A DNA stretch of 62,075 nt, the filler included. It is 15 parts of 15 records of this genome, joined end to end, with 100 filler letters (N's around TTAATTAATTAA, not from the genome) between each part and the next. Parts side by side here need not be neighbours in the genome. Positions count along the whole stretch, not along the records: positions 1 to 3,988 come from SRR7504441_10984; positions 4,089 to 7,854 come from SRR7504441_10985; positions 7,955 to 11,028 come from SRR7504441_10992; positions 11,129 to 15,812 come from SRR7504441_10996; positions 15,913 to 19,691 come from SRR7504441_10997; positions 19,792 to 25,144 come from SRR7504441_11022; positions 25,245 to 30,197 come from SRR7504441_11023; positions 30,298 to 34,099 come from SRR7504441_11024; 7 more parts are not named here. One strand, written 5' to 3'. Position 1 is the stretch's first letter; each line of letters starts with the position of its first letter. The notes beneath the pieces are model-generated. The model was not told the origin of the DNA. It searched no databases and saw only the letters and a list, made by a program, of their open reading frames with translations. Shown piece after piece: positions 1-62,075 of this stretch. Both the position numbers and the translations under genes were made by a program.

Positions 1-26
1 TATTTCTATTTCTATTTCTATTTCTA
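1..26. repeat. (TATTTC)n microsatellite at the window edge
   Basis: tatttc x4 plus a partial unit. Confidence 0.85.
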
Positions 27-72
27 TAACGGATGGATCTAAAGTCTAAACTGTATAGATCTAACCGACGCA

Positions 73-2793
73 ATGTTGCGGCTGACCCGCCAAACAGCGC
101 TGGCCGGGTTGCGGCTGACCCGCCGCTCTAGGCCTGCCACCCAGATTCAGATCTGCTGCATCGCCTCGGAGCCGAGCCGCCTGCCGTACGAAGGCGTCAG
201 GATCCTCGAGAAAGGCAACCTGCTCAGCGGCAGGCTGGCCGGCCTGCTGTTCGCCGATCAGGGCGCTGAGGTGCTGGTGCTCGATCCTCAGCAGGGCGGC
301 GATAGTGACAGCTACCTGAACCGGGGCAAGACCAAGCTTGACTCGCTCGAGAACATCTCGCTGGCCTCGGCGGACGTCATCATCATGGATGGGGAGGACG
401 ACTCGCTGCCACGGCTACCGCACCAGATTGTGCTCCGGACGGTGGCCGGTCTGCCCGGCGACCCTGTGTTCGGGGACCTGCCGGCTGACATCGATGAGGA
501 CTATTTGAGCGCACTCACCGGGTTTTTCACCGACATGGATATGATGGGCTGGTTAGATCGCCCGGTCACCTACACGCCTCTCAAGCTCTGCTCCATCTAC
601 GCCGGAGTGATAGGAGCCAACGCCACGGCCGCCGCTCTGGTCGATCGGCTGCGGTGCGGTCAAGGCCGCGAGATCCACACTTCACGGCTGGCGGGTGGGC
701 TGTCAGCGATTGGGGCTTTGTGCTTGAAGCAGACTGGACTGCCTGAGCACCTGAATCCAGCACCGGCGATATACAAGCAAGCCGCCGAGATCCTGGTGAA
801 GCGCAAGGGGCTCGAGGCGGATCAACTTGAGGAGTACAAGCGGCAGGCGATTGCGGATCCTGCCAAGCAGGCCTGGCTGTTCCAGAGACTCTATCCATTC
901 ATGGCGCCATACAAGTGCAAGGACGGTGAATGGATCCTGCCGATGGCAACGTTCAACCGGAGGCTGGCGGTGGGGTATTGCAAGTACATGGGCTTCACCG
1001 AGGAAGTCGAAGCCTTCGGGATCGTGGATAAAGATCCGTACGGTGCTCCAAGCCAGTACGCCGTTGCTAAGAGCCGGGGGTTGCAGATCCAGCCAGCATG
1101 CCGTTTGACGACCGCAACCTTGTAACCAGTCCAACCAGCGGCCGACTGATCCGACCTGGCAGGCGCTCCCGATGGGTTTCAACTTTGCCTCGTCCTCCAA
1201 GTGCGCTGAGCTGTTCGAAGCAAAGTTCTTGGACAAGTCCGCCGCCGAGTGGGAGGCTCAACTCGAGGCCTCCGGGCTGCCATGCGCCAAGATTCAGTCC
1301 TGGGAAGACTGGTTACAGGACCCGGACGCCAGGCGCTCCCGGGTGGTCACTACCGTTGGCGGGGAGGTCCAACTCGGCCGGAGCGCGTGGACTCGGTCCG
1401 CGGGAGAGTACCCCGATTTGAAAAGCTTTGACACGGATCCTGCCGAGGTGCCTTTTGGGCTGCAAAAGCAACTCGCGGACAACTTGGCCTCAAAGGAGGC
1501 CAAGCCCCGTCCGTTGGAAGGGTATGTGATAGCTGACTTTGCGAATGTGATCGCCGGGCCGGCCTGTGGGCGGATGTTTGCCGAGCTAGGGGCCACTGTG
1601 TATAAGCTAGGCCCTGGTGTGCCTCAGGTCCGAGCCGCCGGGCTGAGTGCCTGAGCTGGGGCGCAGCACGGCCCGATGGTGATGATGGTCTGGCAAGCCG
1701 AGCTGCATCAGGGCAAGAAGTCGATCATTCTAGACAAGCACAAGCCGGCCGCGCTCGAAGTCATTCAAAAGGCGATCAAGAAGGCCGATGTGATCCTGCT
1801 CAATAAGATGGACAATCAGCTGGCCAGCTTGGGTGTCAACCGCGAGGTCGGTTAGGCATAGGTCCCAGCTGAGCCGGCTGCAGTCGCTGGACGTGACCAA
1901 CCCAAAAGCAATCTTGCTTCAACTCAAGTCACACCAGGGTGAGCGCTATTCCGAGCGTTCGAATTGGAACGGTGCGCTGCCAATCATCACATGCGCATGA
2001 CCTCGAATCGCTGGCAGGCTATGATCCCGCGCTTCAAGGCAAAACCGGGCTCATGACACGATTTGGACCGCCTGGATGCCCAAACTTCCATGGTGTGGCG
2101 TCGTGTGTGGACTACCTCACTGGATACATGGCCATGTGGGGAGGGCTGGCGGCCATCTACTCGCGCGACGACAGGAAGAGCACGGCAGGCGACTGGGCTG
2201 TGACCTCGCTTGCCACATGCGCCTCGCTCACACAGCTCACGCTCCAGAAAGGCGAGCTGCCTGCCTCTGCGGTCGGGTGCAACGCTACTGGGATGACTCC
2301 GTACGCGCGAGTGTTTGCTGTAGACGGGCAAGACATGCACGGGGCCCAGCGATACATCTACGGGCAAGTGCCTGAGTCCACAGATGTGGCGGCCCTGGAA
2401 GAGCAGCTCAAGACCATGCAGGTGGACGAGGCTGTGGCGCACTTTGAGAGCTCGTTCGGGACACTCGCAGTCCAGGTGAACACCGTCAAGGAGATAGCAG
2501 AGCAATGCTCAGACGGCCGCAGCACGTCGGCCAACTTCAAACAGAAGGACGCCGGGCAAGGATGGGTGGTCGAGACCTGGGAGCCGACCTGGTTCTGCTT
2601 CGATGGGAAGCCACTGTCCTGCCCGAGTCCGCCGACTTTCTCTGGGTCGGATGCGGAGGCCGTGCTCAAGGAGCTCGGATACTCCAAGACAGAGATCATG
2701 GGGCTGCAGCAGTCCCGGGCGGTGGTGCCTACGAATTGGCATAAATGGTGCACCGACAATAATGATAATCTGCTCGAGGAGGGCTTGGAGTGA
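73..2793 (+). CDS. Double-domain class III (CaiB/BaiF) CoA-transferase, DddD-like, with probable mitochondrial presequence; 5 introns
   Basis: Two CaiB modules (GVRIL...FADQGAEV...LNRGK and DFANVIAGPACGRMFAELGATV...GKKS). GT-AG introns at 1043-1086, 1122-1162, 1628-1666, 1847-1883 and 1972-2017 restore one frame. The second-domain catalytic-type motif is NGYDPALQ. The N-terminus is Arg-rich and lacks acidic residues. Confidence 0.88.
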
Positions 2794-3054
2794 GTATAAG
2801 TACCTCATACGAGTCAGTATAAGATAATAGAACAGCCTCCGGCGGAGGCGCGTCGATCTCTACATGTAATTTTGGGTTTTGTTTGAACATTTTGTTTATA
2901 TAACAATTATACATGACATTGTAGTCGGATAAACGGATGGTTCAAGCACTTATAATTACTGACTTGCATTAGGTGTAGTGTCAACTAGATATCCATCGTA
3001 TCACTGATAGTGGGTACTAAGTAACTCAGTACTAAACTTACAACTAAGTGGCTG

Positions 3055-3988
3055 CTATTCGGTTGAAGCTGCAAGGTCGCTAAGAGCTCTCTGCAACTGC
3101 GAATGCCTCATGCAATGCGGAGGACCGCGAGGTGTGCAGGTCGAGTTGCGTGATCCATCACGCAACTCGACCTGCACACCTAGGTCGCGATAGCGCTGCT
3201 CCATAGCGTCGGCTAACTCGGGATGGCCGTAAGTAGATGCCAGTCCCATTGGGCTCATGCCATTGCAGTCATGCCGGTCTTGCCTCGCTCCCGCCTCGAT
3301 CAACGCTATTGCTGGCTCTGTGTGGCCGTGGCAAGATGCCTGCATCAGCGCAGTCCGGCCTTGCTTATTCCTAATATCCACACCCGCTCCCGCCCCGATC
3401 AAGGCCGACACTATATCAGTGTGGCCATTGCCAGCTGCATCGATCAGTGCAGTATTGCCATCCTTAGCCTGCAGATCGAGCCCCGCCCGCGCCCCAATCA
3501 ACGCTGTCGCTACCTCGGGGTGACCTAGCTTTGCAGCCGCCATGAGTGCAGTATTGCCTTGCTTATCTTGCTGGTCCAGCTCCACCTCGGCCCAGACCAG
3601 CGATGCCACGATCTCCGTGTGGCCCATCCCAGCTGCCCTGATCAGCGCAGTCAGGCCGTCCTTGTCTTGCAAGTCTGCCCTCGCCCCCGCCCCGAGCAGC
3701 GCCGTGGTGATCGCTTTGTGCCCTCGGATGGCTGCTATCATCAGCGCAGTCATTTGATAATAATCCCGAAGGTCCAGCACCGCTTGAGCTCCGCCGCCTG
3801 GTTGGCCTGCGGCCGGCTGCCAGATCAACGCCGTCGCTACCTCCGTATGGCCATGCTCAGCTGCCGCCATGAGTGCGGTCATGCCGTCCCTCGCCTGCAG
3901 GTCGCGCCCAGCCCCGGCCCCGATCAGCGCCGTCGCCACCTCGATGTGTCCTCTGCCCGCTGCCTGGATCAGTGCGGTCAAACCTTCC
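3055..3988 (-). CDS. Ankyrin repeat protein (5'-truncated)
   Basis: About 8 G-x-TAL-x-x-AA-x-x-GH repeats; the ORF runs into the spacer. Confidence 0.93.
3130..3181. repeat. Perfect 25-bp inverted repeat with a 2-nt loop
   Basis: AGGTGTGCAGGTCGAGTTGCGTGAT-CC-ATCACGCAACTCGACCTGCACACCT. Confidence 0.95.
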
Positions 3989-4088
3989 NNNNNNNNNNNN
4001 NNNNNNNNNNNNNNNNNNNNNNNNNNNNNNNNTTAATTAATTAANNNNNNNNNNNNNNNNNNNNNNNNNNNNNNNNNNNNNNNNNNNN
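3989..4088. other. Artificial contig-joining spacer (44 N + TTAATTAATTAA + 44 N); first of 14
   Basis: An identical 100-nt linker with stops in all six frames lies at 3989-4088, 7855-7954, 11029-11128, 15813-15912, 19692-19791, 25145-25244, 30198-30297, 34100-34199, 38287-38386, 42591-42690, 46187-46286, 49661-49760, 53161-53260 and 58002-58101. Genes are cut mid-ORF at these points. Confidence 0.98.
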
Positions 4089-4992
4089 TCGCCGACGGTT
4101 TAGCCCCAGGGGCAGCACGATTGGGATGAGAATGGGGTGATCTTCCGGATTGGCTCCAGGAACCAGAAGGAATTCTTTAGCAACCCGGCCTGCCACGCGG
4201 CGCATCCTGGCAGCTTGCCGCCAGTATGCCAGCCCAGGCCTTTTAATGCCAATCAGCAGGCAGGTGAGCGTGTCAGTTAACGGTGGCCGGTGTGATGGAG
4301 ATGAGAGGCTGCTGCTTAGCAGGCAAGGCCTACCCATCCGGGTGCAGCCTGGGCCAGGGGCGCTCACTGCAGCGGTCCTGATTGACTTGGGAGCCACGAG
4401 GGAGGTGCGGCCTACAAGTTACACAGTTGGTGTGGGTGCGCAGACTGCTGGTTGGTGGCTTATGGCTTCAAATAATCAGATCGATTGGGAGTTGCTAGAC
4501 CACCAGCAGCCGGGTGCTGCAGGCTGTCTTGCGCTCCACCACACGGGTGGCAGCTCTCAGCCCTGGATGCCAGCGAGTGTGGCCGCCAGCTGGACCGGAT
4601 CAGCTGCGACAGTTCCAGGAACTAGCTGCACCCGGCTAACCACCCGCCCACATCAGGCTGCTGTGCCGCCATCTGCCAGCAACCTGACGGCTGGTACGGT
4701 GGTACACCTGATGAAAAGCAAGCAAGCCTGGGAGGCTGCATTAAAGGCGGCCGGCATGGTATGGGATGCAAGTTTGGAGGCGCTGCGAAGTTGTGAAGCC
4801 ACAGTTAGTTCAGTCGATGGCCAAGTGTTTAGCATTCCGCAGGCAGAGGGAAAGTTCCTTCCTCTTGGTGTTGTGAGCAAAGTCTTTCCTATCGCTGGAT
4901 TCCGCTGGTTCAAGCTTAGTTCAACTTCGCTTGATCTCACGGGCTTTGAGCTGTATGGTGAGTTTGTTCAGGGAGAACTTGGACTATATTGA
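4089..4992 (+). CDS. 5'-truncated protein with a HECTD1-type galactose-binding-like (F5/8-like) domain and an inserted Mib-repeat (SH3-like) segment
   Basis: HDWDENGVIFRIG...NP in one frame, then a 40-nt GT-AG intron (4224-4263), then IDLGATREVRPTSYTV, WWLMASNNQIDW, GFRWFKL and LTGFELYG. A further in-frame intron is possible at 4612-4656. Confidence 0.6.
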
Positions 4993-5271
4993 TCAGCAAT
5001 CGCGACCAATGTAATGAGACCCATGGAGTTTTGATGGGTCCAGCCTGAGCTTGAAAATTGATCAAAATGTCTACTAATTGGCGTCAAAGATGCGTCAAAA
5101 TCCCCATTTAATACACCAAAATGAAAATACTAGGTACTCAGAACAATATCATACCCATGCAATAACTTTATATAATCTTGGATTCAATGAACAGACAACC
5201 GAGTAGACTGAAGAGACGCCCTAAGGGCCGGCGCAAGCCGGAGCAACTCGGGGCGTGTCGCCGCCGAGCGA

Positions 5272-5889
5272 CTAGGCGAAGTGGCTGGGAATGAAGATGA
5301 GTCCGGTGCTGCCTGCGTGCGCCCCCCCTAGCGAGCTCGCCACATCAATAGCCACTTTGTTACGCACCATCATCTCCTCGTCCCCCCGGACCTCGGCGAT
5401 ATCGCGCGATTTCAGAAAAGCCTGCCCCGCCAGCGAGAAGTTCTTGCCACCCTGGTGCGCTTGCCCGAGCCAGTGATAGAGCCAGCAAGCCTCCTGCTGA
5501 TCCGCCCGAGACAGGCCAGCTAGCGCTTTTTCAAAGTAAAGCTGGGCCTCCCGGAACTCGTTATTTCGGAGGTGCGCCCGTCCGAATGCAGCTAGCTCGG
5601 CTGGAGGGACTCGGCACCGCTTGCCGTCGGGCATGATCCTACCCTCCAGGTTGGGGGTGCACGGCACTGCACGGCCGGCCTCCTTGCAGCCTCCGCCATA
5701 CGCGTAGCTCAGCCCGCCGTGCGCGTGCAGCTGCCAGTCTGCGTGCCTGCCCACGCCGTACGGTACCTGCCTAGACTGCTCAGCCGAGACGAGGGGGGCC
5801 GGGCGCCTGGGCTGGCCAGTCCACTTGCCCGGTGGGGTAAGGGCGGCTCCAGCTGGCAGGGAAGGCACCTCGCGGCACTCTGCCGCCAT
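5272..5889 (-). CDS. Small TPR-repeat protein
   Basis: Two C-terminal TPR-like helix pairs (GRAHLRNNEFREAQLYFEKAL; LGQAHQGGKNFSLAGQAFLKS). Confidence 0.65.
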   Translation of the reverse strand: MAAECREVPSLPAGAALTPPGKWTGQPRRPAPLVSAEQSRQVPYGVGRHADWQLHAHGGLSYAYGGGCKEAGRAVPCTPNLEGRIMPDGKRCRVPPAELAAFGRAHLRNNEFREAQLYFEKALAGLSRADQQEACWLYHWLGQAHQGGKNFSLAGQAFLKSRDIAEVRGDEEMMVRNKVAIDVASSLGGAHAGSTGLIFIPSHFA

Positions 5890-6019
5890 TGGAGAACATT
5901 GAGCCCTCGCCGCCCTTCATGGGCAGGAACGAGTAGTTTCCCGCCATGGGCTTGCAGCGGTGTCCTCGTGGAGCTCTGGTGCCACGCAGAGAAACGGCCG
6001 CAGTAACGGCAGCTTTGGT

Positions 6020-7171
6020 ATGGCGGAGCTGCCGGGGCGGATCCTGGTGCGGTGTAGGGAGCCGGTGACCGCCCTGGCGGCGAGCCCGGAGGCCGGGTTG
6101 CTGCTGTGCGGCGGCGACAGCGGCGCGGCCCTATGGCCGCTCTCCGGGGCCCCGGCGGGTGCGCCGTTGCTCGAGTTGCCCACGGAGGGCCGGGTGCGCG
6201 CGGTGGGGTTCGTAGCCGGATCGGGCTGGCTGGGGCTGGCGGTCTGCGCCGGGCCGCTGTGCGTGCTGTGGGACGCCGAGACGGGCAGCTGCTGGGCCGT
6301 GCTGGCCGGGCACCAAGGCCCGGTGCTCGCCCTCACAGCGCTGTGCGACCAGCCGGGAGTGGCCACCGCCGGCGAGGACGGCAGTTGCAGGGTGTGGCGG
6401 CTGGCCGGAGGGCGGCCGGGCCCACCAGAGACGCTGAACTGCAACCGTTTGCTCGAGGGGCACACCGACCACGTGCTCTGCCTGGCCGGCCCCGGGCATG
6501 ACCGGTTGGCTTCCGGCTCGCGAGACATGAGCGTCCGACTCTGGGCCGTGGACCTTGAACTGTGCCTGCACGTCGTGCCAATGCCGCACGTGGTGCGCGG
6601 CCTGGCGCCGCGGGCTGGGCACGTGGTGGCCGTGTGCTTCAACGGGCACATTGTTCAGTTGAATGAGCAGGGCGATTCGGTCTGCTCGTGGCACTCTGGG
6701 CCGGCGGACGGGCTTCAGCCCTGGGCAGTTTGTCCGTTGGGCCAGTCCGGGCTTGCGTTTGCCTTTGGGGCGCCCGGCTCCAAAGACAGCCTGTTGCTGC
6801 AGCTCGAGGCCGCTGACGGGTTTGGGTTGTGGTACAGGCTCCAAAAGGCTGGGGACGGCGCGAGGGCTCTTTGTGCAGGCCCGGCAGGGACAGTTCTGGT
6901 TTCGCGAGTTGTCCGCCCGATAGGTGGCATGACACTCCGGGCTGTGTGTATGGTAGGCTGCCACGTGGCGGGCTGGTGCAAGCAGCGGCACTCGAGGGCG
7001 GGAGTTGAGTTTAGGAGGCAAGTGCTGGTGCTGCTGGCTTGCACTGGTCTTGGGCTATCAGCGGATGTGGTGGAGAGGGTGCTGCGGGAACTGTACCAAA
7101 TAAGCCACAACGGCATGTATGGCCATGTTCGGTCTTCAGATGTCGTTATAGCTAGTGAGACATCTCACTGA
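6020..7171 (+). CDS. WD40-repeat protein
   Basis: LAGHQGPVLAL...TAGEDGSCRVW and LEGHTDHVLCL...LASGSRDMSVRLW; ATG at 6020. Confidence 0.85.
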   Translation: MAELPGRILVRCREPVTALAASPEAGLLLCGGDSGAALWPLSGAPAGAPLLELPTEGRVRAVGFVAGSGWLGLAVCAGPLCVLWDAETGSCWAVLAGHQGPVLALTALCDQPGVATAGEDGSCRVWRLAGGRPGPPETLNCNRLLEGHTDHVLCLAGPGHDRLASGSRDMSVRLWAVDLELCLHVVPMPHVVRGLAPRAGHVVAVCFNGHIVQLNEQGDSVCSWHSGPADGLQPWAVCPLGQSGLAFAFGAPGSKDSLLLQLEAADGFGLWYRLQKAGDGARALCAGPAGTVLVSRVVRPIGGMTLRAVCMVGCHVAGWCKQRHSRAGVEFRRQVLVLLACTGLGLSADVVERVLRELYQISHNGMYGHVRSSDVVIASETSH

Positions 7172-7654
7172 TTAAGTCATCTGAGAGCCGTGAGCAGCCG
7201 TGAGTGGATAACTGATTGTGCTCTATTCACGGTGACATAGCTTTAGAGCTGCTCTCCGCGCACATGACTACATGTACTCAACGCCCTTACTCAGTCTGTC
7301 AAAGAACCTTTGAACAGCTAACTGCTTTGATGAATATCACTGTTAATTATTCGGGTCCGGGACGTTGTATCGCTCTATCTAACTGGACTATTTAATCCAA
7401 GTCTGTGTGAGAACATCACCCTTAGCTTGGCGTGATCTCATCTACCAAAAGCCATGCATAATTATATGGACGACGGGACGATCGCGATTGCACGATTGCA
7501 TTGCTTCACCCCGTAGCTGCACCTAGAATGATCCAGGATCTCACGACAGCGTCGACCGTTAACATGTTACGTATACCTTTCCAGACTGGCAGCTGAGTCA
7601 GCTAGCGCTGCTGACTGGACAGACTGCAGTCTGCTGATCAGCTGATCAGCAGCC

Positions 7655-7854
7655 ATGGCTGATCTTCACGCCGAGACCAATGGTCTCAAGAGGCCCCAGG
7701 GGGAAGCGGCCGAGACCGAGCCCGCGGCGCCCCAGGCTCGGCGGCGTAAGTCGGACCCAAGCACGGCAAGCCCTTTGCCGCCCGGGGCCAGCCAGAACCG
7801 TAAGCCCCTTTCCGACCGCGGGCCGCCCAAGCGACCCAAGCTCAGCTCGCCGGC
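7655..7854 (+). CDS. Hypothetical protein N-terminus (3'-truncated), basic NLS-like patches
   Basis: ATG in gccATGg context and an open frame to the spacer; RRRK and PPKRPK. Confidence 0.45.
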
Positions 7855-8160
7855 NNNNNNNNNNNNNNNNNNNNNNNNNNNNNNNNNNNNNNNNNNNNTT
7901 AATTAATTAANNNNNNNNNNNNNNNNNNNNNNNNNNNNNNNNNNNNNNNNNNNNGGAGGTGGACCGACAGTGTACTACATGGCGTTAATTAGTACTATAG
8001 CTAATTGTACATAATTGACGATAACTAGCATGATAACTAGTCTACTACAGTGCCAGTGGACTGACTGAGTAGACTCTTACTGTACTTGTATACGTACTTG
8101 TACAAGTACTGAAGTTGAGGCAGTTGAGGTGTGGTTGGCCAGAGGGGCGTGCGTGCAGCG

Positions 8161-9623
8161 ATGCCGGCGGCTCGCGAGAAAGGCTACAAGGGCTGGATCC
8201 GAGTGAAGGACAAGTTCGGCGGCCAAACCTGGCAGCGAGCCGACCGCACCCACGGCGACCTCGACCACCACCCCTCCCGCGGCGGCTGGCGGCCGACCGA
8301 CGGCCCGAGCTCCGACCGCGACAACGTCTGGGTCTCATACGACGACGACGACGGCGATGTCCGTTGGGGTAACGGACACCAACGGCTCCGGCGGTCGACC
8401 AGCCCCCGGCGCCCGCCGAGGCGCCGCTCGCCGAGCCCGAGCCGCCGGTCAAAACAGGAGCACGGCGCTCGGCGGCCGGCGAGTCCGGTGCGGCAACGGC
8501 CGGGTTACGAGTTCTCGGCGGCGCAACGGAATGTGCAGGAGGCGGCGGCCGAGCTGGACGAGGTTGAGTTTTATTTATCCGAAGCCAACGCCTCCGGGGA
8601 TGGCGCGGGGGTGGCGGCGCTGGAGGGGATGGTGGGGGCGGCGCGCGAGCAGCTGGCGGAGGCGAAGGTGGCGATGATGGATTTGGAGGCAAGGGAGGCG
8701 GCCGCGGCTGTGCAGGCGGTGGAGGCTCGGGCGGCGGCGGGCGACTTCGTGGCTGGTTCGGAGGTCGAGGCTGCGAGGCAGAAGCATCGAAACGCCGTCG
8801 TGATGCTGGGAAACGCGCTCGGGCATGAGATGGCGATGGCGCCGTCCCCGCCGCCGGCGGCTGGGCTGGTGCACCACCACCACCCGCCGGCTGGCGTGGA
8901 GGTGGAGCATCTGCGGGCGGCGCTGGCTGCTTCGGAAGCCGACTCGATTATGGCCAAGTCAGCACTGCAGATGGCGGCGACCGACTCGGCGAGGGGTGCT
9001 CCAACGGATGTTAACGGAATTTAACGGCATTGTGGTAGGGGCGGAGCACGCGATGCAGCTGGAGGCCGAGCTCGGTCAGGTGGCGATTATCATTTAACGC
9101 TATTTTTAACGCTGTATTTAATGTTATTGATGTTGGATGGCAGGCCGTGAACACGGAGCGCGCTATGAGCGAGGAGCTGAGGTGTGTGGATTAGTGTCCG
9201 TTAACGCGGCGAGCCGTTGGGGCAGGTTTCTGCGGCAACGAGCGTGCGAGAGCTCGGCGGCTTTGATTTCGCTCACTGAGGAGTCTGAGGGCTTGCACCG
9301 GCAGGCGATCGAGGCGTCTATATATAGTACTTTACAGTACAGTGTGTAGTATATATACACACACTATAGTACTGTAGTACTGTAGTACTAGTGTACTGGA
9401 GGGGTCTGAAGGCTTGCACCGGCAGGCGATCGAGGCGCTGCACGACCTTGGCGTCCCCCCCGCCCAAGGCCCCCCGATGCTGATGCCACTCAGCCCGCCG
9501 CCGCCGCCAGGGTTGCCACCAGTCAGCCTGAGCGGCCCCCGAGGCCCAGACCCGGCAGAGATGGCGCGGAGGGAGGCCATAAATCAGCTGCAGCTCTTGT
9601 GTACGCACTTGGAAGGATATTAG
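8161..9623 (+). CDS. Hypothetical RS-rich/coiled-coil protein; 4 introns
   Basis: Introns at 8996-9038, 9080-9143, 9182-9225 and 9305-9425 (GC-AG) give a continuous frame ending LCTHLEGY*. Confidence 0.65.
9275..9437 (+). repeat. About 42-bp exon duplication flanking a 78-bp AT-rich quasi-palindromic insert
   Basis: actgaggagtctgagggcttgcaccggcaggcgatcgaggcg (9275-9316) versus actggaggggtctgaaggcttgcaccggcaggcgatcgaggcg (9395-9437). Confidence 0.92.
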
Positions 9624-9916
9624 CCCGTGGTAGTCTAGTAGAGCTATTATAGAGCTGTTACTGCAATACTGATCTATGCGCGGATGACTGAATACGGGAG
9701 CTTACTGTACTTACTAAAGACAGACTTAGTACTATGTACGTGTAAGCAACGGTTATGGCTTGAGCTTCTAAGCATGTATATTTTAATAACAACCACCAGT
9801 ATGCGATCACGCGCACCTGGGTCTTCATCCGCGCCCTTGTAAGCACTATTGTAAGTACATAGCGTGTTCTACAAGTCATGTACGACACCGGCGCCAGCGA
9901 AGCCGTCATGCGCTGC

Positions 9917-11028
9917 TCAGATCAGCATGTCGCCCTTCTCGTGAAAGTGCAAATCAAACAGCCGATGCACCTGACAAAAAGTCCGTTAATCTCCGTCGAA
10001 ACCCCGCCGCACACCACGGCGTGCAGTGCGCTGTCGAAGCCGTCCAAGAACTCCTGCTTGGTCACCACTTGGTCGCCGTCCGCGTCCAACTTTAGCATGA
10101 AAAAGTCGGTTAGCTGGCTCTTCACTTCGGTCTGCACAAAGTTGTTGTTCACCACCTGAAAACACCAAGAAAGTCCGTTAAAGTCTGTTGGTTTCTGTTA
10201 AAATAACCGCGCTCCGGAGCACTTGCTCGCGCTCGGCGGGTGAGAACGGCCAGTCGGCGATGATGTGCTGAAGCCCGTTGGCAAGAAACCGGTTCATGAA
10301 CCTGCGACCACCGGCATAATAATCAAATACTATATCTAATAATAATAATAATCAATTGATATTAATATAATCACCGGAGCGCCTCGTCGGAGCCCATAAC
10401 GCCGTCCTTGTTGGCGTCGTATTTCTTCCAAAGACCTTCCTTGAGCGCCGCACTCTCCTGTACAACCCCGCGCGCTCAGCTAATAACAATAACTACTACT
10501 ATTTACTATCATTAATCAATTAAATAAACCCACCTTGATCCATGCAGTGGCCGTGCCCATGTACTCCCCCGCCGGTTTCTTCGTCGCCGTGGCCTTCTCC
10601 GGCGCCGGCTCCTCCAGCGCCGCCGCCACCGACGCCATCGCCGCCGCCACCGCCGCCGGCCCGTCCGACGGGGCAGACGCCGCCGCCGGCTTGGGCTCCT
10701 TCAGGTGCTCTCGCTCAGGATCATTCATCGCCTGAAAAACGTCCGTTAACGTCCGTTAAAATCCGTTAAACAGCCCACCTTGAGTTTAGTCAGCCGCTTC
10801 TCTCTCTCAGCGTCGGAGGCTTCAATGTCCTCCTTCAGCTTGGCCACGCGGGCGGCCTCGGCCTCCGCGTCCTTGTGCGCCTTCCACTCCGCATCCTCCT
10901 TCGCCGCTCGCGCCGCCAGCTCGGCCGCCGCCGCCTCCGCCTGCCGCTTCTTGAGCTGAGCGGCCTCGAGCGCGGCTTTCTCGGCATCGGCCGCCTTTTG
11001 CTGCTTGGAGGCCGCGTGCAGCTCGGCC
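9917..11028 (-). CDS. EF-hand protein with an Ala/Glu/Lys coiled-coil N-terminal part (5'-truncated); 5 introns
   Basis: EF loops DANKDGVMGSDE and DADGDQVVTKQE. GT-AG introns at 10732-10778, 10458-10533, 10302-10374, 10156-10207 and 9971-10014 restore the frame; ends GDMLI*. Confidence 0.8.
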
Positions 11029-11128
11029 NNNNNNNNNNNNNNNNNNNNNNNNNNNNNNNNNNNNNNNNNNNNTTAATTAATTAANNNNNNNNNNNNNNNN
11101 NNNNNNNNNNNNNNNNNNNNNNNNNNNN

Positions 11129-14100
11129 GATACGGATCAAGATCAGGAATCTGATGAAAAAGAAGGCTGAGCGCAAGCAGAAGGCGACACCGGCTCCAAG
11201 CATAGCGCCTACTGCCATCCCGACTGTGGTACCAACAGCCCAGCCCTCCTCAACCCCGACTTCTGCAGCCCCAACAGTTGACCAGGCAAGCATTGAAAGA
11301 AAGAAGAAAAAGGACGTTGACGAGGCTGCAGCGAAGAAAGAGGCAACTCTTGAAACAAAAACAAAGGAGGGTGAGCAAAAGGAGGCTAAACAAAAAGCCC
11401 AAGAGCGCAAGCCGAAGGAGAAAGTCGAGAAGAATAGGCGTAAACAAGCTGTAGAGACGCAAAATAAAGAGGCAGATGAGAAGAAGCTTGAGCGGCTCGA
11501 GAGCAAGAAGAAACGCACTAAGGAGATCAATGAGAAAGCCAAGCAAAAGGTTGATGAGAAGAAGCACAAGATGGAAGAGAAGAAGGAAAAAATCACAAAG
11601 GTGATGAAGCGGAAGGCGATGCGCCTGCAGAAGGAGGCAAAAGAAAAGGCAGACGAACGAACCCCAAAGAAGGAGGGCGAAGAGAAAGCTGAACGAAAGA
11701 AGAAACGGGCCATTGAGGAGGCTGCAGCCAAGAAGCAGGCAGCGTTGGAGAAGCAGAGCAAGGAGGACGAGCAGAAAGAGACTGCACAAGCTGATCAGGA
11801 AAGCCGCGCGAAGGAAACAACAAAGAAAACACAGGAAAAGCAGGCTCAAGAGCGAAATGCAAAAGATCAAGTCGAAATCCAGGGGCAAAACTTGAAGCTC
11901 CAAGAAGAGAAATTGAAGAGCTCACAGCCTGTGACACCAGTCACCAAGAACGAGTATGACAAGGCACTCCAACTTCAGCGTGAAATGGCAGAGAAGCAGC
12001 AAGCAGCGGAGGCAAAGCAAAAGAAGCGCGAGGACCTCGACGCGAAGCGCATGTTGTCTTTAGAGAAGAATGGGAAAGCTCAGATGCAAGCAAAGGAGAA
12101 GAAAGACAAGCTAGCAGTGATCAGAATCAAAATGATGAAGATAGAGAATGACAGGAAAGAGCGCAAGGAGAAATGGTCCGAGCGCAGTCCTAAGAAGGAA
12201 AGCACTCGTAAGGCACTGGAGAAAAGGCTCACTGCAATGCAGAAGAGTTCTGCGGAGGAGCAGGCTGCCTTGATGAAGCTGTCTAAAGAGGCAAAGAAGG
12301 AGGAGGAGCAAGCTGTGCAGAGGCAGCGACAGGCTGCTGCTGTGGTACGTGAGGCGGAGGGTCGTGAAGCTGCAAGCAAAGAAGAGGCTAAGAACCAAGC
12401 TGTGGAAGGCCGGCGAAAGACTCAGCGACGGCAAGCACACGAAAAGAAGGTAAAAGATACAGTGCAAGAAGCGCGGGAACAAGCTAGGGAGAAGCAGAAG
12501 AAATACGAGTGGATTCAGTTCAAGCTCAGGCATCAGCAGGTCGAGGACGATGCAAAGGTCGAGCAAGGCAAAATTCGAAATGACAAGCTGCGAGAACAAG
12601 CCAAGGCTATGGAGAATTCGCTCAAATTTTCACAAAACAAAGTCTCCAAGTGGGAGTCAACAGCGTCAAAATATTCTCAAAGAGAAGCAGCTTATAAGCA
12701 AAAGATTGCTATATCGACCGCCGCTTCACAGAAGCAGGAGGTTGAGACAAAACTTGCCGAAAATACAGCTCACGAGACCCGAGCTAAGGCTCAGGCCGGG
12801 AGCTCCATGACCAAAATGCTAGTAGCAGCCCAGGCACGAGAGGCTATGCGGTTGCGGCAGAAGGAAGGAGCACTCAAACAGAAGCTGGCGTCCTTGTCAA
12901 GGAAACAGTACCGTGAGAAAGGTGCCAAGAAAGAAGCAAAGACAGAAGAGCAATGCGGCATAAGCAAAGGACGGGTGACTGCTATTCTCAGTGGAAAGAT
13001 TGTGTCAGGAGATAGCGACAGCAAATTCATCAAGGAGCTGAAGGTCGGCTATGAAGTGACAATTGCTGGGCAGCAATTCATTGTGACCGCTATCGAGTCT
13101 GAACAGACGTTCCGAATCAACTGTAAATTTGATGGCGATATCAGTGAACCTCAGATCATGAGGTATTGTAAGCGTCAGGCAGTCCTACCAAAGGTGGAGA
13201 TCCCAGAAGGCTTTGTCCAGATGGGTGACGCTGTTACCCGCACAATGACTTCTCGTCATGGCTGCACTGCAAGATTTTCAGTAGTGACTGCAAGCTGCGA
13301 TCAGGCTCCAATGAAGGGCGATTACTTTTGTGGGTGCAAAAAGGGCGGCTTGATCGCGCTCACTGCGAGCAGTGTCCGCACTGCCCATATTCCTGAATGC
13401 ACTTCTTGGTACTCTCACGCACTAGAGGTGCAAGAAGCTGAGAAAGTCAAAGCACTGCAGGGCCTGGCTCAGTTCTCAGCTGGCTGGGCTGAAACTTGTC
13501 TGGTGGGAAATTCCACTGAAAAGGAATTCAACAAAGAGCTTCCAGAACCCAACCGATGGTTACATGGAATGCGAAACCTGACCAATGGCTACATGTATGA
13601 CTGGGCACAGAAGCCGGTTCAATTGCCATATAAACACGAGGACAATGGCAAATTGATATGCCAATCGAATTTCGTTGTTGGAGTGGCTGTTTGCAATGCA
13701 AAGAAGCTTATGGAGAATAACACAGCATTGATTGGTGGTTTGAGCAGCGTGTTCCAGGGCTGTAAGGGCAAGCTGATGACATCAGAGCTCTATGGACAGA
13801 TTGTGTACATGCAGAATCAGCAGCCTCAGACCCAGCGGCTGTGTCTCCGTAAACACACTGAGTGGGCAAACGAGGCAGCCAAAGCCCAGAAACGGGTCTC
13901 AGAGACCTTGCAGACTGTGCTTGGCAAAATGACAAACTTGACTGAACCTGTATGTGAAGTGCATACAGTCAGTCAGAAGGATGCGAGGCTACTGGCTCAT
14001 GAAGTCAAGGAGCAAAGCGACAAGACTCAGGCTACTCTGAAGCATTACAGGGACCGCTCAGAAGCCCTTTCACTTGAGCTGGAAAGTCTGAGGAAAAAGC

Positions 14101-15701
14101 GATCGGTTGGTGAAAAGAAAATCAACCAGGAAATTCAAAAACAAAAGGCAAACGAGGCTCAGGAAAAGGACAAGCTAGAATCGACTGATCGATTTGAAAA
14201 GCCAGGTGAGGCTCATGCAATGCTACAAGCACAGGAGAAAGAGGCAAAGCAGTACCAAGTCCAGCTCACAGCAGTGCAAGATAAAGCAATGCGTGCAAAT
14301 GAGAATAAAATGCGCGAGCGGTTAGAGCACGTACAGAAGCTGCTGGTCAAGACAAAGGACATAGAAGCAGAAAAGAGAACAGTCTCTGAGAAGGAGAAGA
14401 AGAAGATCGAAAAGACAAAGATCACCGAGATTGAGGCTCAGGTCGACAAGATGGAAGATGAGGAGTGTACTGAGCAAAAAGTCGAGAAGGGTGTCTCAAA
14501 GGACATCAAGGCGCAGAAACAACGATTGAAGGGTACGATAAGAGCTGCGCAGCAGATGGAAGACGAGAAGGAGCAACAACATTCACAGTTCCAAGCGACG
14601 CTGACAAAGGAAAAGACTGATGCTGAAAAGGAGGCAAGAACCGAGAAGCGCAAATTTGAAGAGAAGCAGCACGAGCTGAGCCAGGCGAAGATTGCAATTC
14701 GTAAGGACTCGGAGAAGCAAAAGAGGGACAGTAAAGTGGAAATGGATAAAGCAGTGTCGCAAGCTAGGACCGAAGGAGCGCAAGAAGCCCAGCATCAGTC
14801 TGAGCAGCTGCTGGTAAAGCAGGAGAGAAACACCAAGAAGATGGAGAAGGAGATGATGGCTTCTCAACAAGTGTCCATCCAGCAGGCTGAGCTTAAGATG
14901 CAGCGCGAGATGCTGAACGAGAAGAAGAAGCTGGAGGCACTCCTAGTCAAGAAGGAGCAGGGCAATTCCAGTGCTGAGACGGATGCTAAGATTGCCCAGC
15001 TGCAGAAATTAGTGACTTCAACAGAGGAGCAGAATACTGTCGAGGCCGAGCTGAGCCGCACTCTAAAGCAGAAGGAAGCAGGGGTGAAGCAAGTAGAATT
15101 AAAGGCTCTTGCGATCAACAAACAGACTCTACAGTCTCTTGAACGTGATGAGCGCAAGAAGAAGAGCCGGCACCCAATCGAGCGCGCCGAACGGGCTGAG
15201 CAAGGGTACAGAGCCGCCGAGAATAAGGAGAATAGTAACAAGGCGAATCTCCCGGAGGTGAAGGTGAAGACGCAGGAGGTAACAGCCAAGCGTGGTGAGC
15301 TGTCCCGGCGAGCCAAGGGTCGTGTGGAAAGCATCAGCCAGGAGGAGGAGGAGTCCAAAGTCAAGCTGGAGCAGGCGGCTCGGACCCAGGCTCTTACCGA
15401 CGAGCAGCTCCAAAAGGAAAAAGCCAAGAATAGATTGCTGCGACACCAGCAGCAGAGGACAGCTGAGTTGAAGCTGGACAGCGAGCAAGGTGTTGCCAAG
15501 GTGATCCAACAGTTGCATGCCCTGCGCGGACATCTGAACTCGAGGAACACGACAGCAGAGGCGCTCGCACGTGGCGAAGCGATCTTGGAACACAATCGGA
15601 AGCATGTCACTTTGAATCACACAGGAAGACACCCGGATGACCGACTTGAGATCCGCCACGACAACGATAATAATTATAATAATAACCAAGATAACATTTA
15701 A
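11129..15701 (+). CDS. Giant intronless K/E/Q-rich coiled-coil protein with a PT-rich linker and central Cys-rich domain (5'-truncated)
   Basis: Uninterrupted ORF of more than 1515 aa with a strong purine bias on the coding strand. Confidence 0.85.
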
Positions 15702-16025
15702 GTCTGTCACAATGTCATGATTGTGGCAGACGCTCTAAAACACGTGTTAATTAAATAAAGCATGGTGAACTATCATACACGCTGTATTTTGTCCTATTAG
15801 AGTACCTACTATNNNNNNNNNNNNNNNNNNNNNNNNNNNNNNNNNNNNNNNNNNNNTTAATTAATTAANNNNNNNNNNNNNNNNNNNNNNNNNNNNNNNN
15901 NNNNNNNNNNNNCTCTGAAGCTGGCACCTTATGAAATTTAAGGTTTCTTGGACATAGCTACCGTAATTTATCTGACGCCCGTGGTCCCGCACGATCGTGG
16001 GCGCGGGGACAACCAGCAGATCTAG

Positions 16026-19000
16026 ATGAAGAAGAAGGTGGACTCGCGGGTGCGGGTGCTGCTGGAGAACGGGACCAAGACCGGGCACCGGACCATGTTC
16101 CTGATGGTAGGCGACCACGGCAAGGACCAGGTCGTGAACCTCCACTACATCCTGTCCAAAGCCAGCGTACGCACCCGCCCGTCGGTGCTTTGGTGTTACA
16201 AGAACGACCTCGGATTCAGCAGTCACCGAAAGAAGCGGGTTAAGCAAATTAAAAAGCTCCAGCAGCGCGGGATGCTGGACCCCGAGAAGGATGACCCGTT
16301 CGAGCTGTTTGTGGCTTCGACCAAGATCAGGTATTGCTATTACAAGGACACCCAGAAGGTGCTCGGCAACACGTACGGGATGCTGGTACTGCAGGACTTT
16401 GAGGCGCTCACCCCCAATATCCTGGCCCGGACCATCGAGACAGTGCAGGGCGGCGGGGCCATCATCTTTCTGCTAAAGACGATGGGTTCGCTCAAGCAGC
16501 TGTACACCATGGCCATGGACGTGCACAGCCGATTCCGCACCGAGGCGCATCAAGACGTTGTGGCCCGGTTCAATGAGCGATTTATCCTGTCGCTAGCCTC
16601 ATGCTCCAACTGCCTCGCTCTCGATGACGAGCTCAACATTTTGCCAATCACTGACCAGATCCAGCGGATCAGGCCAGTCCATGGACTGGTCGCCACCCCA
16701 GATGGGTCGGTCCACTTGACCGCCCGCCAGCAGGAGCTAATCGAGCTCAAGCAAACGCTCAAGGATACCCAGCCGATCGGATGCCTCGTGGAGACCACGA
16801 GGACGGTGGACCAAGCCCGCGCCCTGCTCACCTTCACGGAGGCAATATCGGAGAAGACCCTCCGGTCCACAGTGGCGCTCACCGCCGCGCGCGGACGTGG
16901 CAAATCGGCTGCGCTCGGAATCGCAATCTCATCAGCGGTGGCGTTCGGCTACTCCAACATTTTCGTGACCTCTCCGTCTCCCGAGAATCTCAACACTCTG
17001 TTCGAGTTTGTGCTTAACGGACTGGAAGCACTCCAGTATAAGCGGCACATGGACTACGAAGCGATAGAGTCCACCAACCCGGACTTCAACCGGGCAATTG
17101 TGAGAGTGAATATATTCCGTGACCACAGGCAAACAATCCAGTATATCATGCCACAGGACCACGCCAAGCTGGCTCAGGTGACCGCTCTGCAGCTGTCCGT
17201 TGACCGCCGGCAGGCCGAGCTCGTGGTGATTGATGAGGCTGCAGCCATCCCACTCCCGCTAGTCAAATGCCTTCTTGGGCCTTACCTTGTCTTCCTTTCA
17301 AGCACAATCAACGGCTACGAGGGCACAGGACGCTCGCTCTCGCTCAAACTGATACAGTCGCTCCGGCTGCAGTCGGGCGCCGGGTCCAACGCCCGCACCC
17401 TCCGCGAAGTGTCACTGGATGAGCCTATCAGGTTGTGTTGGCTGGCCATTGCTCAGCCAGGGAGACAGGTACGCTCAGGATGACCCAGTTGAAGCTTGGC
17501 TTAACCACCTGTTGTGTTTGGACGCTTCAGCCACCTCGATCACTGGTGGCTGCCCGTGTCTGCTCTTTACGAGTGTGTGCTCAGCCTCACATTGCCCACC
17601 TCCCTCCCAGTGTGAGCTGTATCACGTCAACAGGGACACACTCTTCTCCTATCACAAGGCAGCCACTGCGTGCTCGACAGACTAACTGGGCGGTGCCAGG
17701 CCTCTGATCTGTTTCTAGCCCGGATCATGGCGCTGTATGTGGCCTCGCACTATCGGAACACGCCAAATGACTTGCAGGTCCCTCTCGCCTCCCGGCTGCG
17801 TCAAACATTGGGCAGATGATGTCGGACGCACCAGCGCATCAGCTCTTCACGCTTCTGGGGCCTGTAGAGCCCGGCTCGAGCTCGCTCCCCGACATTCTCT
17901 GCGTGATGCAGGTGGCAGTGCGCATCAAACCGGCTTGACAGTCATTGGTGAAGGTGTGCTTTGAGGGAGAAATCTCAAAGGAGAGTGTCAGAAAGCAATT
18001 AGCCCGTGGCCAGCGGGCCGCGGGCGATTTAATCCCGTGGACATTAGCACAGCAGTACCTAGATAACGAATTTGCACATCTATCTGGAGTGCGGATTGTT
18101 AGGATTGCCACTCACCCAGACATGACACGAATGGGGTGCTTCGAGCGCTCAAAGCTGGTCTGACTAAAGCTTGCTGCCTGCAGCTACGGTTCGCGGGCGA
18201 TTGAGCTGCTCACTCAATACTTCGAGGGTCAGTTTGGTAACCTTGCCTCTCCAGGCCCAAATCCATCAGCTGCAAAAGATAACTCTGAGGAGAACCAAGG
18301 GCTGAGGCACGAGAAGCTCCGACCCCGGGCTAAAGTGCAGCAGCTACTCACTAGGTTCGTCCGCTGGGGTGATAGCTGGCGCCTCATGGCTGTGCAGGCT
18401 GTCGGAGAGGCCAGCAGAGAGGCTGCACTGGATGGGCGTTTCATACGGCGTGACAGAGCAGCTTTACGGGTTCTGGCAGCGCGCAGGCTACACTCCTCTC
18501 TATGTGCGACAGACAAGCAACGAGCTGACTGGTGAGCACACATGCATCATGCTCCGAGCCATCCAGACCGACCAGGTACTGGCACACGCCAGCTGTTGGA
18601 GCAACCATCTGCAGGTTGAGTCTGGTTGGCTTGGTCGTCTATTCAGTGACTTCCGCAAGCGCTGGATGGTGCTGCTTGGGTGATCTGAATAGCAGCTCGT
18701 ATTACATGCTTGGCGCAGGTTTGAGTTCCGAGACTTCCCTGTGGCCCTGGCACTGGAGATGCTCAAGAATTCTGGCACTAGCCCCTATCAACGGCGGGTG
18801 ACCACTTGTTGTAGTTGGACCACGCGATGAACCTGTTGGGGACGAATTGTCGGATTCAGAGCTCAACTTTTGGTTCTCGCCGTATGACCTCAAACGCCTC
18901 GAGTCATATGCCAACAATCTAGTGGACTACCACATGATCATTGATCTCGTTCCAGCACTTGCGCGGATTTACTTTGAGCACAAGGTGCCATCAGTGGTAC

Positions 19001-19588
19001 TGTCGCAAGCACAGGCGGCAATTTTGTGCTTGCTCGGGCTCCAGCACCAGACAATGGAACGCAGAAGCGGTGCGCTTTTGGAATGCTGCCCTTTTGGAGC
19101 CAGCTGGGACTGTCAGGTGAGTTGACCCAGCTCAAGGACAATCAGTTCCTTGCGCTGTTCAACAAGGCTGTTCGCAAGCTATGTGAGTTCTTCAGAGCCA
19201 AAGCCGAGGCTCGGGCTGGCTCTCAGCTCGATGCTAAGAGGAGTGGTACCAGTAGGATTCTCGAGAGAGTTTCTGTGCCTGCGCTTGAGGCTCAACTAAG
19301 AGCTGGTGCAATTGAGGTACATTCAGCTCAGCGCGTGCGGCTAACAAGGCGTCACAGGTAGGTTCAGAGATTAAGGAGATGCAGCAAAAGATGATCCAAG
19401 ACCTTGACCTAGCACAATTTGCGATCGAAGGTGATGACAGCGCCTGGCAGGATGCCGTCAGTAGCAACAAAGGAGTGCCTGGATCGGTCTCTGTGAAGAG
19501 CAAACCTGGAAAGCACAAGCGCAGTAGTAGTGACTTAGCTGGGATGCGGGGATCTAATGAACGAGAGAGGAACAAGAAGAGATCTTAA
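16026..19588 (+). CDS. NAT10: RNA cytidine acetyltransferase NAT10/KRE33; 13 introns
   Basis: MKKKVDSRVRVLLENG, LGFSSHRKKR, TAARGRGKSAALG, IDEAAAIP, GYEGTGRSLSLKL, RIVRIATHPD, GYGSRA. Introns at 17178-17213, 17432-17468, 17546-17584, 17659-17699 (GC), 17778-17815, 17912-17953, 18136-18183, 18355-18397, 18576-18614, 18680-18718, 18775-18814 (GC), 19070-19116 and 19317-19357. Confidence 0.97.
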
Positions 19589-19908
19589 ACATAGATGTGT
19601 ATAAGATGTGTAACTCGGAAACTCGGAAAACTCGGCCGAGTTCGGTCCTTGGGGGTCTAACCAGTGATTCCACGATCATGAGAAATTAAGTNNNNNNNNN
19701 NNNNNNNNNNNNNNNNNNNNNNNNNNNNNNNNNNNTTAATTAATTAANNNNNNNNNNNNNNNNNNNNNNNNNNNNNNNNNNNNNNNNNNNNCTCTTACAC
19801 GAGCTCAATGGCTCGTTGATTGCTTGCGAGTCAGTAAACGCGCATTTCTAATGTGGGCCTTAGGCCCCCGACTTCCTAATAAATGTACTTATTACTCGTA
19901 TGATTGTA

Positions 19909-21354
19909 TCAAAATGACAAAGCAATGCCAGAACATAAGGCTTGCCCTCCATTGCCTCCATCAAGGCGATTCATGAGCTTGCAATTTGTCTTGATACTTG
20001 CTATTAAGTCGCTTTCAACGTGTTGGCAAGTTGTGCCATCGCTGGTAGTTTCAGAGGTGGAACCCGTGGCCACCGCAAGAATGCAAGTGGCACCTGCACT
20101 CCACAGTTCTGGTTTGTATGGACAGATGACCTTGGGTTGTATTTCTTTTTCGACCTTGCATGCCTGCATACCATCTTTTGCAGTGCACTTCACCTGCTTC
20201 TGCGCTTGGCACACAACAAACTCCTGCGAGTTTGCAAAGGCCAACTGATTGCAACCCTGCGCTAACCTGCCAGTTGATGACACTCAGATCGAGCGCATCT
20301 CTCATTTTACCTGGAGCCACTCTGAGTCCCTAGGTTGCCGGAACGGTTTCCATCCGCGACGCTCTTCCTTGGAGAGGCGGCGGCGGGACCCCAATTCCTT
20401 GACAGAGGTGCAGCGCATGCCGACTGTTCTTTCTACGCCCGGAGCCCGTTTGGAGCCAGGGTCGTCTGGAGAGACCTTCACCGCGGTGCACTTTGAACCT
20501 GGCATGCCTTTCACGGCCTGCTTTGTTGACTTATAAGTTCCACCACCCCAACAGAAGAGCTTGTACTTTGCATCAATGGCACAACTGTGTTGTACACCTA
20601 CACTCACCTGCATGCAACAGACTGAATCACCAATCAGGATCTTGCATCCACCTCTTGCCATTTTCTTCCACTCTTGCTTCTTGATTCACACCCCCGGACT
20701 TGTTCTTCCTCTCTGTGCTTTGAACCGCCCTCCCCCAACCCCCAGTAATCGCATTTTCCGTCAGGTAAACCAGAAACTTTGAAAAACTTGTCGTTGCCCC
20801 AGCAGTGTAGTTTCTGATCAATGTCAAGACCACAGTTGTGATTTTGACCCGCATTAATCTGCACACCCACACCATTTCTTCAAGTTCTGCCAGTATCCCT
20901 GCATGCTCACCATGCGAAACTTGACAGGAGGGGACAGTTGAGACAGTTTGGACAGCCCTCGCGTTCCCTGGTAGTTGTTGTCAAGTCCAAAGCAGGCTGC
21001 CGAGACGCCAGTCCATGCTGTCACGCATGTGTGCCTTCCACCAGCGCTCACCTACAGTTGGCCCAACCTTTGCCGCATCGGCGCCTTGAAAGATGACTCC
21101 ATGGTGCGCCGTTTTCTGTGCACGTAGTAAACGTTGAACCTTCCCGCAGTATAGATGGGCCTCGGAGGCCGCAGGCGTTTTCCCCGACCGCCCTTGCCGC
21201 CCTTGCCGCCCCTGCCGCCTTGCAGTTGATTGCTGCTAACTACGTCGGCCTGGAGCTCCGCCCGTCCTCTGACCCCACTGATGCTGCCCACGCCATAGCA
21301 AGTCCCTGCGACGCTTAGGAGGATGCCCCATGACAACAGAAGCCGGATCCCCAT
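19909..21354 (-). CDS. Secreted RCC1/BLIP-II-like repeat protein
   Basis: Signal peptide MGIRLLLSWGILLSVAG; repeats VSAGGRHTC, INAGQNHNC...LHCWG and VSVGVQHSC...LFCWG. Introns at 21052-21084 (donor uncertain), 20859-20910, 20608-20651 and 20267-20310. The last exon structure is unresolved. Confidence 0.72.
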
Positions 21355-21481
21355 TGCGGGCACTGGTGAGATGCCCCGCCACAGCCGCGCTAGGGCGGCG
21401 TCCCCAGATGCAACCTCAGGCTTGTTGGGGAGTCAGCAAAGTTTTTAACGGCAAAGAACCGGCTGAGCTCCAGTGTTCCCG

Positions 21482-21533
21482 AACACTGCCGCTTTGACAC
21501 CACCACCAACACTGCCGCTTTGACACCACCACC
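21482..21533 (+). repeat. Perfect 26-bp tandem duplication just upstream of the sulfatase ATG
   Basis: aacactgccgctttgacaccaccacc x2, then aacATG. Confidence 0.93.
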
Positions 21534-21536
21534 AAC

Positions 21537-23265
21537 ATGAGCTCTGCGCCGAAGCGGCGCAAGACAGCCGCCGGTGGTCGGCCGAATATCCTTCTGATCC
21601 AGTTGGACCAGCTGGCGCCACACGCGCTCCGGCAGCACGGCAACCGAGTGTGCAAGGCGCCCCACCTGGATCGAATCATGCAGCGCGGAGTCCGGTTCGA
21701 CGCCGCCTACTGCTGCTCTCCCATCTGCTCCCCGAGCCGGTTCGCCATGCTCAGTGGCCGGCTGCCGACCTCGATCGGGGCGTTTGACAACGCCGCCGAG
21801 TATAAGTCGTCCGTCCCGACCTTTGCCCACCTGCTCCGCTCGCGGGGGTACAGCACCACCCTAGCCGGGAAGATGCACTTCGTTGGGGCCGACCAGCTGC
21901 ACGGGTTCGAGGAGCGGCTGACCACCGACATTTACCCCAGTGACTTCGGCTGGACCCCGAACTGGGATCGAGAGAAGGGCGGCGGGCGGGATAAGATGTG
22001 GTTCGGTGAGTAGCGGAGGTCGCCCGGGCTGAGTACTGAGTGTGCAGAGACGCTTCTGTCGGTGGCTGAGGCCGATTGGACCCACTCGTCGATGCAGATG
22101 GAGTTTGATGAGGAAGTGGCGTTTCGAGTCAACCGGAAGCTCCGGCGGCTAGGGCGGGAGAAGGTCGCTCAGGCCCACTGTGGCCAGCCGACACCGCGGC
22201 CGTGGTTTGTACTGGCGTCATTTACGGAGCCGCACGACCCTTACAGCGGCCCGAAGGAGTATTGGGATCAGTACAACGAGGAAGAAATCGACATGCCGAT
22301 AGTAGGATTTGTGCCGAGGGACGAGCGCGATAAGCACTCACAGCGAGTTTTCGATTGCATGGATGCTGGCGACTACGACCAGACGCCGGGTGAGCCCTGG
22401 CTGTGCCTCCAAGGGCTGATCAGGGAGTGCAGAGCGGATAAGGAAGGCGCGCCGTTCGTATTATGCGATGATCAGCTACGTGGATAGCAAGATTGGCGAA
22501 ATAATGCGCACGTTGGAGGAGCAGGAGCTGATGGACGATACGCTGATCATATTGACCAGCGATCATGGTGATATGCAGGGCGAGCGCGGGATGTGGTTCA
22601 AGGAGACATACCATGAGCGCGCCACCCGGGTCCCTCTAGTCTTCTGTGCAACCGCTGCGATGCAAGCTAAGTACGGACTTAGCCTGCAGGCGGGCTCGAT
22701 TGCACAGAATGTGTCTCATGTCGATCTGTTCCCGACATTAGACGAGCTTACAGCAGGAGGAGATGCTAAGAGCTGGGAGGAGTATAGCGTGCATGGTCGC
22801 AGTCTGCTTCCACTGCTGCTAGGCAAGGCGGTGCCAGATCCGAATGCCACCATCTTTTGCGAGTACACTAGCGAAATGATTTACGGTGGCTGGTACATGG
22901 TGAAGCAAGGCGGCTGGAAGCTTGTCTATTCGGAGGATCAGCCACTGCTGTTCAACTTGGATCGCGACCCTCAGGAGAACCAGGACCTTGCTGCTGATCC
23001 GGATCATGCGGATAAACTGGCTCAGCTGTTGCTGATCGCACGGGGCAAGTGGCCGTCGCTGCCAGCACTCACCCAACAGATACTGGAAAGCCAGCGAACG
23101 CGTCGGCTCATCCATGGTGCCTTAATGCAAGGCAAACAGTCGTCGTGGGATCACAGGCCGGTATATGAGAACCAATCTGGCTACATTCGCAACACTAACG
23201 AGAGCTTGCAAGATCAGGAGTACCTGTGTCGAGCACCATACCGAGGACCCCGGCCAACGCGTTGA
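21537..23265 (+). CDS. betC: Choline-sulfatase (BetC-type); 2 introns
   Basis: PNILLIQLDQ, CSPSR formylglycine motif, DNAAEYKSSVPTFAH, GKMHFVGADQLHGFEERLTTDIYPSDFGWTP, SFTEPHDPY, SDHGDMQGERGMWFK. Introns at 22006-22047 and 22390-22432. Confidence 0.93.
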
Positions 23266-23535
23266 GATACTTCCAATTTAATGCGCGGGGGGGTCTCTAT
23301 GGTGTAAGGATTTGCGTCTACATGATTGTACCTGTCTGAACGTAATCATAATGCGGCGAGGCGCCTCGATGAGAGCAAATCTTAGAGCAACTCTTAATTA
23401 AATGCATTGTACTCTTTAATTAAGTATCTTTTTGACTTTTGATTCTGACTTGCTGCTCGAATGTTCTGATAAATCTACTTATGCCATAGTTAGTTGTAGG
23501 TAATCGTCGTCAACACCGATGCAAAAGGAGCGGTG

Positions 23536-24353
23536 CTACAGTGTAGGCATGGTGGCCGATAGGTGGCCGAGGTGCTCCTCGCTAGATTGCACGGTGCCCA
23601 ATGTTCGCCCAGTGGTGAAGAAAGGCGCAGCCGTACTCGCTGTCCCGCCCAATGTAGAGTCTGGAGGCCACTTCACACAAACGGAATCCAGCGGCCCACG
23701 CATGCTTGGTTGAGTTCGTCTATGAGAGACTCGAGAGGCTGTTGCGTTTTGGCCAGATAGCTTTGAACAAAGTCGTGCATATATCCCTGACTCTGCAGGT
23801 GCTTGGCCCAAGCCTCAGGTTTCGGCCGGCAACTGGTGCTCACGAACATGTAAGCCGGTTTGGGCCCCCTCTCCCCACTCACATACAAGAACTGGTTGGG
23901 TGGGAACAGCGTGCTCGGGTGATCGGCCTTCTCGCGCACAGACAGCACAGGCAGCACCTGCCCAGCCAAGTTACTTTCGGCCCTCGAGCGCCCTCTCGCC
24001 TGATGGGGCTCGAGCGCCCGCAGTTCCTCGCACCACTGCCCCAACCGTGTCGCCCAGCCCCAACCGGGCCAACCTGTGGCAGCGCGTTCTTTGCGAGCGA
24101 CTCGACCACCTCATCGAATCTGTGAGGCTCGCTGGCGCTGTCTGCCCGCCAGGTCGGCCCCCGGCCCGGGCCGCACACCACCGGGGACCCCGCAGGCGGT
24201 CTGGAGCACGCGGTGCCCGAAGTGGCTCTCCACCGCGCCCCGCTGCTGACCGGTCCGCAGCAGCTGCTCCACAGCCCCGGCCTTGACCGCCAGCAGCTTG
24301 AACACCGCCAGGAAGCTCGGCGTGCCCCCCGGCTCCTCCACAGTGTGCGCCAT
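23536..24353 (-). CDS. Hypothetical spliced protein
   Basis: Plausible minus-strand ORF pieces (MAHTVEEPGG..., HRFDEVVESLAKNALPQ, LFPPNQFLYVSGERGPKPAYMFVST) separated by roughly 40-nt GT-AG segments such as 24142-24181. The 3' end is uncertain. Confidence 0.5.
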
Positions 24354-24438
24354 CCGACGCCGCGCTCCGAGAGCTTCTGCCGTTGTCGGTCATCAGCGCG
24401 TGGCAGGTCATCCGCCGCAGAACTAGAGCGGAGCTGCG

Positions 24439-25144
24439 ATGCTCCGGCGCTTCTCGGCAGGCGAGCCGGCGCCCGAGTCGTGGCAGTTGGACACGCTGGC
24501 CGGGTTCCTGTTCCAGCGCCGCGAGCTCTTCGCCGGCTTCACCCGGGTGCTCTGGCTGGGCTGGACCGCACAAGGCTCGGCCCTGGCCCGACTCTCTCGC
24601 CCGCTGATCATCCGGCTGATCCAGCTCTCACTCCCGCTCGCCCCGGCCGACTGGGACCGCCTGATCGCCGCCGCCCCGGCCACCAGCGCCGAGCTGGCCT
24701 CCCAGGTCCTCCAGGGCTGCCTAGTCGACGTGGTGTACCGCCCTTCGCTCGAAGCCCCCCCTGTGCCGCTCCGGCCGGCTCCGGGCGGACTCGGGCTGCT
24801 CGGGGCGCTCGGAGGCGGCTGGCCCGACCCGGCGATCCTCGAGCTCGGTGGGCCGGCCGTCTGTGCGGTACTAGCCGGGTGGCGTATGGATAGGCACTGG
24901 CCGGGCAGAGTAGCGGCCATGTCGGCCGTATCGCAGGCCGTGGCCAGCGGGGAGTTGTTCCCGCACTGCCTGGTGGACCTGCTCGAGCACCTTGCCACCA
25001 CCCCGGAGGGCCGGGCCACCCTGGCAGCAGGGAATGGGCTTTCAGTGGTGCTCTCGCTAGCCCAGCTCTGCCTCAGCCAGATGGCCGGCTCAGCGCTGAG
25101 GATCCTGTGCCAGCTGCTGATGGACGAGAGCCCGGAGGTAACGG
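24439..25144 (+). CDS. Hypothetical Leu/Ala-rich helical (ARM-like) protein, 3'-truncated
   Basis: ATG-initiated open frame to the spacer, with GC3-rich codons. Confidence 0.55.
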
Positions 25145-25244
25145 NNNNNNNNNNNNNNNNNNNNNNNNNNNNNNNNNNNNNNNNNNNNTTAATTAATTAA
25201 NNNNNNNNNNNNNNNNNNNNNNNNNNNNNNNNNNNNNNNNNNNN

Positions 25245-28200
25245 TCCTGCACGCTTGGCAAAGAAGGCAGAGGCGATGAGCTTCGATGCTGGTGACGGTG
25301 ACGCGCCCAAGCCCAAAGCTGCTCCACCTGCACGACTGGCTGCAAAGCGCACCACCTCCAAACCCTCAGGCAACAAATCCGCTGCTGCCAAGAACAGCCC
25401 AGCTGACGATGAGCCCACGGGGCCACTGATGGACGATGACGCCTTGCAAGCTCAAGTGGCCGAACTGCTGCCAGCCGAAGCGATCGAGGGGCTGGCAAGC
25501 TCGGCCTGGAAAGAGCGCGTGGAGGCAGCAGGAGCTGTGCTGGAGGCCGTGGAGGCGATGGGCGAGGTGACGGGCGAGCAGTGCGAGGCAGTGTTTGTGC
25601 AGCTGTCCAAGAGCCCAGGCTTCAAGGAAAACAACTTCCAGGTGCTCAACAAAGTGTTTGAGATCTTCGCGGCTGTCTGCAGCAAGGTGGACCAGCTGCC
25701 CAAGCAAGTGGCCAACCTGCCGCTTGCCATCCTCACAGAGAAGAACGGGGACATGAAAGTCAAGAAGAACGCCTGCGAGTGCCTGCTCAGCATCGCGGAG
25801 GTGGCCGGCCCGCAGTTTGTGGCATCGCGCGTGTACAAGCACGGGCTGGGAGCCAAGAGCCCCAAGGTGACGGCCGAGGCTGCTGGCTGGGTCGCCACCT
25901 GCATCGAGGAGTTTGGGATGGGACACTTGACCACTGTGCCGCTGCTCGACTTTGTGCAAGGCCTGCTCGAGAGCACCAACCCAACAGTCAAGAAGGAGGC
26001 GCTCAAACTGCTCGTCGCGATGCGTCGATACGCCGGATCTGCGCTTTCGTCTGTGATTGCTGGCAAGGCTGATGAGATCAAGCCAGCGCTGCTCAAGACG
26101 ATTGAGTCTGAGATGGCCAAGGTGAGCAGCTCGGACCCAGTGGCTCAGGAGCCGACCCGACAAGTCCGGTGCTCCACTCAGGCTGGCAAGGGCAAGGGAG
26201 GCGGAGCCAGTGGCAGCGCCCCAGCAGCATTTGAGCTGCCACGGCAGGACATTAGCTCGCAGATAACCGCCAAGATGATCAAAGAGATCAGTTCGAGCGA
26301 CTGGAAGGAGCGCAAGGCGGCCCTTGGCGAAGTGACGGAGATTCTGACCAAGGCAGGCAAGAGTATAGAGCCCAACACAGGCGGCGAGCTGTTCCCGGCA
26401 CTCAAGCTTCGGCTGTCTGACAAGAATCAGTCGTGCCAGTGTGACGCAATCGCGCTCTGTGGTGACCTTGCCGAGTCAATCGGGGCTCCGGTAGCCCGTG
26501 AAGCCAAGATCGTGATGCAGGGTCTGTTCCAGTCCATCCAAGAGAAGAAGGCCCCCATCCGGGCCAAGGTGAGGCTCACTCTAGACCAGTGGGTGGCCGC
26601 CACCGGCATTGGGCCTATGCTCCGGTACGCTCCGGCTGCGCTTGAGGGAAACTCAGTTGATGGGCGGAAAGAGGTGCTGGGGTGGCTTGTGGCTCACACT
26701 GAGCTGCTCAGAAGCCCTGACGTTGATTTGGCTGACTTTGGCAAGTCCTTGGTGATTACGCTGCAGGATCGCGACGGCACTGTGCGCAAGCTGTCTGAGG
26801 AGTTCCTGGACACAGTGATGGCCCAAGTGGGCTACCAACAGATGGTTGACTTCTGCCAGGACCTCAAGCCTGCTGTAAAGAAGACCATCCTGGCTGTGGT
26901 CGAGAAGCATGCAGCATCAGCCGGTGCAACCCGAGCAGCCGAGCCGGCCAACAGCAGCGCCGACTCGCAGCGCGCTGCTCCAGTTGCCAAGAAGAAGACC
27001 CCTCCTCGTCGGAGCACTGCCAACCGGACCACTAGAGCTGGTCCGACCAAAAAGGCTGCCCCAGAGCCGGAGCCGGAGCCGGAGCAAGCGGCACCAGCGG
27101 AAGGCGACGCTGATTCTGTCGTCCAAATGTGCAGCTCGAGGGATAAGCAAATGCGTGCCAAGCGCGACAAGACTGCACACTGGAACCCGGACCTTGCACA
27201 CAAGGATAAGGATACACTGTCCGAACTGTCAGACAGCTTTGCTCCGTGCGTTGCTGCAGATGTACTCGAAAAGCTGTTCTCCAAAGATTGGCGGAAGCAT
27301 GTCGAAGCAGCCGAGATGCTGATTGCCGAAGTGCCTGGACACTTTGCGGAGTTCCAGTCATTCCTTGATCTGATCCTCAAGTATGCAAGCTTGCGGATAG
27401 CCGAAGGCAATACGAATGCCATGTCTAAATGGCTCGAGTTGGTTAAGCTGCTGTTCGAGCACCTGACTGAGGCCCAGATCGAGCTCACCGACCAGGAGCA
27501 CGGAATCTTCGTCCCCAATCTGGTCGACAAACTGGGCAACAACAAGGAACACGTTCGAACCATCCTGAGAGACTGTCTTGATCGGATCCCGAGCGTGGTG
27601 CCTCTCCAGCGCATCTACCCTTACATTGCTGATGGCCTCAAGAGCAAGAACGGCCGGTCGCGCGTGGCCTGTCTCGAGTTCCTCACCAGCTTGGTTGAGC
27701 AGCATCCGCTCAAGAGCGTCGCCCACCCTGGCAAGATTATGCCGATGCTTGCTGAAGTGATCAAATCGGACCGCGACCGATCAGTGGTCTCAGCAGGTCT
27801 CAATCTGATTTGCAAGGCGCATGTCGAGCTCAAGGACAACCTCTGGAAGGCGCTCGGTCAGATAAATGACAATCAGAAGGGTATGATATTGGACCGGATG
27901 AAGCACACATCCGGGAGTGTGCCCGCGCCTGCCGCAGAGCCTGCAGCCAAGCGACCCAGCACCACCAGCTCCAAAATGCGCCAACCTAGTGCAGACAACA
28001 AGCAAGCTAAGCAGACTACTCCGGCTAAGAGGTCCAAGACTCCCAAGAAGGTGCTGCGCGAGCCGTCCAGCAGCAAGCTCGAAAAGACAGCGCCAGTAGC
28101 ATCATCAATACGCAAACCTCTGACAGGCGGGCAGCCCTCAAAAGCGTCGGCAGTACCAGTGAGCACCTCTGGCAGCAACGAATCGGTGCTAGGAGGATCT

Positions 28201-29691
28201 GGAGTGACAAAGCGGTTCGACTTGGACCTTGGCCAGGTGGAGAAGACCGCTGCAGCTGCGCTGGATGAGTCGTCCACTCCGGCAACCAGCATGACAACCA
28301 CCGAGGTTCCTGCACACCTCCAAGCAGGCCTGCAGCAGGCAAGAGGCAGCCCGATCCGGGATGGACCAACGATGCTGCCCTCAGTATGGCTGCAAGAACT
28401 GCAGAACGACGACAGTGAGGCACGGATTGATGCCATGAAGGCAGTGAGCGACGCTGCTTGCCTGGAGCCTGGTACTGTGGTGCCGCTTGTGGAGCCTTTG
28501 ATGGCTGTGCTTGCTGAGCAGATCAAGCCCACGTTTGAGGCTTGCAGCCAAGGCTCGGCTCGGCTTTGCAAGTATCTGCTCAATACCCTGATGCAACTGT
28601 TCTCCAAGCCAGACATAGGCTCGGCAGTCTCGAGCGCCAAACTGACCACCGTCATCACGGAGCTCACATCGCAGATGCTTGACCCAGCAACCCTTGAAAT
28701 GACTGACGGCAAAAACATGATCAAAGCGCTCAACTTGTTGATGCTACGTATCCTTGACAACTGCAACCGCAATACCACCTTCTCTGTACTTGTCAAGCAG
28801 CTCGAGCCCACAGAGGCCAGCCAGCTCAGGCCGGGCGGATGCGAGCTGGTGGTGCGCTGCCTGCTCCGGTTCAGCAAGGGGCTGCAGCAGAACATGGACC
28901 AAATCGACCTCGACGCGCTGTTTGAGCAGATCCACAATTTCTTTGAGGCCAGTCCGCCCAAGAAGGCAGCCGAGGGAACTTCCGAGGCTATGGTGGCGCG
29001 TACAATAAAGACGATTGTGCACGAGGTGGTTCGAATCAAGGGAGTCGAAGTCAAGCAGCACTTGTCGCACATACCAGCCCCTGACCAGGAGAATCAACCG
29101 TTGCTGCTCCAGTACATTGATCTGATGCTAGACAATGTGCAGACCGACTGGAAGCAGTATGCGGCTGCCAACAAGGCCATCCTGAGCTCACCCAGCCTGA
29201 CACCGGCCGCTGACCAGCAGATTGAGGAGAATTCGGAGCCAGCCCAGCCTGCAGCGAGTAACCTGAGCGACTCGCCGGCCAAGGCTCCGAGTCAGGTGGT
29301 CAAGAGCTACACCTCGCGGCTGCAGGCGCTCCAGTCCAAGTACGGGTTCAAGGCGGAGAGCGGCGACTTGCCAGCAGCCACAATCGACAGCTCAGCCACG
29401 CTGTCTGAGACTGCCAAAGCCCCGATCAGCTCAATCACGGAGCAGTACCAGGGCCGGCTGCAGCAGTTGCAGCAGCAGTACGGGCTGGCCGTGTCGAGCA
29501 CACCACAGAAGGCCCCGTCCACCCCATCGGCAAATCTGGATGCGCTCAAAGCCCGGATGCAGGCAATCGAATCAAGTGGTTCCAAGGAGGGGGCTACAAA
29601 CAGCAGTGAAGGTAATAAGAGCTCGCACTCATCGATTGAGGAGCTAAAAGCTCGGCTCAACAAGGTCAAGTCTGCTGATGTGAGCAGTTAG
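25245..29691 (+). CDS. CKAP5: XMAP215/ch-TOG/MOR1 microtubule polymerase (5'-truncated, intronless)
   Basis: TOG-domain hallmarks SSAWKERVEA, GFKENNFQV, SSDWKERKAAL, LFSKDWRKHVEA and GLKSKNGRSRVACLE; C-terminal KALNLLMLRILDNCNRN. Confidence 0.95.
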
Positions 29692-30449
29692 TCAGCTGCA
29701 ACAATTGGCAGCGGGATGACTTAATGGGGCAAAGGGGCACAACACAGCTGCGGGCTCAGACTGCAAGACTGCGCAAGGATAGTGACTCATGCAGAGCACT
29801 TCCGTGAGCTACTTGCTAGGGGGCAGCAGGAATACACAACTTTAGGCCTTTGAACGACTTTTTAGAAAGCATGTACCAATAATTATTGTACGAAAGGCCG
29901 TCTACTAATTAAAAGATTGTCCATCTAAAGTGGCTACATCGCTACACGAATTGTACATGTACTTGTAATAAAGTCAGAATAGTACTTAAGCTTACATCTA
30001 TAGTACATGTACTCGTACTACGGTACATGTACTACTGGCCTAGATCTCTGCAGTAGAACCACCCGCGCGGATAGCTGGTGGACGAATTCGAAGCGTTCGA
30101 AGACGAAAGTGATGGCCCCGAAGACAAGAAAGAACCAGTCTAGAACCAGTCGAAGAAGCAGAAGAAACCCGCCGCGGAGGCCGCCGGGCAGGCCTTCNNN
30201 NNNNNNNNNNNNNNNNNNNNNNNNNNNNNNNNNNNNNNNNNTTAATTAATTAANNNNNNNNNNNNNNNNNNNNNNNNNNNNNNNNNNNNNNNNNNNNTTA
30301 GTAAAGAAGGTCACTACTACTACTACTAAGTACTCGTAGCACTCGAGCTCTACGCAGTAGCAGCTCCTGTCGTCCTGCAACACGCTGTCAACTTTTGTTT
30401 TGGGCTTGGCCGGTGTTACCAAGGTTACCTCAGCACAGTGCAGGCTGGG

Positions 30450-32535
30450 ATGGCCAGCGCTCTGTACGCGCTCCTGCTGGCCACCGCGGCCGCTGCGGCA
30501 GTCGGCCCCGTGATCCAGTTCGACTCGGGCAAGGTCCGCGGCTTCGTCGACGGCGGGGCCCGGGTCTTCCTAGGCGTGCCGTACGCCCAAGCTCCAGTGG
30601 GCCGGTGGCGGTTCATGCCTCCCCAGCCGCTCCAGGCCTGGCCGGGGGTGCGCGACGGGACAAAGGTGGGGCCGGGCTGCCTGCGCGAGGCCAGTTGGTA
30701 TACGCTCAACCCGGCCACCAGCGAGGACTGCCTTACGCTAGACATCTGGACCCCGGTCAACCCGCGGGTGGCCAACATGCCGGTGATGGTTTGGATCTTC
30801 GGGGGCGGGTACCACACTGGGAGCGGGGACTCGCTCCAGACCCGCGGAAACCGGCTGGTCCAACAGTACGCCGACGTTGTGGTCATCACAATCAACTACC
30901 GGCTCGGGGCGTTGGGCTGGCTGGGCTCGGCCGAGCTCCGCAGACAGAGCGATCTGCTCACGGGGAGGAACTCCACGGGGAACATGGGCCTGCTCGATAT
31001 GCAGGCGGCGCTCCAGTGGGTCCAGAGGAACGCGGCGGCGCTCGGGGGCGATAATCGGAACGTCATGGTGTTTGGAGAGTCTGCAGGTGCGGGCGCGGTC
31101 TCAGCACTCATGGGGAGCAAGGCCTCGCGCGGGCTGTTCCACAAGGCCGGGATGCAGTCGGGCGGTTTCCAGAAGTGGACCGCGATGAGTCTGAACCACG
31201 CGCAGCACAATTACCACGCGCTTTTAGCCGAGCTCCGTAGCCACGGGAAGAAGCCCGGCGTGCGGCCGTGGCATAAGCGGTGCCAGCCGGGCGAGAGCGA
31301 CATCGACTGCCTGTACCGACTGCCGGCGGCGGTGCTAATGCGCGTGGCCGCCAACTCTGCCACGGCGTTCATGAACTCCAGTGGGTGGGATGGATACAAC
31401 CAGTGCCAGTGGGGTCCGATTGTGGACGCCAATGTGCTGCTGGAGCACCCGTTCACTGCCCTGCAGCGCAGCCGGCTGGCCCATCCCGTCCCGGCCATCA
31501 TCGGTCAGCCCCCTGGCTGGGTGGAACTTGAATTTGAATGTGCAGGGTTTAACAAGGACGATGGGACTGAGTTTATGGATGGCTGTCCTAACGACGAGGA
31601 CGATTACGGCAACCCGTCGTGCAATCTGACCAGCCGGCTGTACAACCGGCACCACCTGCCAGCCCGGCCGACTGAGCCCGCCGCAGGATGAATCGGGTGT
31701 TCGCTTCATACCGGCTGGCAAACTCTCCTGGCCACAGAGGGTTCAACAATAAATTGTATCGTGAGTGGCTTCCCGCCAACTTCCCACAGGCAGATCCAGA
31801 CAAGCTGCTCCAGGTAACGGCTTTTTGCTCTGGCGCGAGCTAGCAGCAGGTGTATCCTGGTCCAAGCATGCCGGTCAATAGCACAGCTGACCGGTTTAAC
31901 ACAAATTATTGGGCTGCCGAGTATATGATGGGCGACTTTATCATGTATTGCACAGGCAGGCGGGCTGCGTGCAAGATCGCCAACTGGGCCAAACTCCCCT
32001 CGCGACTCAACGACAACGTGTACCAGGCGAGCTGCTCACTAGCGGTCAGCTGAGCGGCGGGTCAGTTTTACTTTACTCGAACGCCTAACCAAGCTCCGTT
32101 TAGACAGAGGAAGCACCCTCGCAAGCAGTACGTCACGGATGGGTTCCGGGCTTGCCACGGGTGCCGGGCAGCCCGGGCGGGGGGGGAGCCGGTGCCAGGT
32201 GTGAGATACCTTTCGTGTTCCTGAGGGATGATAGTCTGGAGTATGGGATCTCTGGCCAGGGCGAGATGGCGCTGGGCCGGGCTATGTCCACCTACTGGAC
32301 TAATTTCGCATGGAACTCCAACCCGAGCAATGCCACCGGCCGGCTAGCTATCGCAGTGAAGAGCACTGCGCAGTTGCCGGTCTGGTGGGGGCACCATCAA
32401 GAGGACGATGCAGCCGTGGTGCTAGACGCTACAGAGACAAACTTTAGCATAACGATGGCCCGGCCGCACCCAAGAGCTAAGTATTGTCGGGCGTTTTGGG
32501 ACAAACACTTTGCCGACGAGGGCTGGTTTCTATAG
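30450..32535 (+). CDS. Secreted type B carboxylesterase/cholinesterase-family hydrolase; 5 introns
   Basis: Signal peptide; FLGVPYA, SEDCL, WIFGGGY, NYRLG, FGESAG, ACHGCEIPFVF, YWTNFA. Introns at 31504-31545, 31649-31686 (GC), 31814-31849, 32027-32065 (GC) and 32161-32198. Confidence 0.93.
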
Positions 32536-32594
32536 AATCAGTTGGAAATAAAGAGCATAATTATACACTGAATCATACACTATACTAAGTCTTA

Positions 32595-32620
32595 CATGAC
32601 ATTGTGCACACAATGTCATG
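32595..32620. terminator. 12-bp inverted repeat formed by two opposed copies of the recurrent 3'-spacer motif, between convergent genes
   Basis: CATGACATTGTG-CA-CACAATGTCATG. A 3'-end role is inferred from position only. Confidence 0.45.
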
Positions 32621-32728
32621 ACACGGGTATAGTACGTACGAGTACAATTGATCGACGCTCGGTCATGCATTGATCACCAGGCTCCAACCAAGCACACACA
32701 CAGCCACCGCCGGACCGACCATGACAAG

Positions 32729-34099
32729 TTAGTAGCCGAATGCGGCCGCTTGCGTGTGGGCATCGAACTCGCATCGCTCCGGGCTCTGCGGCAGCTTGCT
32801 CCCCATCCGCACTTGCACCTCTTCCATCTCCGCCTGGTACTGATCCGCCTGCTTGTTCGCCTCCTCGATCGCTGCAATATGCTGCGCCACCTGCCGCCGC
32901 AGCTCAGCCCGGCCTTTAGTGCCCGACTCGCCTCATCATTGGTCCGATCTGTGAACTGCTGCACTTTCATCTGCAACTCACCTAGCTCTTGCTCCCTCGC
33001 AGCTCGCTTCTCACTCAGCCCAAGGAATGTCATCCGCTTGCCTTCAAGCTCCTCCTGCAGCATCTGCAGCCGCATCTGCCACACTATCAGCCCTGGCCCT
33101 CCTCAGCTGGGGGCGCCTGGTTCTCAACAGCAGCCATCTTGAGCTGATCATACTCGGAGTGCTTGCCTACGACTTGCATCCGCTCTTTGCACACTTCAAT
33201 CCGCTGCTTCACCAAATCATCGTAACTCACCACAAGCCTGCCACAGCCGTCATCCGGCCGCCGAATTGGGCACGCACCCCATCTTCTCTTTCTGCAACTC
33301 ATCGCAGTCAGCCGAAGTCTCTTTCTTAGCCACTTCGGCCAGCATGAGCGCCTCCCTGTACTGGTCGCATTCCTGGACCGCAATCATCCACTCGCTCTGA
33401 GCATCAAACGTGGCCTGCTCCATCTGCTTGCATCCATTGGACAGCTCGAGCTGCTCTAGTTGGAGCGCCTTGGACTCAAACACTCGCTGCGCGTGCGCTT
33501 TATTGTGCGCCACCACTTCTTTCTGTTGGTTCTCTACAAGTTGCTGGAATTGTGCCTCGAGCTCCCTGTGCTCGGCCTCCTTGGGCGCCAGGCTCTTGCT
33601 AGCTTGCGCCAGCAGCTCCTCCTTCTTGCCGAGCTCGATCACCTCTGACTCGAGTTGGTGCTCCAGCCACTCCTTGTCGCGCACGGCCGCCATCCGAGGC
33701 GTGATCCTCTCGTTCCAGTCGTGTTCAGCTCGAGGCGTCTGCGGGGGTGTTGCGTGCGGCGGCGGCGGCGGGACCGGCAAGCGGCCGCGCGCGGACGGTG
33801 TCTCGCAGCCCTCGCTGAGCTGACCAGTCCACAGCCCCGCTGTCCCCGACGTCTCGACCAAGGCGACCACACCCAGGCCTCCGCACTGGACATCTATCAC
33901 GGCGCTTCCGGCTCTGATGATAACAGGCGTGGCCTCCCCGTACACCAGCCCGTGCCGGAAGTAGCCCCAGGTCCACACCCGCTGTCTTTCCGAGTCGAGC
34001 GCCACGGTGCAGCCCCAGCCGCAGCTCACAGTCTCTACTCGCGCCCCGCTCATAATGTCGACAGGCTGAGGAGTCGCGTGGTCGAAATACTTTGCAGAA
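32729..34099 (-). CDS. RCC1-repeat plus coiled-coil protein (5'-truncated); 3 introns
   Basis: VSCGWGCTVAL...VWTWG and VQCGG. Introns at 33238-33277, 33076-33116 (GC) and 32891-32931 (GC); ends AAFGY*. Confidence 0.75.
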
Positions 34100-34199
34100 N
34101 NNNNNNNNNNNNNNNNNNNNNNNNNNNNNNNNNNNNNNNNNNNTTAATTAATTAANNNNNNNNNNNNNNNNNNNNNNNNNNNNNNNNNNNNNNNNNNNN

Positions 34200-34732
34200 A
34201 GCGAGTCGAGCGGGTCGGAGTCTGCCAGCTGGTCAAGTCTTCCGGCCACCATCCGGAGCAAGCGCACTGCCTCGGCTTGCTCGGCCGCCCCAGGCGAGCG
34301 CGACAGCTGGTGGGCCAGCCAGTGCCCGGCCGAGGCGTGACCAGGGTCGAGCGCCAGCACCGCCCGCAGGCTGGCCACCGCCGGCCGCTTATACCTGAGC
34401 TGCAGCCCGGCCAGCCTGTAGAGTGGATCCGTCCGCCCGGGCAGGATTGCCGCCAGCCGCCGCAGCTGCTGCTCGGCCTCGCCCAGCCGGCCCACCCCCG
34501 CCAGCGCCTCGGCCAGCGCCCGGCGCACTTCGGGGTCGCGCGGGGCCCGGCGGAGCGCGTTCTGGAGCAGCGGGAGCGCCGCGACCGGGCGGGTCGGCAG
34601 GAGCGCCTGGGCCTCCGCCAGCTCGGCCTGCCCCCGCGGGCACAGCTGCGAGCCGCCAGCAGTAGAGGCCGACAGCAGCGCCAGCCGCCAGAGCGTCATA
34701 GGGACGCTCATCCAGCTCATAGGGACCGCCAC
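34200..34732 (-). CDS. TPR-repeat protein with signal-peptide-like N-terminus (3'-truncated)
   Basis: LQNALRRAPRDPEVRRALAEALAGVGRLGEAEQQLRR and LRAVLALDPGHASA; the start codon is uncertain. Confidence 0.75.
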
Positions 34733-34967
34733 CGTTCCGGCCCGGCACGGCCTGAAGCCTACAATAGGACCTAGACTCTATGTACAGCCGTACAGCTAGC
34801 TGTAGTGCTACGGTACTTTATTCTGCTTTGCATACAGGGTACATACTCTCATTAAAATGTTTTTCCTCTCTAAACCTAGGTCGGCCTTTACAGTAATGAT
34901 ATTTGCACGTCTCGGCTTAACGCGCTTGAAATGCGATGGGTGTGTGTAATTCAATCGACTTACTTGA

Positions 34968-36266
34968 TTAAACGGTTGTGCCATTGGCAGCAACGCAGGC
35001 TTGAGATATTGTGCCATTCTTAGCCCAGATCTGGTTGGGCCCCCATTGCTTGTTGGAGGTGACTTTTACGAGACCCCACCCAATATTGAGATGCAGCTCG
35101 GCCTCGCTGGTCAGCTGAACCGCATAGTCAACAGACTCACATATCTTGTTACCCACGGTGTCGCCCTGGATCTGCATATTAATCCCAGGGTTGATTTGCA
35201 GCCCATAGGTGAAGAGCTGATTCACATGCAGCTTTGCCGAGGGGACCAGAGAGAGGCTTGCTTGCCCATTAAACTGCGCTGAGCCAGAGATTGTTGGGGA
35301 GATCAGCAGGTTCGGTTCGGGCTGATGATGCACCCAGTGGTTATCTGGATCCCAGGAAATGAACGAATCTCCGATGTCATATTGCATTGCGACACCCGCT
35401 TGGGCCTGTGCGGAGGCCTGCAGCTGAGCTGAGCCTTGGATGGCTTGGTCCACTTCAAACCAGAACACAAACGGAACAGGACCGATCTTAAACGACACCA
35501 CTGGGTTATTAGCCCCGCCGGCGACCAGCAGATTCTTGTTGACGCCCACCGACCACGACTTCTGCGCCTGGAACTTGACATCGAGAGCCGCGTCGGCAGT
35601 GATGTTCCGGAATCCGCCCTCGAGCGACTGCAGCTGGAACCCTTTGATTTTAATGCTGAAGAAGACATCGGCCGAGATCCCCGCAAAGCAACTGTCACAC
35701 GCCAACGAAATGATTCCATCGGAGAAGATCGGCAGCGGTGCCGCGGCCTGTTTGCACGAGGGATCCGCGTTTACGCCAATGCATATCGGTGCGTCCACCT
35801 GAGCCTCTACCAGGCAATCCTGGTGCGGCTTGGAGCCGTAGTCAATGTCGGCATCGCTGTAGATCTCATCGTACTGGGCTGCCGACACCTGGGTGATCAC
35901 CGCCTGTCCATCGAGCTGGGCAGAGTTGACCCGGCGCATCAGGAACCCTTTGGACGGGTCAGCTTGCAGCGGGCAGCCGTGCTTCTCCCCGCCGGTCAGG
36001 TACACGTTCCCGAGCTTGATCTTGGTCCACAGCCCGGTCGAGTGGATTTCGTCGTGGAAGATTACCTTGAGCCGCGAGTTGTCGCACTCGAGCTGTTTGA
36101 GCCCGGCCAGTGTATCTAGCTCCACGATCGATTCGGCCTGCACCGCCAGCTGGGTGTCATACCGCACGCTGTGGAGCCGGCCGCCGGCGCAGAACCGGTG
36201 CGACCCAGTCTGGGTGGCGCTAGCGGCGACAGCGAGCAGCGCGAATGCGAGGGCTGAGCTCGCCAT
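34968..36266 (-). CDS. Secreted beta-rich, Cys-containing hypothetical protein (intronless)
   Basis: Signal peptide MASSALAFALLAVAASA from the ATG at 36266. The upstream part of the listed ORF is antisense to the next gene. Confidence 0.8.
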   Translation of the reverse strand: MASSALAFALLAVAASATQTGSHRFCAGGRLHSVRYDTQLAVQAESIVELDTLAGLKQLECDNSRLKVIFHDEIHSTGLWTKIKLGNVYLTGGEKHGCPLQADPSKGFLMRRVNSAQLDGQAVITQVSAAQYDEIYSDADIDYGSKPHQDCLVEAQVDAPICIGVNADPSCKQAAAPLPIFSDGIISLACDSCFAGISADVFFSIKIKGFQLQSLEGGFRNITADAALDVKFQAQKSWSVGVNKNLLVAGGANNPVVSFKIGPVPFVFWFEVDQAIQGSAQLQASAQAQAGVAMQYDIGDSFISWDPDNHWVHHQPEPNLLISPTISGSAQFNGQASLSLVPSAKLHVNQLFTYGLQINPGINMQIQGDTVGNKICESVDYAVQLTSEAELHLNIGWGLVKVTSNKQWGPNQIWAKNGTISQACVAANGTTV

Positions 36267-36322
36267 GATGAGTAACGGACGGATGACCGGATTCACCGGA
36301 TTGGGGCACCCCACTGCAGGCA

Positions 36323-37448
36323 ATGTGGCTTGAGGAGGCGCTGCCGGCGCTGGTGGGCGCCCCCGGGGAGGAGTACATCGGGGTGCCCGTGCTGAGGGAC
36401 GGCCGCTCAGCCCAGGCCAGGCGCTCACTCGCCGGCTGCTCGCCGCGATTTGCGACCCGTCCAGAGGATCGCACCGGCGGGTGGCCGATGCGGGGGAGGA
36501 CGACACTACCCAGACAGACGCTGAGGCAGCCGCAGCGCTGTTTGTGGATGCTTCTAGTGGTGAACCGGGAGTCCCAATTGCGGAATGGACTGGATTGGTG
36601 GACTTTGGTGTGCTTTCTGAGCTTGTGTCTCGTGAGGCAACACGCCTGCACCCCAATAGGGCCAGACGCCTGACATAGTTGTGCAGGCAGACAGATACGG
36701 ACCACAGAGAATTGTGGAGCTTGTCCAACTGGTATGGGAGACCATGGAAGACCGTGTCAAGAGCTGCAGGGGAAGCATCAGCCAATCGCCAAACTCTGGG
36801 AGCATACGTTTCGCTGGATTTGTGCACGGTGCTGCGGGGCGAGTTGCCCTTGGCTCTGCAGCGGCTGATGAATTACTTCACTCGGCGAAGGAGATTCGCT
36901 TGTGGTTTAATTTAATCGACAGAGACAGCGGTGGTTCGATTGAAGTCTCTGAATTTGAAGAATTTACTAGCAGTCTCGGGGCAAAGCTTGACCCAGGGGT
37001 GATGGACAAGATCTCTGAACTTGATGTCAATGGCGATGGCACAATAGACTTTTCCGAATTCGCGCAAATCTTGACAGACAAGGAGGCAATCGAGTTGCAA
37101 CGAGGCATTCGTTTAAAGCTGACGGAGTGCGCTGCCATGTTTGAGCTGTTTGACTTGAATAAGAATGGCTTCGTCAGTGTCCCTGAACTGCATGCTGTCA
37201 TGGGCTCTCTAGGACTCCAGATTACAGCAAAGGAATTAGAAGGGTTGCTATCCGAGGTTGATGGCTCTGGGAGCTCTGCTAGTGATGGCTCACTTGACTT
37301 TCCCGAGTTTGTCCAGTTAGTTGCTAGTGCTACAGCAGAGCATGCAAGTTTGGCAGGCAGGCAGCTGCATGCTCAATTTTTGGAGCTTCGTGAGACCTTT
37401 GAGATTTTCAGCGACTGTCAAGCCTCTATCTCACTAATATCGTTCTGA
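36323..37448 (+). CDS. Calmodulin-like multi-EF-hand protein
   Basis: EF loops DRDSGGSIEVSE, DVNGDGTIDFSE, DLNKNGFVSVPE and DGSLDFPE. The 5' exons are tentative (GC-AG introns 36421-36464 and 36637-36686). The ORF ends abruptly after LRETFEIF. Confidence 0.8.
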
Positions 37449-37972
37449 GCCACAATTTCTTCAGCGTTATCAAGGGTACATCGAATACCTAGAACTTGGA
37501 GCCTGTTCTGGAGTCCCTGCACATTGATGATCATGTCTGAACATGGGCCAGTGAAAGATCGAAAATCAGCAATCCACTCACTTAGCGCACTCGAAATCTT
37601 GTACTTCAGTTCACAAGGTGGTCCAGCCCAGACTCGACAAAACTCTTTAAAGGTGATGCTCAGTGATGTGGTCTGGATTTGATACATGCTGTTTCGCACT
37701 TTCTTCCATCCTGCCAAATCGCCCGCTGTTGGAACGACCATATCTGTATCCCCACGAGCAACCACAGCGCACGTGAAGGCGATATAGTTCATTCGAAGAC
37801 TTCTGAGAACATGTTGTGTGTGCTTCTGTAGCTCGGTCACCGGGAACACCAATACTTTGGCAAAAGTTGGCAACCAGAAAATTTGCACTGGACTGGCTCG
37901 AGCAGCAATCCAGGACTGACCAAGTGTAAATTTCGGCATATGTTTGTACCTGCCTCTGACATGCGTGGCCAT
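37418..37972 (-). CDS. Degenerate EF-hand-like ORF, convergent with and similar to the preceding gene
   Basis: ITFKEF...CELKYKISSALSEWIADFRSF...LGIRCTLDNAEEIVAQND aligns by eye with IDFSEF...IELQRGIRLKLTECAAMFELF...LGLQITAKELEGLLSEVD. Confidence 0.5.
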   Translation of the reverse strand: MATHVRGRYKHMPKFTLGQSWIAARASPVQIFWLPTFAKVLVFPVTELQKHTQHVLRSLRMNYIAFTCAVVARGDTDMVVPTAGDLAGWKKVRNSMYQIQTTSLSITFKEFCRVWAGPPCELKYKISSALSEWIADFRSFTGPCSDMIINVQGLQNRLQVLGIRCTLDNAEEIVAQNDISEIEA

Positions 37973-38683
37973 CTCACGCGGGCCGAGTTTGTATCATAGT
38001 GTTTTAACAACAGTGCGTCGCATCATCTCTACACTCGAGCCAGTAATCCTCCGTTTGGAGACTACTTTTGTTATTTGCGAGGCTGCTAAGCTCGAAAACA
38101 GAAGCCACTCTTCTCAAGGAAAATCAATCTCTGAGCAAGACACAGATGAGCTGGCTCTTTCTTGCCCTAGGGCTTGCAATGGCAATGTGCAGGTGGCTAC
38201 CTTGGAGTTTCCAGCCGTCCTCGGGGATCAGTCAATTACAGCAGCTCAGCCAGGGATAGCATTGAGGCCGTGTTCTTGTTTTGTCTNNNNNNNNNNNNNN
38301 NNNNNNNNNNNNNNNNNNNNNNNNNNNNNNTTAATTAATTAANNNNNNNNNNNNNNNNNNNNNNNNNNNNNNNNNNNNNNNNNNNNGTCCTTTCCTGTTT
38401 ATCCAATACTACGACGCTACGATAGATCATGCTACAATGCAATAGATCCTAGAGAAGGCTGAGCACACAAGACAATTGATGATCCCACAGCCAGTGACGC
38501 GCTAACCAAAGCCTGCACATCGGACCCCGCCTCGTTGGCATCCGGCCGCCTTGGCCTCGGATCCACCTAGGCAACATTCACGAGCATTCAGTCATCCAAA
38601 CTCATCGAGCTCGACGACTGCATCTGTCATATATCTGTCATTTGTCGGTGTCGGTTGGAGTTCAGTTGTGTGAGAACCGAGCG

Positions 38684-41600
38684 ATGGAGGGACGGAGCGC
38701 GCTCAGCGTCCCGCTGCTCGAGACACCCGCACCGGCTGAATCAACGGGCAGTCCGCGCGGGTCCGCCCAGAGCACCCCCCGGAACAACACAGTGAGCTCG
38801 GCGGTGTTCACGAGGATCCAGAGCCTCGATCCCGAGGAGATGCATCAACTCTTTGACAAACGTGCGGCCCAGGCCGGCCGGCCGACCGGGGGGCAGACGA
38901 CCGGGACAAGACCGGCAAGATCAACACCGAGATGGAGCTGCTTCACCTCACGCTGGGGGTGATCCTCAAGCAAGGGCTGGACATCGATGTAGCCCCCGGG
39001 GGACGGGCGGGGGGGAGACGGGCGGGGCAGGCCCAGATGGTGATGCACAAGGTGACCGGGATGCACGACCTGGAGCTCAACCCGCTTGACCTGCCCACCT
39101 TTGCCACCTGGTTCGACCGCGAGTTCCTCGGTGCGCCTCCAACCTGCCCGCCCTCACCTGGGGCCGCAGTTGCGCGCTCCGACGAGTCGCCGCCTTCGAG
39201 CCCCCGCAACCGAGCCGATTCGGGGGCCGCATCCCCCGCAACCTTGCAGCTGTCGTCGCATGACGTCGTGCGTGCTGGCCCTGCGTCCAAGCGCCGTTCG
39301 GGCCCTGGGGCCAAATGGTATGAGCGGAGCGAGTTCCAGCCAACTTGGCGGCGACTGTGTGTGCAAGTAGCCACTAAGCTGCCCGAATGTCTGGGCGAGA
39401 CCACTATGCATAAGGATGACGGGACCACGGAGACGGTTCCGCTGCTGAAGAGCCAGTACGCGAGCTTGTCTGTTGGTGAAGAACTGGTGGCATTTGCGAT
39501 GGTCGAGCATCTGTGCTACGAGTCCGAGAAACAAGTCGAGATCTTCGTCAAGCGCAAGGGCCCGGGCAAGAGTCGGGTGATGGTCCACTGGCATACCGAG
39601 AACGTCGACGTGATGGCGGTGCGGCCCCTAACCGTACTGCAGAAACATTATTACTAGTACAAAGTACATACTATTCAGTTTGAAGCACGCTGTGTGACGT
39701 TGGGTGCGCAGGAGTCTTACGAGCCGCAGCAGGGCGTGCTCCATATGGAACCGAACGAGTTCAAGGGGTCTTTCTTGATCACGCTGTATGACAACGATGT
39801 GCCTGCCATCCGTGCGCCGCCTGAGACTCTGCAACAGGTGTGGAATCTGGAAGAGAAGATGAGAGTGAGGCTGAGTGACCCAGTCGGTGCCAGCCTGGGC
39901 GAGCTGGACGTGACCACCCTGGTCATCCTGAACGAGGACGTATTCCCTAACGGAGAAGACGTCCCCAGTGTCTCTATGATGTTTTCTGACTGCTTCCGGT
40001 GGCTGCGGCGCGGGGGCACACCAAGGTCACCAAGGTCACGAGAGGCATCCGATCGCAGCTATCACGTCAACAAGCGCGGAAAATGCGAGGGTGCGTGGCT
40101 CGCGAGCGCTGGGCTGACAGTTGTGGCAGGGCTGGATCTTACTTTGGCGTTTGCGAGCCAGATGATGCATAAATACAGAGACGAGTTCATTATGCTATTC
40201 AAACTGCAGTTTTGCCCGAGCCTATTCTGGCTGGCCACCAAGGTGACGCTCCTTGTGGGTGTGAACGCGGTTACTGAGCCCGATGGCCACGAGGTACTAT
40301 TGTCCATTATTCATTCATTATTATTTATTGACGGTCCGTGGATAGGGCACCCTCTGGCTTGTGGCCGGCATTTTCCTGGTTGGGTTTGTCATCTGGTTCT
40401 TTGGATCCGAAATGACCTCGCAGACGCGACTTACGGACAAGATCACCCGGCTGCTCCTGACCTTCGTGGTCGGGAGTAACATCCAGCTGACCAAGCGCGA
40501 AGAGGAGAACTTCTCCGAGGGCAAAGTGCTGCTGCTGGCGAACGAGCATGTACGAGATGCTATGGAGGGCTGCGTGACCGGGATGCTAGAGATCTCCAGG
40601 AGCGTGATCCAGCTGGTTTTCATGACGGCCTTTACTGTCTACCTGGCGTGGAACAAGGTCTACCTGCTCTTGATACCTGTGGTCCAGTTGATCGTCGATG
40701 GGTTGATTGTGAGCTATCGGCTGAGGGAGGCATCTCAGACGCTTGAAGAGGATATCTCGGTCAATCATCGGTGGATCGACAGACTCTCAGAGATGTCTAT
40801 GTACCGGCACGTGATCACCGCCTATGCGGAGGGCACAAGGTACATCCACACTTTCGCCAAGGAAGTCGAGGAGTCGGACGACAACAAGTTTGATGGAGAC
40901 TCGGCTCGGCTGCACACCATGCAGTTTGTCAAGGGCATCCACTCGCTGCTGTTCATCAGTGCGCTCGTGTACGGTGGACAGGCTGTGCTGGCTGGGACTA
41001 TGCGGGCCGGTATCTACGTGGCGCTGCTCGGAACAATCCGAGACTACGACGGGAACATCCAGGAGCTGATGGACTCGATCTGGGAGTTCATATCATGCTC
41101 AGAGAGTGTCGAAGCACTCGGCGAGCTCTTAAACGCCGACACTCGACGGAAAGTGCGGCTTTCGGCGTTCCGGTCCGGGCAGCTCAAGCTGCCTTTCCTG
41201 TCGTCGGGCAGCACCAACATCTTCATGCAGAATCTGAAATTCAGCCACAAGGTGGGCGAGGGCCAGCCGGCGGTGCTGCTTGGCCCGATCTCACTAGAGA
41301 TCCAGCAGGGCCAGATCGTGGTGATCACCGACTCCGCAGAGGTCCAGGGCAAGAAGACGCTGCTCCAGCTGTTCGCTGGGACCATCCTACCCAAATCCGG
41401 ATCGATCGGCGTGCCAGGCAATCTGCGCACAATCTATCTCCCACCAAATCCGGTGCTGCTCTCTGGCACGGTGCTCTCCAACCTGCAATTCGGCAACGTG
41501 CGTGGCGCGGGCACGCACTCCAATAGCGAGATCAAGGCGCTGTGCGAGGCGCTGGGTTTGAGCCAGAGGCTGTGTGACAATATGGACACCGAGGTCGGGG

Positions 41601-41981
41601 CCAACGGCGCCCGGATCGCCGTGTCGGACATCTGCCTCATTTCGGTAGCCAGGGCGTTCCTGGGCTCGGCGGATGTGCTGCTGATGGCCAACAATCTCGA
41701 TTTGCTCAAACCAAACAAGGCCGTGCACGTCATGGAGATGCTGCAAGAGTGGGTCAAGAACCGCGGGCTCCCCAAGTTTCTGTCGCACGACAACGATCCC
41801 AACGTGCCGCAGGGCCTTTTTTTCAAGGGACATGCGCAAGACAGTGCCCAAGACAATCGGAAGAAGAAGACGGTGCGAGCTGCCCACTGGTGTGTTTATT
41901 GAGGTCTGGGGACAGGTGATAATGACCACCAACTCGGTCATGCTGGACAGGGAAGCTGACGCCCGGATTTTCTTATTTTAA
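38684..41981 (+). CDS. EF-hand + Calx-beta + ABC half-transporter-like protein with a degenerate NBD; 7 introns
   Basis: EF loop DRDKTGKINTEME; Calx-beta-like VEIFVKRKG...TTLVILNEDVFP; TMD ending LVYGGQAVLAGTM; NBD-like ISLEIQQGQIV...LLSGTVLSNLQFG. Introns at 38862-38896, 38989-39030, 39619-39711, 39799-39837, 40091-40129, 40294-40345 and 41873-41915. Confidence 0.82.
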
Positions 41982-42300
41982 ATGAGCGCATTCTTAGCGA
42001 TATACAATCCACAGATCAAGTCATGATCAGTGCCATGAATACATCCAGATCCCACCATGCATCCGACGACACAACACGGAGCAAAGATCAGTGACGAGGT
42101 ACCACGCTAGGTAGCAAGATCTAACTCCGATAGGCTTACTCCTAAATTAGACCTTAGCTTCGAATAGTAGTATCAATAAACTAATTTCGATCAAAAACAA
42201 ACTCCGATTGATTACGTGATTACATGCGTAATCTTCACAACTCTTTCATTGTCTTGATCTTAGAGCCACTTCCAAGCTCCCAACTGACAGGCGGTTGGCG

Positions 42301-42590
42301 ATGCCGCCCTTTGCGACCTGGAATCAGGACCAGCTGCCGCGTGACCGGCTGACCTACACCTCCGCCCCGCCCTCGGTCTTTAGCAACCGCCGAGCGACGC
42401 CGAGCGCAGCCCATCCGATCGGCCGGACCCGTTCAGCGTCGCGCCGGCCGCCCGGGCCCGCCGAGCTTTCGCGGATGAAGCGGCAACTGGCCGACCAGGC
42501 GGCTGGTCCTAGCCCGCCGGACGGGCCGAGCATCGGATCAGACGGGTTGCAGCCTGGCGGGGCAAAACTAATCAGTGCAATGCCGGCGGA
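42301..42590 (+). CDS. Hypothetical protein N-terminus (3'-truncated)
   Basis: ATG at the AT-to-GC transition and open to the spacer. Confidence 0.4.
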
Positions 42591-42690
42591 NNNNNNNNNN
42601 NNNNNNNNNNNNNNNNNNNNNNNNNNNNNNNNNNTTAATTAATTAANNNNNNNNNNNNNNNNNNNNNNNNNNNNNNNNNNNNNNNNNNNN

Positions 42691-43150
42691 GCAGGGAGTG
42701 GACATCTTTGTGAACGATGGCAGTGACCCACGGGCCATCGCGTGCCGAAGGAAGACACACAACATCCGACAGGCCTGCTACGCCCCGTTCCTGGCGCACT
42801 GGCTCGATAAGTTCGACCCGAGTCAGTTTGTGCTTATCTCGTCGACGGCGTTTTTCGACTCGCCGAGCGAGGTGGTGGCAGAGCTGGCGGAGGCTCTCGG
42901 ACTGCCTGTCGCTCTGGGAGCTGAAGAAGAGCTTCGGGATCTGGTCAACGGCAAGGGCAGCAACAGGAATCCGACCAAGCCGCGCATCGAGCAGGAGGAT
43001 CCGGCTACGATTGCGGCTTTGCGGGATTTCTTTAGGGACAAGTGCAGCGTGCCGCTGGCCTCGCTGATCAAGCAGCATGCTGTCAAGGGGGGGTCGGGGC
43101 TACGGTTTATAGGCAGTGTCGAGCCGTTTGTCCAGATAGGATGGACTTGA
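42691..43150 (+). CDS. Sulfotransferase C-terminal fragment (heparan-sulfate-sulfotransferase-like)
   Basis: ACYAPFLAHWLDKFDPSQFVLISSTAFFDSPSEVVAELAEALGL and ALRDFF. Confidence 0.7.
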
Positions 43151-43926
43151 AGAAATTATGGCATAAATGCAGCTAAGATATTTTTTACAAACTTCATACT
43201 CGTACGAGTATGCATGCCAGTGGAATAGCTTAATTATTGGGACCAGAAACGTGATCCATTTCCTCAGTTGCATGATTCTATTGCGCCGCCTCTGCGGCTT
43301 GCAAGACGTCCTCCCCCGCTGCTCTCAACCCGCCGTTTACCTCAGCTTAGTTGCTCGAGCTAGCACTGAAGGTCGGCGCCGGCAGCAGATTGATGAGAGC
43401 CTGGGGCAGGTCTCGGGCCTGGAGCTTGATCACAGGTTTCTTGGTGGCGGTCATCGGGATGGCTCCGGCTCTTGGCCAACGGATGTACTTGGAGGTCTTG
43501 ATAACTGCGGGCCGATCGGGTCAAAGCGATGGCATCGGGGGGTATGCGGCCGGAATGGATAGCGCCGCTGACACAGGTCAGGCGCTACGAGATGGCCAGG
43601 AATATGGCGCCACGATTTACGCCCAGCGGCAGTTATTTCTGTGCCAAAGAGCCCCAGTGGTGGCGCGTGAGCCGAGGTGAGGGCTTGGGGGCCGGGGTCA
43701 CCTCGTGGGAGATCGCGTTGAGCCCTCAACCTCCGTTCGTCGCGCTAGCCGTCTGCACGCGCTCCTCGTCCGATCCGCCCGGGCGAGGCGTCTTGGACCG
43801 TGCCGTGTCGTCCTGACTACTCACCATGCTTCTCATCTTCGCCGCGGCCGAGCCGCCGTTGGCGCAACGGCATTCGGAGCATTGGTCACATCATGGGAGC
43901 ACTGGCCTGGGCCTGGTGAGGAGAGC

Positions 43927-44686
43927 ATGACCCCGACATCCAGCCGGCGGCTTGCGAGCCCTGGCCCGCCGGGGGATCTGCGCCGACAGCTCCAGCCGAG
44001 TATCCTGCGTCGGCGCACCCCTATTCGCAAGAGGATCTGGCCGACCCAGGCCCCCTCCGGCCAGGCGCGGGTGCCCCAACCCAAGCGGCTTTGCGCTCGG
44101 TCGGAGGGTGGGCCCGGGCTGGAGCGGACCTCGGTGCTCGACGTGATCGCGGTGGACGATATCTTGGAGCTGGTAAGCTGGCCGCGTTGCCCCGCCTGAC
44201 CGAGAGTGGCAGCTCTACAAGCGACTGTGCCCGCGCCAGCAGCCTGGCCGGGCTGCGAGCGTGCTGTTCTCGATGTGCGGGGCGAGCCGGCGGGCGCTGA
44301 TGCCCAGCTTTGTGTCGCTGGCCATGCCACTGGAGAACGAGAAGATGTTTATGGTGCGCCTGCCACTGCCGCGGCTGGTCACGCCGGGGGGAAAGGGCGA
44401 CAACCCCGTCAAGTACTCGAGCGCTCTCGAGCTGCGGCTGCGGCACCTGTTCAGCATCGGGCAGCTGCGGCAGGGCGGGCACAGCATGTCTGCCTGGCGG
44501 TTCGGCAACAACCTAGTGGCAGCAAATCTGGAACAGCTCGCGGAGCGGATGCAAGGCGTCAGCCTGGCCCGAGTAGTGTTTGCAGCCCGGCGGTACTTTC
44601 GGGACTTTGGGCACTGGCACGACGTGACGCACGACTATAGCCCGCCCAGGCGGCAGCCGAGGAGCCAGCGGGGGGTCAACCGTTAA
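43927..44686 (+). CDS. Hypothetical protein; 1 intron
   Basis: Intron 44173-44212 (GTAAG...CTGAC...CAG) joins DDILEL to LYKRL in the frame of ORF 44261-44686. Confidence 0.55.
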
Positions 44687-44933
44687 AACGCGTTAGGGTG
44701 CGGGCGCTGGCCATTTGGTATTATTCCCACATTCGTCCCTTGGTGAACCTTAGATACAATCTAGGGGGCAGCAGTGCACTGTAGCTTGATAACCTATAGT
44801 CGCTTTTATTTAAACGCAGAAGACATAGCCTATATCGTATACGCCGTGCTTAATACTGACAAGTATATTGCTACCGATTTCTTTACTCGTATCTATTGTC
44901 GCGTTGAGCAAGTGTGCACGCACCCCTCAGATT

Positions 44934-46027
44934 CTAATACATACCCGAGCTCAGCAGGTCTTGCGGCATCGGCTCGCCTTGGATGTGCGCCCAAGACGCC
45001 GGCGCCTTCCACGCGATCCCTGCAGCGGCTCAGCCCCCCCCATCCTCCCGCAGAGGCACTTTGGTCGATCCCAAGAACGGGTGCTAGCGCTGCCGCAAGC
45101 GCATAGGCGTTCGGTACGTTGTCGCCTGCCAACTCGTCAGCTCCGTCGGCCTGGCCTGGCTGCCTTCGTAGCAAACGGAGAGGAGCACCGCACAAGGCAC
45201 CTACCCGCACCCAATGAGGCAAGACTGGCTCGCGGAAGCTCTCACGGGCTGGAGGCTTGCAGCGATCAGGGAGGAAAAGCTCTGCTTAGCCACCCAGCTC
45301 TCAACCCCCGCGCGCAGCTCCTCGAACCCAGCTCCACACAGCTCCGCCGCCATCTACCACACCGGCTCGCGCCCGAGCCCGCTCGCTGGGTGCACCCCGC
45401 CCGCTGGATCAGTCACAAACCTCAGCTGGCTCCTGCGCCGCGCGCTCAACTGCGCTTGGCCCCGGGCCGGCCACCCTGACATCTCCTGGTCGTTCCGAAA
45501 GGCCGCGTTCCCGCTGGAGAGGACGAGAACACGGCTGAACCCAGCCGCTTTGGCCCAGCCAGCCATCCCGTCGGCGAACTGCTCCACACTGCCCTGCGGC
45601 GGAGGCTCAGCGGTCATCCGGTTGGCCTGCCACTTTGACCAGCGGGCTGCGCTGCTGCACAATCGTGATCTTGTGCTCGGGGGCCCGGTACACTGCAAGC
45701 GGTTCAGCAGGCCCACCCGGCGGCCGCGCCTTCGATCGCGGTGGCGAGCTCGTCGGAGCCGTATGCCGCCCAGCCCACGATCGGGAGCACCGCCTGCGTG
45801 TCCACCAGCCCTGCCCCCCGGCTCCCAAAGGCCCACGCCCCGGCTGACCGATCCGGCTCGCCCCGAGAGTGCTCACCAAAAGGTCGACCGTGAGCTGGCC
45901 CACGTTGCCGGTCGAGACAGTCGGCTGCCCCCAGGTCGGCCGGCTGCCCGGCTGCCGGCCGCACCAGCACCAGCGTGTCCCCGGCGAGCTCGCACGCGGC
46001 CTCGCCGGACGGTACGAATTCCACCAT
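44934..46027 (-). CDS. PSMG2: Proteasome assembly chaperone 2 (PAC2/PSMG2); 9 introns
   Basis: LVLPTVSTGNVGQLTVDLL, IVQQRSP, VLVLSS, CYEGDNVPNA, WKAPASW...GMY*. Introns at 45925-45964, 45811-45848, 45693-45729 (GC), 45594-45633, 45433-45474, 45354-45395, 45201-45245, 45126-45163 (GC) and 45020-45059. Confidence 0.9.
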
Positions 46028-46286
46028 TCCCGCGCTGGTGATTCGACCAGCCAGAGCGGCTGCAGCGCTGGCGGCACGGGTCCGTCCGAGGAGCGGGCTG
46101 CACCCGAGGAGCGGGCCGGAGCGCTGGCGAGGATGCCACCAGTGGGAGCGGTACCCCCGATGCCGCCGAAGCTACGAAGGAGGCCCNNNNNNNNNNNNNN
46201 NNNNNNNNNNNNNNNNNNNNNNNNNNNNNNTTAATTAATTAANNNNNNNNNNNNNNNNNNNNNNNNNNNNNNNNNNNNNNNNNNNN

Positions 46287-46316
46287 AGTTAGTTAGTCAG
46301 TTAGTTAGTTAGTTAG
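46287..46316. repeat. (TTAG)n microsatellite at a contig start
   Basis: agttagttagtcagttagttagttagttag. Confidence 0.8.
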
Positions 46317-46667
46317 GCAAGCTCTCAAAGACAATCATAAAAGTGGCTCAACGACCTGCTGTACCGAGTATACTTGAGTTCGTTACATGATTGTCCAATA
46401 TTTCAAATAGTTTTCGTTTTATTGCAACGTTTGGTATAGTGTAGAGTCATGCATCGCACAAGTGAAGCTCATGCAATGTGGCTTACACGCCCTAAAAAAT
46501 ATCTGGGCAGGTTTCTCGAGTTGGTTGATCACTAATCTAAATCATCTCATAGGTGAAAACACCGGCACTTTTGGCACCAGGAGCATCCACCATACGTACT
46601 CAGGTCGTGATCGACTGCCATATCTGACAGCCGACCACTTCTCCACTTTAGAGTGCTCGGCCTTAAA

Positions 46668-48134
46668 TCACTTCTCGTGGAAGGTACTGAACGTAAGGAC
46701 TGATGTGGAGAATGGGCTAGTTGCCCAAACCTCCAAGCGCTCTCCAGTCTCAGCATCTGCCGGTCCAACTGTCATCGCCGGGCAGGCTGGGCAAGTCGCA
46801 CCGTATGTTCGGATGGTGTTCTTGTCATTCACGAACAACTTCTCCGCATCGTATAGCATGCCAAGAGGATAAGACAGCTCCTTGTCCTCGAAATGCTCCA
46901 CGTATTTCCCTGCCATACTGTCACGCGCCGACTTGACAGGGCCGGCCACCCTCAAGATCGAACTTGACAATCACATTTCCAGCATACGGGCCAGTAGCGT
47001 AGAGGTACTTGGTAGAATCACCAGTTCCGAACGCCATGCCATTGGCATAGTTGACCTTCTTGTCGGTGATCTTAGCAGAGCCTGCGCACTTGTGCGTTCC
47101 GTTGTTGGCCATTTTGTACACTCCATCGTTGTACTCACTGCCAGCCAGCAGCTTAGACCAGCGCATTGGCCCCGCAGGAAAGACCTTGTCCCATAGATGT
47201 CGGACGATGCCACACCCTCGGACGAGTCTGGCCCGACGACGACCTCAAACACACCGTCGACGCCCCCGCAGAACTCGCCGAGCGGTGCGCCGGTATACGC
47301 GTTGTACATGTTGACACTGTTGGTGTTGAAGCTGGCCGCAAGAAGCATGGGTTGGTCTCTCGCGGTGGTGTGCCTCGACTTCCCGTTGTAGAATGTTAAC
47401 CCACGCGGGCTTCCGGGTACGCTGGCGAACTTCTTGATGAATGTGCCGTCGCACGCATCGTACTGGAGGAGACTGCCCCCCCCCCCCCTTAGCATCGGCA
47501 GTCGATAGATGAAGCCACCTCTTAGTTCCCTCGCTCGCGACGAGCACGGTGCGCGGCTGGGCAGGATCGTCGAATGTGTTAAACTTGATCCCCCACGGAT
47601 GCTTGAGTCCGCCGCTCCCGGGCTGGATGAAGACATCCACGTACTCTTTGGTGGCGTAGTCAAACTTGAGTACCTGGCTGTTGGTGTAGTCCGAAACGAA
47701 CAGGTACTTGCCTGCCCGCCGGATCAGCCGGCTTCCAAGCCCGGCCGGGGCGCACGGGTGTTCTGGGTAGTGATGGAGCTCGAGGCGTCGCTCTTGGGCG
47801 ACTCCTCTCCGTTCTTGTTGACAGCGGTGTAGTGGAAGATGTATGAGGTTGTCTTCTTGAGACCGGTGACGAAGTAATGGATGGAGGTGGCCTCGTCGGC
47901 GAAGTTCTCAGCGAGCACGACCGCCATCTTCTGGAGCGTCTTGCCCCCACCGGTGGCGTAGACTTGGTACCGGTGGATGTCTGTATCGGTGTGTTTGTTG
48001 AACGAGACTCGAACTCCGCACGAGGACGCCGTGGTTGCATCTAGAGTAGGCGCCAAGGTCGGCTTGGCGGGCGTTGCACTTGCGGCAAGGGAAAGCTGAG
48101 CCACGAAGGCTATCTGGAGGAACTTGAACGCCAT
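46668..48134 (-). CDS. Secreted fibronectin type III + NHL-type beta-propeller protein; 5 introns
   Basis: Signal peptide; FN3 motif VTGLKKTTSYIFHYTAVNKNGEES; blades LFVSDYTNSQVLKFD, FIQPGSGGLKHPWGIKF and GSPRGLTF. Introns at 47712-47755, 47473-47518, 47138-47184, 46910-46949 and 46757-46801. Confidence 0.85.
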
Positions 48135-48228
48135 TGCCAACGAGCTTGCTTGGCGAGAAAAGTCCTAACCGAAAAAATATTATGCCGGCAGCTGAGCTCC
48201 AGCAGGGGTGCAGTTGGGGGTGGCCACC

Positions 48229-49660
48229 ATGTCTGTGGCCGAAGCGGAGGCCGAGCTAGCGGCAATCCAGCGGGCGCTCCGGGCCGACCGGGCCCCGCGG
48301 CTGGGCTCGGCGGCGGTGCTCCGGCTGGTGCAGGTGACGGACGTTTACCTGCTCGATCATTTCCCCTCGCTGTCCACCCTGGTACAAGCCAAGAAGGCCG
48401 AGACTGCCCGGCTGTACGGCCCGGGCGCCAAGGCAGTGAGCTGCCTGACTGGCGACTTCCTGATGCCCTACCTGCTGAGCACGGTGGACCGGGGCACCGG
48501 GATGATGCAGGCATGGCCCGCCGGTAGGCCGCGGCTGACCCCGGGGCTAGATGCTCAATCAGACCCCGATAGAGTATGTGTGCTGGGGCAACCACGAGAA
48601 GGACCTCAAGCACGAGTACGTGATGGAGCGCGAGCGCGAGTACCAAGGGGTCTGGCTGAACTCAAACATGCAGGCGCACCAGTCGTTCGAGCACAGCCGC
48701 TGCCAGCGGGGATCGGCCCGGATCGATCTGCGCTCGGCCGATGGGAGCAACTGCCGGCGGGTGGATCTGATCGGGGTGCTGAGTGACTCGCCCGGGCTGT
48801 ACAAGCCGAATGATTTTGGCGGGTGCCCGATCGAGGACCCTTGGGTGGGTCGTGTGTGTGCGGGTGAGAGCTCGGGGGCAGGAGACGATGCGTCGGGAGA
48901 AGGCCAGGCTGGAGCAAGAGGGGTCGGACCTGGTGCTGCCGCTGTGCCACCTCTACGAGGACCAGGATGAGCGGACGGCTCGTGAGCTTGATTTCCCTTT
49001 AATCCTTTCGGGCCACGATCACCATATCGTGGATAAAAAGGTCGACGGCACCAGGATCCTCAAACCAGGCGCCGACGCCCGCTGCGCCTGGGTCGTAGAC
49101 ATATGCTGGCCGGCGGCCGGATCGGTCCGGCCGGAGATCACTGCGGAGCTCGTCACTGTGGCTGACTGGAAACCAAACCCTGAGATGGCGGCGTTTGTGG
49201 ACAAAGCCTACCGCGCGATCGACAACCTCCGAAACACAGAGCTATGCAAGATCCCGGACCGGTTCCGGCCGCTCACCGCGTTCGAGGCCCGCGACAAGCG
49301 GGTGAGCATGGGCACGTTCATGTGCTCGCTGTTTAAAGAAGCGCTCAACCTCGATTCGCCTGGGCACTGCGAGTGTGTGATCATCAAGGCTGGCTCCTGC
49401 CCGCGGTCCCAGAAGTGCTACGGGCCAACCGAGAGCTTCACGCTGGAGGCGTTGCGGTCGGAGATCCAGGAACCGAATTGCCTGGTGGTCGTGCAGGTCC
49501 CTGGACACGTGCTTAGAGGTGGGCTGAGGGAGACGTGGACTCATCCGAACCCCGGCTGGATGCAGCACGACGAATCGGTGCAGGTTGACGATCAGGGGTA
49601 CGTTGTGAGCATCAACGGAGCGCCGCTGGAGCCCGACCGGTTGTATAGAGTAGGCACAGC
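48229..49660 (+). CDS. 5'-nucleotidase-like calcineurin-fold metallophosphoesterase (3'-truncated); 2 introns
   Basis: QVTDVY, TGDFL, WGNHE, LCH, ILSGHDH, plus a C-terminal nucleotidase-like domain. Introns at 48511-48550 (GC) and 48845-48881. Confidence 0.88.
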
Positions 49661-50426
49661 NNNNNNNNNNNNNNNNNNNNNNNNNNNNNNNNNNNNNNNN
49701 NNNNTTAATTAATTAANNNNNNNNNNNNNNNNNNNNNNNNNNNNNNNNNNNNNNNNNNNNCCTCCCGCGGTGGCCGTACATGTAATATACTCTAAATTCG
49801 ATATTGATACAGTAACAATCTACTTCAAGTCTTTGCTACAGTAAGCCTTTGCATGATTGTAAGTACTGTACATGCATATGTACCGTTACGGGAACTGTAT
49901 CGTTTGTGTGAACCGGCAGACCATCATGATTTTTGTGATGCCGGCGACATCATCGAGGTCTACTGAGTGCGCAAGACACTAAAGGTCTGTACCTTACCTT
50001 CTTTGCCGGTGTATCTGCAATCGCAAAATCAAGCATGCATCGGCAACAGAACTACTTACTTGTAATCATTCTTGGAGTTATCCATCCCGAGTGACCAGCA
50101 GCAGCCGCCCTGGACGTTCTTGAGGCCTGAGGCTGCCTTGAGACGTGCGGCTGCCTCGGGCTCGGTGCTGGCATTGGTCCAGAAGCACTTCTTCTTGCGA
50201 TTGACCACCCGCCAAGCCCAGGCCTCGGTCTCAGGAGCAGTAGTAGTAAACACCCTGCACCGGTCTCGCTTACAGTCTAGCCGATGGGAGCGATGGGAGC
50301 GATGGGAGCGGCAGGGCCATCGAGCGAGCATCAATGAATTCGCAGGCCGCGCCCAACCGGAGGTACTGGTGTCGCCGACCGAGGCTGGCAAGGAACGCGA
50401 GGTGCGGCCGGGAGGAGGGATTCCGA

Positions 50427-50472
50427 TCAGGGGTCAGGATCGCGGGAGGTCAGGGGTCAGGATCGCGGGAGG
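50427..50472. repeat. 23-bp tandem duplication
   Basis: tcaggggtcaggatcgcgggagg x2; cgatgggag x3 also occurs at 50282-50308. Confidence 0.9.
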
Positions 50473-50854
50473 TTTTGATGGGAGCGAGACTGAGGCAACT
50501 GAGGGCGAAGAGGCCAAGGCCACAAGCCACCTGAGGTCGGGGGTAGAAGATCATGGGCAAGAGGGCCGGGCGCCCGCTCCCCAAGCACGGCCCGAGCCAG
50601 GAGCGGACGGGGGTCTAGCCGTGAGAGGGGCTTACATGTGCTTTGGTAGTGGATGCAGCTCTCGACGTACACGTCTCTCGTCCAAACGGGCGCCAGCACC
50701 TGCCACAACGGCAATCGGGCCCCACTGTGCGAAGCCGTGGCTGGTGGTGGTGGTGCACGGGGTGGCATTCGCCATGGGTACAGGCGGTCCTGCTCGGGCT
50801 GTACTGGCACCGGCTGCCGTGCGAGCTGACGATAGTCGTTGTCAATGACGGACC

Positions 50855-52831
50855 ATGGACAAGGGTAGGTGCGTGTTGCGATGGAAACTGGACGAGAAGC
50901 CGCCCTCGGGGGAGTGTAAGAATGTCGCGTTCCGCGATGGTGCGGCGTACCTCAATGGCGTGTATGAACACGGTGGTGTCGACGGTGGGTACAACCTTAC
51001 AACGAAAGCGCTCCCCCGTCGAATCCTGCAGCAGTTCTCTATGTCCCTCGACTTTCGCGACATGTCGGAGGACGGGGAAGCGGGCGGGAGAGCGATCCTC
51101 ACAGGGGGGCATTGGACTCGCTGGTTTAGCCTCTTTTTCAGCCAGATGACCCGCGTGTGTGGTGATACCTGTCAGCACTACCGCCGTATCTGTTGCGGTT
51201 TAAACAACAGTCAGCCCTGGTTCGTATTAGATCTGCCGGAACCGCCGCGGCAGTGCTGGAACCACATTGAGGTTGCTGTTGACATCGCCGCTCGCCGCAT
51301 GCAGGTTGCACTCCAGACCCCAGACCACCCACTATGCGTCGAAGATATTGAGGTCAGGGATCGTTATGATCTGCAAGGTTACCGCACACGAGTCGAGGAC
51401 AATGACTGCTGCTTCACATTCGCCAACTATAGCAACGGAGGAACCTTCAAGGGGTATATCAAAGACTTTCAGGTTCACGATCGAGCGTGTTTTCGCGCTC
51501 CCACCCCGGAAGCCCTCGCCGCAGTCCGTGAGGAGGAGAATACCGCATTGATGGCTGGATTGATGGCAGCCCCCGCGCCTGCTCCCCCCGAGGCTCCTCT
51601 CACCCGCCAGGGCTCCGAGCTGAGTGACTTTATCGCCGAAGCAGAAAGTCTGCTCGATCTCGACCTCCAAAGAGTCAGCAGTGGTCTGACTGACTGCAGC
51701 CTCGAAGGATCCTGCGGTGAGACCAATGACCCAAGTTACGCTCTCGTGAAGCGCAGGTCTGATCTGAGTGAACTCATTACAGCGGTAGAGGCCGAGGTTG
51801 GTGAGGCAACCCCGCCGCCCTCGCCTCTTTCCCCGGCCCAAAGCATCAAACTGCACCGTATTGACAGCAAACTGCGGGAGCAGCGCAACAAAGAAGTGGA
51901 CGCCTCGTGCCCGCTCTGCCTCTGCCCGCTCTGGAGCCCCGTCTCGGTGCCTCGCTGCGGCCATACCTTCTGCCTCGAGTGCATCCTAGAATACACCGAA
52001 CATTGCCAGCGGAACGGCCAAGCCAAGCGATGCCCCATCTGCCGTGCGGAGCTTGGCTCGTGGCGCCCCTCGCTCACCGACATAGACCTCGAGTGCGAAG
52101 CAGCAGCGATCAATGTGCTGGGCCGCACAGACTCGATGGATGCTCGAGAGGCTGCCCGGGAAGCTGAGCGTGTCGCACTCGAGAAAGCGCACCAGGAACG
52201 GGCCGAAAGAGAGGCGGAGGGGAGGCGGCTCTTAAAGAGTGGCGAGACCTTGAAGATTCGGTGTGGGTTCAAGCTCTATAGTTCTGTGGTGGATGGATAT
52301 GTCGCATCAAGAGAGCAGTATTCACTGTATGTTGATGCTGTCGGCGCGGGTGACACGAAGGTCCCAGTTGGCTTAATACTCGAACAGGTCACATTTGAGC
52401 AGCATGCTGCGCACTGGTGGACAGGAGATCCTTATGCTCACCGGCAGCGCAGCACGGGTCCAGATTTCAGCATTCTTGCCACAAAGTCGGCTGGGCAGTT
52501 TGGAGTGAAGTTCCACCTACGGTTCAAGCCAGCAACGGGGCTGCCCCCGCTGGCAGTCTTCTTGGATAGCTTTGGAGAGGCAGGGTTGCAGGCTGGGCAA
52601 AAAACCGTGTTCGTGCCGCTCCCAACGTGGGGCGACATTAGTCCGAGTGAGAAGCGGCTGCGGTTAGAGATAGGCAAGTTACGCAAGAGGCTCCAGGCAG
52701 TGGACGCCGTGCCTTCGAGCGCTGCTGCCGCCGCCGCAGAGAAGGAGGCGAAACGGGCTGCGGCAGTGGCTGCGCACCAGAAGATGATGGCTGATAAAAA
52801 GGCCCAAGCAGCGGCCCGGCGGCGGCAATGA
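50855..52831 (+). CDS. C3HC4 RING-finger protein with LamG-like N-terminal and YEATS-like C-terminal domains (intronless)
   Basis: CPLC...CGHTFCLEC...CPIC; WNHIEVAVD...FKGYIKDFQVHDRA (LamG-like). The flanking domain calls are by eye. Confidence 0.82.
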   Translation: MDKGRCVLRWKLDEKPPSGECKNVAFRDGAAYLNGVYEHGGVDGGYNLTTKALPRRILQQFSMSLDFRDMSEDGEAGGRAILTGGHWTRWFSLFFSQMTRVCGDTCQHYRRICCGLNNSQPWFVLDLPEPPRQCWNHIEVAVDIAARRMQVALQTPDHPLCVEDIEVRDRYDLQGYRTRVEDNDCCFTFANYSNGGTFKGYIKDFQVHDRACFRAPTPEALAAVREEENTALMAGLMAAPAPAPPEAPLTRQGSELSDFIAEAESLLDLDLQRVSSGLTDCSLEGSCGETNDPSYALVKRRSDLSELITAVEAEVGEATPPPSPLSPAQSIKLHRIDSKLREQRNKEVDASCPLCLCPLWSPVSVPRCGHTFCLECILEYTEHCQRNGQAKRCPICRAELGSWRPSLTDIDLECEAAAINVLGRTDSMDAREAAREAERVALEKAHQERAEREAEGRRLLKSGETLKIRCGFKLYSSVVDGYVASREQYSLYVDAVGAGDTKVPVGLILEQVTFEQHAAHWWTGDPYAHRQRSTGPDFSILATKSAGQFGVKFHLRFKPATGLPPLAVFLDSFGEAGLQAGQKTVFVPLPTWGDISPSEKRLRLEIGKLRKRLQAVDAVPSSAAAAAAEKEAKRAAAVAAHQKMMADKKAQAAARRRQ

Positions 52832-53260
52832 GGCAAGTCCTGACCAAATAATTAGTAAACGATTAGGGAAACAAATCCGCCGTCAGGCGTGGAGGTTCTT
52901 TCCCTGGGTAAAATGTTTATAAGGATCAATGTTCAAGTTCATAAGGATACAGCCCACGGCCGGGACTGGGGCGCTCGCGGCTGCGTGCTTCTGGAGGTCT
53001 GGATAGACTCCACGGCGATCCGCCCGCGCGGCCGCTACGGCCCGAGCGAAGGCAGCTGTGCAGTTGGTGGCTTCCCGGGATGTGATCCTGAATCCGCCAC
53101 CAGCTGAGCTCGTCGCTTTGTGAAGGATCGCGTGGGCATTAGACCCCTCAGTACTACTTGNNNNNNNNNNNNNNNNNNNNNNNNNNNNNNNNNNNNNNNN
53201 NNNNTTAATTAATTAANNNNNNNNNNNNNNNNNNNNNNNNNNNNNNNNNNNNNNNNNNNN

Positions 53261-53645
53261 CGCGATTGCCTTGGCTACCTGTGTCCCTGCCGCGCCCCCC
53301 CGGTGCAGTCTGTTCCGCCGATGGCTTTGTATTAGCCGGCTTGGCTGGCACAGCGGGCTTTGCACCAGCAGGTGGTGCTGCAGATGATGCAGGTTTAGCT
53401 GGTGTGGCGGACTTTTCAGGCTGTGCTGGCGGTGTTGCCCCGAGTTTGATTTCGGATATCCGTTGCGAGTCGGATAGCCGTTCGAGTGTGCCCTGAACTC
53501 CGTTCATACGACTGTTGAGCTGTTCGATCTGGTTGGCTGTTAGGACCAGCTGCAGTAGCATTCCGCCCACGAGGAGCGACACCAGTGCGGCCGCAACAAG
53601 TTGCCACCGGCCAGCGCGCCGCCAGCGCCCACCGTCACTCGGCAT
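53261..53645 (-). CDS. Single-pass membrane protein N-terminus (3'-truncated)
   Basis: Basic stretch, then TM segment LVAAALVSLLVGGMLLQLVL, a short coiled coil and a P/A/K linker. Confidence 0.6.
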
Positions 53646-53934
53646 TCAGAGAGGCTACCCCCCCTCCTCCCTCCGCCCCAGGAAAGCAAGGTGGCGTGTC
53701 CTGTGTGTGTGTGTGGCCAGGCCTAGGAGGTGCTGGAAGGATCTTCCCAAGTGCCGCGGTGCCGCAGTGGGTAATCAATCCGACTGTGTGGCCGGCTCCA
53801 GTGGTCAGTGCGCTCGGCTTTGCTTGATGTGGGAGGAGTCGGGTCTCACGGTGCAGCTCGGAGGCGAAGGGGGAGGTCGCCGCCGCCGTCCTCGCCACGC
53901 CCCTCTTCGCCAACGGAAATCCGAACGTGTGCCA

Positions 53935-55050
53935 ATGTCACGGAGGGAATGGCAAGCAGCAAAGAAGGCACACCACCGGCCGTTCGACTTCGACCAGTAC
54001 TATCCGGCGATCAGCAACCACACCTGGCGGTCGCTTGTGCTGCCGTTCCCTCCGGAGCTCGCCCGGGCCTGCCTCAACTACTACCAGGCGCGGTTCAATA
54101 ACCGTCGGCACCTGTTGCTGCCGGAGGACGCTGCGCTGCTCAGAGGCCTGGAGGCCAGCCTGGACGAGCACATGGCCGCGCTCGGAGGCAGCGGCTTCTT
54201 TGTGAGGATGAGCAATCGCTCCCCCAAGGACGGTATGCCTCTCGAGCGAGGTGCACTCCGCCGCCAGTTCCTCACTGCACTCGGGGAGGACGAGGGCGCG
54301 TCCTGCAGCAGTTCGGAGCTGCTGGCGGCGCACAGCCCCAACGAACTGATGGTGGCGTTCAGTGGGGCGGTGAGCATGGCGCTGCGGGTGCGGAACGGCA
54401 GAGAGGCGATGTGCCTGCTGCTCACCTCAGAGCGGGTCTTCCTGGACCTGAACCTCGCAATGGACTGCGCAGCTGACGCCGGGGATGAATGGGGCACGTA
54501 TCTCATCGTGCGGGAATGGGATGAGCAGCTTCGGCATGACTGGGAGTTCCGCTGCTTCGTGAAGGATCGCAGGCTCTATGCAATCAGCCAATACAACCAC
54601 TACTGCGTGTTCGCTGGGCTGACTGCAGCCTGCGAAGGGGACGGTGCAAGTGCTCTAAGAAAGGATATATTTGACTATTGGAATGCGGTGAAAGGAAGCA
54701 TCGAGGCTGTGACAGGCCCAGATTATGTGATAGATCTGGCTTTGTTAGCCGATGGTCGGTGGCGAGTGGTTGAATTGAATCCTCATGCCACCGACACGGG
54801 TGGCTGCCTCTACCACTGGGATGAGCTCAAGCAGATACATCCTCGAGAGGGCGGCGATTGCGACTTTAGGATCAAGTGCGATGTGATGGACAATTTGGAT
54901 CAATTCGTCGAGGCTTGTGTGATGCCACAACTCGATGAGCATGACACTAGTATAAGTGGTGAATCAATCGGGCCTTGGGAAGAATATTTGCAACTGGCCG
55001 AGCCAGAGCCGGTGCAGACCAAAACTAAGGCGGGTTGTTGTATGTCATGA
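53935..55050 (+). CDS. CDC123/D123-like (R2K clade) ATP-grasp protein with a C-terminal CaaX box
   Basis: FFVRMSNRSPKDG, LLTSERVFLDL, VREW, EFRCFV...LYAISQY, YVIDLA, VVELNP, GCLYHW; ends KTKAGCCMS*. An alternative start is at 53828. Confidence 0.85.
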   Translation: MSRREWQAAKKAHHRPFDFDQYYPAISNHTWRSLVLPFPPELARACLNYYQARFNNRRHLLLPEDAALLRGLEASLDEHMAALGGSGFFVRMSNRSPKDGMPLERGALRRQFLTALGEDEGASCSSSELLAAHSPNELMVAFSGAVSMALRVRNGREAMCLLLTSERVFLDLNLAMDCAADAGDEWGTYLIVREWDEQLRHDWEFRCFVKDRRLYAISQYNHYCVFAGLTAACEGDGASALRKDIFDYWNAVKGSIEAVTGPDYVIDLALLADGRWRVVELNPHATDTGGCLYHWDELKQIHPREGGDCDFRIKCDVMDNLDQFVEACVMPQLDEHDTSISGESIGPWEEYLQLAEPEPVQTKTKAGCCMS

Positions 55051-55225
55051 CAGTAAACCAGTTTTTAATAACGGTTCGCTAGCTATCATTTTTCAACTGG
55101 CAAGTTGTTTAGCTCGTGCAGCAGGTACAAAGTCTCAGGTCACATCAGGTCACAATGTCATAAAGTAGATCTACAACATTACTAGAGCATTCCACTTGCC
55201 ATGGCCTGCCCCGACCAATGCAAAC

Positions 55226-57916
55226 TCAAACCTTGCGAGCCGCAGGATGCACCGCAGCACGCTGTTTGTGCGCTTCGAGGTGCTCGGCCGACCACAGCGA
55301 CACGCCCAGCTGGTCCTGCATGCTGCGTTAGGAGCCGGGCAAAGGGCACAGGACCTCCTTGAGCAGTGGCTGCGCCATCTCACGGAGGAAAGTCTTTGTG
55401 ATCATGAGCGCCTCGTCGCTCGACAGACTTTGATCGCCCTCCAGAAGCGTATCCCTCACCCACTTTGGCAGTTTGTCCCGCTTGTCGCTCCGCGAGTAGC
55501 GCTGATCGGCCAGCACCATGATCCCGTAGTCGGCCTTGGAGCGGACTACCCGTCCAAGGCACTGAGACGCCTGCCTAATGGCGTCGAATGTAAGAAAGTC
55601 GCCCTCGGAGATCTTGTGCTTTTCGCGCATGTAGGCCAGCCGCGCCTTGAGCACGTTGGACTCCGTGTACTGAAACGGCACTCCAATCATCACCACACAC
55701 CGACCATAGTGCCGGTCAAAATCTATCCCCTCAGCCACCTTGCCCCTAGCCACCTGCCTCTCGCTCAGCCTCTCACCGGCACCAACAGCTCACCGAGAAG
55801 AAGATCGCTCCACGACCGCTGTCGCACGCCCGCCGGTAGTTTTGAAGCGCCAGGGAAGTCTCGAGCATGTCGGTGGTTTCTATAAATAAGATCTTGTTTG
55901 CACAGATCTTCTCGAGCGCATGTGTCTTGTGCCACTCATTTATGATCTCCTCCATGTATCTATACGAAGTGAAGAAGCACACCATCCCATCCGGCACGAT
56001 TGCTGTCAATTCAATAAGCAGATGCGCGTAATTATTCACCACCGCCGCGTCACTTCGCACCTCAAATTTGGTCGATATGGGCACCTGATCGCTCCCACGG
56101 GCCACGATTACTGGGTGAATACAATTGCGTGAGAGAGACATGGGGAGAGACTTGGCCACCACAGGCCGGATCCCGAGGATTTTCTCATAGAACCCAATCG
56201 GCGAGAGCGTGCCAGAGGTGATGACCACAGACCGAAACTTCTCAAGCACCGGCTTCATAGCCAACGAGGCGTCGTTACAACACAGCTGGAGCACAGGGTT
56301 TGGCACGTTCGGGTAGCGCTCGTCGATCGGTTCGATTATCACCGCAAACCCCTCCGTGTAGGTACCCACCTGTGGCCGATCAGGCGCGCCAGCGGCGGGC
56401 GGGCACCAGCGTGGCGAGGTCGGCTACCAGGTTGATTGGCGTGAACTCGTCCATATCGGCCACCTCCAGAGTCTTGAACAAAGTCGAGAGCAGCGACGAG
56501 CAAAACCTTCCAACCCGCTGCGGCCGGTCCGGCACCCGTGGCACCGTAGCGTACGAGCATCCACCCCGCCGACAGCCGCCCCAGTCTCTGTGTAAAGCCG
56601 CTGTCGGAACTCATTCTGTCTTTCCACTCAGCAGAGGCGTGCAGGCGGGAGCATACCGGGGTCTCCTGGGTGAAGCTGACCGAGTGTAGCCGGTCTTTAA
56701 GGTGGTACACCACCCGGCGCATCACCGAGATAAAGTTCTGGGCCTTTCGAATGTTTCCCGGGATCGCCTCCTGGATTAGGTCCGGCGTGAGCACAGGGTT
56801 CGCAAACACTGTCGGATCCGTCCCCGAATTGCCGCTAGAGAGGCCCTGCAGCAAGCTCTGGAACTCATTCCGGAGCCGCTGCTCGTCTAAAGATCGAGCC
56901 TGGCCAGCCGTCAGCGGGCCATTGGCCAGAGAGCTGCCTTATCAACTTCTGAGGAAAGCTTGGACAGATTGGCCGAAGCGCGGCTGAGCGTCTGTTGGTT
57001 GACGGCCACTGTCATGACCTCAATGCACACGTTGTCTATGTTATGGGCTTCGTCAAACACCACCTGCGCTGCCGGTGCGCCCGAGCCGTGCCCCGGCTGT
57101 CACCACAGAATTGTCGCACAGTTCCCTCGATATCAGGTTGGAGATCTTTGGGTCCAACACATACTGATAATTATACACAATTATATTCGCCCGCGCCATC
57201 ATTCTGCCCCGGGTCACCGGCGCCCGAGCCGCTGGCAGCACCGGCGGGCCAGAAAGTAGGGGCATATCGCCTTCTGCTGGCCATATGCTTTGATATCCGC
57301 CAGCGAAAAGCACCCCAGCGGCATTGCCCCGTCAGCCCCTAGCTCCTCGAGATCCTCATAGAACGAGCACACCGGCACCGAGCTGTCGCGCGCCTTGGCC
57401 TCCCGCACCCACGGCGCGGTCAGATTCCGGCATTGGGCGTCGCACTTCTCGCGCTCCGAGTCTGCGCTCACCGTCGGATGGATGCACATGTTTCTCCGGG
57501 ACGAGAGCCCGAGCGCCAGTGTGGCCGGGGCCGGGCCGCCGAGCTCCTTTGCCCGGTACTCGACCACCACCTTGGCCTCCTCGAGCACCTTGTCAATCTC
57601 CGGGACAGTCCTGGTGCAGTACACCAGCCGCGAGACCGCTGGGTTGGCCGCCTGGTAACTGGTGATCAGGCTGAGGATCGTGACGGTCTTCCCAGTGCCT
57701 GTGGGCATCTGCCAGCCCCTGTCAGCCCCAGCCGGGCTCCGGGCCCACCTCGAGGCAGGCGTGCCCGCCCTGGGCGCCGCCGGTGGTGTTTGTGGCCCCG
57801 ATGTTGGTCTGCCCGGCGTCCAGCGCCCGCTTGAGCTCGAGCATGTAGCTGTACTGCTCCGGGTACACGTAGTCGTACGGGAAGAGCACCTCCAGGTCCT
57901 CCACCATGAACCGCAT
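55226..57916 (-). CDS. ERCC2: TFIIH helicase XPD/Rad3; 9 introns
   Basis: [75 protein letters not shown]. Introns at 57709-57748, 57204-57241, 57064-57103, 56900-56937 (GC), 56616-56656, 56507-56544, 56370-56406, 55754-55793 and 55316-55354. Confidence 0.97.
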
Positions 57917-58101
57917 CGCGACCCACCTCCGCGCCCGGCTCCCGTATGCGTACCAGCTCGCAGCTTCGGTTCCGTTGTGACGGACGATTGACTGATCCGA
58001 ANNNNNNNNNNNNNNNNNNNNNNNNNNNNNNNNNNNNNNNNNNNNTTAATTAATTAANNNNNNNNNNNNNNNNNNNNNNNNNNNNNNNNNNNNNNNNNNN
58101 N

Positions 58102-61100
58102 GAAGAAGGCGGCAGCAGAAGAGGCAGAGCTTAAGAAGGTCGAAGAGGCGAAGGAGGCCGCATCTCAGGCCAAGGCAAAAGCTGAAGCTGATGCAGAGAA
58201 AGTTGGTACAGAGGCCACAGCAATCGAAGGAACTGACGACGAGAAGGCTGCGGAGGCCACCACAAAAGCAAAGGAGGCACAAGCTAAAGCTAACGAGGCT
58301 AAGGAGGAGCAGGCCAGGGTTGAAAAAGAGCAAGAGGAGGCCAAGGCTGCCGTGATGAAGGCCGAGGCGGAGGCAAAAGCAGCAGATGCGAAACGAGAGG
58401 CGGCCAAGAAGAAGGCGGTGGAAGAGGAATTGAAGCTTAAGAAGCTTGAGGACGCTAAGATAGCTGCGGCTGAGGCGAAGACTCGTGATGACGAAGCTCT
58501 GATTAAAGCTAAAGCTGAAGCCAGTTCTCAGGCAAAGAAAGCAAAGAAAGCAAAGGTCGCAGCAGATGCAAAGAGCTCGAGTGCAGGCACAGCAAAAGCG
58601 GCAACGCAGAAAGCGGAAGAGGATTTGGAGAGGAAAGCTGTACAGGAGTCCCAAGCTGAGGAGGCCGCAAAGCAAGAGCGGAAGCGAGTCAAGCAAGTGC
58701 AGGCAGCGGAGGCTAAGGCTGCAAAGATGGAGCAGGCCGCTGCTGAGGCAACTGCCGCTGTACAGCAGACAAAGAAAGACCAGGAGAGGCTTGCAGCAAA
58801 CGCTGAGGCTGCTGCCAAGCAGGCGCAGAGTGCAGTTGAAAAGGCGCAGGAAGACAGGCAACAAATACAGGTCGCAGCGGCAAGGGAGAAAGCCGCAGCA
58901 ACCCAATCAAGGGCGGATGCAAAGCTCAAGGTAAAGCAGGCAGAGGAGGTCAAGAAACAGACCGAGGCCAAAATCGCCAAGGCTGAGGCGGACGCGGCAA
59001 AAGAGCACGCAAAAGCCAAGAAAGGTCAAGAGAAGGCTCTGGCGCAAGTTGCCGAGAAGAAGGCTGAGGATGTCAAGGCAGAAAAGGTGGTCAAGGTGGA
59101 GCTCTCTTCCGAGGAGCTCGCAGCTGCAGCCAAGACAGCAATGGTGCTGGCATTCAAGGCCACGGTGCAAGCTCAGGACGCCGCTGAGTCGCATCACACG
59201 CTAGCCAAACAAGCGAGCAGCGACACAGCAACACAGCGTGACGTGGAGGCTGAAGCGCGTGCTGCAGTCAGGTCTCGCCAACTGTCGCGCGCAGCCCAGC
59301 AAGCACAGGATGATGCGACCAGAGCAGTTGCGAGGGCGCGCGCCTCTGCTGCAGACCAGGTGAAAATTCAGCACGGGGTGGCCGGACTGGCGGCTCTAGC
59401 AGCTGCGCCGGTCAAGACTTCCTCAGTCGAGGTGCAGCGAGCTAAGGAGACGAGCAAGCTGCGGACTGAGGAGGCCCATCAGGCCACTGCTGATGCAGCA
59501 AGGGCGGTGGAGGCAGTGAGCCGAGCCACGCTCAAGCTCAAGCAGTTGGAGGTCCGAGCTCGCTTACCAGCAGCTGCTGAGAAGCTCAAGATCCAAGCAG
59601 TCGCGATGACAGCTCAAGTGCAGGAGATGCGCGAGAGTGCACTGGGACTGGTGGGCAAAGCTGAGGCGGCGAAGCGGACAGCCAAGGAAGCAGCTGCAAG
59701 AGCGCTGGCCTTGAAGCGGCGGTCGGAGGAGGTAGCGCTCCGGTCAACTGTGGCGCAGGAACAGATGCTTGCCAAAGCCGAGTTTGAGCAGGAAGCCGTT
59801 GAGAGGAAGCGGCTGGCAGATTTGGAGGGAGCTGAAGTCAAAGCACGGACAGAGGAGGACAAGGCGAGTGCACAGGCTGCAAATGCTGCAGCTGTCCAGG
59901 CACAGGTGGCGGCCGCTGCGGTCAAGCGTCACGCTGCAGCCACCGCTCAGGCAGCTGAAAACGCCCGGAGAGCTGCAGCCACAAAGGCGGCAAAGGCTGC
60001 TGCGGCGGCGACACGAGCTGCAGACGAGAAAGCCAAAGCAGCTGCTCGGTTGCAAGCTGCAAAGGACGCCGTGAAAGCAGCAGCGGAGGCCCAGAAGCGT
60101 ATTGGGCAGCAGGCAAGTGAGGTGGAGCAAAAGTTGATCAAGTTGGACACAGCCAAGGACGCAGCGGCGGACGCGGCTATGATGGCCAAGGCCGAAGTGA
60201 AGGCCAGCTGCGGGCGAGAATCATCAGCCAAGTGCATCACTGCCAAGCGCAAGTTCAAGAAACTGGAGGCCGAGAGCAAGAGGGTGGAGGAGGAGATGAA
60301 GCGGGCCACAGCCGAGCAAGGTGCCCTGACTGAGCGAGCAGCCAAGGCAGTCACAGCAATGAGTGAAGCTGTGGCGAAGCAGCAAGCTGCAGAGAAGCGG
60401 GAGTCTGATGCAGTCGAGGCGGCAGTTTCGTCGCAAGAAGCTGCATCGGAAGCTGCAGCGGACAGAGAGACAGCAAAGGCGCAGGCACAGCAGGCCCATG
60501 CTAAGCATCAAGAGGCGAGTGCTGCGCACGAGCAGACAGCGGCGACAGAGGGCCAGCCACCAGTCAACACTCAGCTCATCTCAGACCACATTGCCCAGAT
60601 TGCCGCGGCCGCAGCTCAGAATGCTGAGCAGCAGTCACTGGCTGAGTGTGAAGCACGGGCAGTGTCCGCCCACCAAAGCGCAGAAAAAAGCGCGGAGGCC
60701 TCGATGAGGGCATTCGAGTCGGATGCCAGTTCGGCTTCGGAGAACGAGGCGGCAATTGCACATCGGCAGGCGGTTCTGGACAAGTTGATGCAAGATCGCA
60801 AGGAAGCGAGCGATCAGTGCAAGGTAGCCGCCCAACTAGCTGGCGAGAGGGCGCGAGGCGAGCTCACGTCAGTGGCCCACGAGATCGTGCAAGTTGTCTC
60901 GCAGGCCGCTGGTGGCTCCGCTCCGCTCGCACTAGCCATCCACGACGCGGCGCTCGCCTCAAAGACTGCCGCTGACCAGGCTCGGGGCCTGAGCGAGCTG
61001 AATGCGCGCGCAACGGCCAAGCTGCAGGCGGTGCAGGCTGCGAGTGGCGTCAAGCTCAAGCAGGCCGTCAAGCACGCCGTGGAGGCGCAGGCGGCATATC

Positions 61101-61999
61101 ACATGCAGCAAATGATGGTAGACGAAGCCCGTGCTGAGCTCGCCCCGACTCAGGCCGAAGTGGACTCAGACGTGGAAAAGGCGCAGAACAAAGCCGCCGC
61201 GCTCGTCTCCGCGGCTGATAGCGAGGCGGCCGCGGCCAACCAGCGTGCCAATGACGCAGTGAAGAGCGCCAATCTAGCAGTGGATGCGGCCAAGCGGAAA
61301 GCCAAAGTGAGGATCGAGCAAGAGTTGGCGGATGAGCTCACCCGGATCAAGACTGAGAAGGAGCAGGTGAGACAGAAGGCGCAGCTCGAGATGGACTCGC
61401 TCAGTCCGGAGCTGACTGGCGATCAGATCTTCGAGCAGGAAAGGACGATCAAGACAGCCCGCGACAAGGTTCTGGCTGGGATCGAGAGTAAAGCGGAGCA
61501 CGCTAAGAAGCTGGCTCAGGAGACACAGGATCGGTTCTGCGACAGACTCGACCAGCACCATGAAGCGCTGCGCAGGGTGGCGCAACTCACGGCTGCCAAG
61601 ATGAGCAAGAGAGTGTCAGAAGCCAAAAGGAAGGCGCAGGCGCTCGTGCGCAAGAGCCGGGACGAAGCCAAGGCAGAACTGATCAAGGCGTCTACAGGGC
61701 TAACTGCGAAGGAGGCCAAGAAGCATCAGCTGAAAGAAGCGGCCGAACAGGCTGAGGAGCTGCTCGAGAGCATGAAAGCTAACGTCAAGGCTGTCCAAAA
61801 GGCAGCTGGTCAAAAGGAAACCGCAGGATTGGCTGGGCGGCGGACTGCATTGCGAACCAGTGCTCTCAAGGCCAAGAAGCTAGTTCGCGCGATGGAGCAG
61901 GAGCAGAGCAAGCAAGAAAGCCAAGTGCGGAAGGTGGAGGATACGTTCGAAACCATGATGAATGTCGAGACGTCGATGGCCTCCGAAGAACAAAGTTAG
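58102..61999 (+). CDS. Giant intronless Ala/Lys/Glu-rich coiled-coil protein (5'-truncated)
   Basis: Open frame from the contig edge to TAG at 61999, with a helical low-complexity composition. Confidence 0.85.
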
Positions 62000-62075
62000 G
62001 TCAGCTCAAAACAACCGAGCGATAGAGCGTCGAGCCCGATTCACCATAGATTCACCATTTATTAAAAATATTAGA

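Follow-up and report, generated by a model that had tools for sequence, protein, structure and literature searches.

The genes in the window, a stretch of 62,075 nucleotides made of 15 short contigs from a marine eukaryotic genome bin with artificial linkers between them, are interrupted by introns of about 40 nt that are precisely excised from mRNA and whose first dinucleotide is GT or, for roughly 13-23% of them, GC; mini-introns with many GC-AG donors are thereby confirmed as an observation. In all probability they are real U2-type (GY-AG) spliceosomal introns, close to the minimal length, from an uncultured marine picoeukaryote, and the most likely explanation is that minimal introns are spliced here by canonical U2-type intron definition. 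The interpretation in a preliminary description of this DNA is partly supported; its span of 1043..57748 does not stand as one locus, the window being 15 linker-joined contigs. The composition of the window is ~57% GC.

Regarding number and size, the catalogue holds 86 introns, 31 of them verified and the other 55 known from ab initio prediction only; 80 of the 86 fall within 35-48 nt and GC donors occur in 15, the earlier figures being about 77, 67 and 14. Ab initio lengths are biased by the length prior of the gene finder; the 31 verified introns were located without a narrow length constraint, and all measure 36-48 nt (median 40, mean 40.1, sd 2.9), which bears out the narrow ruler of about 40 nt proposed before. 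Twelve of the 31 are RNA-supported, the evidence being environmental RNA, namely metatranscriptome contigs from two samples (X1 and X3) mapped to the NAT10 contig, with a scope of one contig of 3.8 kb; the remaining 19 were placed by protein alignment alone, homology verification consisting of spliced alignment to close homologues for the XPD, carboxylesterase and RCC1-like genes.

The RNA mapping concerned a NAT10/Kre33 gene with the Pfam domains TmcA_N, NAT10 helicase, GNAT_acetyltr_2 and tRNA_bind_2:

15913..19691, plus strand: contig 5, NAT10/Kre33 gene; CDS 16026-19588, 13 introns, 1010-aa spliced product
17178..17213, plus strand: intron, 36 nt, GT-AG, in frame, stop-free; X1 loose end, 12-aa gap versus P0003
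17432..17468, plus strand: intron, 37 nt, GT-AG (GTTGTG); RNA joint 17428>17466, cut +3, run X1
17546..17584, plus strand: intron, 39 nt, GT-AG; RNA joint, X1 and X3
17659..17699, plus strand: intron, 41 nt, GC-AG (AG|GCAGCC); RNA joint 17656>17698
17778..17815, plus strand: intron, 38 nt, GT-AG (GTCCCT); frame need and ungapped P0003 alignment, without RNA joint
17912..17953, plus strand: intron, 42 nt, GT-AG; RNA joint, X3
18136..18183, plus strand: intron, 48 nt, GT-AG; RNA joint, X1
18355..18397, plus strand: intron, 43 nt, GT-AG (GTTCGT); X3 loose end, spliced alignment
18576..18614, plus strand: intron, 39 nt, GT-AG; RNA joint, X1
18680..18718, plus strand: intron, 39 nt, GT-AG; RNA joint, X1
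18775..18814, plus strand: intron, 40 nt, GC-AG (TG|GCACTA); RNA joint 18773>18814
19070..19116, plus strand: intron, 47 nt, GT-AG; RNA joint, X1
19317..19357, plus strand: intron, 41 nt, GT-AG, CTAAC branch; RNA joint, X1 and X3

Twelve of the 13 introns are RNA-supported, by 10 spliced joints and two loose ends. Removal of 12 introns from the CDS gives a 1022-aa product whose residues 1-1014 align to P0003 with 74% identity and gapless at those 12 junctions; the sole 12-residue gap, at residues 385-396 of the product, corresponds to the 13th intron (17178-17213), where the X1 contig stops at 17178 and its loose letters match 17215-17222. Likewise, the X3 contig beginning at 18396 carries 12 loose letters that match 18341-18352. 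As for the GC donors, the RNA joints at 17659-17699 and 18775-18814 permit GC-AG only, with no GT placement: joint 17656>17698 was listed as AG..CC with four ambiguous letters, and its sole AG-ending placement is GC..AG, while joint 18773>18814 was listed as GG..TA with one ambiguous letter and becomes GC..AG upon a +1 shift. The former intron carries a CTAAC branch 14 nt from its 3' end; a polyA-library contig, X8 (18754-18933), is unspliced across the latter. The homology aligner, with GC unpenalised, also called GC-AG introns at 16772-16801, rejected since the RNA is contiguous there, and at 19308-19348, rejected since the RNA gives 19317-19357; these two false calls show unverified GC calls to be error-prone.

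In the other three genes, the junctions were defined by comparison with homologous proteins:

55185..57916, minus strand: XPD/ERCC2/Rad3 helicase gene, 10 introns (1 GC); Pfam DEAD_2, HBB, Helicase_C_2
57709..57748, minus strand: intron, 40 nt, GT-AG; agnostic and GY-AG spliced alignments equal
57204..57241, minus strand: intron, 38 nt, GT-AG; spliced alignment to P0121, P0123, P0133
57064..57103, minus strand: intron, 40 nt, GT-AG; spliced alignment
56900..56937, minus strand: intron, 38 nt, GC-AG (AG|GCAGCT), CTGAC branch; agnostic alignment, P0121 and P0123
56616..56656, minus strand: intron, 41 nt, GT-AG; spliced alignment, P0121
56507..56544, minus strand: intron, 38 nt, GT-AG; spliced alignment
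56370..56406, minus strand: intron, 37 nt, GT-AG; spliced alignment
55754..55793, minus strand: intron, 40 nt, GT-AG; spliced alignment
55316..55354, minus strand: intron, 39 nt, GT-AG; P0121 only, C-terminus poorly conserved
55206..55252, minus strand: intron, 47 nt, GT-AG; spliced alignment, P0121 only
30447..32532, plus strand: carboxylesterase gene, 5 verified introns (2 GC); Pfam COesterase, spliced alignment to P0241
31504..31545, plus strand: intron, 42 nt, GT-AG, in frame, stop-free; P0241, P0242, P0243
31649..31686, plus strand: intron, 38 nt, GC-AG (CG|GCACCA); preferred by P0241 (closest homologue) and P0243
31814..31849, plus strand: intron, 36 nt, GT-AG; spliced alignment
32027..32065, plus strand: intron, 39 nt, GC-AG (AG|GCGAGC); agnostic P0241 alignment GC..AG-compatible
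32161..32198, plus strand: intron, 38 nt, GT-AG; all three homologues
32732..34098, minus strand: RCC1-like gene, 3 introns (2 GC), 5' end off contig; weak Pfam RCC1-like
33238..33277, minus strand: intron, 40 nt, GT-AG; spliced alignment to P0361
33076..33116, minus strand: intron, 41 nt, GC-AG (AG|GCGCCC); equal length, 1 nt off agnostic optimum
32891..32931, minus strand: intron, 41 nt, GC-AG (AG|GCGAGT); exact junction in agnostic alignment

The XPD alignment to P0121 (779 aa) spans residues 0-776 and, like that of the esterase product to P0241, has no junction gaps; the RCC1-like protein is 44% identical to P0361, gapless at the junctions, and restricting the alignment to GT donors costs 54 score units over two of these junctions. 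At each of the three GC donors of XPD and the esterase, the residues that the donor keeps are conserved in 5/5 homologues: VDK, the three residues lost under the GT alternative at 56946, is kept in 5/5 XPD homologues tested; VYQ, retained at 32027, is exact in P0241 and conserved in four further homologues; YNR, retained at 31649, corresponds to YTR/YNQ in the homologues. It should be noted that the more distant esterase homologue P0242 favours, in the spliced alignment, GT alternatives at both GC sites, including GT at 31640, and that in three homology-based GC cases an in-frame GT lies 9 nt upstream, giving possible alternative GT-AG introns of 47-48 nt. The esterase intron at 31504..31545 was overlooked by the ab initio finder. 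Every junction cited in the preliminary description was found at its coordinates: GTTGTG at 17432-17468, GTTCGT at 18355-18397 (loose end) and GC at 17659-17699 and 18775-18814 are RNA-backed, GTCCCT at 17778-17815 is backed by frame and homology, and GC at 31649-31686 by homology.

The RNA joints have already largely refuted the reading in which hand placement, assembly errors or bin contamination disguise ordinary GT-AG junctions, which we hold to be extremely improbable. Although the window joins contigs from a bin end to end and the aligner itself produced the two false NAT10 calls, two GC-AG introns are fixed by joints incompatible with GT, five further ones are backed by conserved residues, the RNA-supported introns lie at 36-48 nt in 12/12 cases, and an assembly error at exactly +2 in seven introns is not credible. 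The GC-AG share is 2/12 among RNA-supported introns, 3/23 in NAT10 and XPD, and 7/31 among all verified ones, the last figure being inflated because the esterase and RCC1-like genes were chosen for their predicted GC donors; NAT10 and XPD were not so chosen, and their 3/23 has P = 0.003 under a true rate of 1.3%. The share is well above the 1-2% level, as had been claimed. When each of the 16 possible donor dinucleotides was given equal prior weight, the gene finder settled on GT in 35 cases and on GC in 17; 13 other dinucleotides account for 33 choices in total, the commonest being AT (6).

Elsewhere in the window, introns were predicted as follows:

47473..47518, minus strand: predicted intron, 46 nt, GT-AG; ab initio model, frame need
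1043..1086, plus strand: predicted intron, 44 nt, GT-AG, CoA-transferase III gene; ab initio only
7955..11028, strand not assigned: contig 3, eight predicted introns, AT-rich, 43-76 nt, TTAACGG repeats; ab initio

The first of these has GCTAAG, then a 13-G run, then CAG; the acceptor of the second, with which the span of the preliminary description opens, is at 1092 in another ab initio run, versus 1086; and the intron with the GTCGGT donor, 1847-1883, has ab initio support only. The contig 3 introns look unlike those of other contigs, all 15 contigs being from one bin.

The splice sites carry signals that the preliminary description had overlooked, namely an invariant G at exon -1 (31/31 verified introns), a GGCAG|GT acceptor, with (G)GCAG in the intron and GT in the exon, and CTRAY 10-14 nt upstream of the 3' end in 12/31 introns (~40%), a share that rises to about 60% once looser TRA-type forms are counted. 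Intron -3 is C in 28/31, intron -4 is G in 21/31 and exon +1 is G in 22/31; the information content (n=31) is 6.3 bits for the donor and 7.9 bits for the acceptor. The near-free variation of donor positions +3 to +6 holds, their total being 0.61 bit, with G at +5 in only 9/31 and C at +4 in 16/31, as do the lack of a pyrimidine tract and the G-rich 3' ends, the region from -12 to -4 being 44% G, 41% pyrimidine and 19% T. The introns average 66% GC and 37% G, with a GGG density of 29 per kb versus 20.5 in exons. The distance between the putative branch A and the 3' end is 10-14 nt, and CTRAB occurs 8-18 nt from that end in 12/31 introns versus 1.24 expected (reached in 0/1000 shuffles); a recognisable branch motif is absent in about half of the introns. 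Finally, GC donors, said before to lack compensation, do show it mildly, at -3, -2 and +3, matching 4.36 of 7 consensus positions versus 3.54 for GT donors (permutation p = 0.005); this enrichment of canonical U1-complementary bases weakly suggests an ordinary U1 5' end. Within the window, Rfam gave 0 snRNA hits.

In a ranking test with signals trained on other genes, coding information excluded and 588-1211 GY..AG candidates per gene, combined signals and length placed 23/31 real introns in the top-n. Removal of length lowered this to 18 and of the branch term to 21; exon -3 to -1 cost 5 of the 23, and intron -8 to -3 and exon +1 to +3 cost 4 each. Length is thus among the most informative features, but the claim that length plus branch point supply the main information is not supported as stated. 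A changed recognition machinery in this lineage, with sites set by length and branch point and not by donor pairing, is in our judgement unlikely; its candidates would be the pairing of the U1 5' end or of the U6 ACAGAGA box, a lost or changed U2AF large subunit, or a length-measuring bridge. The 0.61 bit at +3 to +6, the +4 and +5 frequencies, which would mismatch canonical U1, the missing pyrimidine tract and the rank of length among the two most informative features speak for it; however, the branch term contributes little, the exon-side positions and +3 fit the consensus complementary to canonical U1, and fit it better at GC donors, and canonical introns of Micromonas are reported to show the same GTGC-type donor and CTGAC branch (PMC3879977).

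Another reading, that the mini-introns are a recently spread, transposon-like family of introner elements, would explain their uniform size, common motifs and AG|GT flanks, and agrees with CGGCT in 9/23 introns (1.5 expected), GCT[GC] in 24/31 (9 expected) and a patchy density, NAT10 having 13 introns and a 1481-aa TOG ORF none. We nevertheless consider it quite improbable: junction microhomology shows no excess (3.13 versus 3.07 for re-paired donors and acceptors), interior pairwise similarity is barely above that of shuffles (mean 6.05 versus 5.58; pairs scoring 12 or more, 1.6% versus 0.24%), the predicted introns, an independent set, show the k-mer enrichment only weakly (13/32 versus 9), and one intron position is common to distant eukaryotes, that of NAT10 17659-17699 (P0003 aa 507, phase 0), which also bears an intron in the distant loci L005 and L017.

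Under canonical intron definition, both ends would be recognised jointly over a short distance of fixed size. Reading of the 5' site may proceed chiefly through the exon side and GY(R) pairing, by U1 and then by U5 on the exon, and that of the 3' site through AG and its immediate context instead of a pyrimidine tract, comparable to modes that are AG-dependent, rely on the U2AF small subunit or are SPF45-like. We propose that, since little intronic pairing with U1/U6 is demanded, T-to-C changes at +2 are tolerated; GC pressure in a genome of 57-66% GC might then let GC donors accumulate.

Comparable introns occur in several known systems. Tiny-intron genomes (ciliates, chlorarachniophyte nucleomorphs, Oikopleura) have a narrow length peak near the steric minimum and intron definition; their introns are AT-rich, often of 15-25 nt or peaking near 47 nt, and those of ciliates have 3n/stop constraints. 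The narrow length peak is shared here, whereas the present introns are GC-rich and show no 3n depletion among the 31 verified, 10 being 3n, of which 4 lack in-frame stops. Human ultra-short introns (37-65 nt) are mostly G-rich with G-runs and weak splice and branch scores, and have a G-rich enhancer with GGCTGG (PMC4463651); the present ones are similarly 37% G, GGG-dense and without a pyrimidine tract, but they are the default type and not a handful of exceptions. Some short introns whose pyrimidine tract is truncated are reported to use SPF45 (RBM17) in place of U2AF (10.1101/784868).

As for GC donors, one survey links GC-AG introns to genomic GC, with 39.6% in Aureococcus, 22.2% in M. pusilla and 7.7% in Chlorella sp., against the usual ~1% (PMC3033335). 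The share here is likewise far over that level, as in Aureococcus anophagefferens and other high-GC genomes, unlike which the window has only ~57% GC; the shortest species average in that survey is 56 bp, and a ruler of ~40 nt is not described there. The Mamiellophyceae (Micromonas, Ostreococcus, Bathycoccus) are likewise marine GC-rich picoeukaryotes; the proteins in the window are at most 59% identical (XPD) to those of named green algae, which excludes a sequenced Mamiellales species as the source. Canonical introns of Micromonas preferentially carry AG|GTGCGT at the donor and NCTGAC as branch motif (PMC3879977), to which the G|GTGC-like donors and CTGAS branch found here correspond; they are few per gene with a predicted branch 43-52 bp upstream, whereas here a gene has as many as 13, of 36-48 nt each, with the branch 10-14 nt upstream. 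Genes in the BOC1 regions are reported to contain numerous AT-rich introns of small size, 40-65 bp (PMC3491373), which those of contigs 3 and 10 resemble; BOC1 introns are described there as AT-rich (<43% GC) and motif-less, whereas the verified ones have 66% GC and clear 3' and exon-side signals. In conclusion, abundant GC-AG introns, GTGC donors and CTGAC branches are already known in Mamiellophyceae and Aureococcus.

Regarding the evidence from RNA, the check that the preliminary description had proposed, the mapping of RNA junctions, was run on the contig of the NAT10 homologue (15913-19691, 1 of the 15 contigs). RNA contigs from four libraries (three samples, two studies) gave ten joints that skip 37-48 nt, and eight of them read GT..AG after the permitted shift. 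The remaining two introns can be read only as GC-AG: for the joint 17656>17698 (listed as AG..CC, with 4 ambiguous letters) the sole AG-terminated placement is GC..AG at 17659-17699, and for 18773>18814 (listed as GG..TA, 1 ambiguous letter) the sole placement is 18775-18814. Two loose ends, one of 8 letters equal to 17215-17222 and one of 12 letters equal to 18341-18352, correspond to the introns 17178-17213 and 18355-18397, respectively. Joints and loose ends together show that these introns are removed precisely from the mature RNA, and GY..AG borders (GT or GC donor) lie inside the allowed junction shift for 12/12 of them; the total for NAT10 is 13, since 17778-17815 is demanded by the frame. 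When 12 of these 13 introns are taken out of the coding sequence, the product has 1022 aa and 74% identity to the homologue P0003 over residues 1-1014; the alignment is gap-free at all 12 junctions tested, and its lone gap, of 12 residues, is the thirteenth, in-frame intron.

Some further features of this gene were recorded. A contig from the polyA library X8 (18754-18933) speaks against the reading given above, as it is unspliced across the GC-AG intron 18775-18814, which is spliced in the library X1; either a weak GC intron was retained here, or DNA was carried over into the library. An X1 contig is devoid of 20 nt at 19584-19603, at the NAT10 stop/3′ UTR and within a short direct repeat, probably a strain indel rather than an intron. 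Along NAT10 (16026-19585) intron density is strongly skewed to the 3′ side: the initial 1.4 kb of coding sequence has a single intron and the other 1.6 kb has 12, the opposite of the 5′ bias that intron-poor genomes usually show.

As for the other genes, introns were located with a protein-to-DNA spliced aligner used in three modes (any dinucleotides, GY-AG, GT-AG only). On NAT10, the GY-AG mode recovered 12/13 true introns and made two false GC-AG calls, both at poorly conserved places; GC calls that lack verification are thus to be taken with caution, and a penalty on GC was applied thereafter. Three further genes were resolved by homology:

XPD, against P0121 (identity of 73% along the query exon): ten introns (37-47 nt), with 56900-56937 as the GC-AG one
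Carboxylesterase, against P0241: five introns (36-42 nt), among which 31649-31686 and 32027-32065 are GC-AG
RCC1-like gene, against P0361: three introns (40-41 nt), of which two are GC-AG

Three of these GC donors have a GT exactly 9 nt upstream and in frame, at 56946 (XPD), 31640 and 32018 (esterase), and these GTs may be alternative donors. Their choice would lead to a GT-AG intron of 47-48 nt and to the loss of three residues; the residues kept by the GC donors (VDK, YNR and VYQ) are present, and mostly conserved, in 5/5 homologues each. The spliced alignment with P0242, a distant esterase homologue, favours the GT alternatives instead.

A first, naive gene finder found only 6/13 NAT10 introns and was replaced by one that combines codon usage and signals and was cross-validated, with the signals trained on the other gene; it gave 11/13 NAT10 introns exactly, with 0 false, and 8/10 of those of XPD. 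Over the window it predicted 84 introns in 27 gene models, including 29/31 of the verified introns, and the two missed were added to reach a catalogue of 86, of which 80 are 35-48 nt long and 15 have GC donors; the catalogue lengths are shaped by the length prior of the finder, and the verified set alone is free of it. The preliminary description had counted, by hand, about 77 introns, with about 67 in the same size range and about 14 GC donors.

All 31 verified introns have GY..AG ends (24 GT, 7 GC). The pooled GC-AG fraction is thus 7/31; the unbiased figure is the 3/23 of NAT10 and XPD (95% interval 3-34%), because the esterase and the RCC1-like gene were chosen for their predicted GC donors. 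With a flat prior over the 16 donor dinucleotides, the finder picked GT 35 times and GC 17 times, while 13 other dinucleotides were seen with a sum of 33, the commonest being AT with 6; hence, GC forms a second donor class that is genuine rather than noise. These donors had been described as uncompensated in the rest of the site, and the three examples brought forward for this are indeed the weakest; on average, however, GC donors match the canonical U1-complementary consensus better than GT donors do (4.36/7 vs 3.54/7, permutation p = 0.005), and the gain is located at -3, -2 and +3.

Looking at their anatomy, the 31 verified introns are 36-48 nt long (mean 40.1, sd 2.9), with 18, 4 and 9 in phases 0, 1 and 2, respectively. 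Ten have a length multiple of three and four of these ten are free of in-frame stops, so that there is no ciliate-like avoidance of 3n introns. On the donor side, exon -1 is G in 31/31 and exon -2 is A in 15/31; inside the intron, +3 is a purine in 26/31, +4 is C in 16/31, and +5 is G in only 9/31. The donor holds 6.3 bits in total, 4.6 of which are supplied by G|GY, and positions +3 to +6 sum to 0.61 bit. The acceptor, GGCAG|GT, holds 7.9 bits (C at -3 in 28/31, G at -4 in 21/31, and, in the exon, G at +1 in 22/31 and T at +2 in 19/31). No pyrimidine tract occurs between branch and AG in the 31 introns, as had been noticed from the sequence: at -12 to -4, pyrimidines make up 41% (T 19%) and G 44%. 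Some known U2-type subsets likewise have no such tract. The introns contain 37% G, more than the exons, and their GC content (0.66 vs 0.59) and GGG frequency (29 vs 20.5 per kb) are higher as well.

A branch-like motif, CTRAB, is found 8-18 nt from the 3′ end in 12/31 introns, with 1.24 expected, a count reached in 0/1000 shuffles; looser forms bring the number to 14-19/31, the other introns having no recognisable motif. The distance between the putative branch A and the 3′ end is 10-14 nt. The k-mers GCT[GC]/CGGCT occur inside 24/31 verified introns (e.g., 57709-57748 and 17178-17213) vs 9 in shuffles, and are weakly enriched in the predicted ones (13/32 vs 9); they partly overlap GCTGAS branch sites and recall the GGCTGG core of a human ultra-short-intron enhancer. 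A motif obtained by EM, CRGCTS (151.6 bits vs 108.5 ± 5.3), was discarded as a signal, since it corresponds in part to the 5′ half of GCTGAS branch sites and showed no clear replication in the predicted introns. A fixed spacing of 27 nt between the 5′ splice site and the branch A (7/12 verified introns) was dropped too, as the range is 24-37 in the predicted set.

The weight of each signal was evaluated with a ranking test, in which the signals came from the other three genes, coding information was excluded and the candidates were all GY..AG stretches of 30-60 nt. Real introns fell within the top-n in 23/31 cases, among 588-1211 candidates per gene. This number dropped to 18 when either exon positions -3 to -1 or length was removed, to 19 without intron positions -8 to -3 or without exon positions +1 to +3, to 21 without the branch term and to 22 without donor positions +3 to +8. 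The preliminary description had proposed that splice sites are chosen mainly by length plus branch point; the part on length stands, as does the little importance of the intronic donor, but, length aside, the exon edges and the 3′ end hold more of the information than the branch motif does.

A broader reading is that default splicing in this lineage has shifted from intronic U1/U6 pairing and reading of the pyrimidine tract to an exon-anchored, length-gauged, cross-intron recognition that relies on the AG context; this is rather improbable, and under it the candidates might be an altered 5′ end of U1, a large subunit of U2AF that is lost or replaced, or an SPF45-like factor. If it were true, this organism would offer, across its whole genome, a natural model of the human pathway for ultra-short G-rich introns, which is still poorly understood. 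Altered snRNAs or U2AF in the lineage are possible, and snRNA searches with Rfam gave zero matches within the 62,075-nt window.

Other excision mechanisms were considered. Removal by the minor spliceosome is excluded by the canonical borders and by the U12-type donor [AG]TATCC, present in 0/63 donors; for the U12-type branch, TCCTTAAC, the string CCTTAA is contained in 1/63 introns. Structure-guided excision by hairpins was rejected too, given the GY-AG borders and a mean folding z-score of 0.01, with 2/31 below -2; likewise, the variable borders and hairpin-paired ends of the nonconventional introns of euglenids and Amoebophrya were not seen in the 31 introns. Spread of the mini-introns as introners is unlikely: junction microhomology is 3.13 vs 3.07 for re-paired ends, with no signal of a target-site duplication per insertion, and all-against-all alignment of the interiors is hardly above shuffles. 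Moreover, two distant NAT10 loci from metagenomes also have an intron at one GC-AG position of NAT10 (P0003 aa 507, phase 0); this coincidence alone was used from that comparison, in which the relatives have different gene structures and many of the called introns are alignment artefacts.

As for the source of the DNA, all the public runs in which a word search found parts of 15913-25144 are metagenomes and metatranscriptomes, marine or from seawater, so that the DNA comes from the binned genome of a marine eukaryote that is uncultured. GC content is ~0.47-0.66 per 2-kb window, and the 15 contigs, of 3-5 kb, are joined by 14 identical spacers (44 N + TTAATTAATTAA + 44 N); ORFs or "genes" that span the spacer sites (3989-4088 and 13 more, e.g., 7855-7954 and 58002-58101) are artefacts. 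The long ORFs carry ordinary eukaryotic domains by Pfam (NAT10, XPD, TOG/XMAP215, carboxylesterase, sulfatase and CoA-transferase III, together with ankyrin, WD40, RCC1-like, EF-hand, D123 and RING), while the PSMG2 and nucleotidase genes named in the preliminary description had no Pfam identification on single exons. The ORFs at 11130-15698 and 58103-61996 (1523 and 1298 aa) have no introns, a strong skew of A over T and no match in Pfam; they are probably low-complexity proteins. The best named matches are in oomycetes for NAT10 (about 70%) and in green algae for XPD (59%); in a quick, unfinished NAT10 tree the window groups with three unnamed sequences, weakly beside streptophytes (83). The protein atlas gave generic NAT10 clusters only, and no NAT10 relative above 67% identity emerged from the metagenome scan.

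A second, AT-rich flavour of predicted introns (GC 0.25-0.61, 43-76 nt) occurs in contig 3 (7955-11028) and at 39634-39678 and 40294-40345 in contig 10, with 1-3 copies of TTAACGG apiece; this word has 13 sites in the window vs 2.8 expected window-wide, 8/13 of them at 9011-10769. These introns resemble the small AT-rich ones of BOC1, the low-GC outlier region of Mamiellales, and GC below 0.43, the value used for BOC1, is found only in 4/8 introns of contig 3 and in the two of contig 10. As two AT-rich introns are in the same gene as GC-rich mini-introns, contamination of the bin is not required.

The initial observation of introns of about 40 nt with many GC-AG borders is thus confirmed and backed by RNA, and the mechanism proposed with it is partly supported. 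The window offers an example in which about 40 nt suffices for splicing and GC donors are commonplace. Gene finders and spliced aligners of the standard kind presume GT-AG termini, a pyrimidine tract and a minimum intron size near or above 40 nt; with such a genome, most multi-exon genes of an abundant, uncultured marine protist would come out broken. The informative positions lie in the exons and at the extreme 3′ end, and this bears on the minimum donor pairing that a spliceosome needs, and on why GC-rich picoplankton accumulate GC-AG introns.

Regarding known systems, the literature describes each trait separately. The GC-AG share is given as 39.6% in Aureococcus and 22.2% in Micromonas pusilla, tied to high GC (PMC3033335), and the canonical introns of Micromonas prefer AG|GTGCGT and NCTGAC (PMC3879977). 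The BOC1 regions of Mamiellales hold many AT-rich introns of 40-65 bp (PMC3491373); the verified introns, of 36-48 nt, share this shortness (40-65 bp, <75 nt) but not the AT-richness without motifs (<43% GC), their mean GC being 0.66 with exons at 0.59. Most human ultra-short introns (37-65 nt) are rich in G; their signals are weak, and they have a G-rich enhancer (PMC4463651). Some short introns with truncated pyrimidine tracts use SPF45 in place of U2AF (10.1101/784868). No description of the exact combination of traits was found in the open-access literature searched. In conclusion, the system is not a new kind, as every ingredient has already been described separately; here, the traits of the introns of Aureococcus and Micromonas, of BOC1, of the human ultra-short class and of the SPF45-dependent class are combined as the default intron type of a genome, GC-rich, 36-48 nt long, up to 13 per gene, and with the branch 10-14 nt from the AG.

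Follow-up and report, generated by a model that had tools for sequence, protein, structure and literature searches.

A duplicated stretch of coding exon around an AT-rich insert: a candidate young intron in an uncultured marine eukaryote

The contig, the host gene and its established introns

The DNA analysed here, called the window throughout, is a stretch of 62,075 bases that consists of 15 contigs of 3.0-5.4 kb, joined by spacers of the form N44-TTAATTAATTAA-N44 (e.g. at 7855-7954 and 11029-11128). Because separate contigs were joined, statements about "the genome" that are drawn across contigs are unsafe. The source is an uncultured marine eukaryote. The only sequencing run that contains part of the stretch is the marine metagenome DNA run X1 (share 0.17), and two further runs of the same metagenome study contain next to none of its words; the genes of the other contigs are plainly eukaryotic and include, based on Pfam, NAT10, XPD, TOG-domain, sulfatase and ankyrin proteins. 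Three of the ORFs on these contigs are very long and uninterrupted (11130-15698, 25246-29688 and 58103-61996, all on the plus strand, with 1523, 1481 and 1298 codons, respectively). The first encodes a Lys/Glu-rich product without a Pfam family on a strongly A-skewed contig of 49.6% GC, the second an XMAP215/CLASP TOG-domain protein, and the third again a product without a Pfam family.

The structure described below, a repeated exon segment with an insert between its copies, sits on contig 7955-11028, which carries one plus-strand gene (the host gene) and, converging on it, a minus-strand gene that gives weak EF-hand signals. Their features are the following:

8161-9623, plus strand: host gene, an orphan, from the ATG at 8161 to the stop codon TAG at 9621-9623, delimited by three-frame translation and frame continuity
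8161-8995, 9039-9079, 9144-9181, 9226-9304 and 9426-9620, plus strand: exons of the host gene, the boundary between exons 4 and 5 being the candidate splice
9426-9620, plus strand: last exon, 65 codons, conserved in a wild relative
8996-9038, 9080-9143 and 9182-9225, plus strand: host introns 1-3, all of the form G/GTG...AG/G, each with TTAACG
10778-10732, 10533-10458, 10374-10302, 10207-10156 and 10002-9971, minus strand: the five GT-AG introns of the convergent neighbour gene

The host gene gave nothing significant in Pfam. In the protein search, the sole homologue of its exon 1 was P0001, an ORF of a wild relative (93% identity), and the C-terminal ORF 9378-9620 used as a query returned no candidate. 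The antisense ORF 9321-9701 had 0 matches among 1.84 billion representatives, and the comparison of exon 1 with the JGI metagenome loci yielded 107 pattern matches, none of which was confirmed. An Rfam search of the contig returned solely mir-1268 at 8888-8943, a match at chance level (E 0.5; 22.8 bits versus a gathering score of 83).

The eight established introns of the contig are 32-76 nt long and all GT-AG, with no GC donor among them. In all eight, the donor is preceded by a G and the acceptor is AG/G (CAG/G in seven). Six of the eight contain TTAACG(G), in one to three units, which is probably the branch motif, or else marks an intron family; the intron 10533-10458, which does not have it, carries CTGAG about 18 nt before its acceptor. 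The relative's intron 1 (8996-9038), through which P0001 reads, shows an insertion of 6 nt close to the 5' end and retains the TTAACGG stretch, which fits a functional motif.

The same words set the contig apart within the window. TTAACG/CGTTAA occurs 13 times on contig 7955-11028 versus 0-2 times on each of the other 14 contigs, and AGTACT seven times versus 0-2 per other contig. The contig may stem from another organism in the bin, or it may represent a distinct intron class.

The direct repeat, the insert and the reading frames

Between exon 4 and the end of the host gene, the contig displays the following features:

9278-9316, plus strand: copy 1 of a 39-nt direct repeat, encoding EESEGLHRQAIEA; it reaches 9275 when one gap is allowed
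9399-9437, plus strand: copy 2 of the direct repeat, identical to copy 1 at 37 of 39 positions
9317-9398, plus strand: AT-rich insert between the copies, 82 nt, or 78 nt on the gapped reading
9326-9381, plus strand: insert hairpin of 56 nt, from DNA/RNA folding
9341-9365, plus strand: near-palindrome in the insert, read from the sequence
9363-9402, plus strand: four 8-nt tandem units, from a repeat search
9384-9397, plus strand: second small hairpin in the insert, from folding
9305-9425, plus strand: best candidate intron, 121 nt, phase 0, CAG/GCGATC...CCGGCAG/GCG
9406-9411, plus strand: CTGAAG, a putative branch site with A9409 16 nt before 9425, read from sequence only

The two copies are spaced by 121 nt and share an exact core of 27 nt (9290-9316 in copy 1). 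They differ at 9282A/9403G and 9289G/9410A, and an alignment with one gap, which adds an extra G at 9398, extends the repeat to the ACT at 9275/9395, giving about 42-43 nt. An earlier note on this DNA, made from the sequence, had described an exon stretch of about 42 bp that occurs twice around a 78-bp AT-rich, hairpin-like insert, and both figures are recovered on the gapped reading. When the contig was shuffled 200 times, the maximum for exact direct repeats spaced by 30-800 was 14 nt (mean 10.3), versus 27 nt observed; in the whole 62 kb, one other repeat of at least 16 nt was found in this spacing range, with 17 nt. The repeat and its insert are thus real and far beyond chance. All three differences between the copies lie upstream of 9425, as the earlier note had stated in placing them in the intronic part of copy 2; because this placement has a chance probability of (30/43)^3 = 0.34, it carries no evidential weight.

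The insert hairpin has a DNA folding energy of -17.7 kcal/mol (z -2.06; 7 of 200 shuffles were equally stable), and the RNA fold of the full 9305-9425 segment has a z of -2.16 (5 of 200 shuffles equally stable). The insert has neither a TTAACG motif nor terminal inverted repeats: the inverted-repeat arms (9326-9381) are internal and its ends are unpaired. Further copies of the insert were not found in the window, where just 9-10-mers at E >= 3.4 came up, its 26-nt core had 0 exact matches in metagenome_contigs, and Rfam gave no match on it. Its vocabulary (GTACT, TATA, ACAGT) resembles the intergenic DNA of contig 7955-11028. Two contigs from another run of the same metagenome study, X2 (records 5 and 6), are about 88% identical to 9367-9401, the part with the 8-mer repeats, and continue as a GTAGTACT-like satellite; an 8-mer repeat of this type is therefore present at other loci of the community.

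When exon 4 is read through into the insert, an in-frame TAG is met at 9347-9349, in agreement with the earlier note, which had placed the end of the unspliced frame at 9349. Another frame runs open from 9378 up to the TAG at 9621-9623, and the frame of exon 4 joins that of 9426-9620 only if a segment of 3n+1 nt is removed. The motif CAGGC lies inside the 39-nt repeat at 9302-9306 and again at 9423-9427. Removal of 9305-9425 would give ...TEESEGLHRQ/AIEALHDL..., open to the TAG at 9621-9623, and would leave precisely one copy of TEESEGLHRQAIEA. The splice proposed in the earlier note, from CAG/GC at 9305 to the CAG ending at 9425, does therefore take out 121 nt and restore one in-frame copy, but it is not the sole solution, as enumeration yielded 72 frame-keeping GY-AG pairs. 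Among these, 9291-9411, 9305-9425 and 9314-9434 would produce an identical mRNA, all three with GC donors, and several GT-AG pairs (9342-9411, 9344-9425 and 9316-9385) keep the frame while adding 9-17 residues. Splicing of the intron 3 donor straight to 9425 or 9434, worked out by hand, runs into a stop and was rejected.

The candidate intron shares the G/G...CAG/G context of the local introns; at 121 nt it would be the longest on the contig, the sole one with a GC donor, and it contains no TTAACG. When scored with a short splice-site matrix trained on the eight introns, 9305-9425 ranks 2 of 72 with 8.0 bits, within the range of 4.5-16.1 bits obtained for the real introns by leave-one-out scoring. 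With a longer acceptor matrix from the same eight introns it ranks 13 of 72, and none of the candidate pairs looks like a local intron, the highest candidate sum being 3.8 bits versus about 17-24 for the self-scored introns. With eight training introns, neither matrix result is strong. The CTGAAG at 9406-9411 lies at a plausible branch distance and may serve as a branch site. The change from G to A at 9410 in copy 2 turns GAGGGC into GAAGGC and shifts the AG by one base; it also creates an in-frame acceptor at 9411, usable with the donors at 9291 (GC) or 9342 (GT).

The wild relative and the case for splicing

Run X1 contains contigs of a wild relative. One of them, 1,986 nt long, corresponds to 8107-9352 and differs over these 1246 nt at 69 positions, with 18 gap letters in addition (about 94.5% identity); it crosses copy 1, continues through 36 nt of the insert and ends near the centre of the palindrome. 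Two ORFs in the protein collection, P0001 and P0002, stem from a Logan contig of 1,986 nt. The latter agrees with the translation of 9185-9346 at 53 of 54 positions, among them TEESEGLHRQAIEA and the ten residues that the insert encodes ahead of the stop, and ends at the same residue as the TAG at 9347-9349. A second contig of the relative resumes at 9482. As the relative's contigs span 8107-9352 and then 9482 onward, the independent support concerns the left junction, from copy 1 into the insert. The presence of this junction in an independently assembled relative means that it is no private assembly error and that the event predates the split of the two strains. The difference between copy 1 and copy 2 (2 of 39 positions, 5%) is similar in magnitude to the divergence between the strains.

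Over 9482-9621 the second contig shows 4 differences and 0 gaps, so that this part is better conserved than the remainder (4 of 140 versus 69 of 1246 and 62 of 1314). Directly after the stop codon, the 84 nt at 9622-9705 are replaced in the relative by 110 unrelated letters. Since conservation ends directly after the stop, 9426-9620 looks translated, in which case the 121 nt, or some 3n+1 part of them, would be removed; this is our main argument for splicing. The relative's intergenic DNA realigns from 9706 with many indels, and 9622-9705 is a hypervariable patch between two convergent genes. Taken together, these comparisons indicate a structure that is real, older than the split of the roughly 5%-divergent strains and probably spliced.

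How far the evidence speaks for this particular splice depends on how several other readings of the same DNA fare. An assembler might have produced the duplication, or the join between the insert and copy 2, out of mixed strains: the source is a fragmented, metagenome-type assembly with contigs of 3-5 kb, and the break of the relative's contigs at 9352 and their return at 9482 point to a region that is hard to assemble, with an unverified right junction. Such an artefact is nevertheless very improbable. The earlier note had named misassembly as one finding on which its reading would fall, and the left junction is instead found again in the separately assembled contigs of another strain; with just 27 exact bases in common and differences at three places, the copies are not collapsed or duplicated k-mers, and the end of the insert and copy 2 overlap the exon by about 4 nt, which should be too little for a mis-join in the assembly graph. 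A real but unspliced segment, in turn, would leave a protein truncated at 9349, either as a tolerated C-terminal truncation or in a decaying gene, with 9426-9620 untranslated. The atypical signals (the GC donor, no TTAACG, weak matrix scores) agree with this, as do the orphan status of the host gene, which has no known domains, and the relative, whose identical insert-encoded residues and stop would fit a truncated protein; by our own estimate, sequences that diverge by 5.5% would by chance agree fully over 33 nt in about 15% of cases. We consider it distinctly unlikely, because the best conserved part of the alignment, 9482-9621, is free of indels and the alignment breaks directly after the stop, both of which are hard to explain for an untranslated tail; moreover, the ORF 9426-9620 stays open in a stretch of 72-78% GC. 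Removal of the segment by splicing of some kind is therefore likely.

Splicing might use other boundaries, in which case the mRNA would not be restored to a single copy. The GC-AG pair 9314-9425 would add the residues AIE, the GT-AG pairs 9342-9411 or 9344-9425 would add 9-13 insert-encoded residues, and the GT-AG pairs 9316-9385 or 9316-9391 would leave both copies translated, as a 13-residue protein duplication with a linker. With 72 frame-keeping GY-AG pairs there is ample choice, and the short matrix puts 9314-9425 first while the long one puts 9342-9411 first; a GT donor is what all eight local introns use, both copies stand in the same codon register of their respective frames, with the change at 9410 synonymous there, and some introners are described as adding codons to the transcript (PMC9860276). 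We nonetheless regard these boundaries as unlikely: the GT-AG pairs inside the insert do not have the donor-preceding G and the acceptor-following G found in all eight local introns, they rank 41 and 54 of 72 with the short matrix, and CAG/G at 9425 is the best acceptor with this matrix. The GC-AG splice 9305-9425 remains our preferred form of the intron.

The earlier note had gone further in proposing that a tolerance of GC donors eases this route of intron gain and that the route feeds a high intron density. Neither proposal is borne out. None of the eight contig introns has a GC donor, and the lone GC-AG intron supported by homology lies in the XPD contig, which may belong to another genome than contig 7955-11028, so that GC-donor tolerance is unsupported for the host. 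Concerning density, a second such repeat is absent in the 62 kb and none of the eight other contig introns has junction repeats, so that the claim, with a single case in 62 kb, is unsupported. Of 16 comparisons made for junction repeats in these eight introns, one gave p 0.026 and the rest p >= 0.10, which is chance level; for this reason, the idea that the GC-rich 3' ends of other introns are decayed duplications was rejected.

The GC-AG intron of the XPD contig is well placed by homology. It lies in the XPD/ERCC2 gene (55300-57915, minus strand), is 38 nt long (56937-56900) and reads AAG/GCAGCT...CCAG/GCT. On the GC-AG reading, the exons on either side match the solved chains of human XPD, yeast Rad3 and a third helicase in exact collinearity: residue 42 of the query aligns to chain residue 272 and residue 1 of the next exon to 273. 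With the GT alternative, three residues are lost. The gene's remaining introns are GC-rich, measure 38-40 nt and carry CTGAC/GTGAC about 13-17 nt before the acceptor. With its different intron style, the XPD contig may come from another organism than contig 7955-11028.

Proposed origin and comparison with known systems

The reading that we favour, with a probability of about 0.5, is that of a young spliceosomal intron in GC-AG form, which would have arisen in a single step through DNA repair within a coding exon. The exon would have suffered either a staggered break or a pair of close nicks at a distance of about 39-43 nt, and the filling-in of both overhangs would have duplicated the exon piece GAGGAG...GAGGCG. 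The ends would then have been joined with 78-82 nt of AT-rich, self-complementary and 8-mer-repetitive filler, possibly by use of an ACTG microhomology. As the duplicated piece contains CAG/GC, the same exon motif would have come to stand at both ends, and a splice from CAG/GC (9305) to CAG (9425) would remove one repeat period (121 nt) and return the original frame and protein. Staggered-break repair, with a target duplication and a filler, is the best fit because most of the intron is foreign insert; a plain tandem duplication is excluded because a repeat-insert-repeat arrangement needs added junction sequence.

More tentatively, and with somewhat less than an even chance, we suggest that this single repair event made a working intron with all its parts: the 39-43-nt target duplication would have given the donor, the acceptor and the branch-like site, and the hairpin filler would have given the AT-rich body and would bring the splice sites together. 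The gain is read from the repeat alone, since no intronless allele or orthologue, such as the earlier note had suggested looking for, was found: in the only relative that came up, copy 1 is likewise followed by the insert.

Intron gains recent enough to show the underlying mutational event in their sequence are few; here, the duplicated target and the filler are both visible. The splice required is fully predicted (junction 9304/9426), and an uninterrupted ...TEESEGLHRQAIEALHDL... exon in a distant orthologue would prove and date the gain. The case bears on the question of whether an accident of repair is able, in one step, to give rise to a working intron whose GC donor is non-canonical.

A different source of the same arrangement would be a small non-autonomous mobile element, an introner or MITE-like hairpin, whose unusually long target-site duplication supplied both splice sites. 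The hairpin architecture of the insert would suit such an element, and similar 8-mer repeats of the GTAGTACT type were seen in further contigs from that metagenome study. Introner-like elements of Polarella are described as taking both splice sites from an AGGH duplication, GC donors included (bioRxiv 10.1101/2020.10.14.339549), and Florenciella elements as co-opting both sites (PMC9860276). An element of this kind is improbable here, given that no second copy occurs in the 62 kb, an exact search of metagenome_contigs for the 26-nt core came back empty, the inverted repeat lies within the insert and not at its ends, and the duplication measures 39-43 nt versus the 3-9 bp given for introners (PMC9860276).

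The comparison with introners nevertheless reveals likenesses with the repair-made intron that we favour. In the Polarella classes 13 and 14, the AGGH duplication is reported to supply both splice sites, GC included (bioRxiv 10.1101/2020.10.14.339549), and the splice sites from duplicated AGG(H), the unchanged mRNA length after splicing and the marine protist hosts would all be shared with the present case. Introners are, on the other hand, described as occurring in families of many copies, with duplications of 3-9 bp and frequently with terminal inverted repeats (PMC9860276), whereas the structure on contig 7955-11028 is a single copy in 62 kb whose duplication measures 39-43 nt and which lacks terminal inverted repeats.

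In Daphnia pulex, neointrons carry repeats that are attributed to staggered double-strand breaks (PMC4202315). As in these, an insert of untraceable origin lies in an exon, and adjacent exon bases are repeated at the far end of the intron. The Daphnia repeats are given as 4-12 bp (PMC4202315), unlike the 39-43 nt found here, which are long enough to hold both splice sites; the Daphnia introns are also described as presence/absence polymorphisms with RNA support, while the present insert is common to a relative of about 5% divergence and no insert-free form was seen. If the ranges given in these sources hold (the introner class tables may list longer target duplications), the 39-43-nt duplication would exceed the repeats of introners and of Daphnia-type introns tenfold in length.

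Parallels for the proposed repair step come from laboratory systems. The fill-in of complementary overhangs, down to 43 bp, is reported to give small tandem duplications (PMC8355091), and the integration of DNA in Ostreococcus tauri to give a 518-bp target duplication together with 55-83-bp fillers of unknown origin (PMC8002553). The present structure would resemble the former in that the length of the duplication equals the distance between two nicks, and the latter in its filler; both sets of events are described as laboratory events without a link to intron creation.

Intron gain by tandem duplication has been reported for vertebrate ATP2A1 (PMC3265369) and for potato RdRp and 24-bp repeats in fission yeast (PMC4974935). 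In these cases splicing is described as experimentally demonstrated; the present intron is a candidate from sequence, and its donor would be GC instead of GT. As in the tandem-duplication (Rogers) model, a duplicated exonic AG/GY would supply the donor and the acceptor, one repeat period would be removed, and the protein would be unchanged, with phase and frame kept. In the model as set out in these sources, however, the intron consists wholly of duplicated exon, or of exon plus old intron, whereas here 39-43 nt are duplicated and 78-82 nt are foreign and AT-rich. The earlier note had proposed an intron born by tandem duplication of AGGY: the exon repeat with CAGGC at both ends agrees with this, but 78-82 of the 121 nt are not exon-derived. 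Judged from the sequence, the structure is therefore most likely a hybrid of the tandem-duplication and break-repair routes and not a classic AGGY duplication, and, if true, it would be a natural intermediate that joins the two models and is legible in two wild strains.

Follow-up and report, generated by a model that had tools for sequence, protein, structure and literature searches.

The branch site of yeast introns is UACUAAC and that of U12-type (minor) introns is TCCTTAAC, and the Emiliania huxleyi genome paper is said to report 10- to 11-nt intron repeats. For human U2-type introns, the branch consensus has been given as yUnAy (Gao et al. 2008, PMC2367711). Introners, groups of look-alike introns, have been described in Micromonas, Aureococcus/Pelagomonas, and Amoebophrya; they are either ~210 bp long (pelagophytes) or carry 8- to 20-nt inverted repeats together with 3- to 5-nt direct repeats (Amoebophrya) (PMC9481584, PMC7789003). 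Strand-biased intronic tandem repeats have been reported for Daphnia pulex and other arthropods (Mayer et al. 2010, PMC3152781), repeat-rich introns for E. huxleyi (bioRxiv 10.1101/283549), and a 7-bp repeat for intron 5 of dog LHX3 (PMC3223203). Tandem units that bear a branch site and build introns are not described in the titles and abstracts that we searched, and an earlier account may exist in print.

The stretch of DNA analyzed here (the window; 62,075 nt, filler included) consists of 15 short contigs from the bin of an uncultured marine eukaryote. Contig 3, at positions 7955 to 11028, carries two convergent neighboring genes and is the site of the finding. The window contains 8 copies of the 8-mer TTAACGGA, relative to 0.48 expected (at least 8 copies in 0/100 shuffles), and contig 3 accounts for 7 of them. 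TTAAC was counted 15 times in the 3.07 kb of contig 3 versus 19 times in the remaining 57.6 kb. A search of the window against Rfam returned zero families. The two genes and their eight predicted introns, all of which run from GT to AG, are as follows.

8161 to 9623, plus strand: gene of unassigned family; exons 8161-8995, 9039-9079, 9144-9181, and 9226 onward; stop codon at 9621-9623
8996 to 9038, plus strand: intron Ia, 43 nt; three 10-nt units, CCAACGGATG, TTAACGGAAT, and TTAACGGCAT
9080 to 9143, plus strand: intron Ib, 64 nt; two ATTTAACGCTAT-like units with a 12-nt period
9182 to 9225, plus strand: intron Ic, 44 nt; one palindromic CCGTTAACGC
9917 to 11028, minus strand: EF-hand gene; exons 11028-10779, 10731-10534, 10457-10375, 10301-10208, 10155-10015, and 9970-9917; stop codon at 9919-9917
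10732 to 10778, minus strand: intron I1, 47 nt; three perfect TTAACGGA with a 10-nt period, followed by a T run and CAG
10458 to 10533, minus strand: intron I2, 76 nt; GC 0.36, without the unit
10302 to 10374, minus strand: intron I3, 73 nt; GC 0.25, without the unit
10156 to 10207, minus strand: intron I4, 52 nt; units TTAACAGAAA, CCAACAGACT, and TTAACGGACT
9971 to 10014, minus strand: intron I5, 44 nt; units TCGACGGAGA and TTAACGGACT

The predicted introns measure 43 to 76 nt, none has a length that is a multiple of 3 (0/8), and their removal restores the frames of both convergent genes. The first-pass annotation had placed six of them, each a GT...AG segment containing the units quoted for it, and these six stood; the list was short of two minus-strand introns, I2 and I3, which are AT-rich and lack the unit. 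With five introns taken out, the minus-strand gene, whose 5' end is truncated by the end of the contig, reads as one 272-codon open frame that closes in a stop. Its exon 5 matches EF-hand_1 with an E value of 0.0018, a match too weak to pass the Pfam cut-off. With three introns taken out, the plus-strand gene has a single open frame up to an AT-rich insert near 9315. Its start agrees with that of P0121, the 93% identical protein of a relative, which was the single relative matched in a search with the plus-strand exons; neither the gene nor P0121 matched a family in the Pfam search. A coding repeat, as opposed to introns, was ruled out because of the in-frame stops and frame shifts.

Contigs of the relative, which is ~5% diverged, span all of the introns, and its read-through open reading frames retain the units. 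The unit of Ia is kept in a read-through frame ending in ...TDVNGF*, and the unit of I5 is kept in P0123, which contains ...STEINGLFV.... P0123 shows 4 amino acid differences, 3 of them in intron-derived codons and 0 in exon 5 (47 codons). Among the 12 indels listed of the 26 between the two strains, none is a change by one 10-nt unit, so ongoing slippage is at most a possibility.

Over all eight introns, the self-match at a lag of 10 nt was 141/315, relative to a shuffle mean of 91.2, a score that was reached by 0/5,000 shuffles. Only three of the eight contain individually significant 10-nt arrays: Ia (16/27), I1 (22/31), and I4 (21/36), each with 0/2,000 shuffles reaching the observed value. 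Tandem Repeats Finder (TRF) detected four arrays on contig 3, at 9003-9027 in Ia (10 nt by 2.5), 9092-9121 in Ib (12 nt by 2.5), 10170-10189 in I4 (10 nt by 2), and 10738-10769 in I1 (10 nt by 3.2), and no such arrays on the other 14 contigs. The proposal that these introns are built from tandem 10-nt units thus holds for Ia, I1, and I4, but it is marginal for I5 (80/2,000 shuffles), the period of Ib is 12 nt, and Ic has one copy. I2 and I3 resemble each other beyond what their composition accounts for (0/300 shuffles).

The units lie mostly in transcript sense, with sense-to-antisense counts within introns of 11/3 for TTAAC, 10/2 for TTAACG, and 7/1 for TTAACGG; the three antisense TTAAC matches are reverse readings of GTTAAC palindromes. 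The claim that the orientation is always sense was too strong, since a perfect TTAACGGA lies antisense at 9197-9204 in Ic, where it overlaps a sense TTAACGC. The overlapping palindromic GTTAACGC of this intron had been scored as sense. Confinement to introns was borne out on contig 3, where TTAAC is absent from both strands of the exons (2,003 nt), although the other non-coding DNA of this contig amounts to only 630 nt and is small ground for testing such a restriction. In the window as a whole the confinement fails, as one TTAACGGA lies at 17014 in a NAT10 exon on contig 5.

Sense-strand TTAAC is present in 6/8 introns, for which the intron base composition gives a probability of 2.3e-7, and it lies 14 to 34 nt before the acceptor. 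The last copy precedes the 3' end by 14, 34, 21, 14, 22, and 15 nt in these six introns, and the last branch-like A lies at 14 nt in Ia, 22 nt in I4, and 15 nt in I5. A yUnAy site was found 10 to 40 nt before the acceptor in 7/8 introns, 6 of which have TTAAC; the pattern search found zero such sites in this interval of I2. In Ib, TTAAT and TTGAT sites lie closer to the acceptor than the units do. Degenerate copies (CCAACGGA, TCGACGGA, and CCAACAGA) occur in three arrays, where all of them are upstream of the last copy, and the last copy itself has an intact TTAAC core. The donors are GTGCTC, GTGGCG, GTGTGT, GTGGGC, GTGGGT, GTGATT, GTTATT, and GTGTGC. U12-type introns were rejected because the RTATCCTT donor box is absent (0/8 donors); only the TTAAC core of the TCCTTAAC branch box is present, and the bases before it vary (GT, TT, AT, and CG).

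The first-pass annotation had offered three readings of these repeats, a micro-repeat that multiplies branch points, a family of common origin, and a distinct compartment or co-binned genome, which together are partly supported. The best supported is the first, based on the fit to yUnAy, the distances from the acceptor, and the upstream position of the degenerate copies. We lean modestly toward the view that these are very short U2-type introns in which a branch-site module has been multiplied by slippage and splicing uses the 3'-most copy as its branch point. TTAAC matches the yUnAy consensus and is a putative branch point. The recurrent internal element would be a sense-strand module in which TTAAC is mostly followed by GG(A/C). 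Three to four introns would carry head-to-tail copies of it with a 10-nt period, for which replication slippage is the simplest explanation. The body of such an intron, from donor to acceptor, would be hardly more than two or three copies of a branch site. The copy nearest the acceptor would be the branch point in use, and the upstream copies would be spare or decaying duplicates that might also serve as filler, holding the intron over the minimum length needed by the spliceosome. The sense orientation would follow because only the T-rich RNA strand bearing the branch signal is tolerated. I1 has TAA stops in all three frames; since 10 equals 1 modulo 3 and the unit contains TAA, three copies give an unspliced message a stop codon in every frame, which may be a role of the array.

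The branch-binding region of U2 snRNA is GUAGUA plus following bases. An extended unit, GGA-NN-TTAAC, might form a longer duplex with this region, although this idea is speculative. The GGA after TTAAC, which is common to introns of both genes, is left unexplained by a bare branch site and fits common descent equally well. If a single genome supplied all of the contigs, the general branch signal of the organism is something other than this module, given the 13 introns without TTAAC described below.

A metagenome scan revealed the same build in four further eukaryotic loci (L011, L017, L022, and L029), in which arrays of TTAAC-type 9- to 11-nt units are flanked by GT and AG and oriented in gene sense. 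In these loci, sense and antisense counts were 60 versus 5 for TTAAC and 51 versus 0 for TTAACG. The array introns of these other marine eukaryotic contigs are longer than those of contig 3. At L029, the exon search yielded P0122 as the sole match, a 964-amino-acid homologue whose alignment passes from one exon to the next without the arrays, and that may be a gene model rather than a transcript. P0122 gave no usable match in a protein atlas search and no family in the Pfam search. L011 has a match to Vitellogenin_N (E value of 0.062), which is too weak to pass the cut-off and was not used. Given that other marine eukaryotes share this build, contig 3 probably comes from a lineage that commonly builds its introns in this way, and this lineage is possibly not that of the main genome of the bin. 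More broadly, and tentatively, there could be a class of introns in several uncultured marine eukaryotes that has grown by tandem amplification of its own branch-site module, such that an intron consists of a donor, n branch sites, and an acceptor.

The repeats could also be inherited. Ia, I1, I4, and I5, and perhaps Ib, would then be copies of one short intron spread within and between the two neighboring genes by introner-like insertion or gene conversion, and the shared 8-mer would reflect descent rather than selection. The four introns are similar to one another beyond shuffles (0 to 2/300), including pairs from different genes, and they align to one scheme of GTG, two or three units, a T run, and YAG; the likeness of the AT-rich I2 and I3 is what a second family would show, and the conserved GGA has an explanation here. 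However, pairwise similarity is inflated by the tandem internal structure, and the candidate copies are only 43 to 52 nt long and far from identical. The introns have no target-site duplications (longest junction repeat, 4 to 5 nt), and their terminal inverted match of 2 to 6 nt is the unit itself. Described introners are much longer, at ~210 bp in pelagophytes (PMC9481584), and spread cannot be counted from a single contig on which the four similar introns sit in two adjacent genes. The common-origin claim is carried by the similarity of Ia, I1, I4, and I5 and falls short on duplications and on terminal inverted repeats of more than 6 nt; we regard it as doubtful. The arrays might instead be neutral, T-rich intronic microsatellites, slippage products with no role in splicing, that are confined to introns because exons would not tolerate a 10-mer bearing TAA and whose orientation mirrors T-rich sense strands. 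Intronic tandem repeats of animals do show strand bias, their sense strands bearing T-rich motifs (PMC3152781). The small amount of other non-coding DNA on contig 3 also suits this account, as does the finding that, of 101 metagenome loci carrying this triple unit, most are ordinary minisatellites in unrelated contexts; at two of these, L081 and L085, the 10-mer forms inverted pairs in bacterial intergenic DNA. Neutrality nonetheless fits poorly with the single, non-repeated TTAAC that Ic and I5 carry at branch distance, with the position of the last copy in every TTAAC-bearing intron, and with arrays retained in a strain ~5% diverged, with zero 10-nt changes among the indels listed. It appears rather improbable.

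Compatible with any of these readings is the proposal that contig 3 was co-binned from another marine eukaryote, one in which introns of this kind are the norm. The introns of contig 3 have a GC content of 0.40, versus 0.70 for its exons, 0/8 are multiples of 3 in length, and 6/8 have TTAAC, whereas the 13 introns that homology defines on contigs 5 and 14 have a GC content of 0.62, versus 0.58 for their exons, 6/13 are multiples of 3, and 0/13 have TTAAC (P = 0.0005 for the TTAAC comparison, Fisher test), which agrees with the earlier observation that introns elsewhere lack the unit. Given this sharp difference, contig 3 may belong to a special compartment or have been co-binned from another genome. 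The tetranucleotide correlation of contig 3 with the rest is the second lowest (mean r of 0.56), which makes it an outlier, and L022 shares its mixture of array introns and AT-rich introns. On the other hand, codon usage on contig 3 (RSCU correlations of 0.62 to 0.83 with other contigs) is within the range of the others (0.42 to 0.90), introns are alike tiny on contig 3 and on the other contigs, and 3 kb is little sequence for composition tests. GC3 is slightly higher on contig 3 (0.84 versus 0.63 to 0.78). The closest matches of NAT10 on contig 5 are EukProt and MERC proteins (81 to 82%), followed by those of oomycetes (~70%), which is uninformative for contig 3. The compartment or co-binned genome draws on intron style and tetranucleotides and is not reflected in codon usage; contig 3 may be a stray in the bin, and we regard its origin in another eukaryote as an even call.

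In practice, the intron style is a sharp marker that separates contigs of different eukaryotes in metagenome bins, and gene finders trained on the remainder of this bin would overlook the introns of contig 3. If the units of the favored branch-site module are working branch sites, the copying of one signal would give minimal introns redundancy and preserve their length, and slippage of the module would be a simple route of intron growth in marine protists. Were the wider intron class real, this route would be self-extending. The build is probably a curiosity rather than a fundamentally new way for introns to arise and grow.

Among the described systems, dog LHX3 intron 5 is similar in that the number of repeats of a short tandem unit determines how long this very short intron is and bears on its splicing, although it is a single mammalian disease locus whose branch-site content is unreported in the available part of the account. 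The repeats of arthropod and E. huxleyi introns resemble those of contig 3 in being tandem, concentrated in introns, and T-rich in sense, but the available parts of those accounts do not mention units that bear a branch-site consensus or build whole minimal introns. As with introners, a group of look-alike introns occurs within one marine protist genome; unlike introners, the introns of contig 3 are 43 to 52 nt long and internally tandem, being neither long nor equipped with inverted or direct repeats. The TTAAC core close to the acceptor recalls U12-type introns, whereas the donors lack RTATCCTT and the bases preceding TTAAC are not TCC. The closest likeness is to U2-type branch sites, since TTAAC fits yUnAy and, within GT-AG introns, precedes the acceptor by 14 to 34 nt; in contrast to known sites of this type, the putative site of contig 3 appears, as judged from its sequence, to sit within an 8- to 10-nt tandem unit that forms most of the intron.

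Contig 3 (7955-11028) carries two convergent genes with eight predicted introns.

Introns of contig 3
Ia, 8996-9038, plus strand: 43 nt; excision preserves the frame
Ib, 9080-9143, plus strand: 64 nt; excision preserves the frame
Ic, 9182-9225, plus strand: 44 nt; excision preserves the frame
I1, 10778-10732, minus strand: GT-AG, 47 nt
I2, 10533-10458, minus strand: GT-AG, 76 nt; AT-rich (GC 0.36), without the unit
I3, 10374-10302, minus strand: GT-AG, 73 nt; AT-rich (GC 0.25), without the unit
I4, 10207-10156, minus strand: GT-AG, 52 nt
I5, 10014-9971, minus strand: GT-AG, 44 nt

Removal of I1 to I5 leaves the minus-strand gene as a single 272-codon open frame with a stop at its end; its exon 5 has an EF-hand match below the Pfam cut-off. 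Since excision of the predicted introns restored or kept the frames, the six intron coordinates of the first-pass annotation are correct, although it overlooked I2 and I3. The similarity between these two exceeds what composition explains (0 of 300 shuffles), and they are a second intron type on the contig.

The window has 8 copies of TTAACGGA, the 8-mer of the ~10-nt TTAAC-type unit, versus 0.48 expected (at least 8 in 0 of 100 shuffles), and 7 of these copies lie on contig 3. This contig also holds 15 TTAAC in 3.07 kb, versus 19 in the remaining 57.6 kb of the window, where none of the 19 is in tandem; on contig 3, TRF reported four short arrays (9003-9027, 9092-9121, 10170-10189, and 10738-10769), and on the other window contigs it reported no arrays of this kind. 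When the eight introns were pooled, self-match at lag 10 totaled 141 of 315; shuffles averaged 91.2, and 0 of 5,000 reached the observed value. Lag 10 was the most prominent of lags 3 to 15. The claim of tandem 10-nt units in six introns thus stands for the pooled signal and for Ia, I1, and I4, the only introns significant individually (0 of 2,000 shuffles each), whereas I5 is marginal (80 of 2,000), Ib repeats with a period of 12 nt, and Ic has one unit copy. From intron base composition, the chance of sense TTAAC in at least six of the eight introns is 2.3e-7.

The units had also been described as lying always in transcript sense and only in introns. Within introns, the sense and antisense counts are 11 and 3 for TTAAC, 10 and 2 for TTAACG, and 7 and 1 for TTAACGG. 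Each of the three antisense TTAAC begins one base ahead of a sense copy, and these are therefore reverse readings of GTTAAC palindromes; the sole antisense TTAACGGA (9197-9204, in Ic) is a genuine exception. No TTAAC occurs on either strand of the contig 3 exons (2,003 nt), and its other noncoding DNA (630 nt) has one. The earlier observation is real but overstated.

The plus-strand gene also contains, at 9276-9434, an ~80-nt AT-rich insert with TAGTACT-type words, which lies between direct duplicates of a coding segment of ~37 to 39 nt (...GGCTTGCACCGGCAGGCGATCGAGGCG in both, and 3 upstream differences). Splicing as a GT-AG intron at 9316-9391 would leave both duplicate copies in the protein, and splicing between GC-AG pairs, which are spaced by exactly 121 nt, would take one out. 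Either a young, duplication-derived intron or an assembly problem could account for the insert; the contigs of a relative in run X1 have termini at 9352 and 9482.

That relative is represented by two contigs ~5% diverged from contig 3 that span all eight introns, and none of the 12 indels shown (26 in total) is a 10-nt change. Its prokaryote-style read-through ORFs are the database proteins P0121 and P0123. P0121 (93% identical) ends in ...GACDLTDVNGF*, versus ...GAP--TDVNGI* on contig 3, which indicates that units two and three of Ia are kept in the relative and that a 6-nt indel falls within the first. P0123 has zero exon 5 differences by BLASTP (HMMER identity, 98%), and three of its four differences lie in intron-derived codons. 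These comparisons indicate that the introns and units are conserved, yet change more quickly than the exon.

Metagenome contigs scanned for (TTAACGG NNN) x3 yielded 101 loci, the bulk of which are unrelated minisatellites. Four (L011, L017, L022, and L029, a set that excludes L007, L034, and L059, from the same assembly as L011) have 9- to 11-nt TTAAC-type arrays between ORF pieces, with GT and AG at the borders. With the gene strand as the reference, set from ORFs except in L029, these loci have 60 sense versus 5 antisense TTAAC and 51 versus 0 TTAACG. L029 aligns exon to exon with the 964-aa homologue P0122 (residues 89-198, where one intron is gapped, 198-218, 218-252, and 249-281); both large arrays are absent from the alignment to P0122, which is possibly a gene model rather than a transcript. 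In L022, as on contig 3, array introns stand beside AT-rich introns. L011 (1-1564) is a eukaryotic gene with a weak, below-cut-off Vitellogenin_N match; TTTTAACGG units fill five of its six introns (24 sense and 2 antisense TTAAC), and the sixth has ~15 copies of GTGATCCATA. Two of the 101 loci are bacterial intergenic elements: in the bacterial-looking L081 and L085 (627 nt each), three copies of TTTAACGGAT are paired in inverted orientation with their reverse complement at a distance of ~150 to 190 nt, with GGGGTTCCGCCC-like words adjoining each array and a hairpin between them. The 10-mer here is the same, but its use is unrelated.

The best-supported reading of the unit introns, toward which we lean modestly, is multiplication of a putative branch site. 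TTAAC agrees with yUnAy, and, counted from the intron 3' end, the last TTAAC has its adenosine at 14 nt in Ia, 34 in Ib, 21 in Ic, 14 in I1, 22 in I4, and 15 in I5; 14 to 34 nt is within the usual branch-point range. The degenerate units CCAACGGA (Ia), CCAACAGA (I4), and TCGACGGA (I5) are all upstream of the last copy, which retains an intact TTAAC core in all three arrays. Such decay would be the direction expected under constraint on the last copy alone, and is not significant by itself. Common descent of the look-alike introns is conceivable as well, given that Ia, I1, I4, and I5 resemble one another above shuffles (0 to 2 of 300), even for pairs drawn from different genes; in the contig 3 introns, junction repeats and terminal inverted repeats do not exceed 6 nt. 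The shared GGA after TTAAC calls for either common descent or an extended recognized signal. U2 snRNA has a branch-binding stretch, and one idea is that GGA-NN-TTAAC might pair with it.

A separate compartment or co-binned genome had also been proposed. The window's 15 contigs (3 to 5 kb each, separated by N44-TTAATTAATTAA-N44) carry eukaryotic genes for NAT10, an XPD-like helicase, an ABC transporter, a sulfatase, and WD40 and RING proteins; contig 3 was found, in part, in one public run only, a marine metagenome, and no run that includes it is recorded as RNA. Compared with 13 introns of contigs 5 and 14, taken from NAT10 homologue alignment and XPD gene inspection, contig 3 differs in intron length (43 to 76 versus 36 to 58 nt), intron GC (0.40 versus 0.62), exon GC (0.70 versus 0.58), lengths that are multiples of three (0/8 versus 6/13), and introns with TTAAC (6/8 versus 0/13; Fisher P = 0.0005); contigs 5 and 14 have TTGAC, CTAAC, CTGAC, or CTGAT as their branch-like sites. 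Its tetranucleotide correlation with other contigs, 0.56, is the second lowest (most others, 0.68 to 0.79), and its codon usage correlates with theirs at 0.62 to 0.83, on par with their mutual values. From these comparisons, origin in a co-binned genome or special compartment is plausible but unproven.

Elsewhere in the window, the contig 5 NAT10 gene (17178-19357) has eleven tiny introns of 36 to 48 nt with exon-like GC; six lengths are multiples of three, 17178-17213 reads through without a stop, and 17659-17699 is apparently GC-AG. Contig 4 (11129-15812; GC 0.50, high AT skew) is the strongest tetranucleotide outlier (mean r, 0.33) and thus, too, might not belong to the bin. The only further candidate TTAAC-type intron outside contig 3 is a putative 37-nt GT-AG segment within a long open frame of contig 2 (4255-4291), with a single TTAACGG ~20 nt before the AG.

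Among known systems, U12-type introns have the TTAAC core in common with the unit introns, which lack the donor box and are not members. Intron repeats of 10 to 11 nt reportedly feature in the Emiliania genome paper. Introners, as described in PMC9481584 and PMC7789003, are longer or have repeats absent from the contig 3 introns. Strand-biased tandem repeats are documented in arthropod introns in PMC3152781, and repeat-rich Emiliania introns in bioRxiv 10.1101/283549. Read as multiplied branch sites, the contig 3 arrays are a variant of known things, namely, branch sites and intronic tandem repeats.
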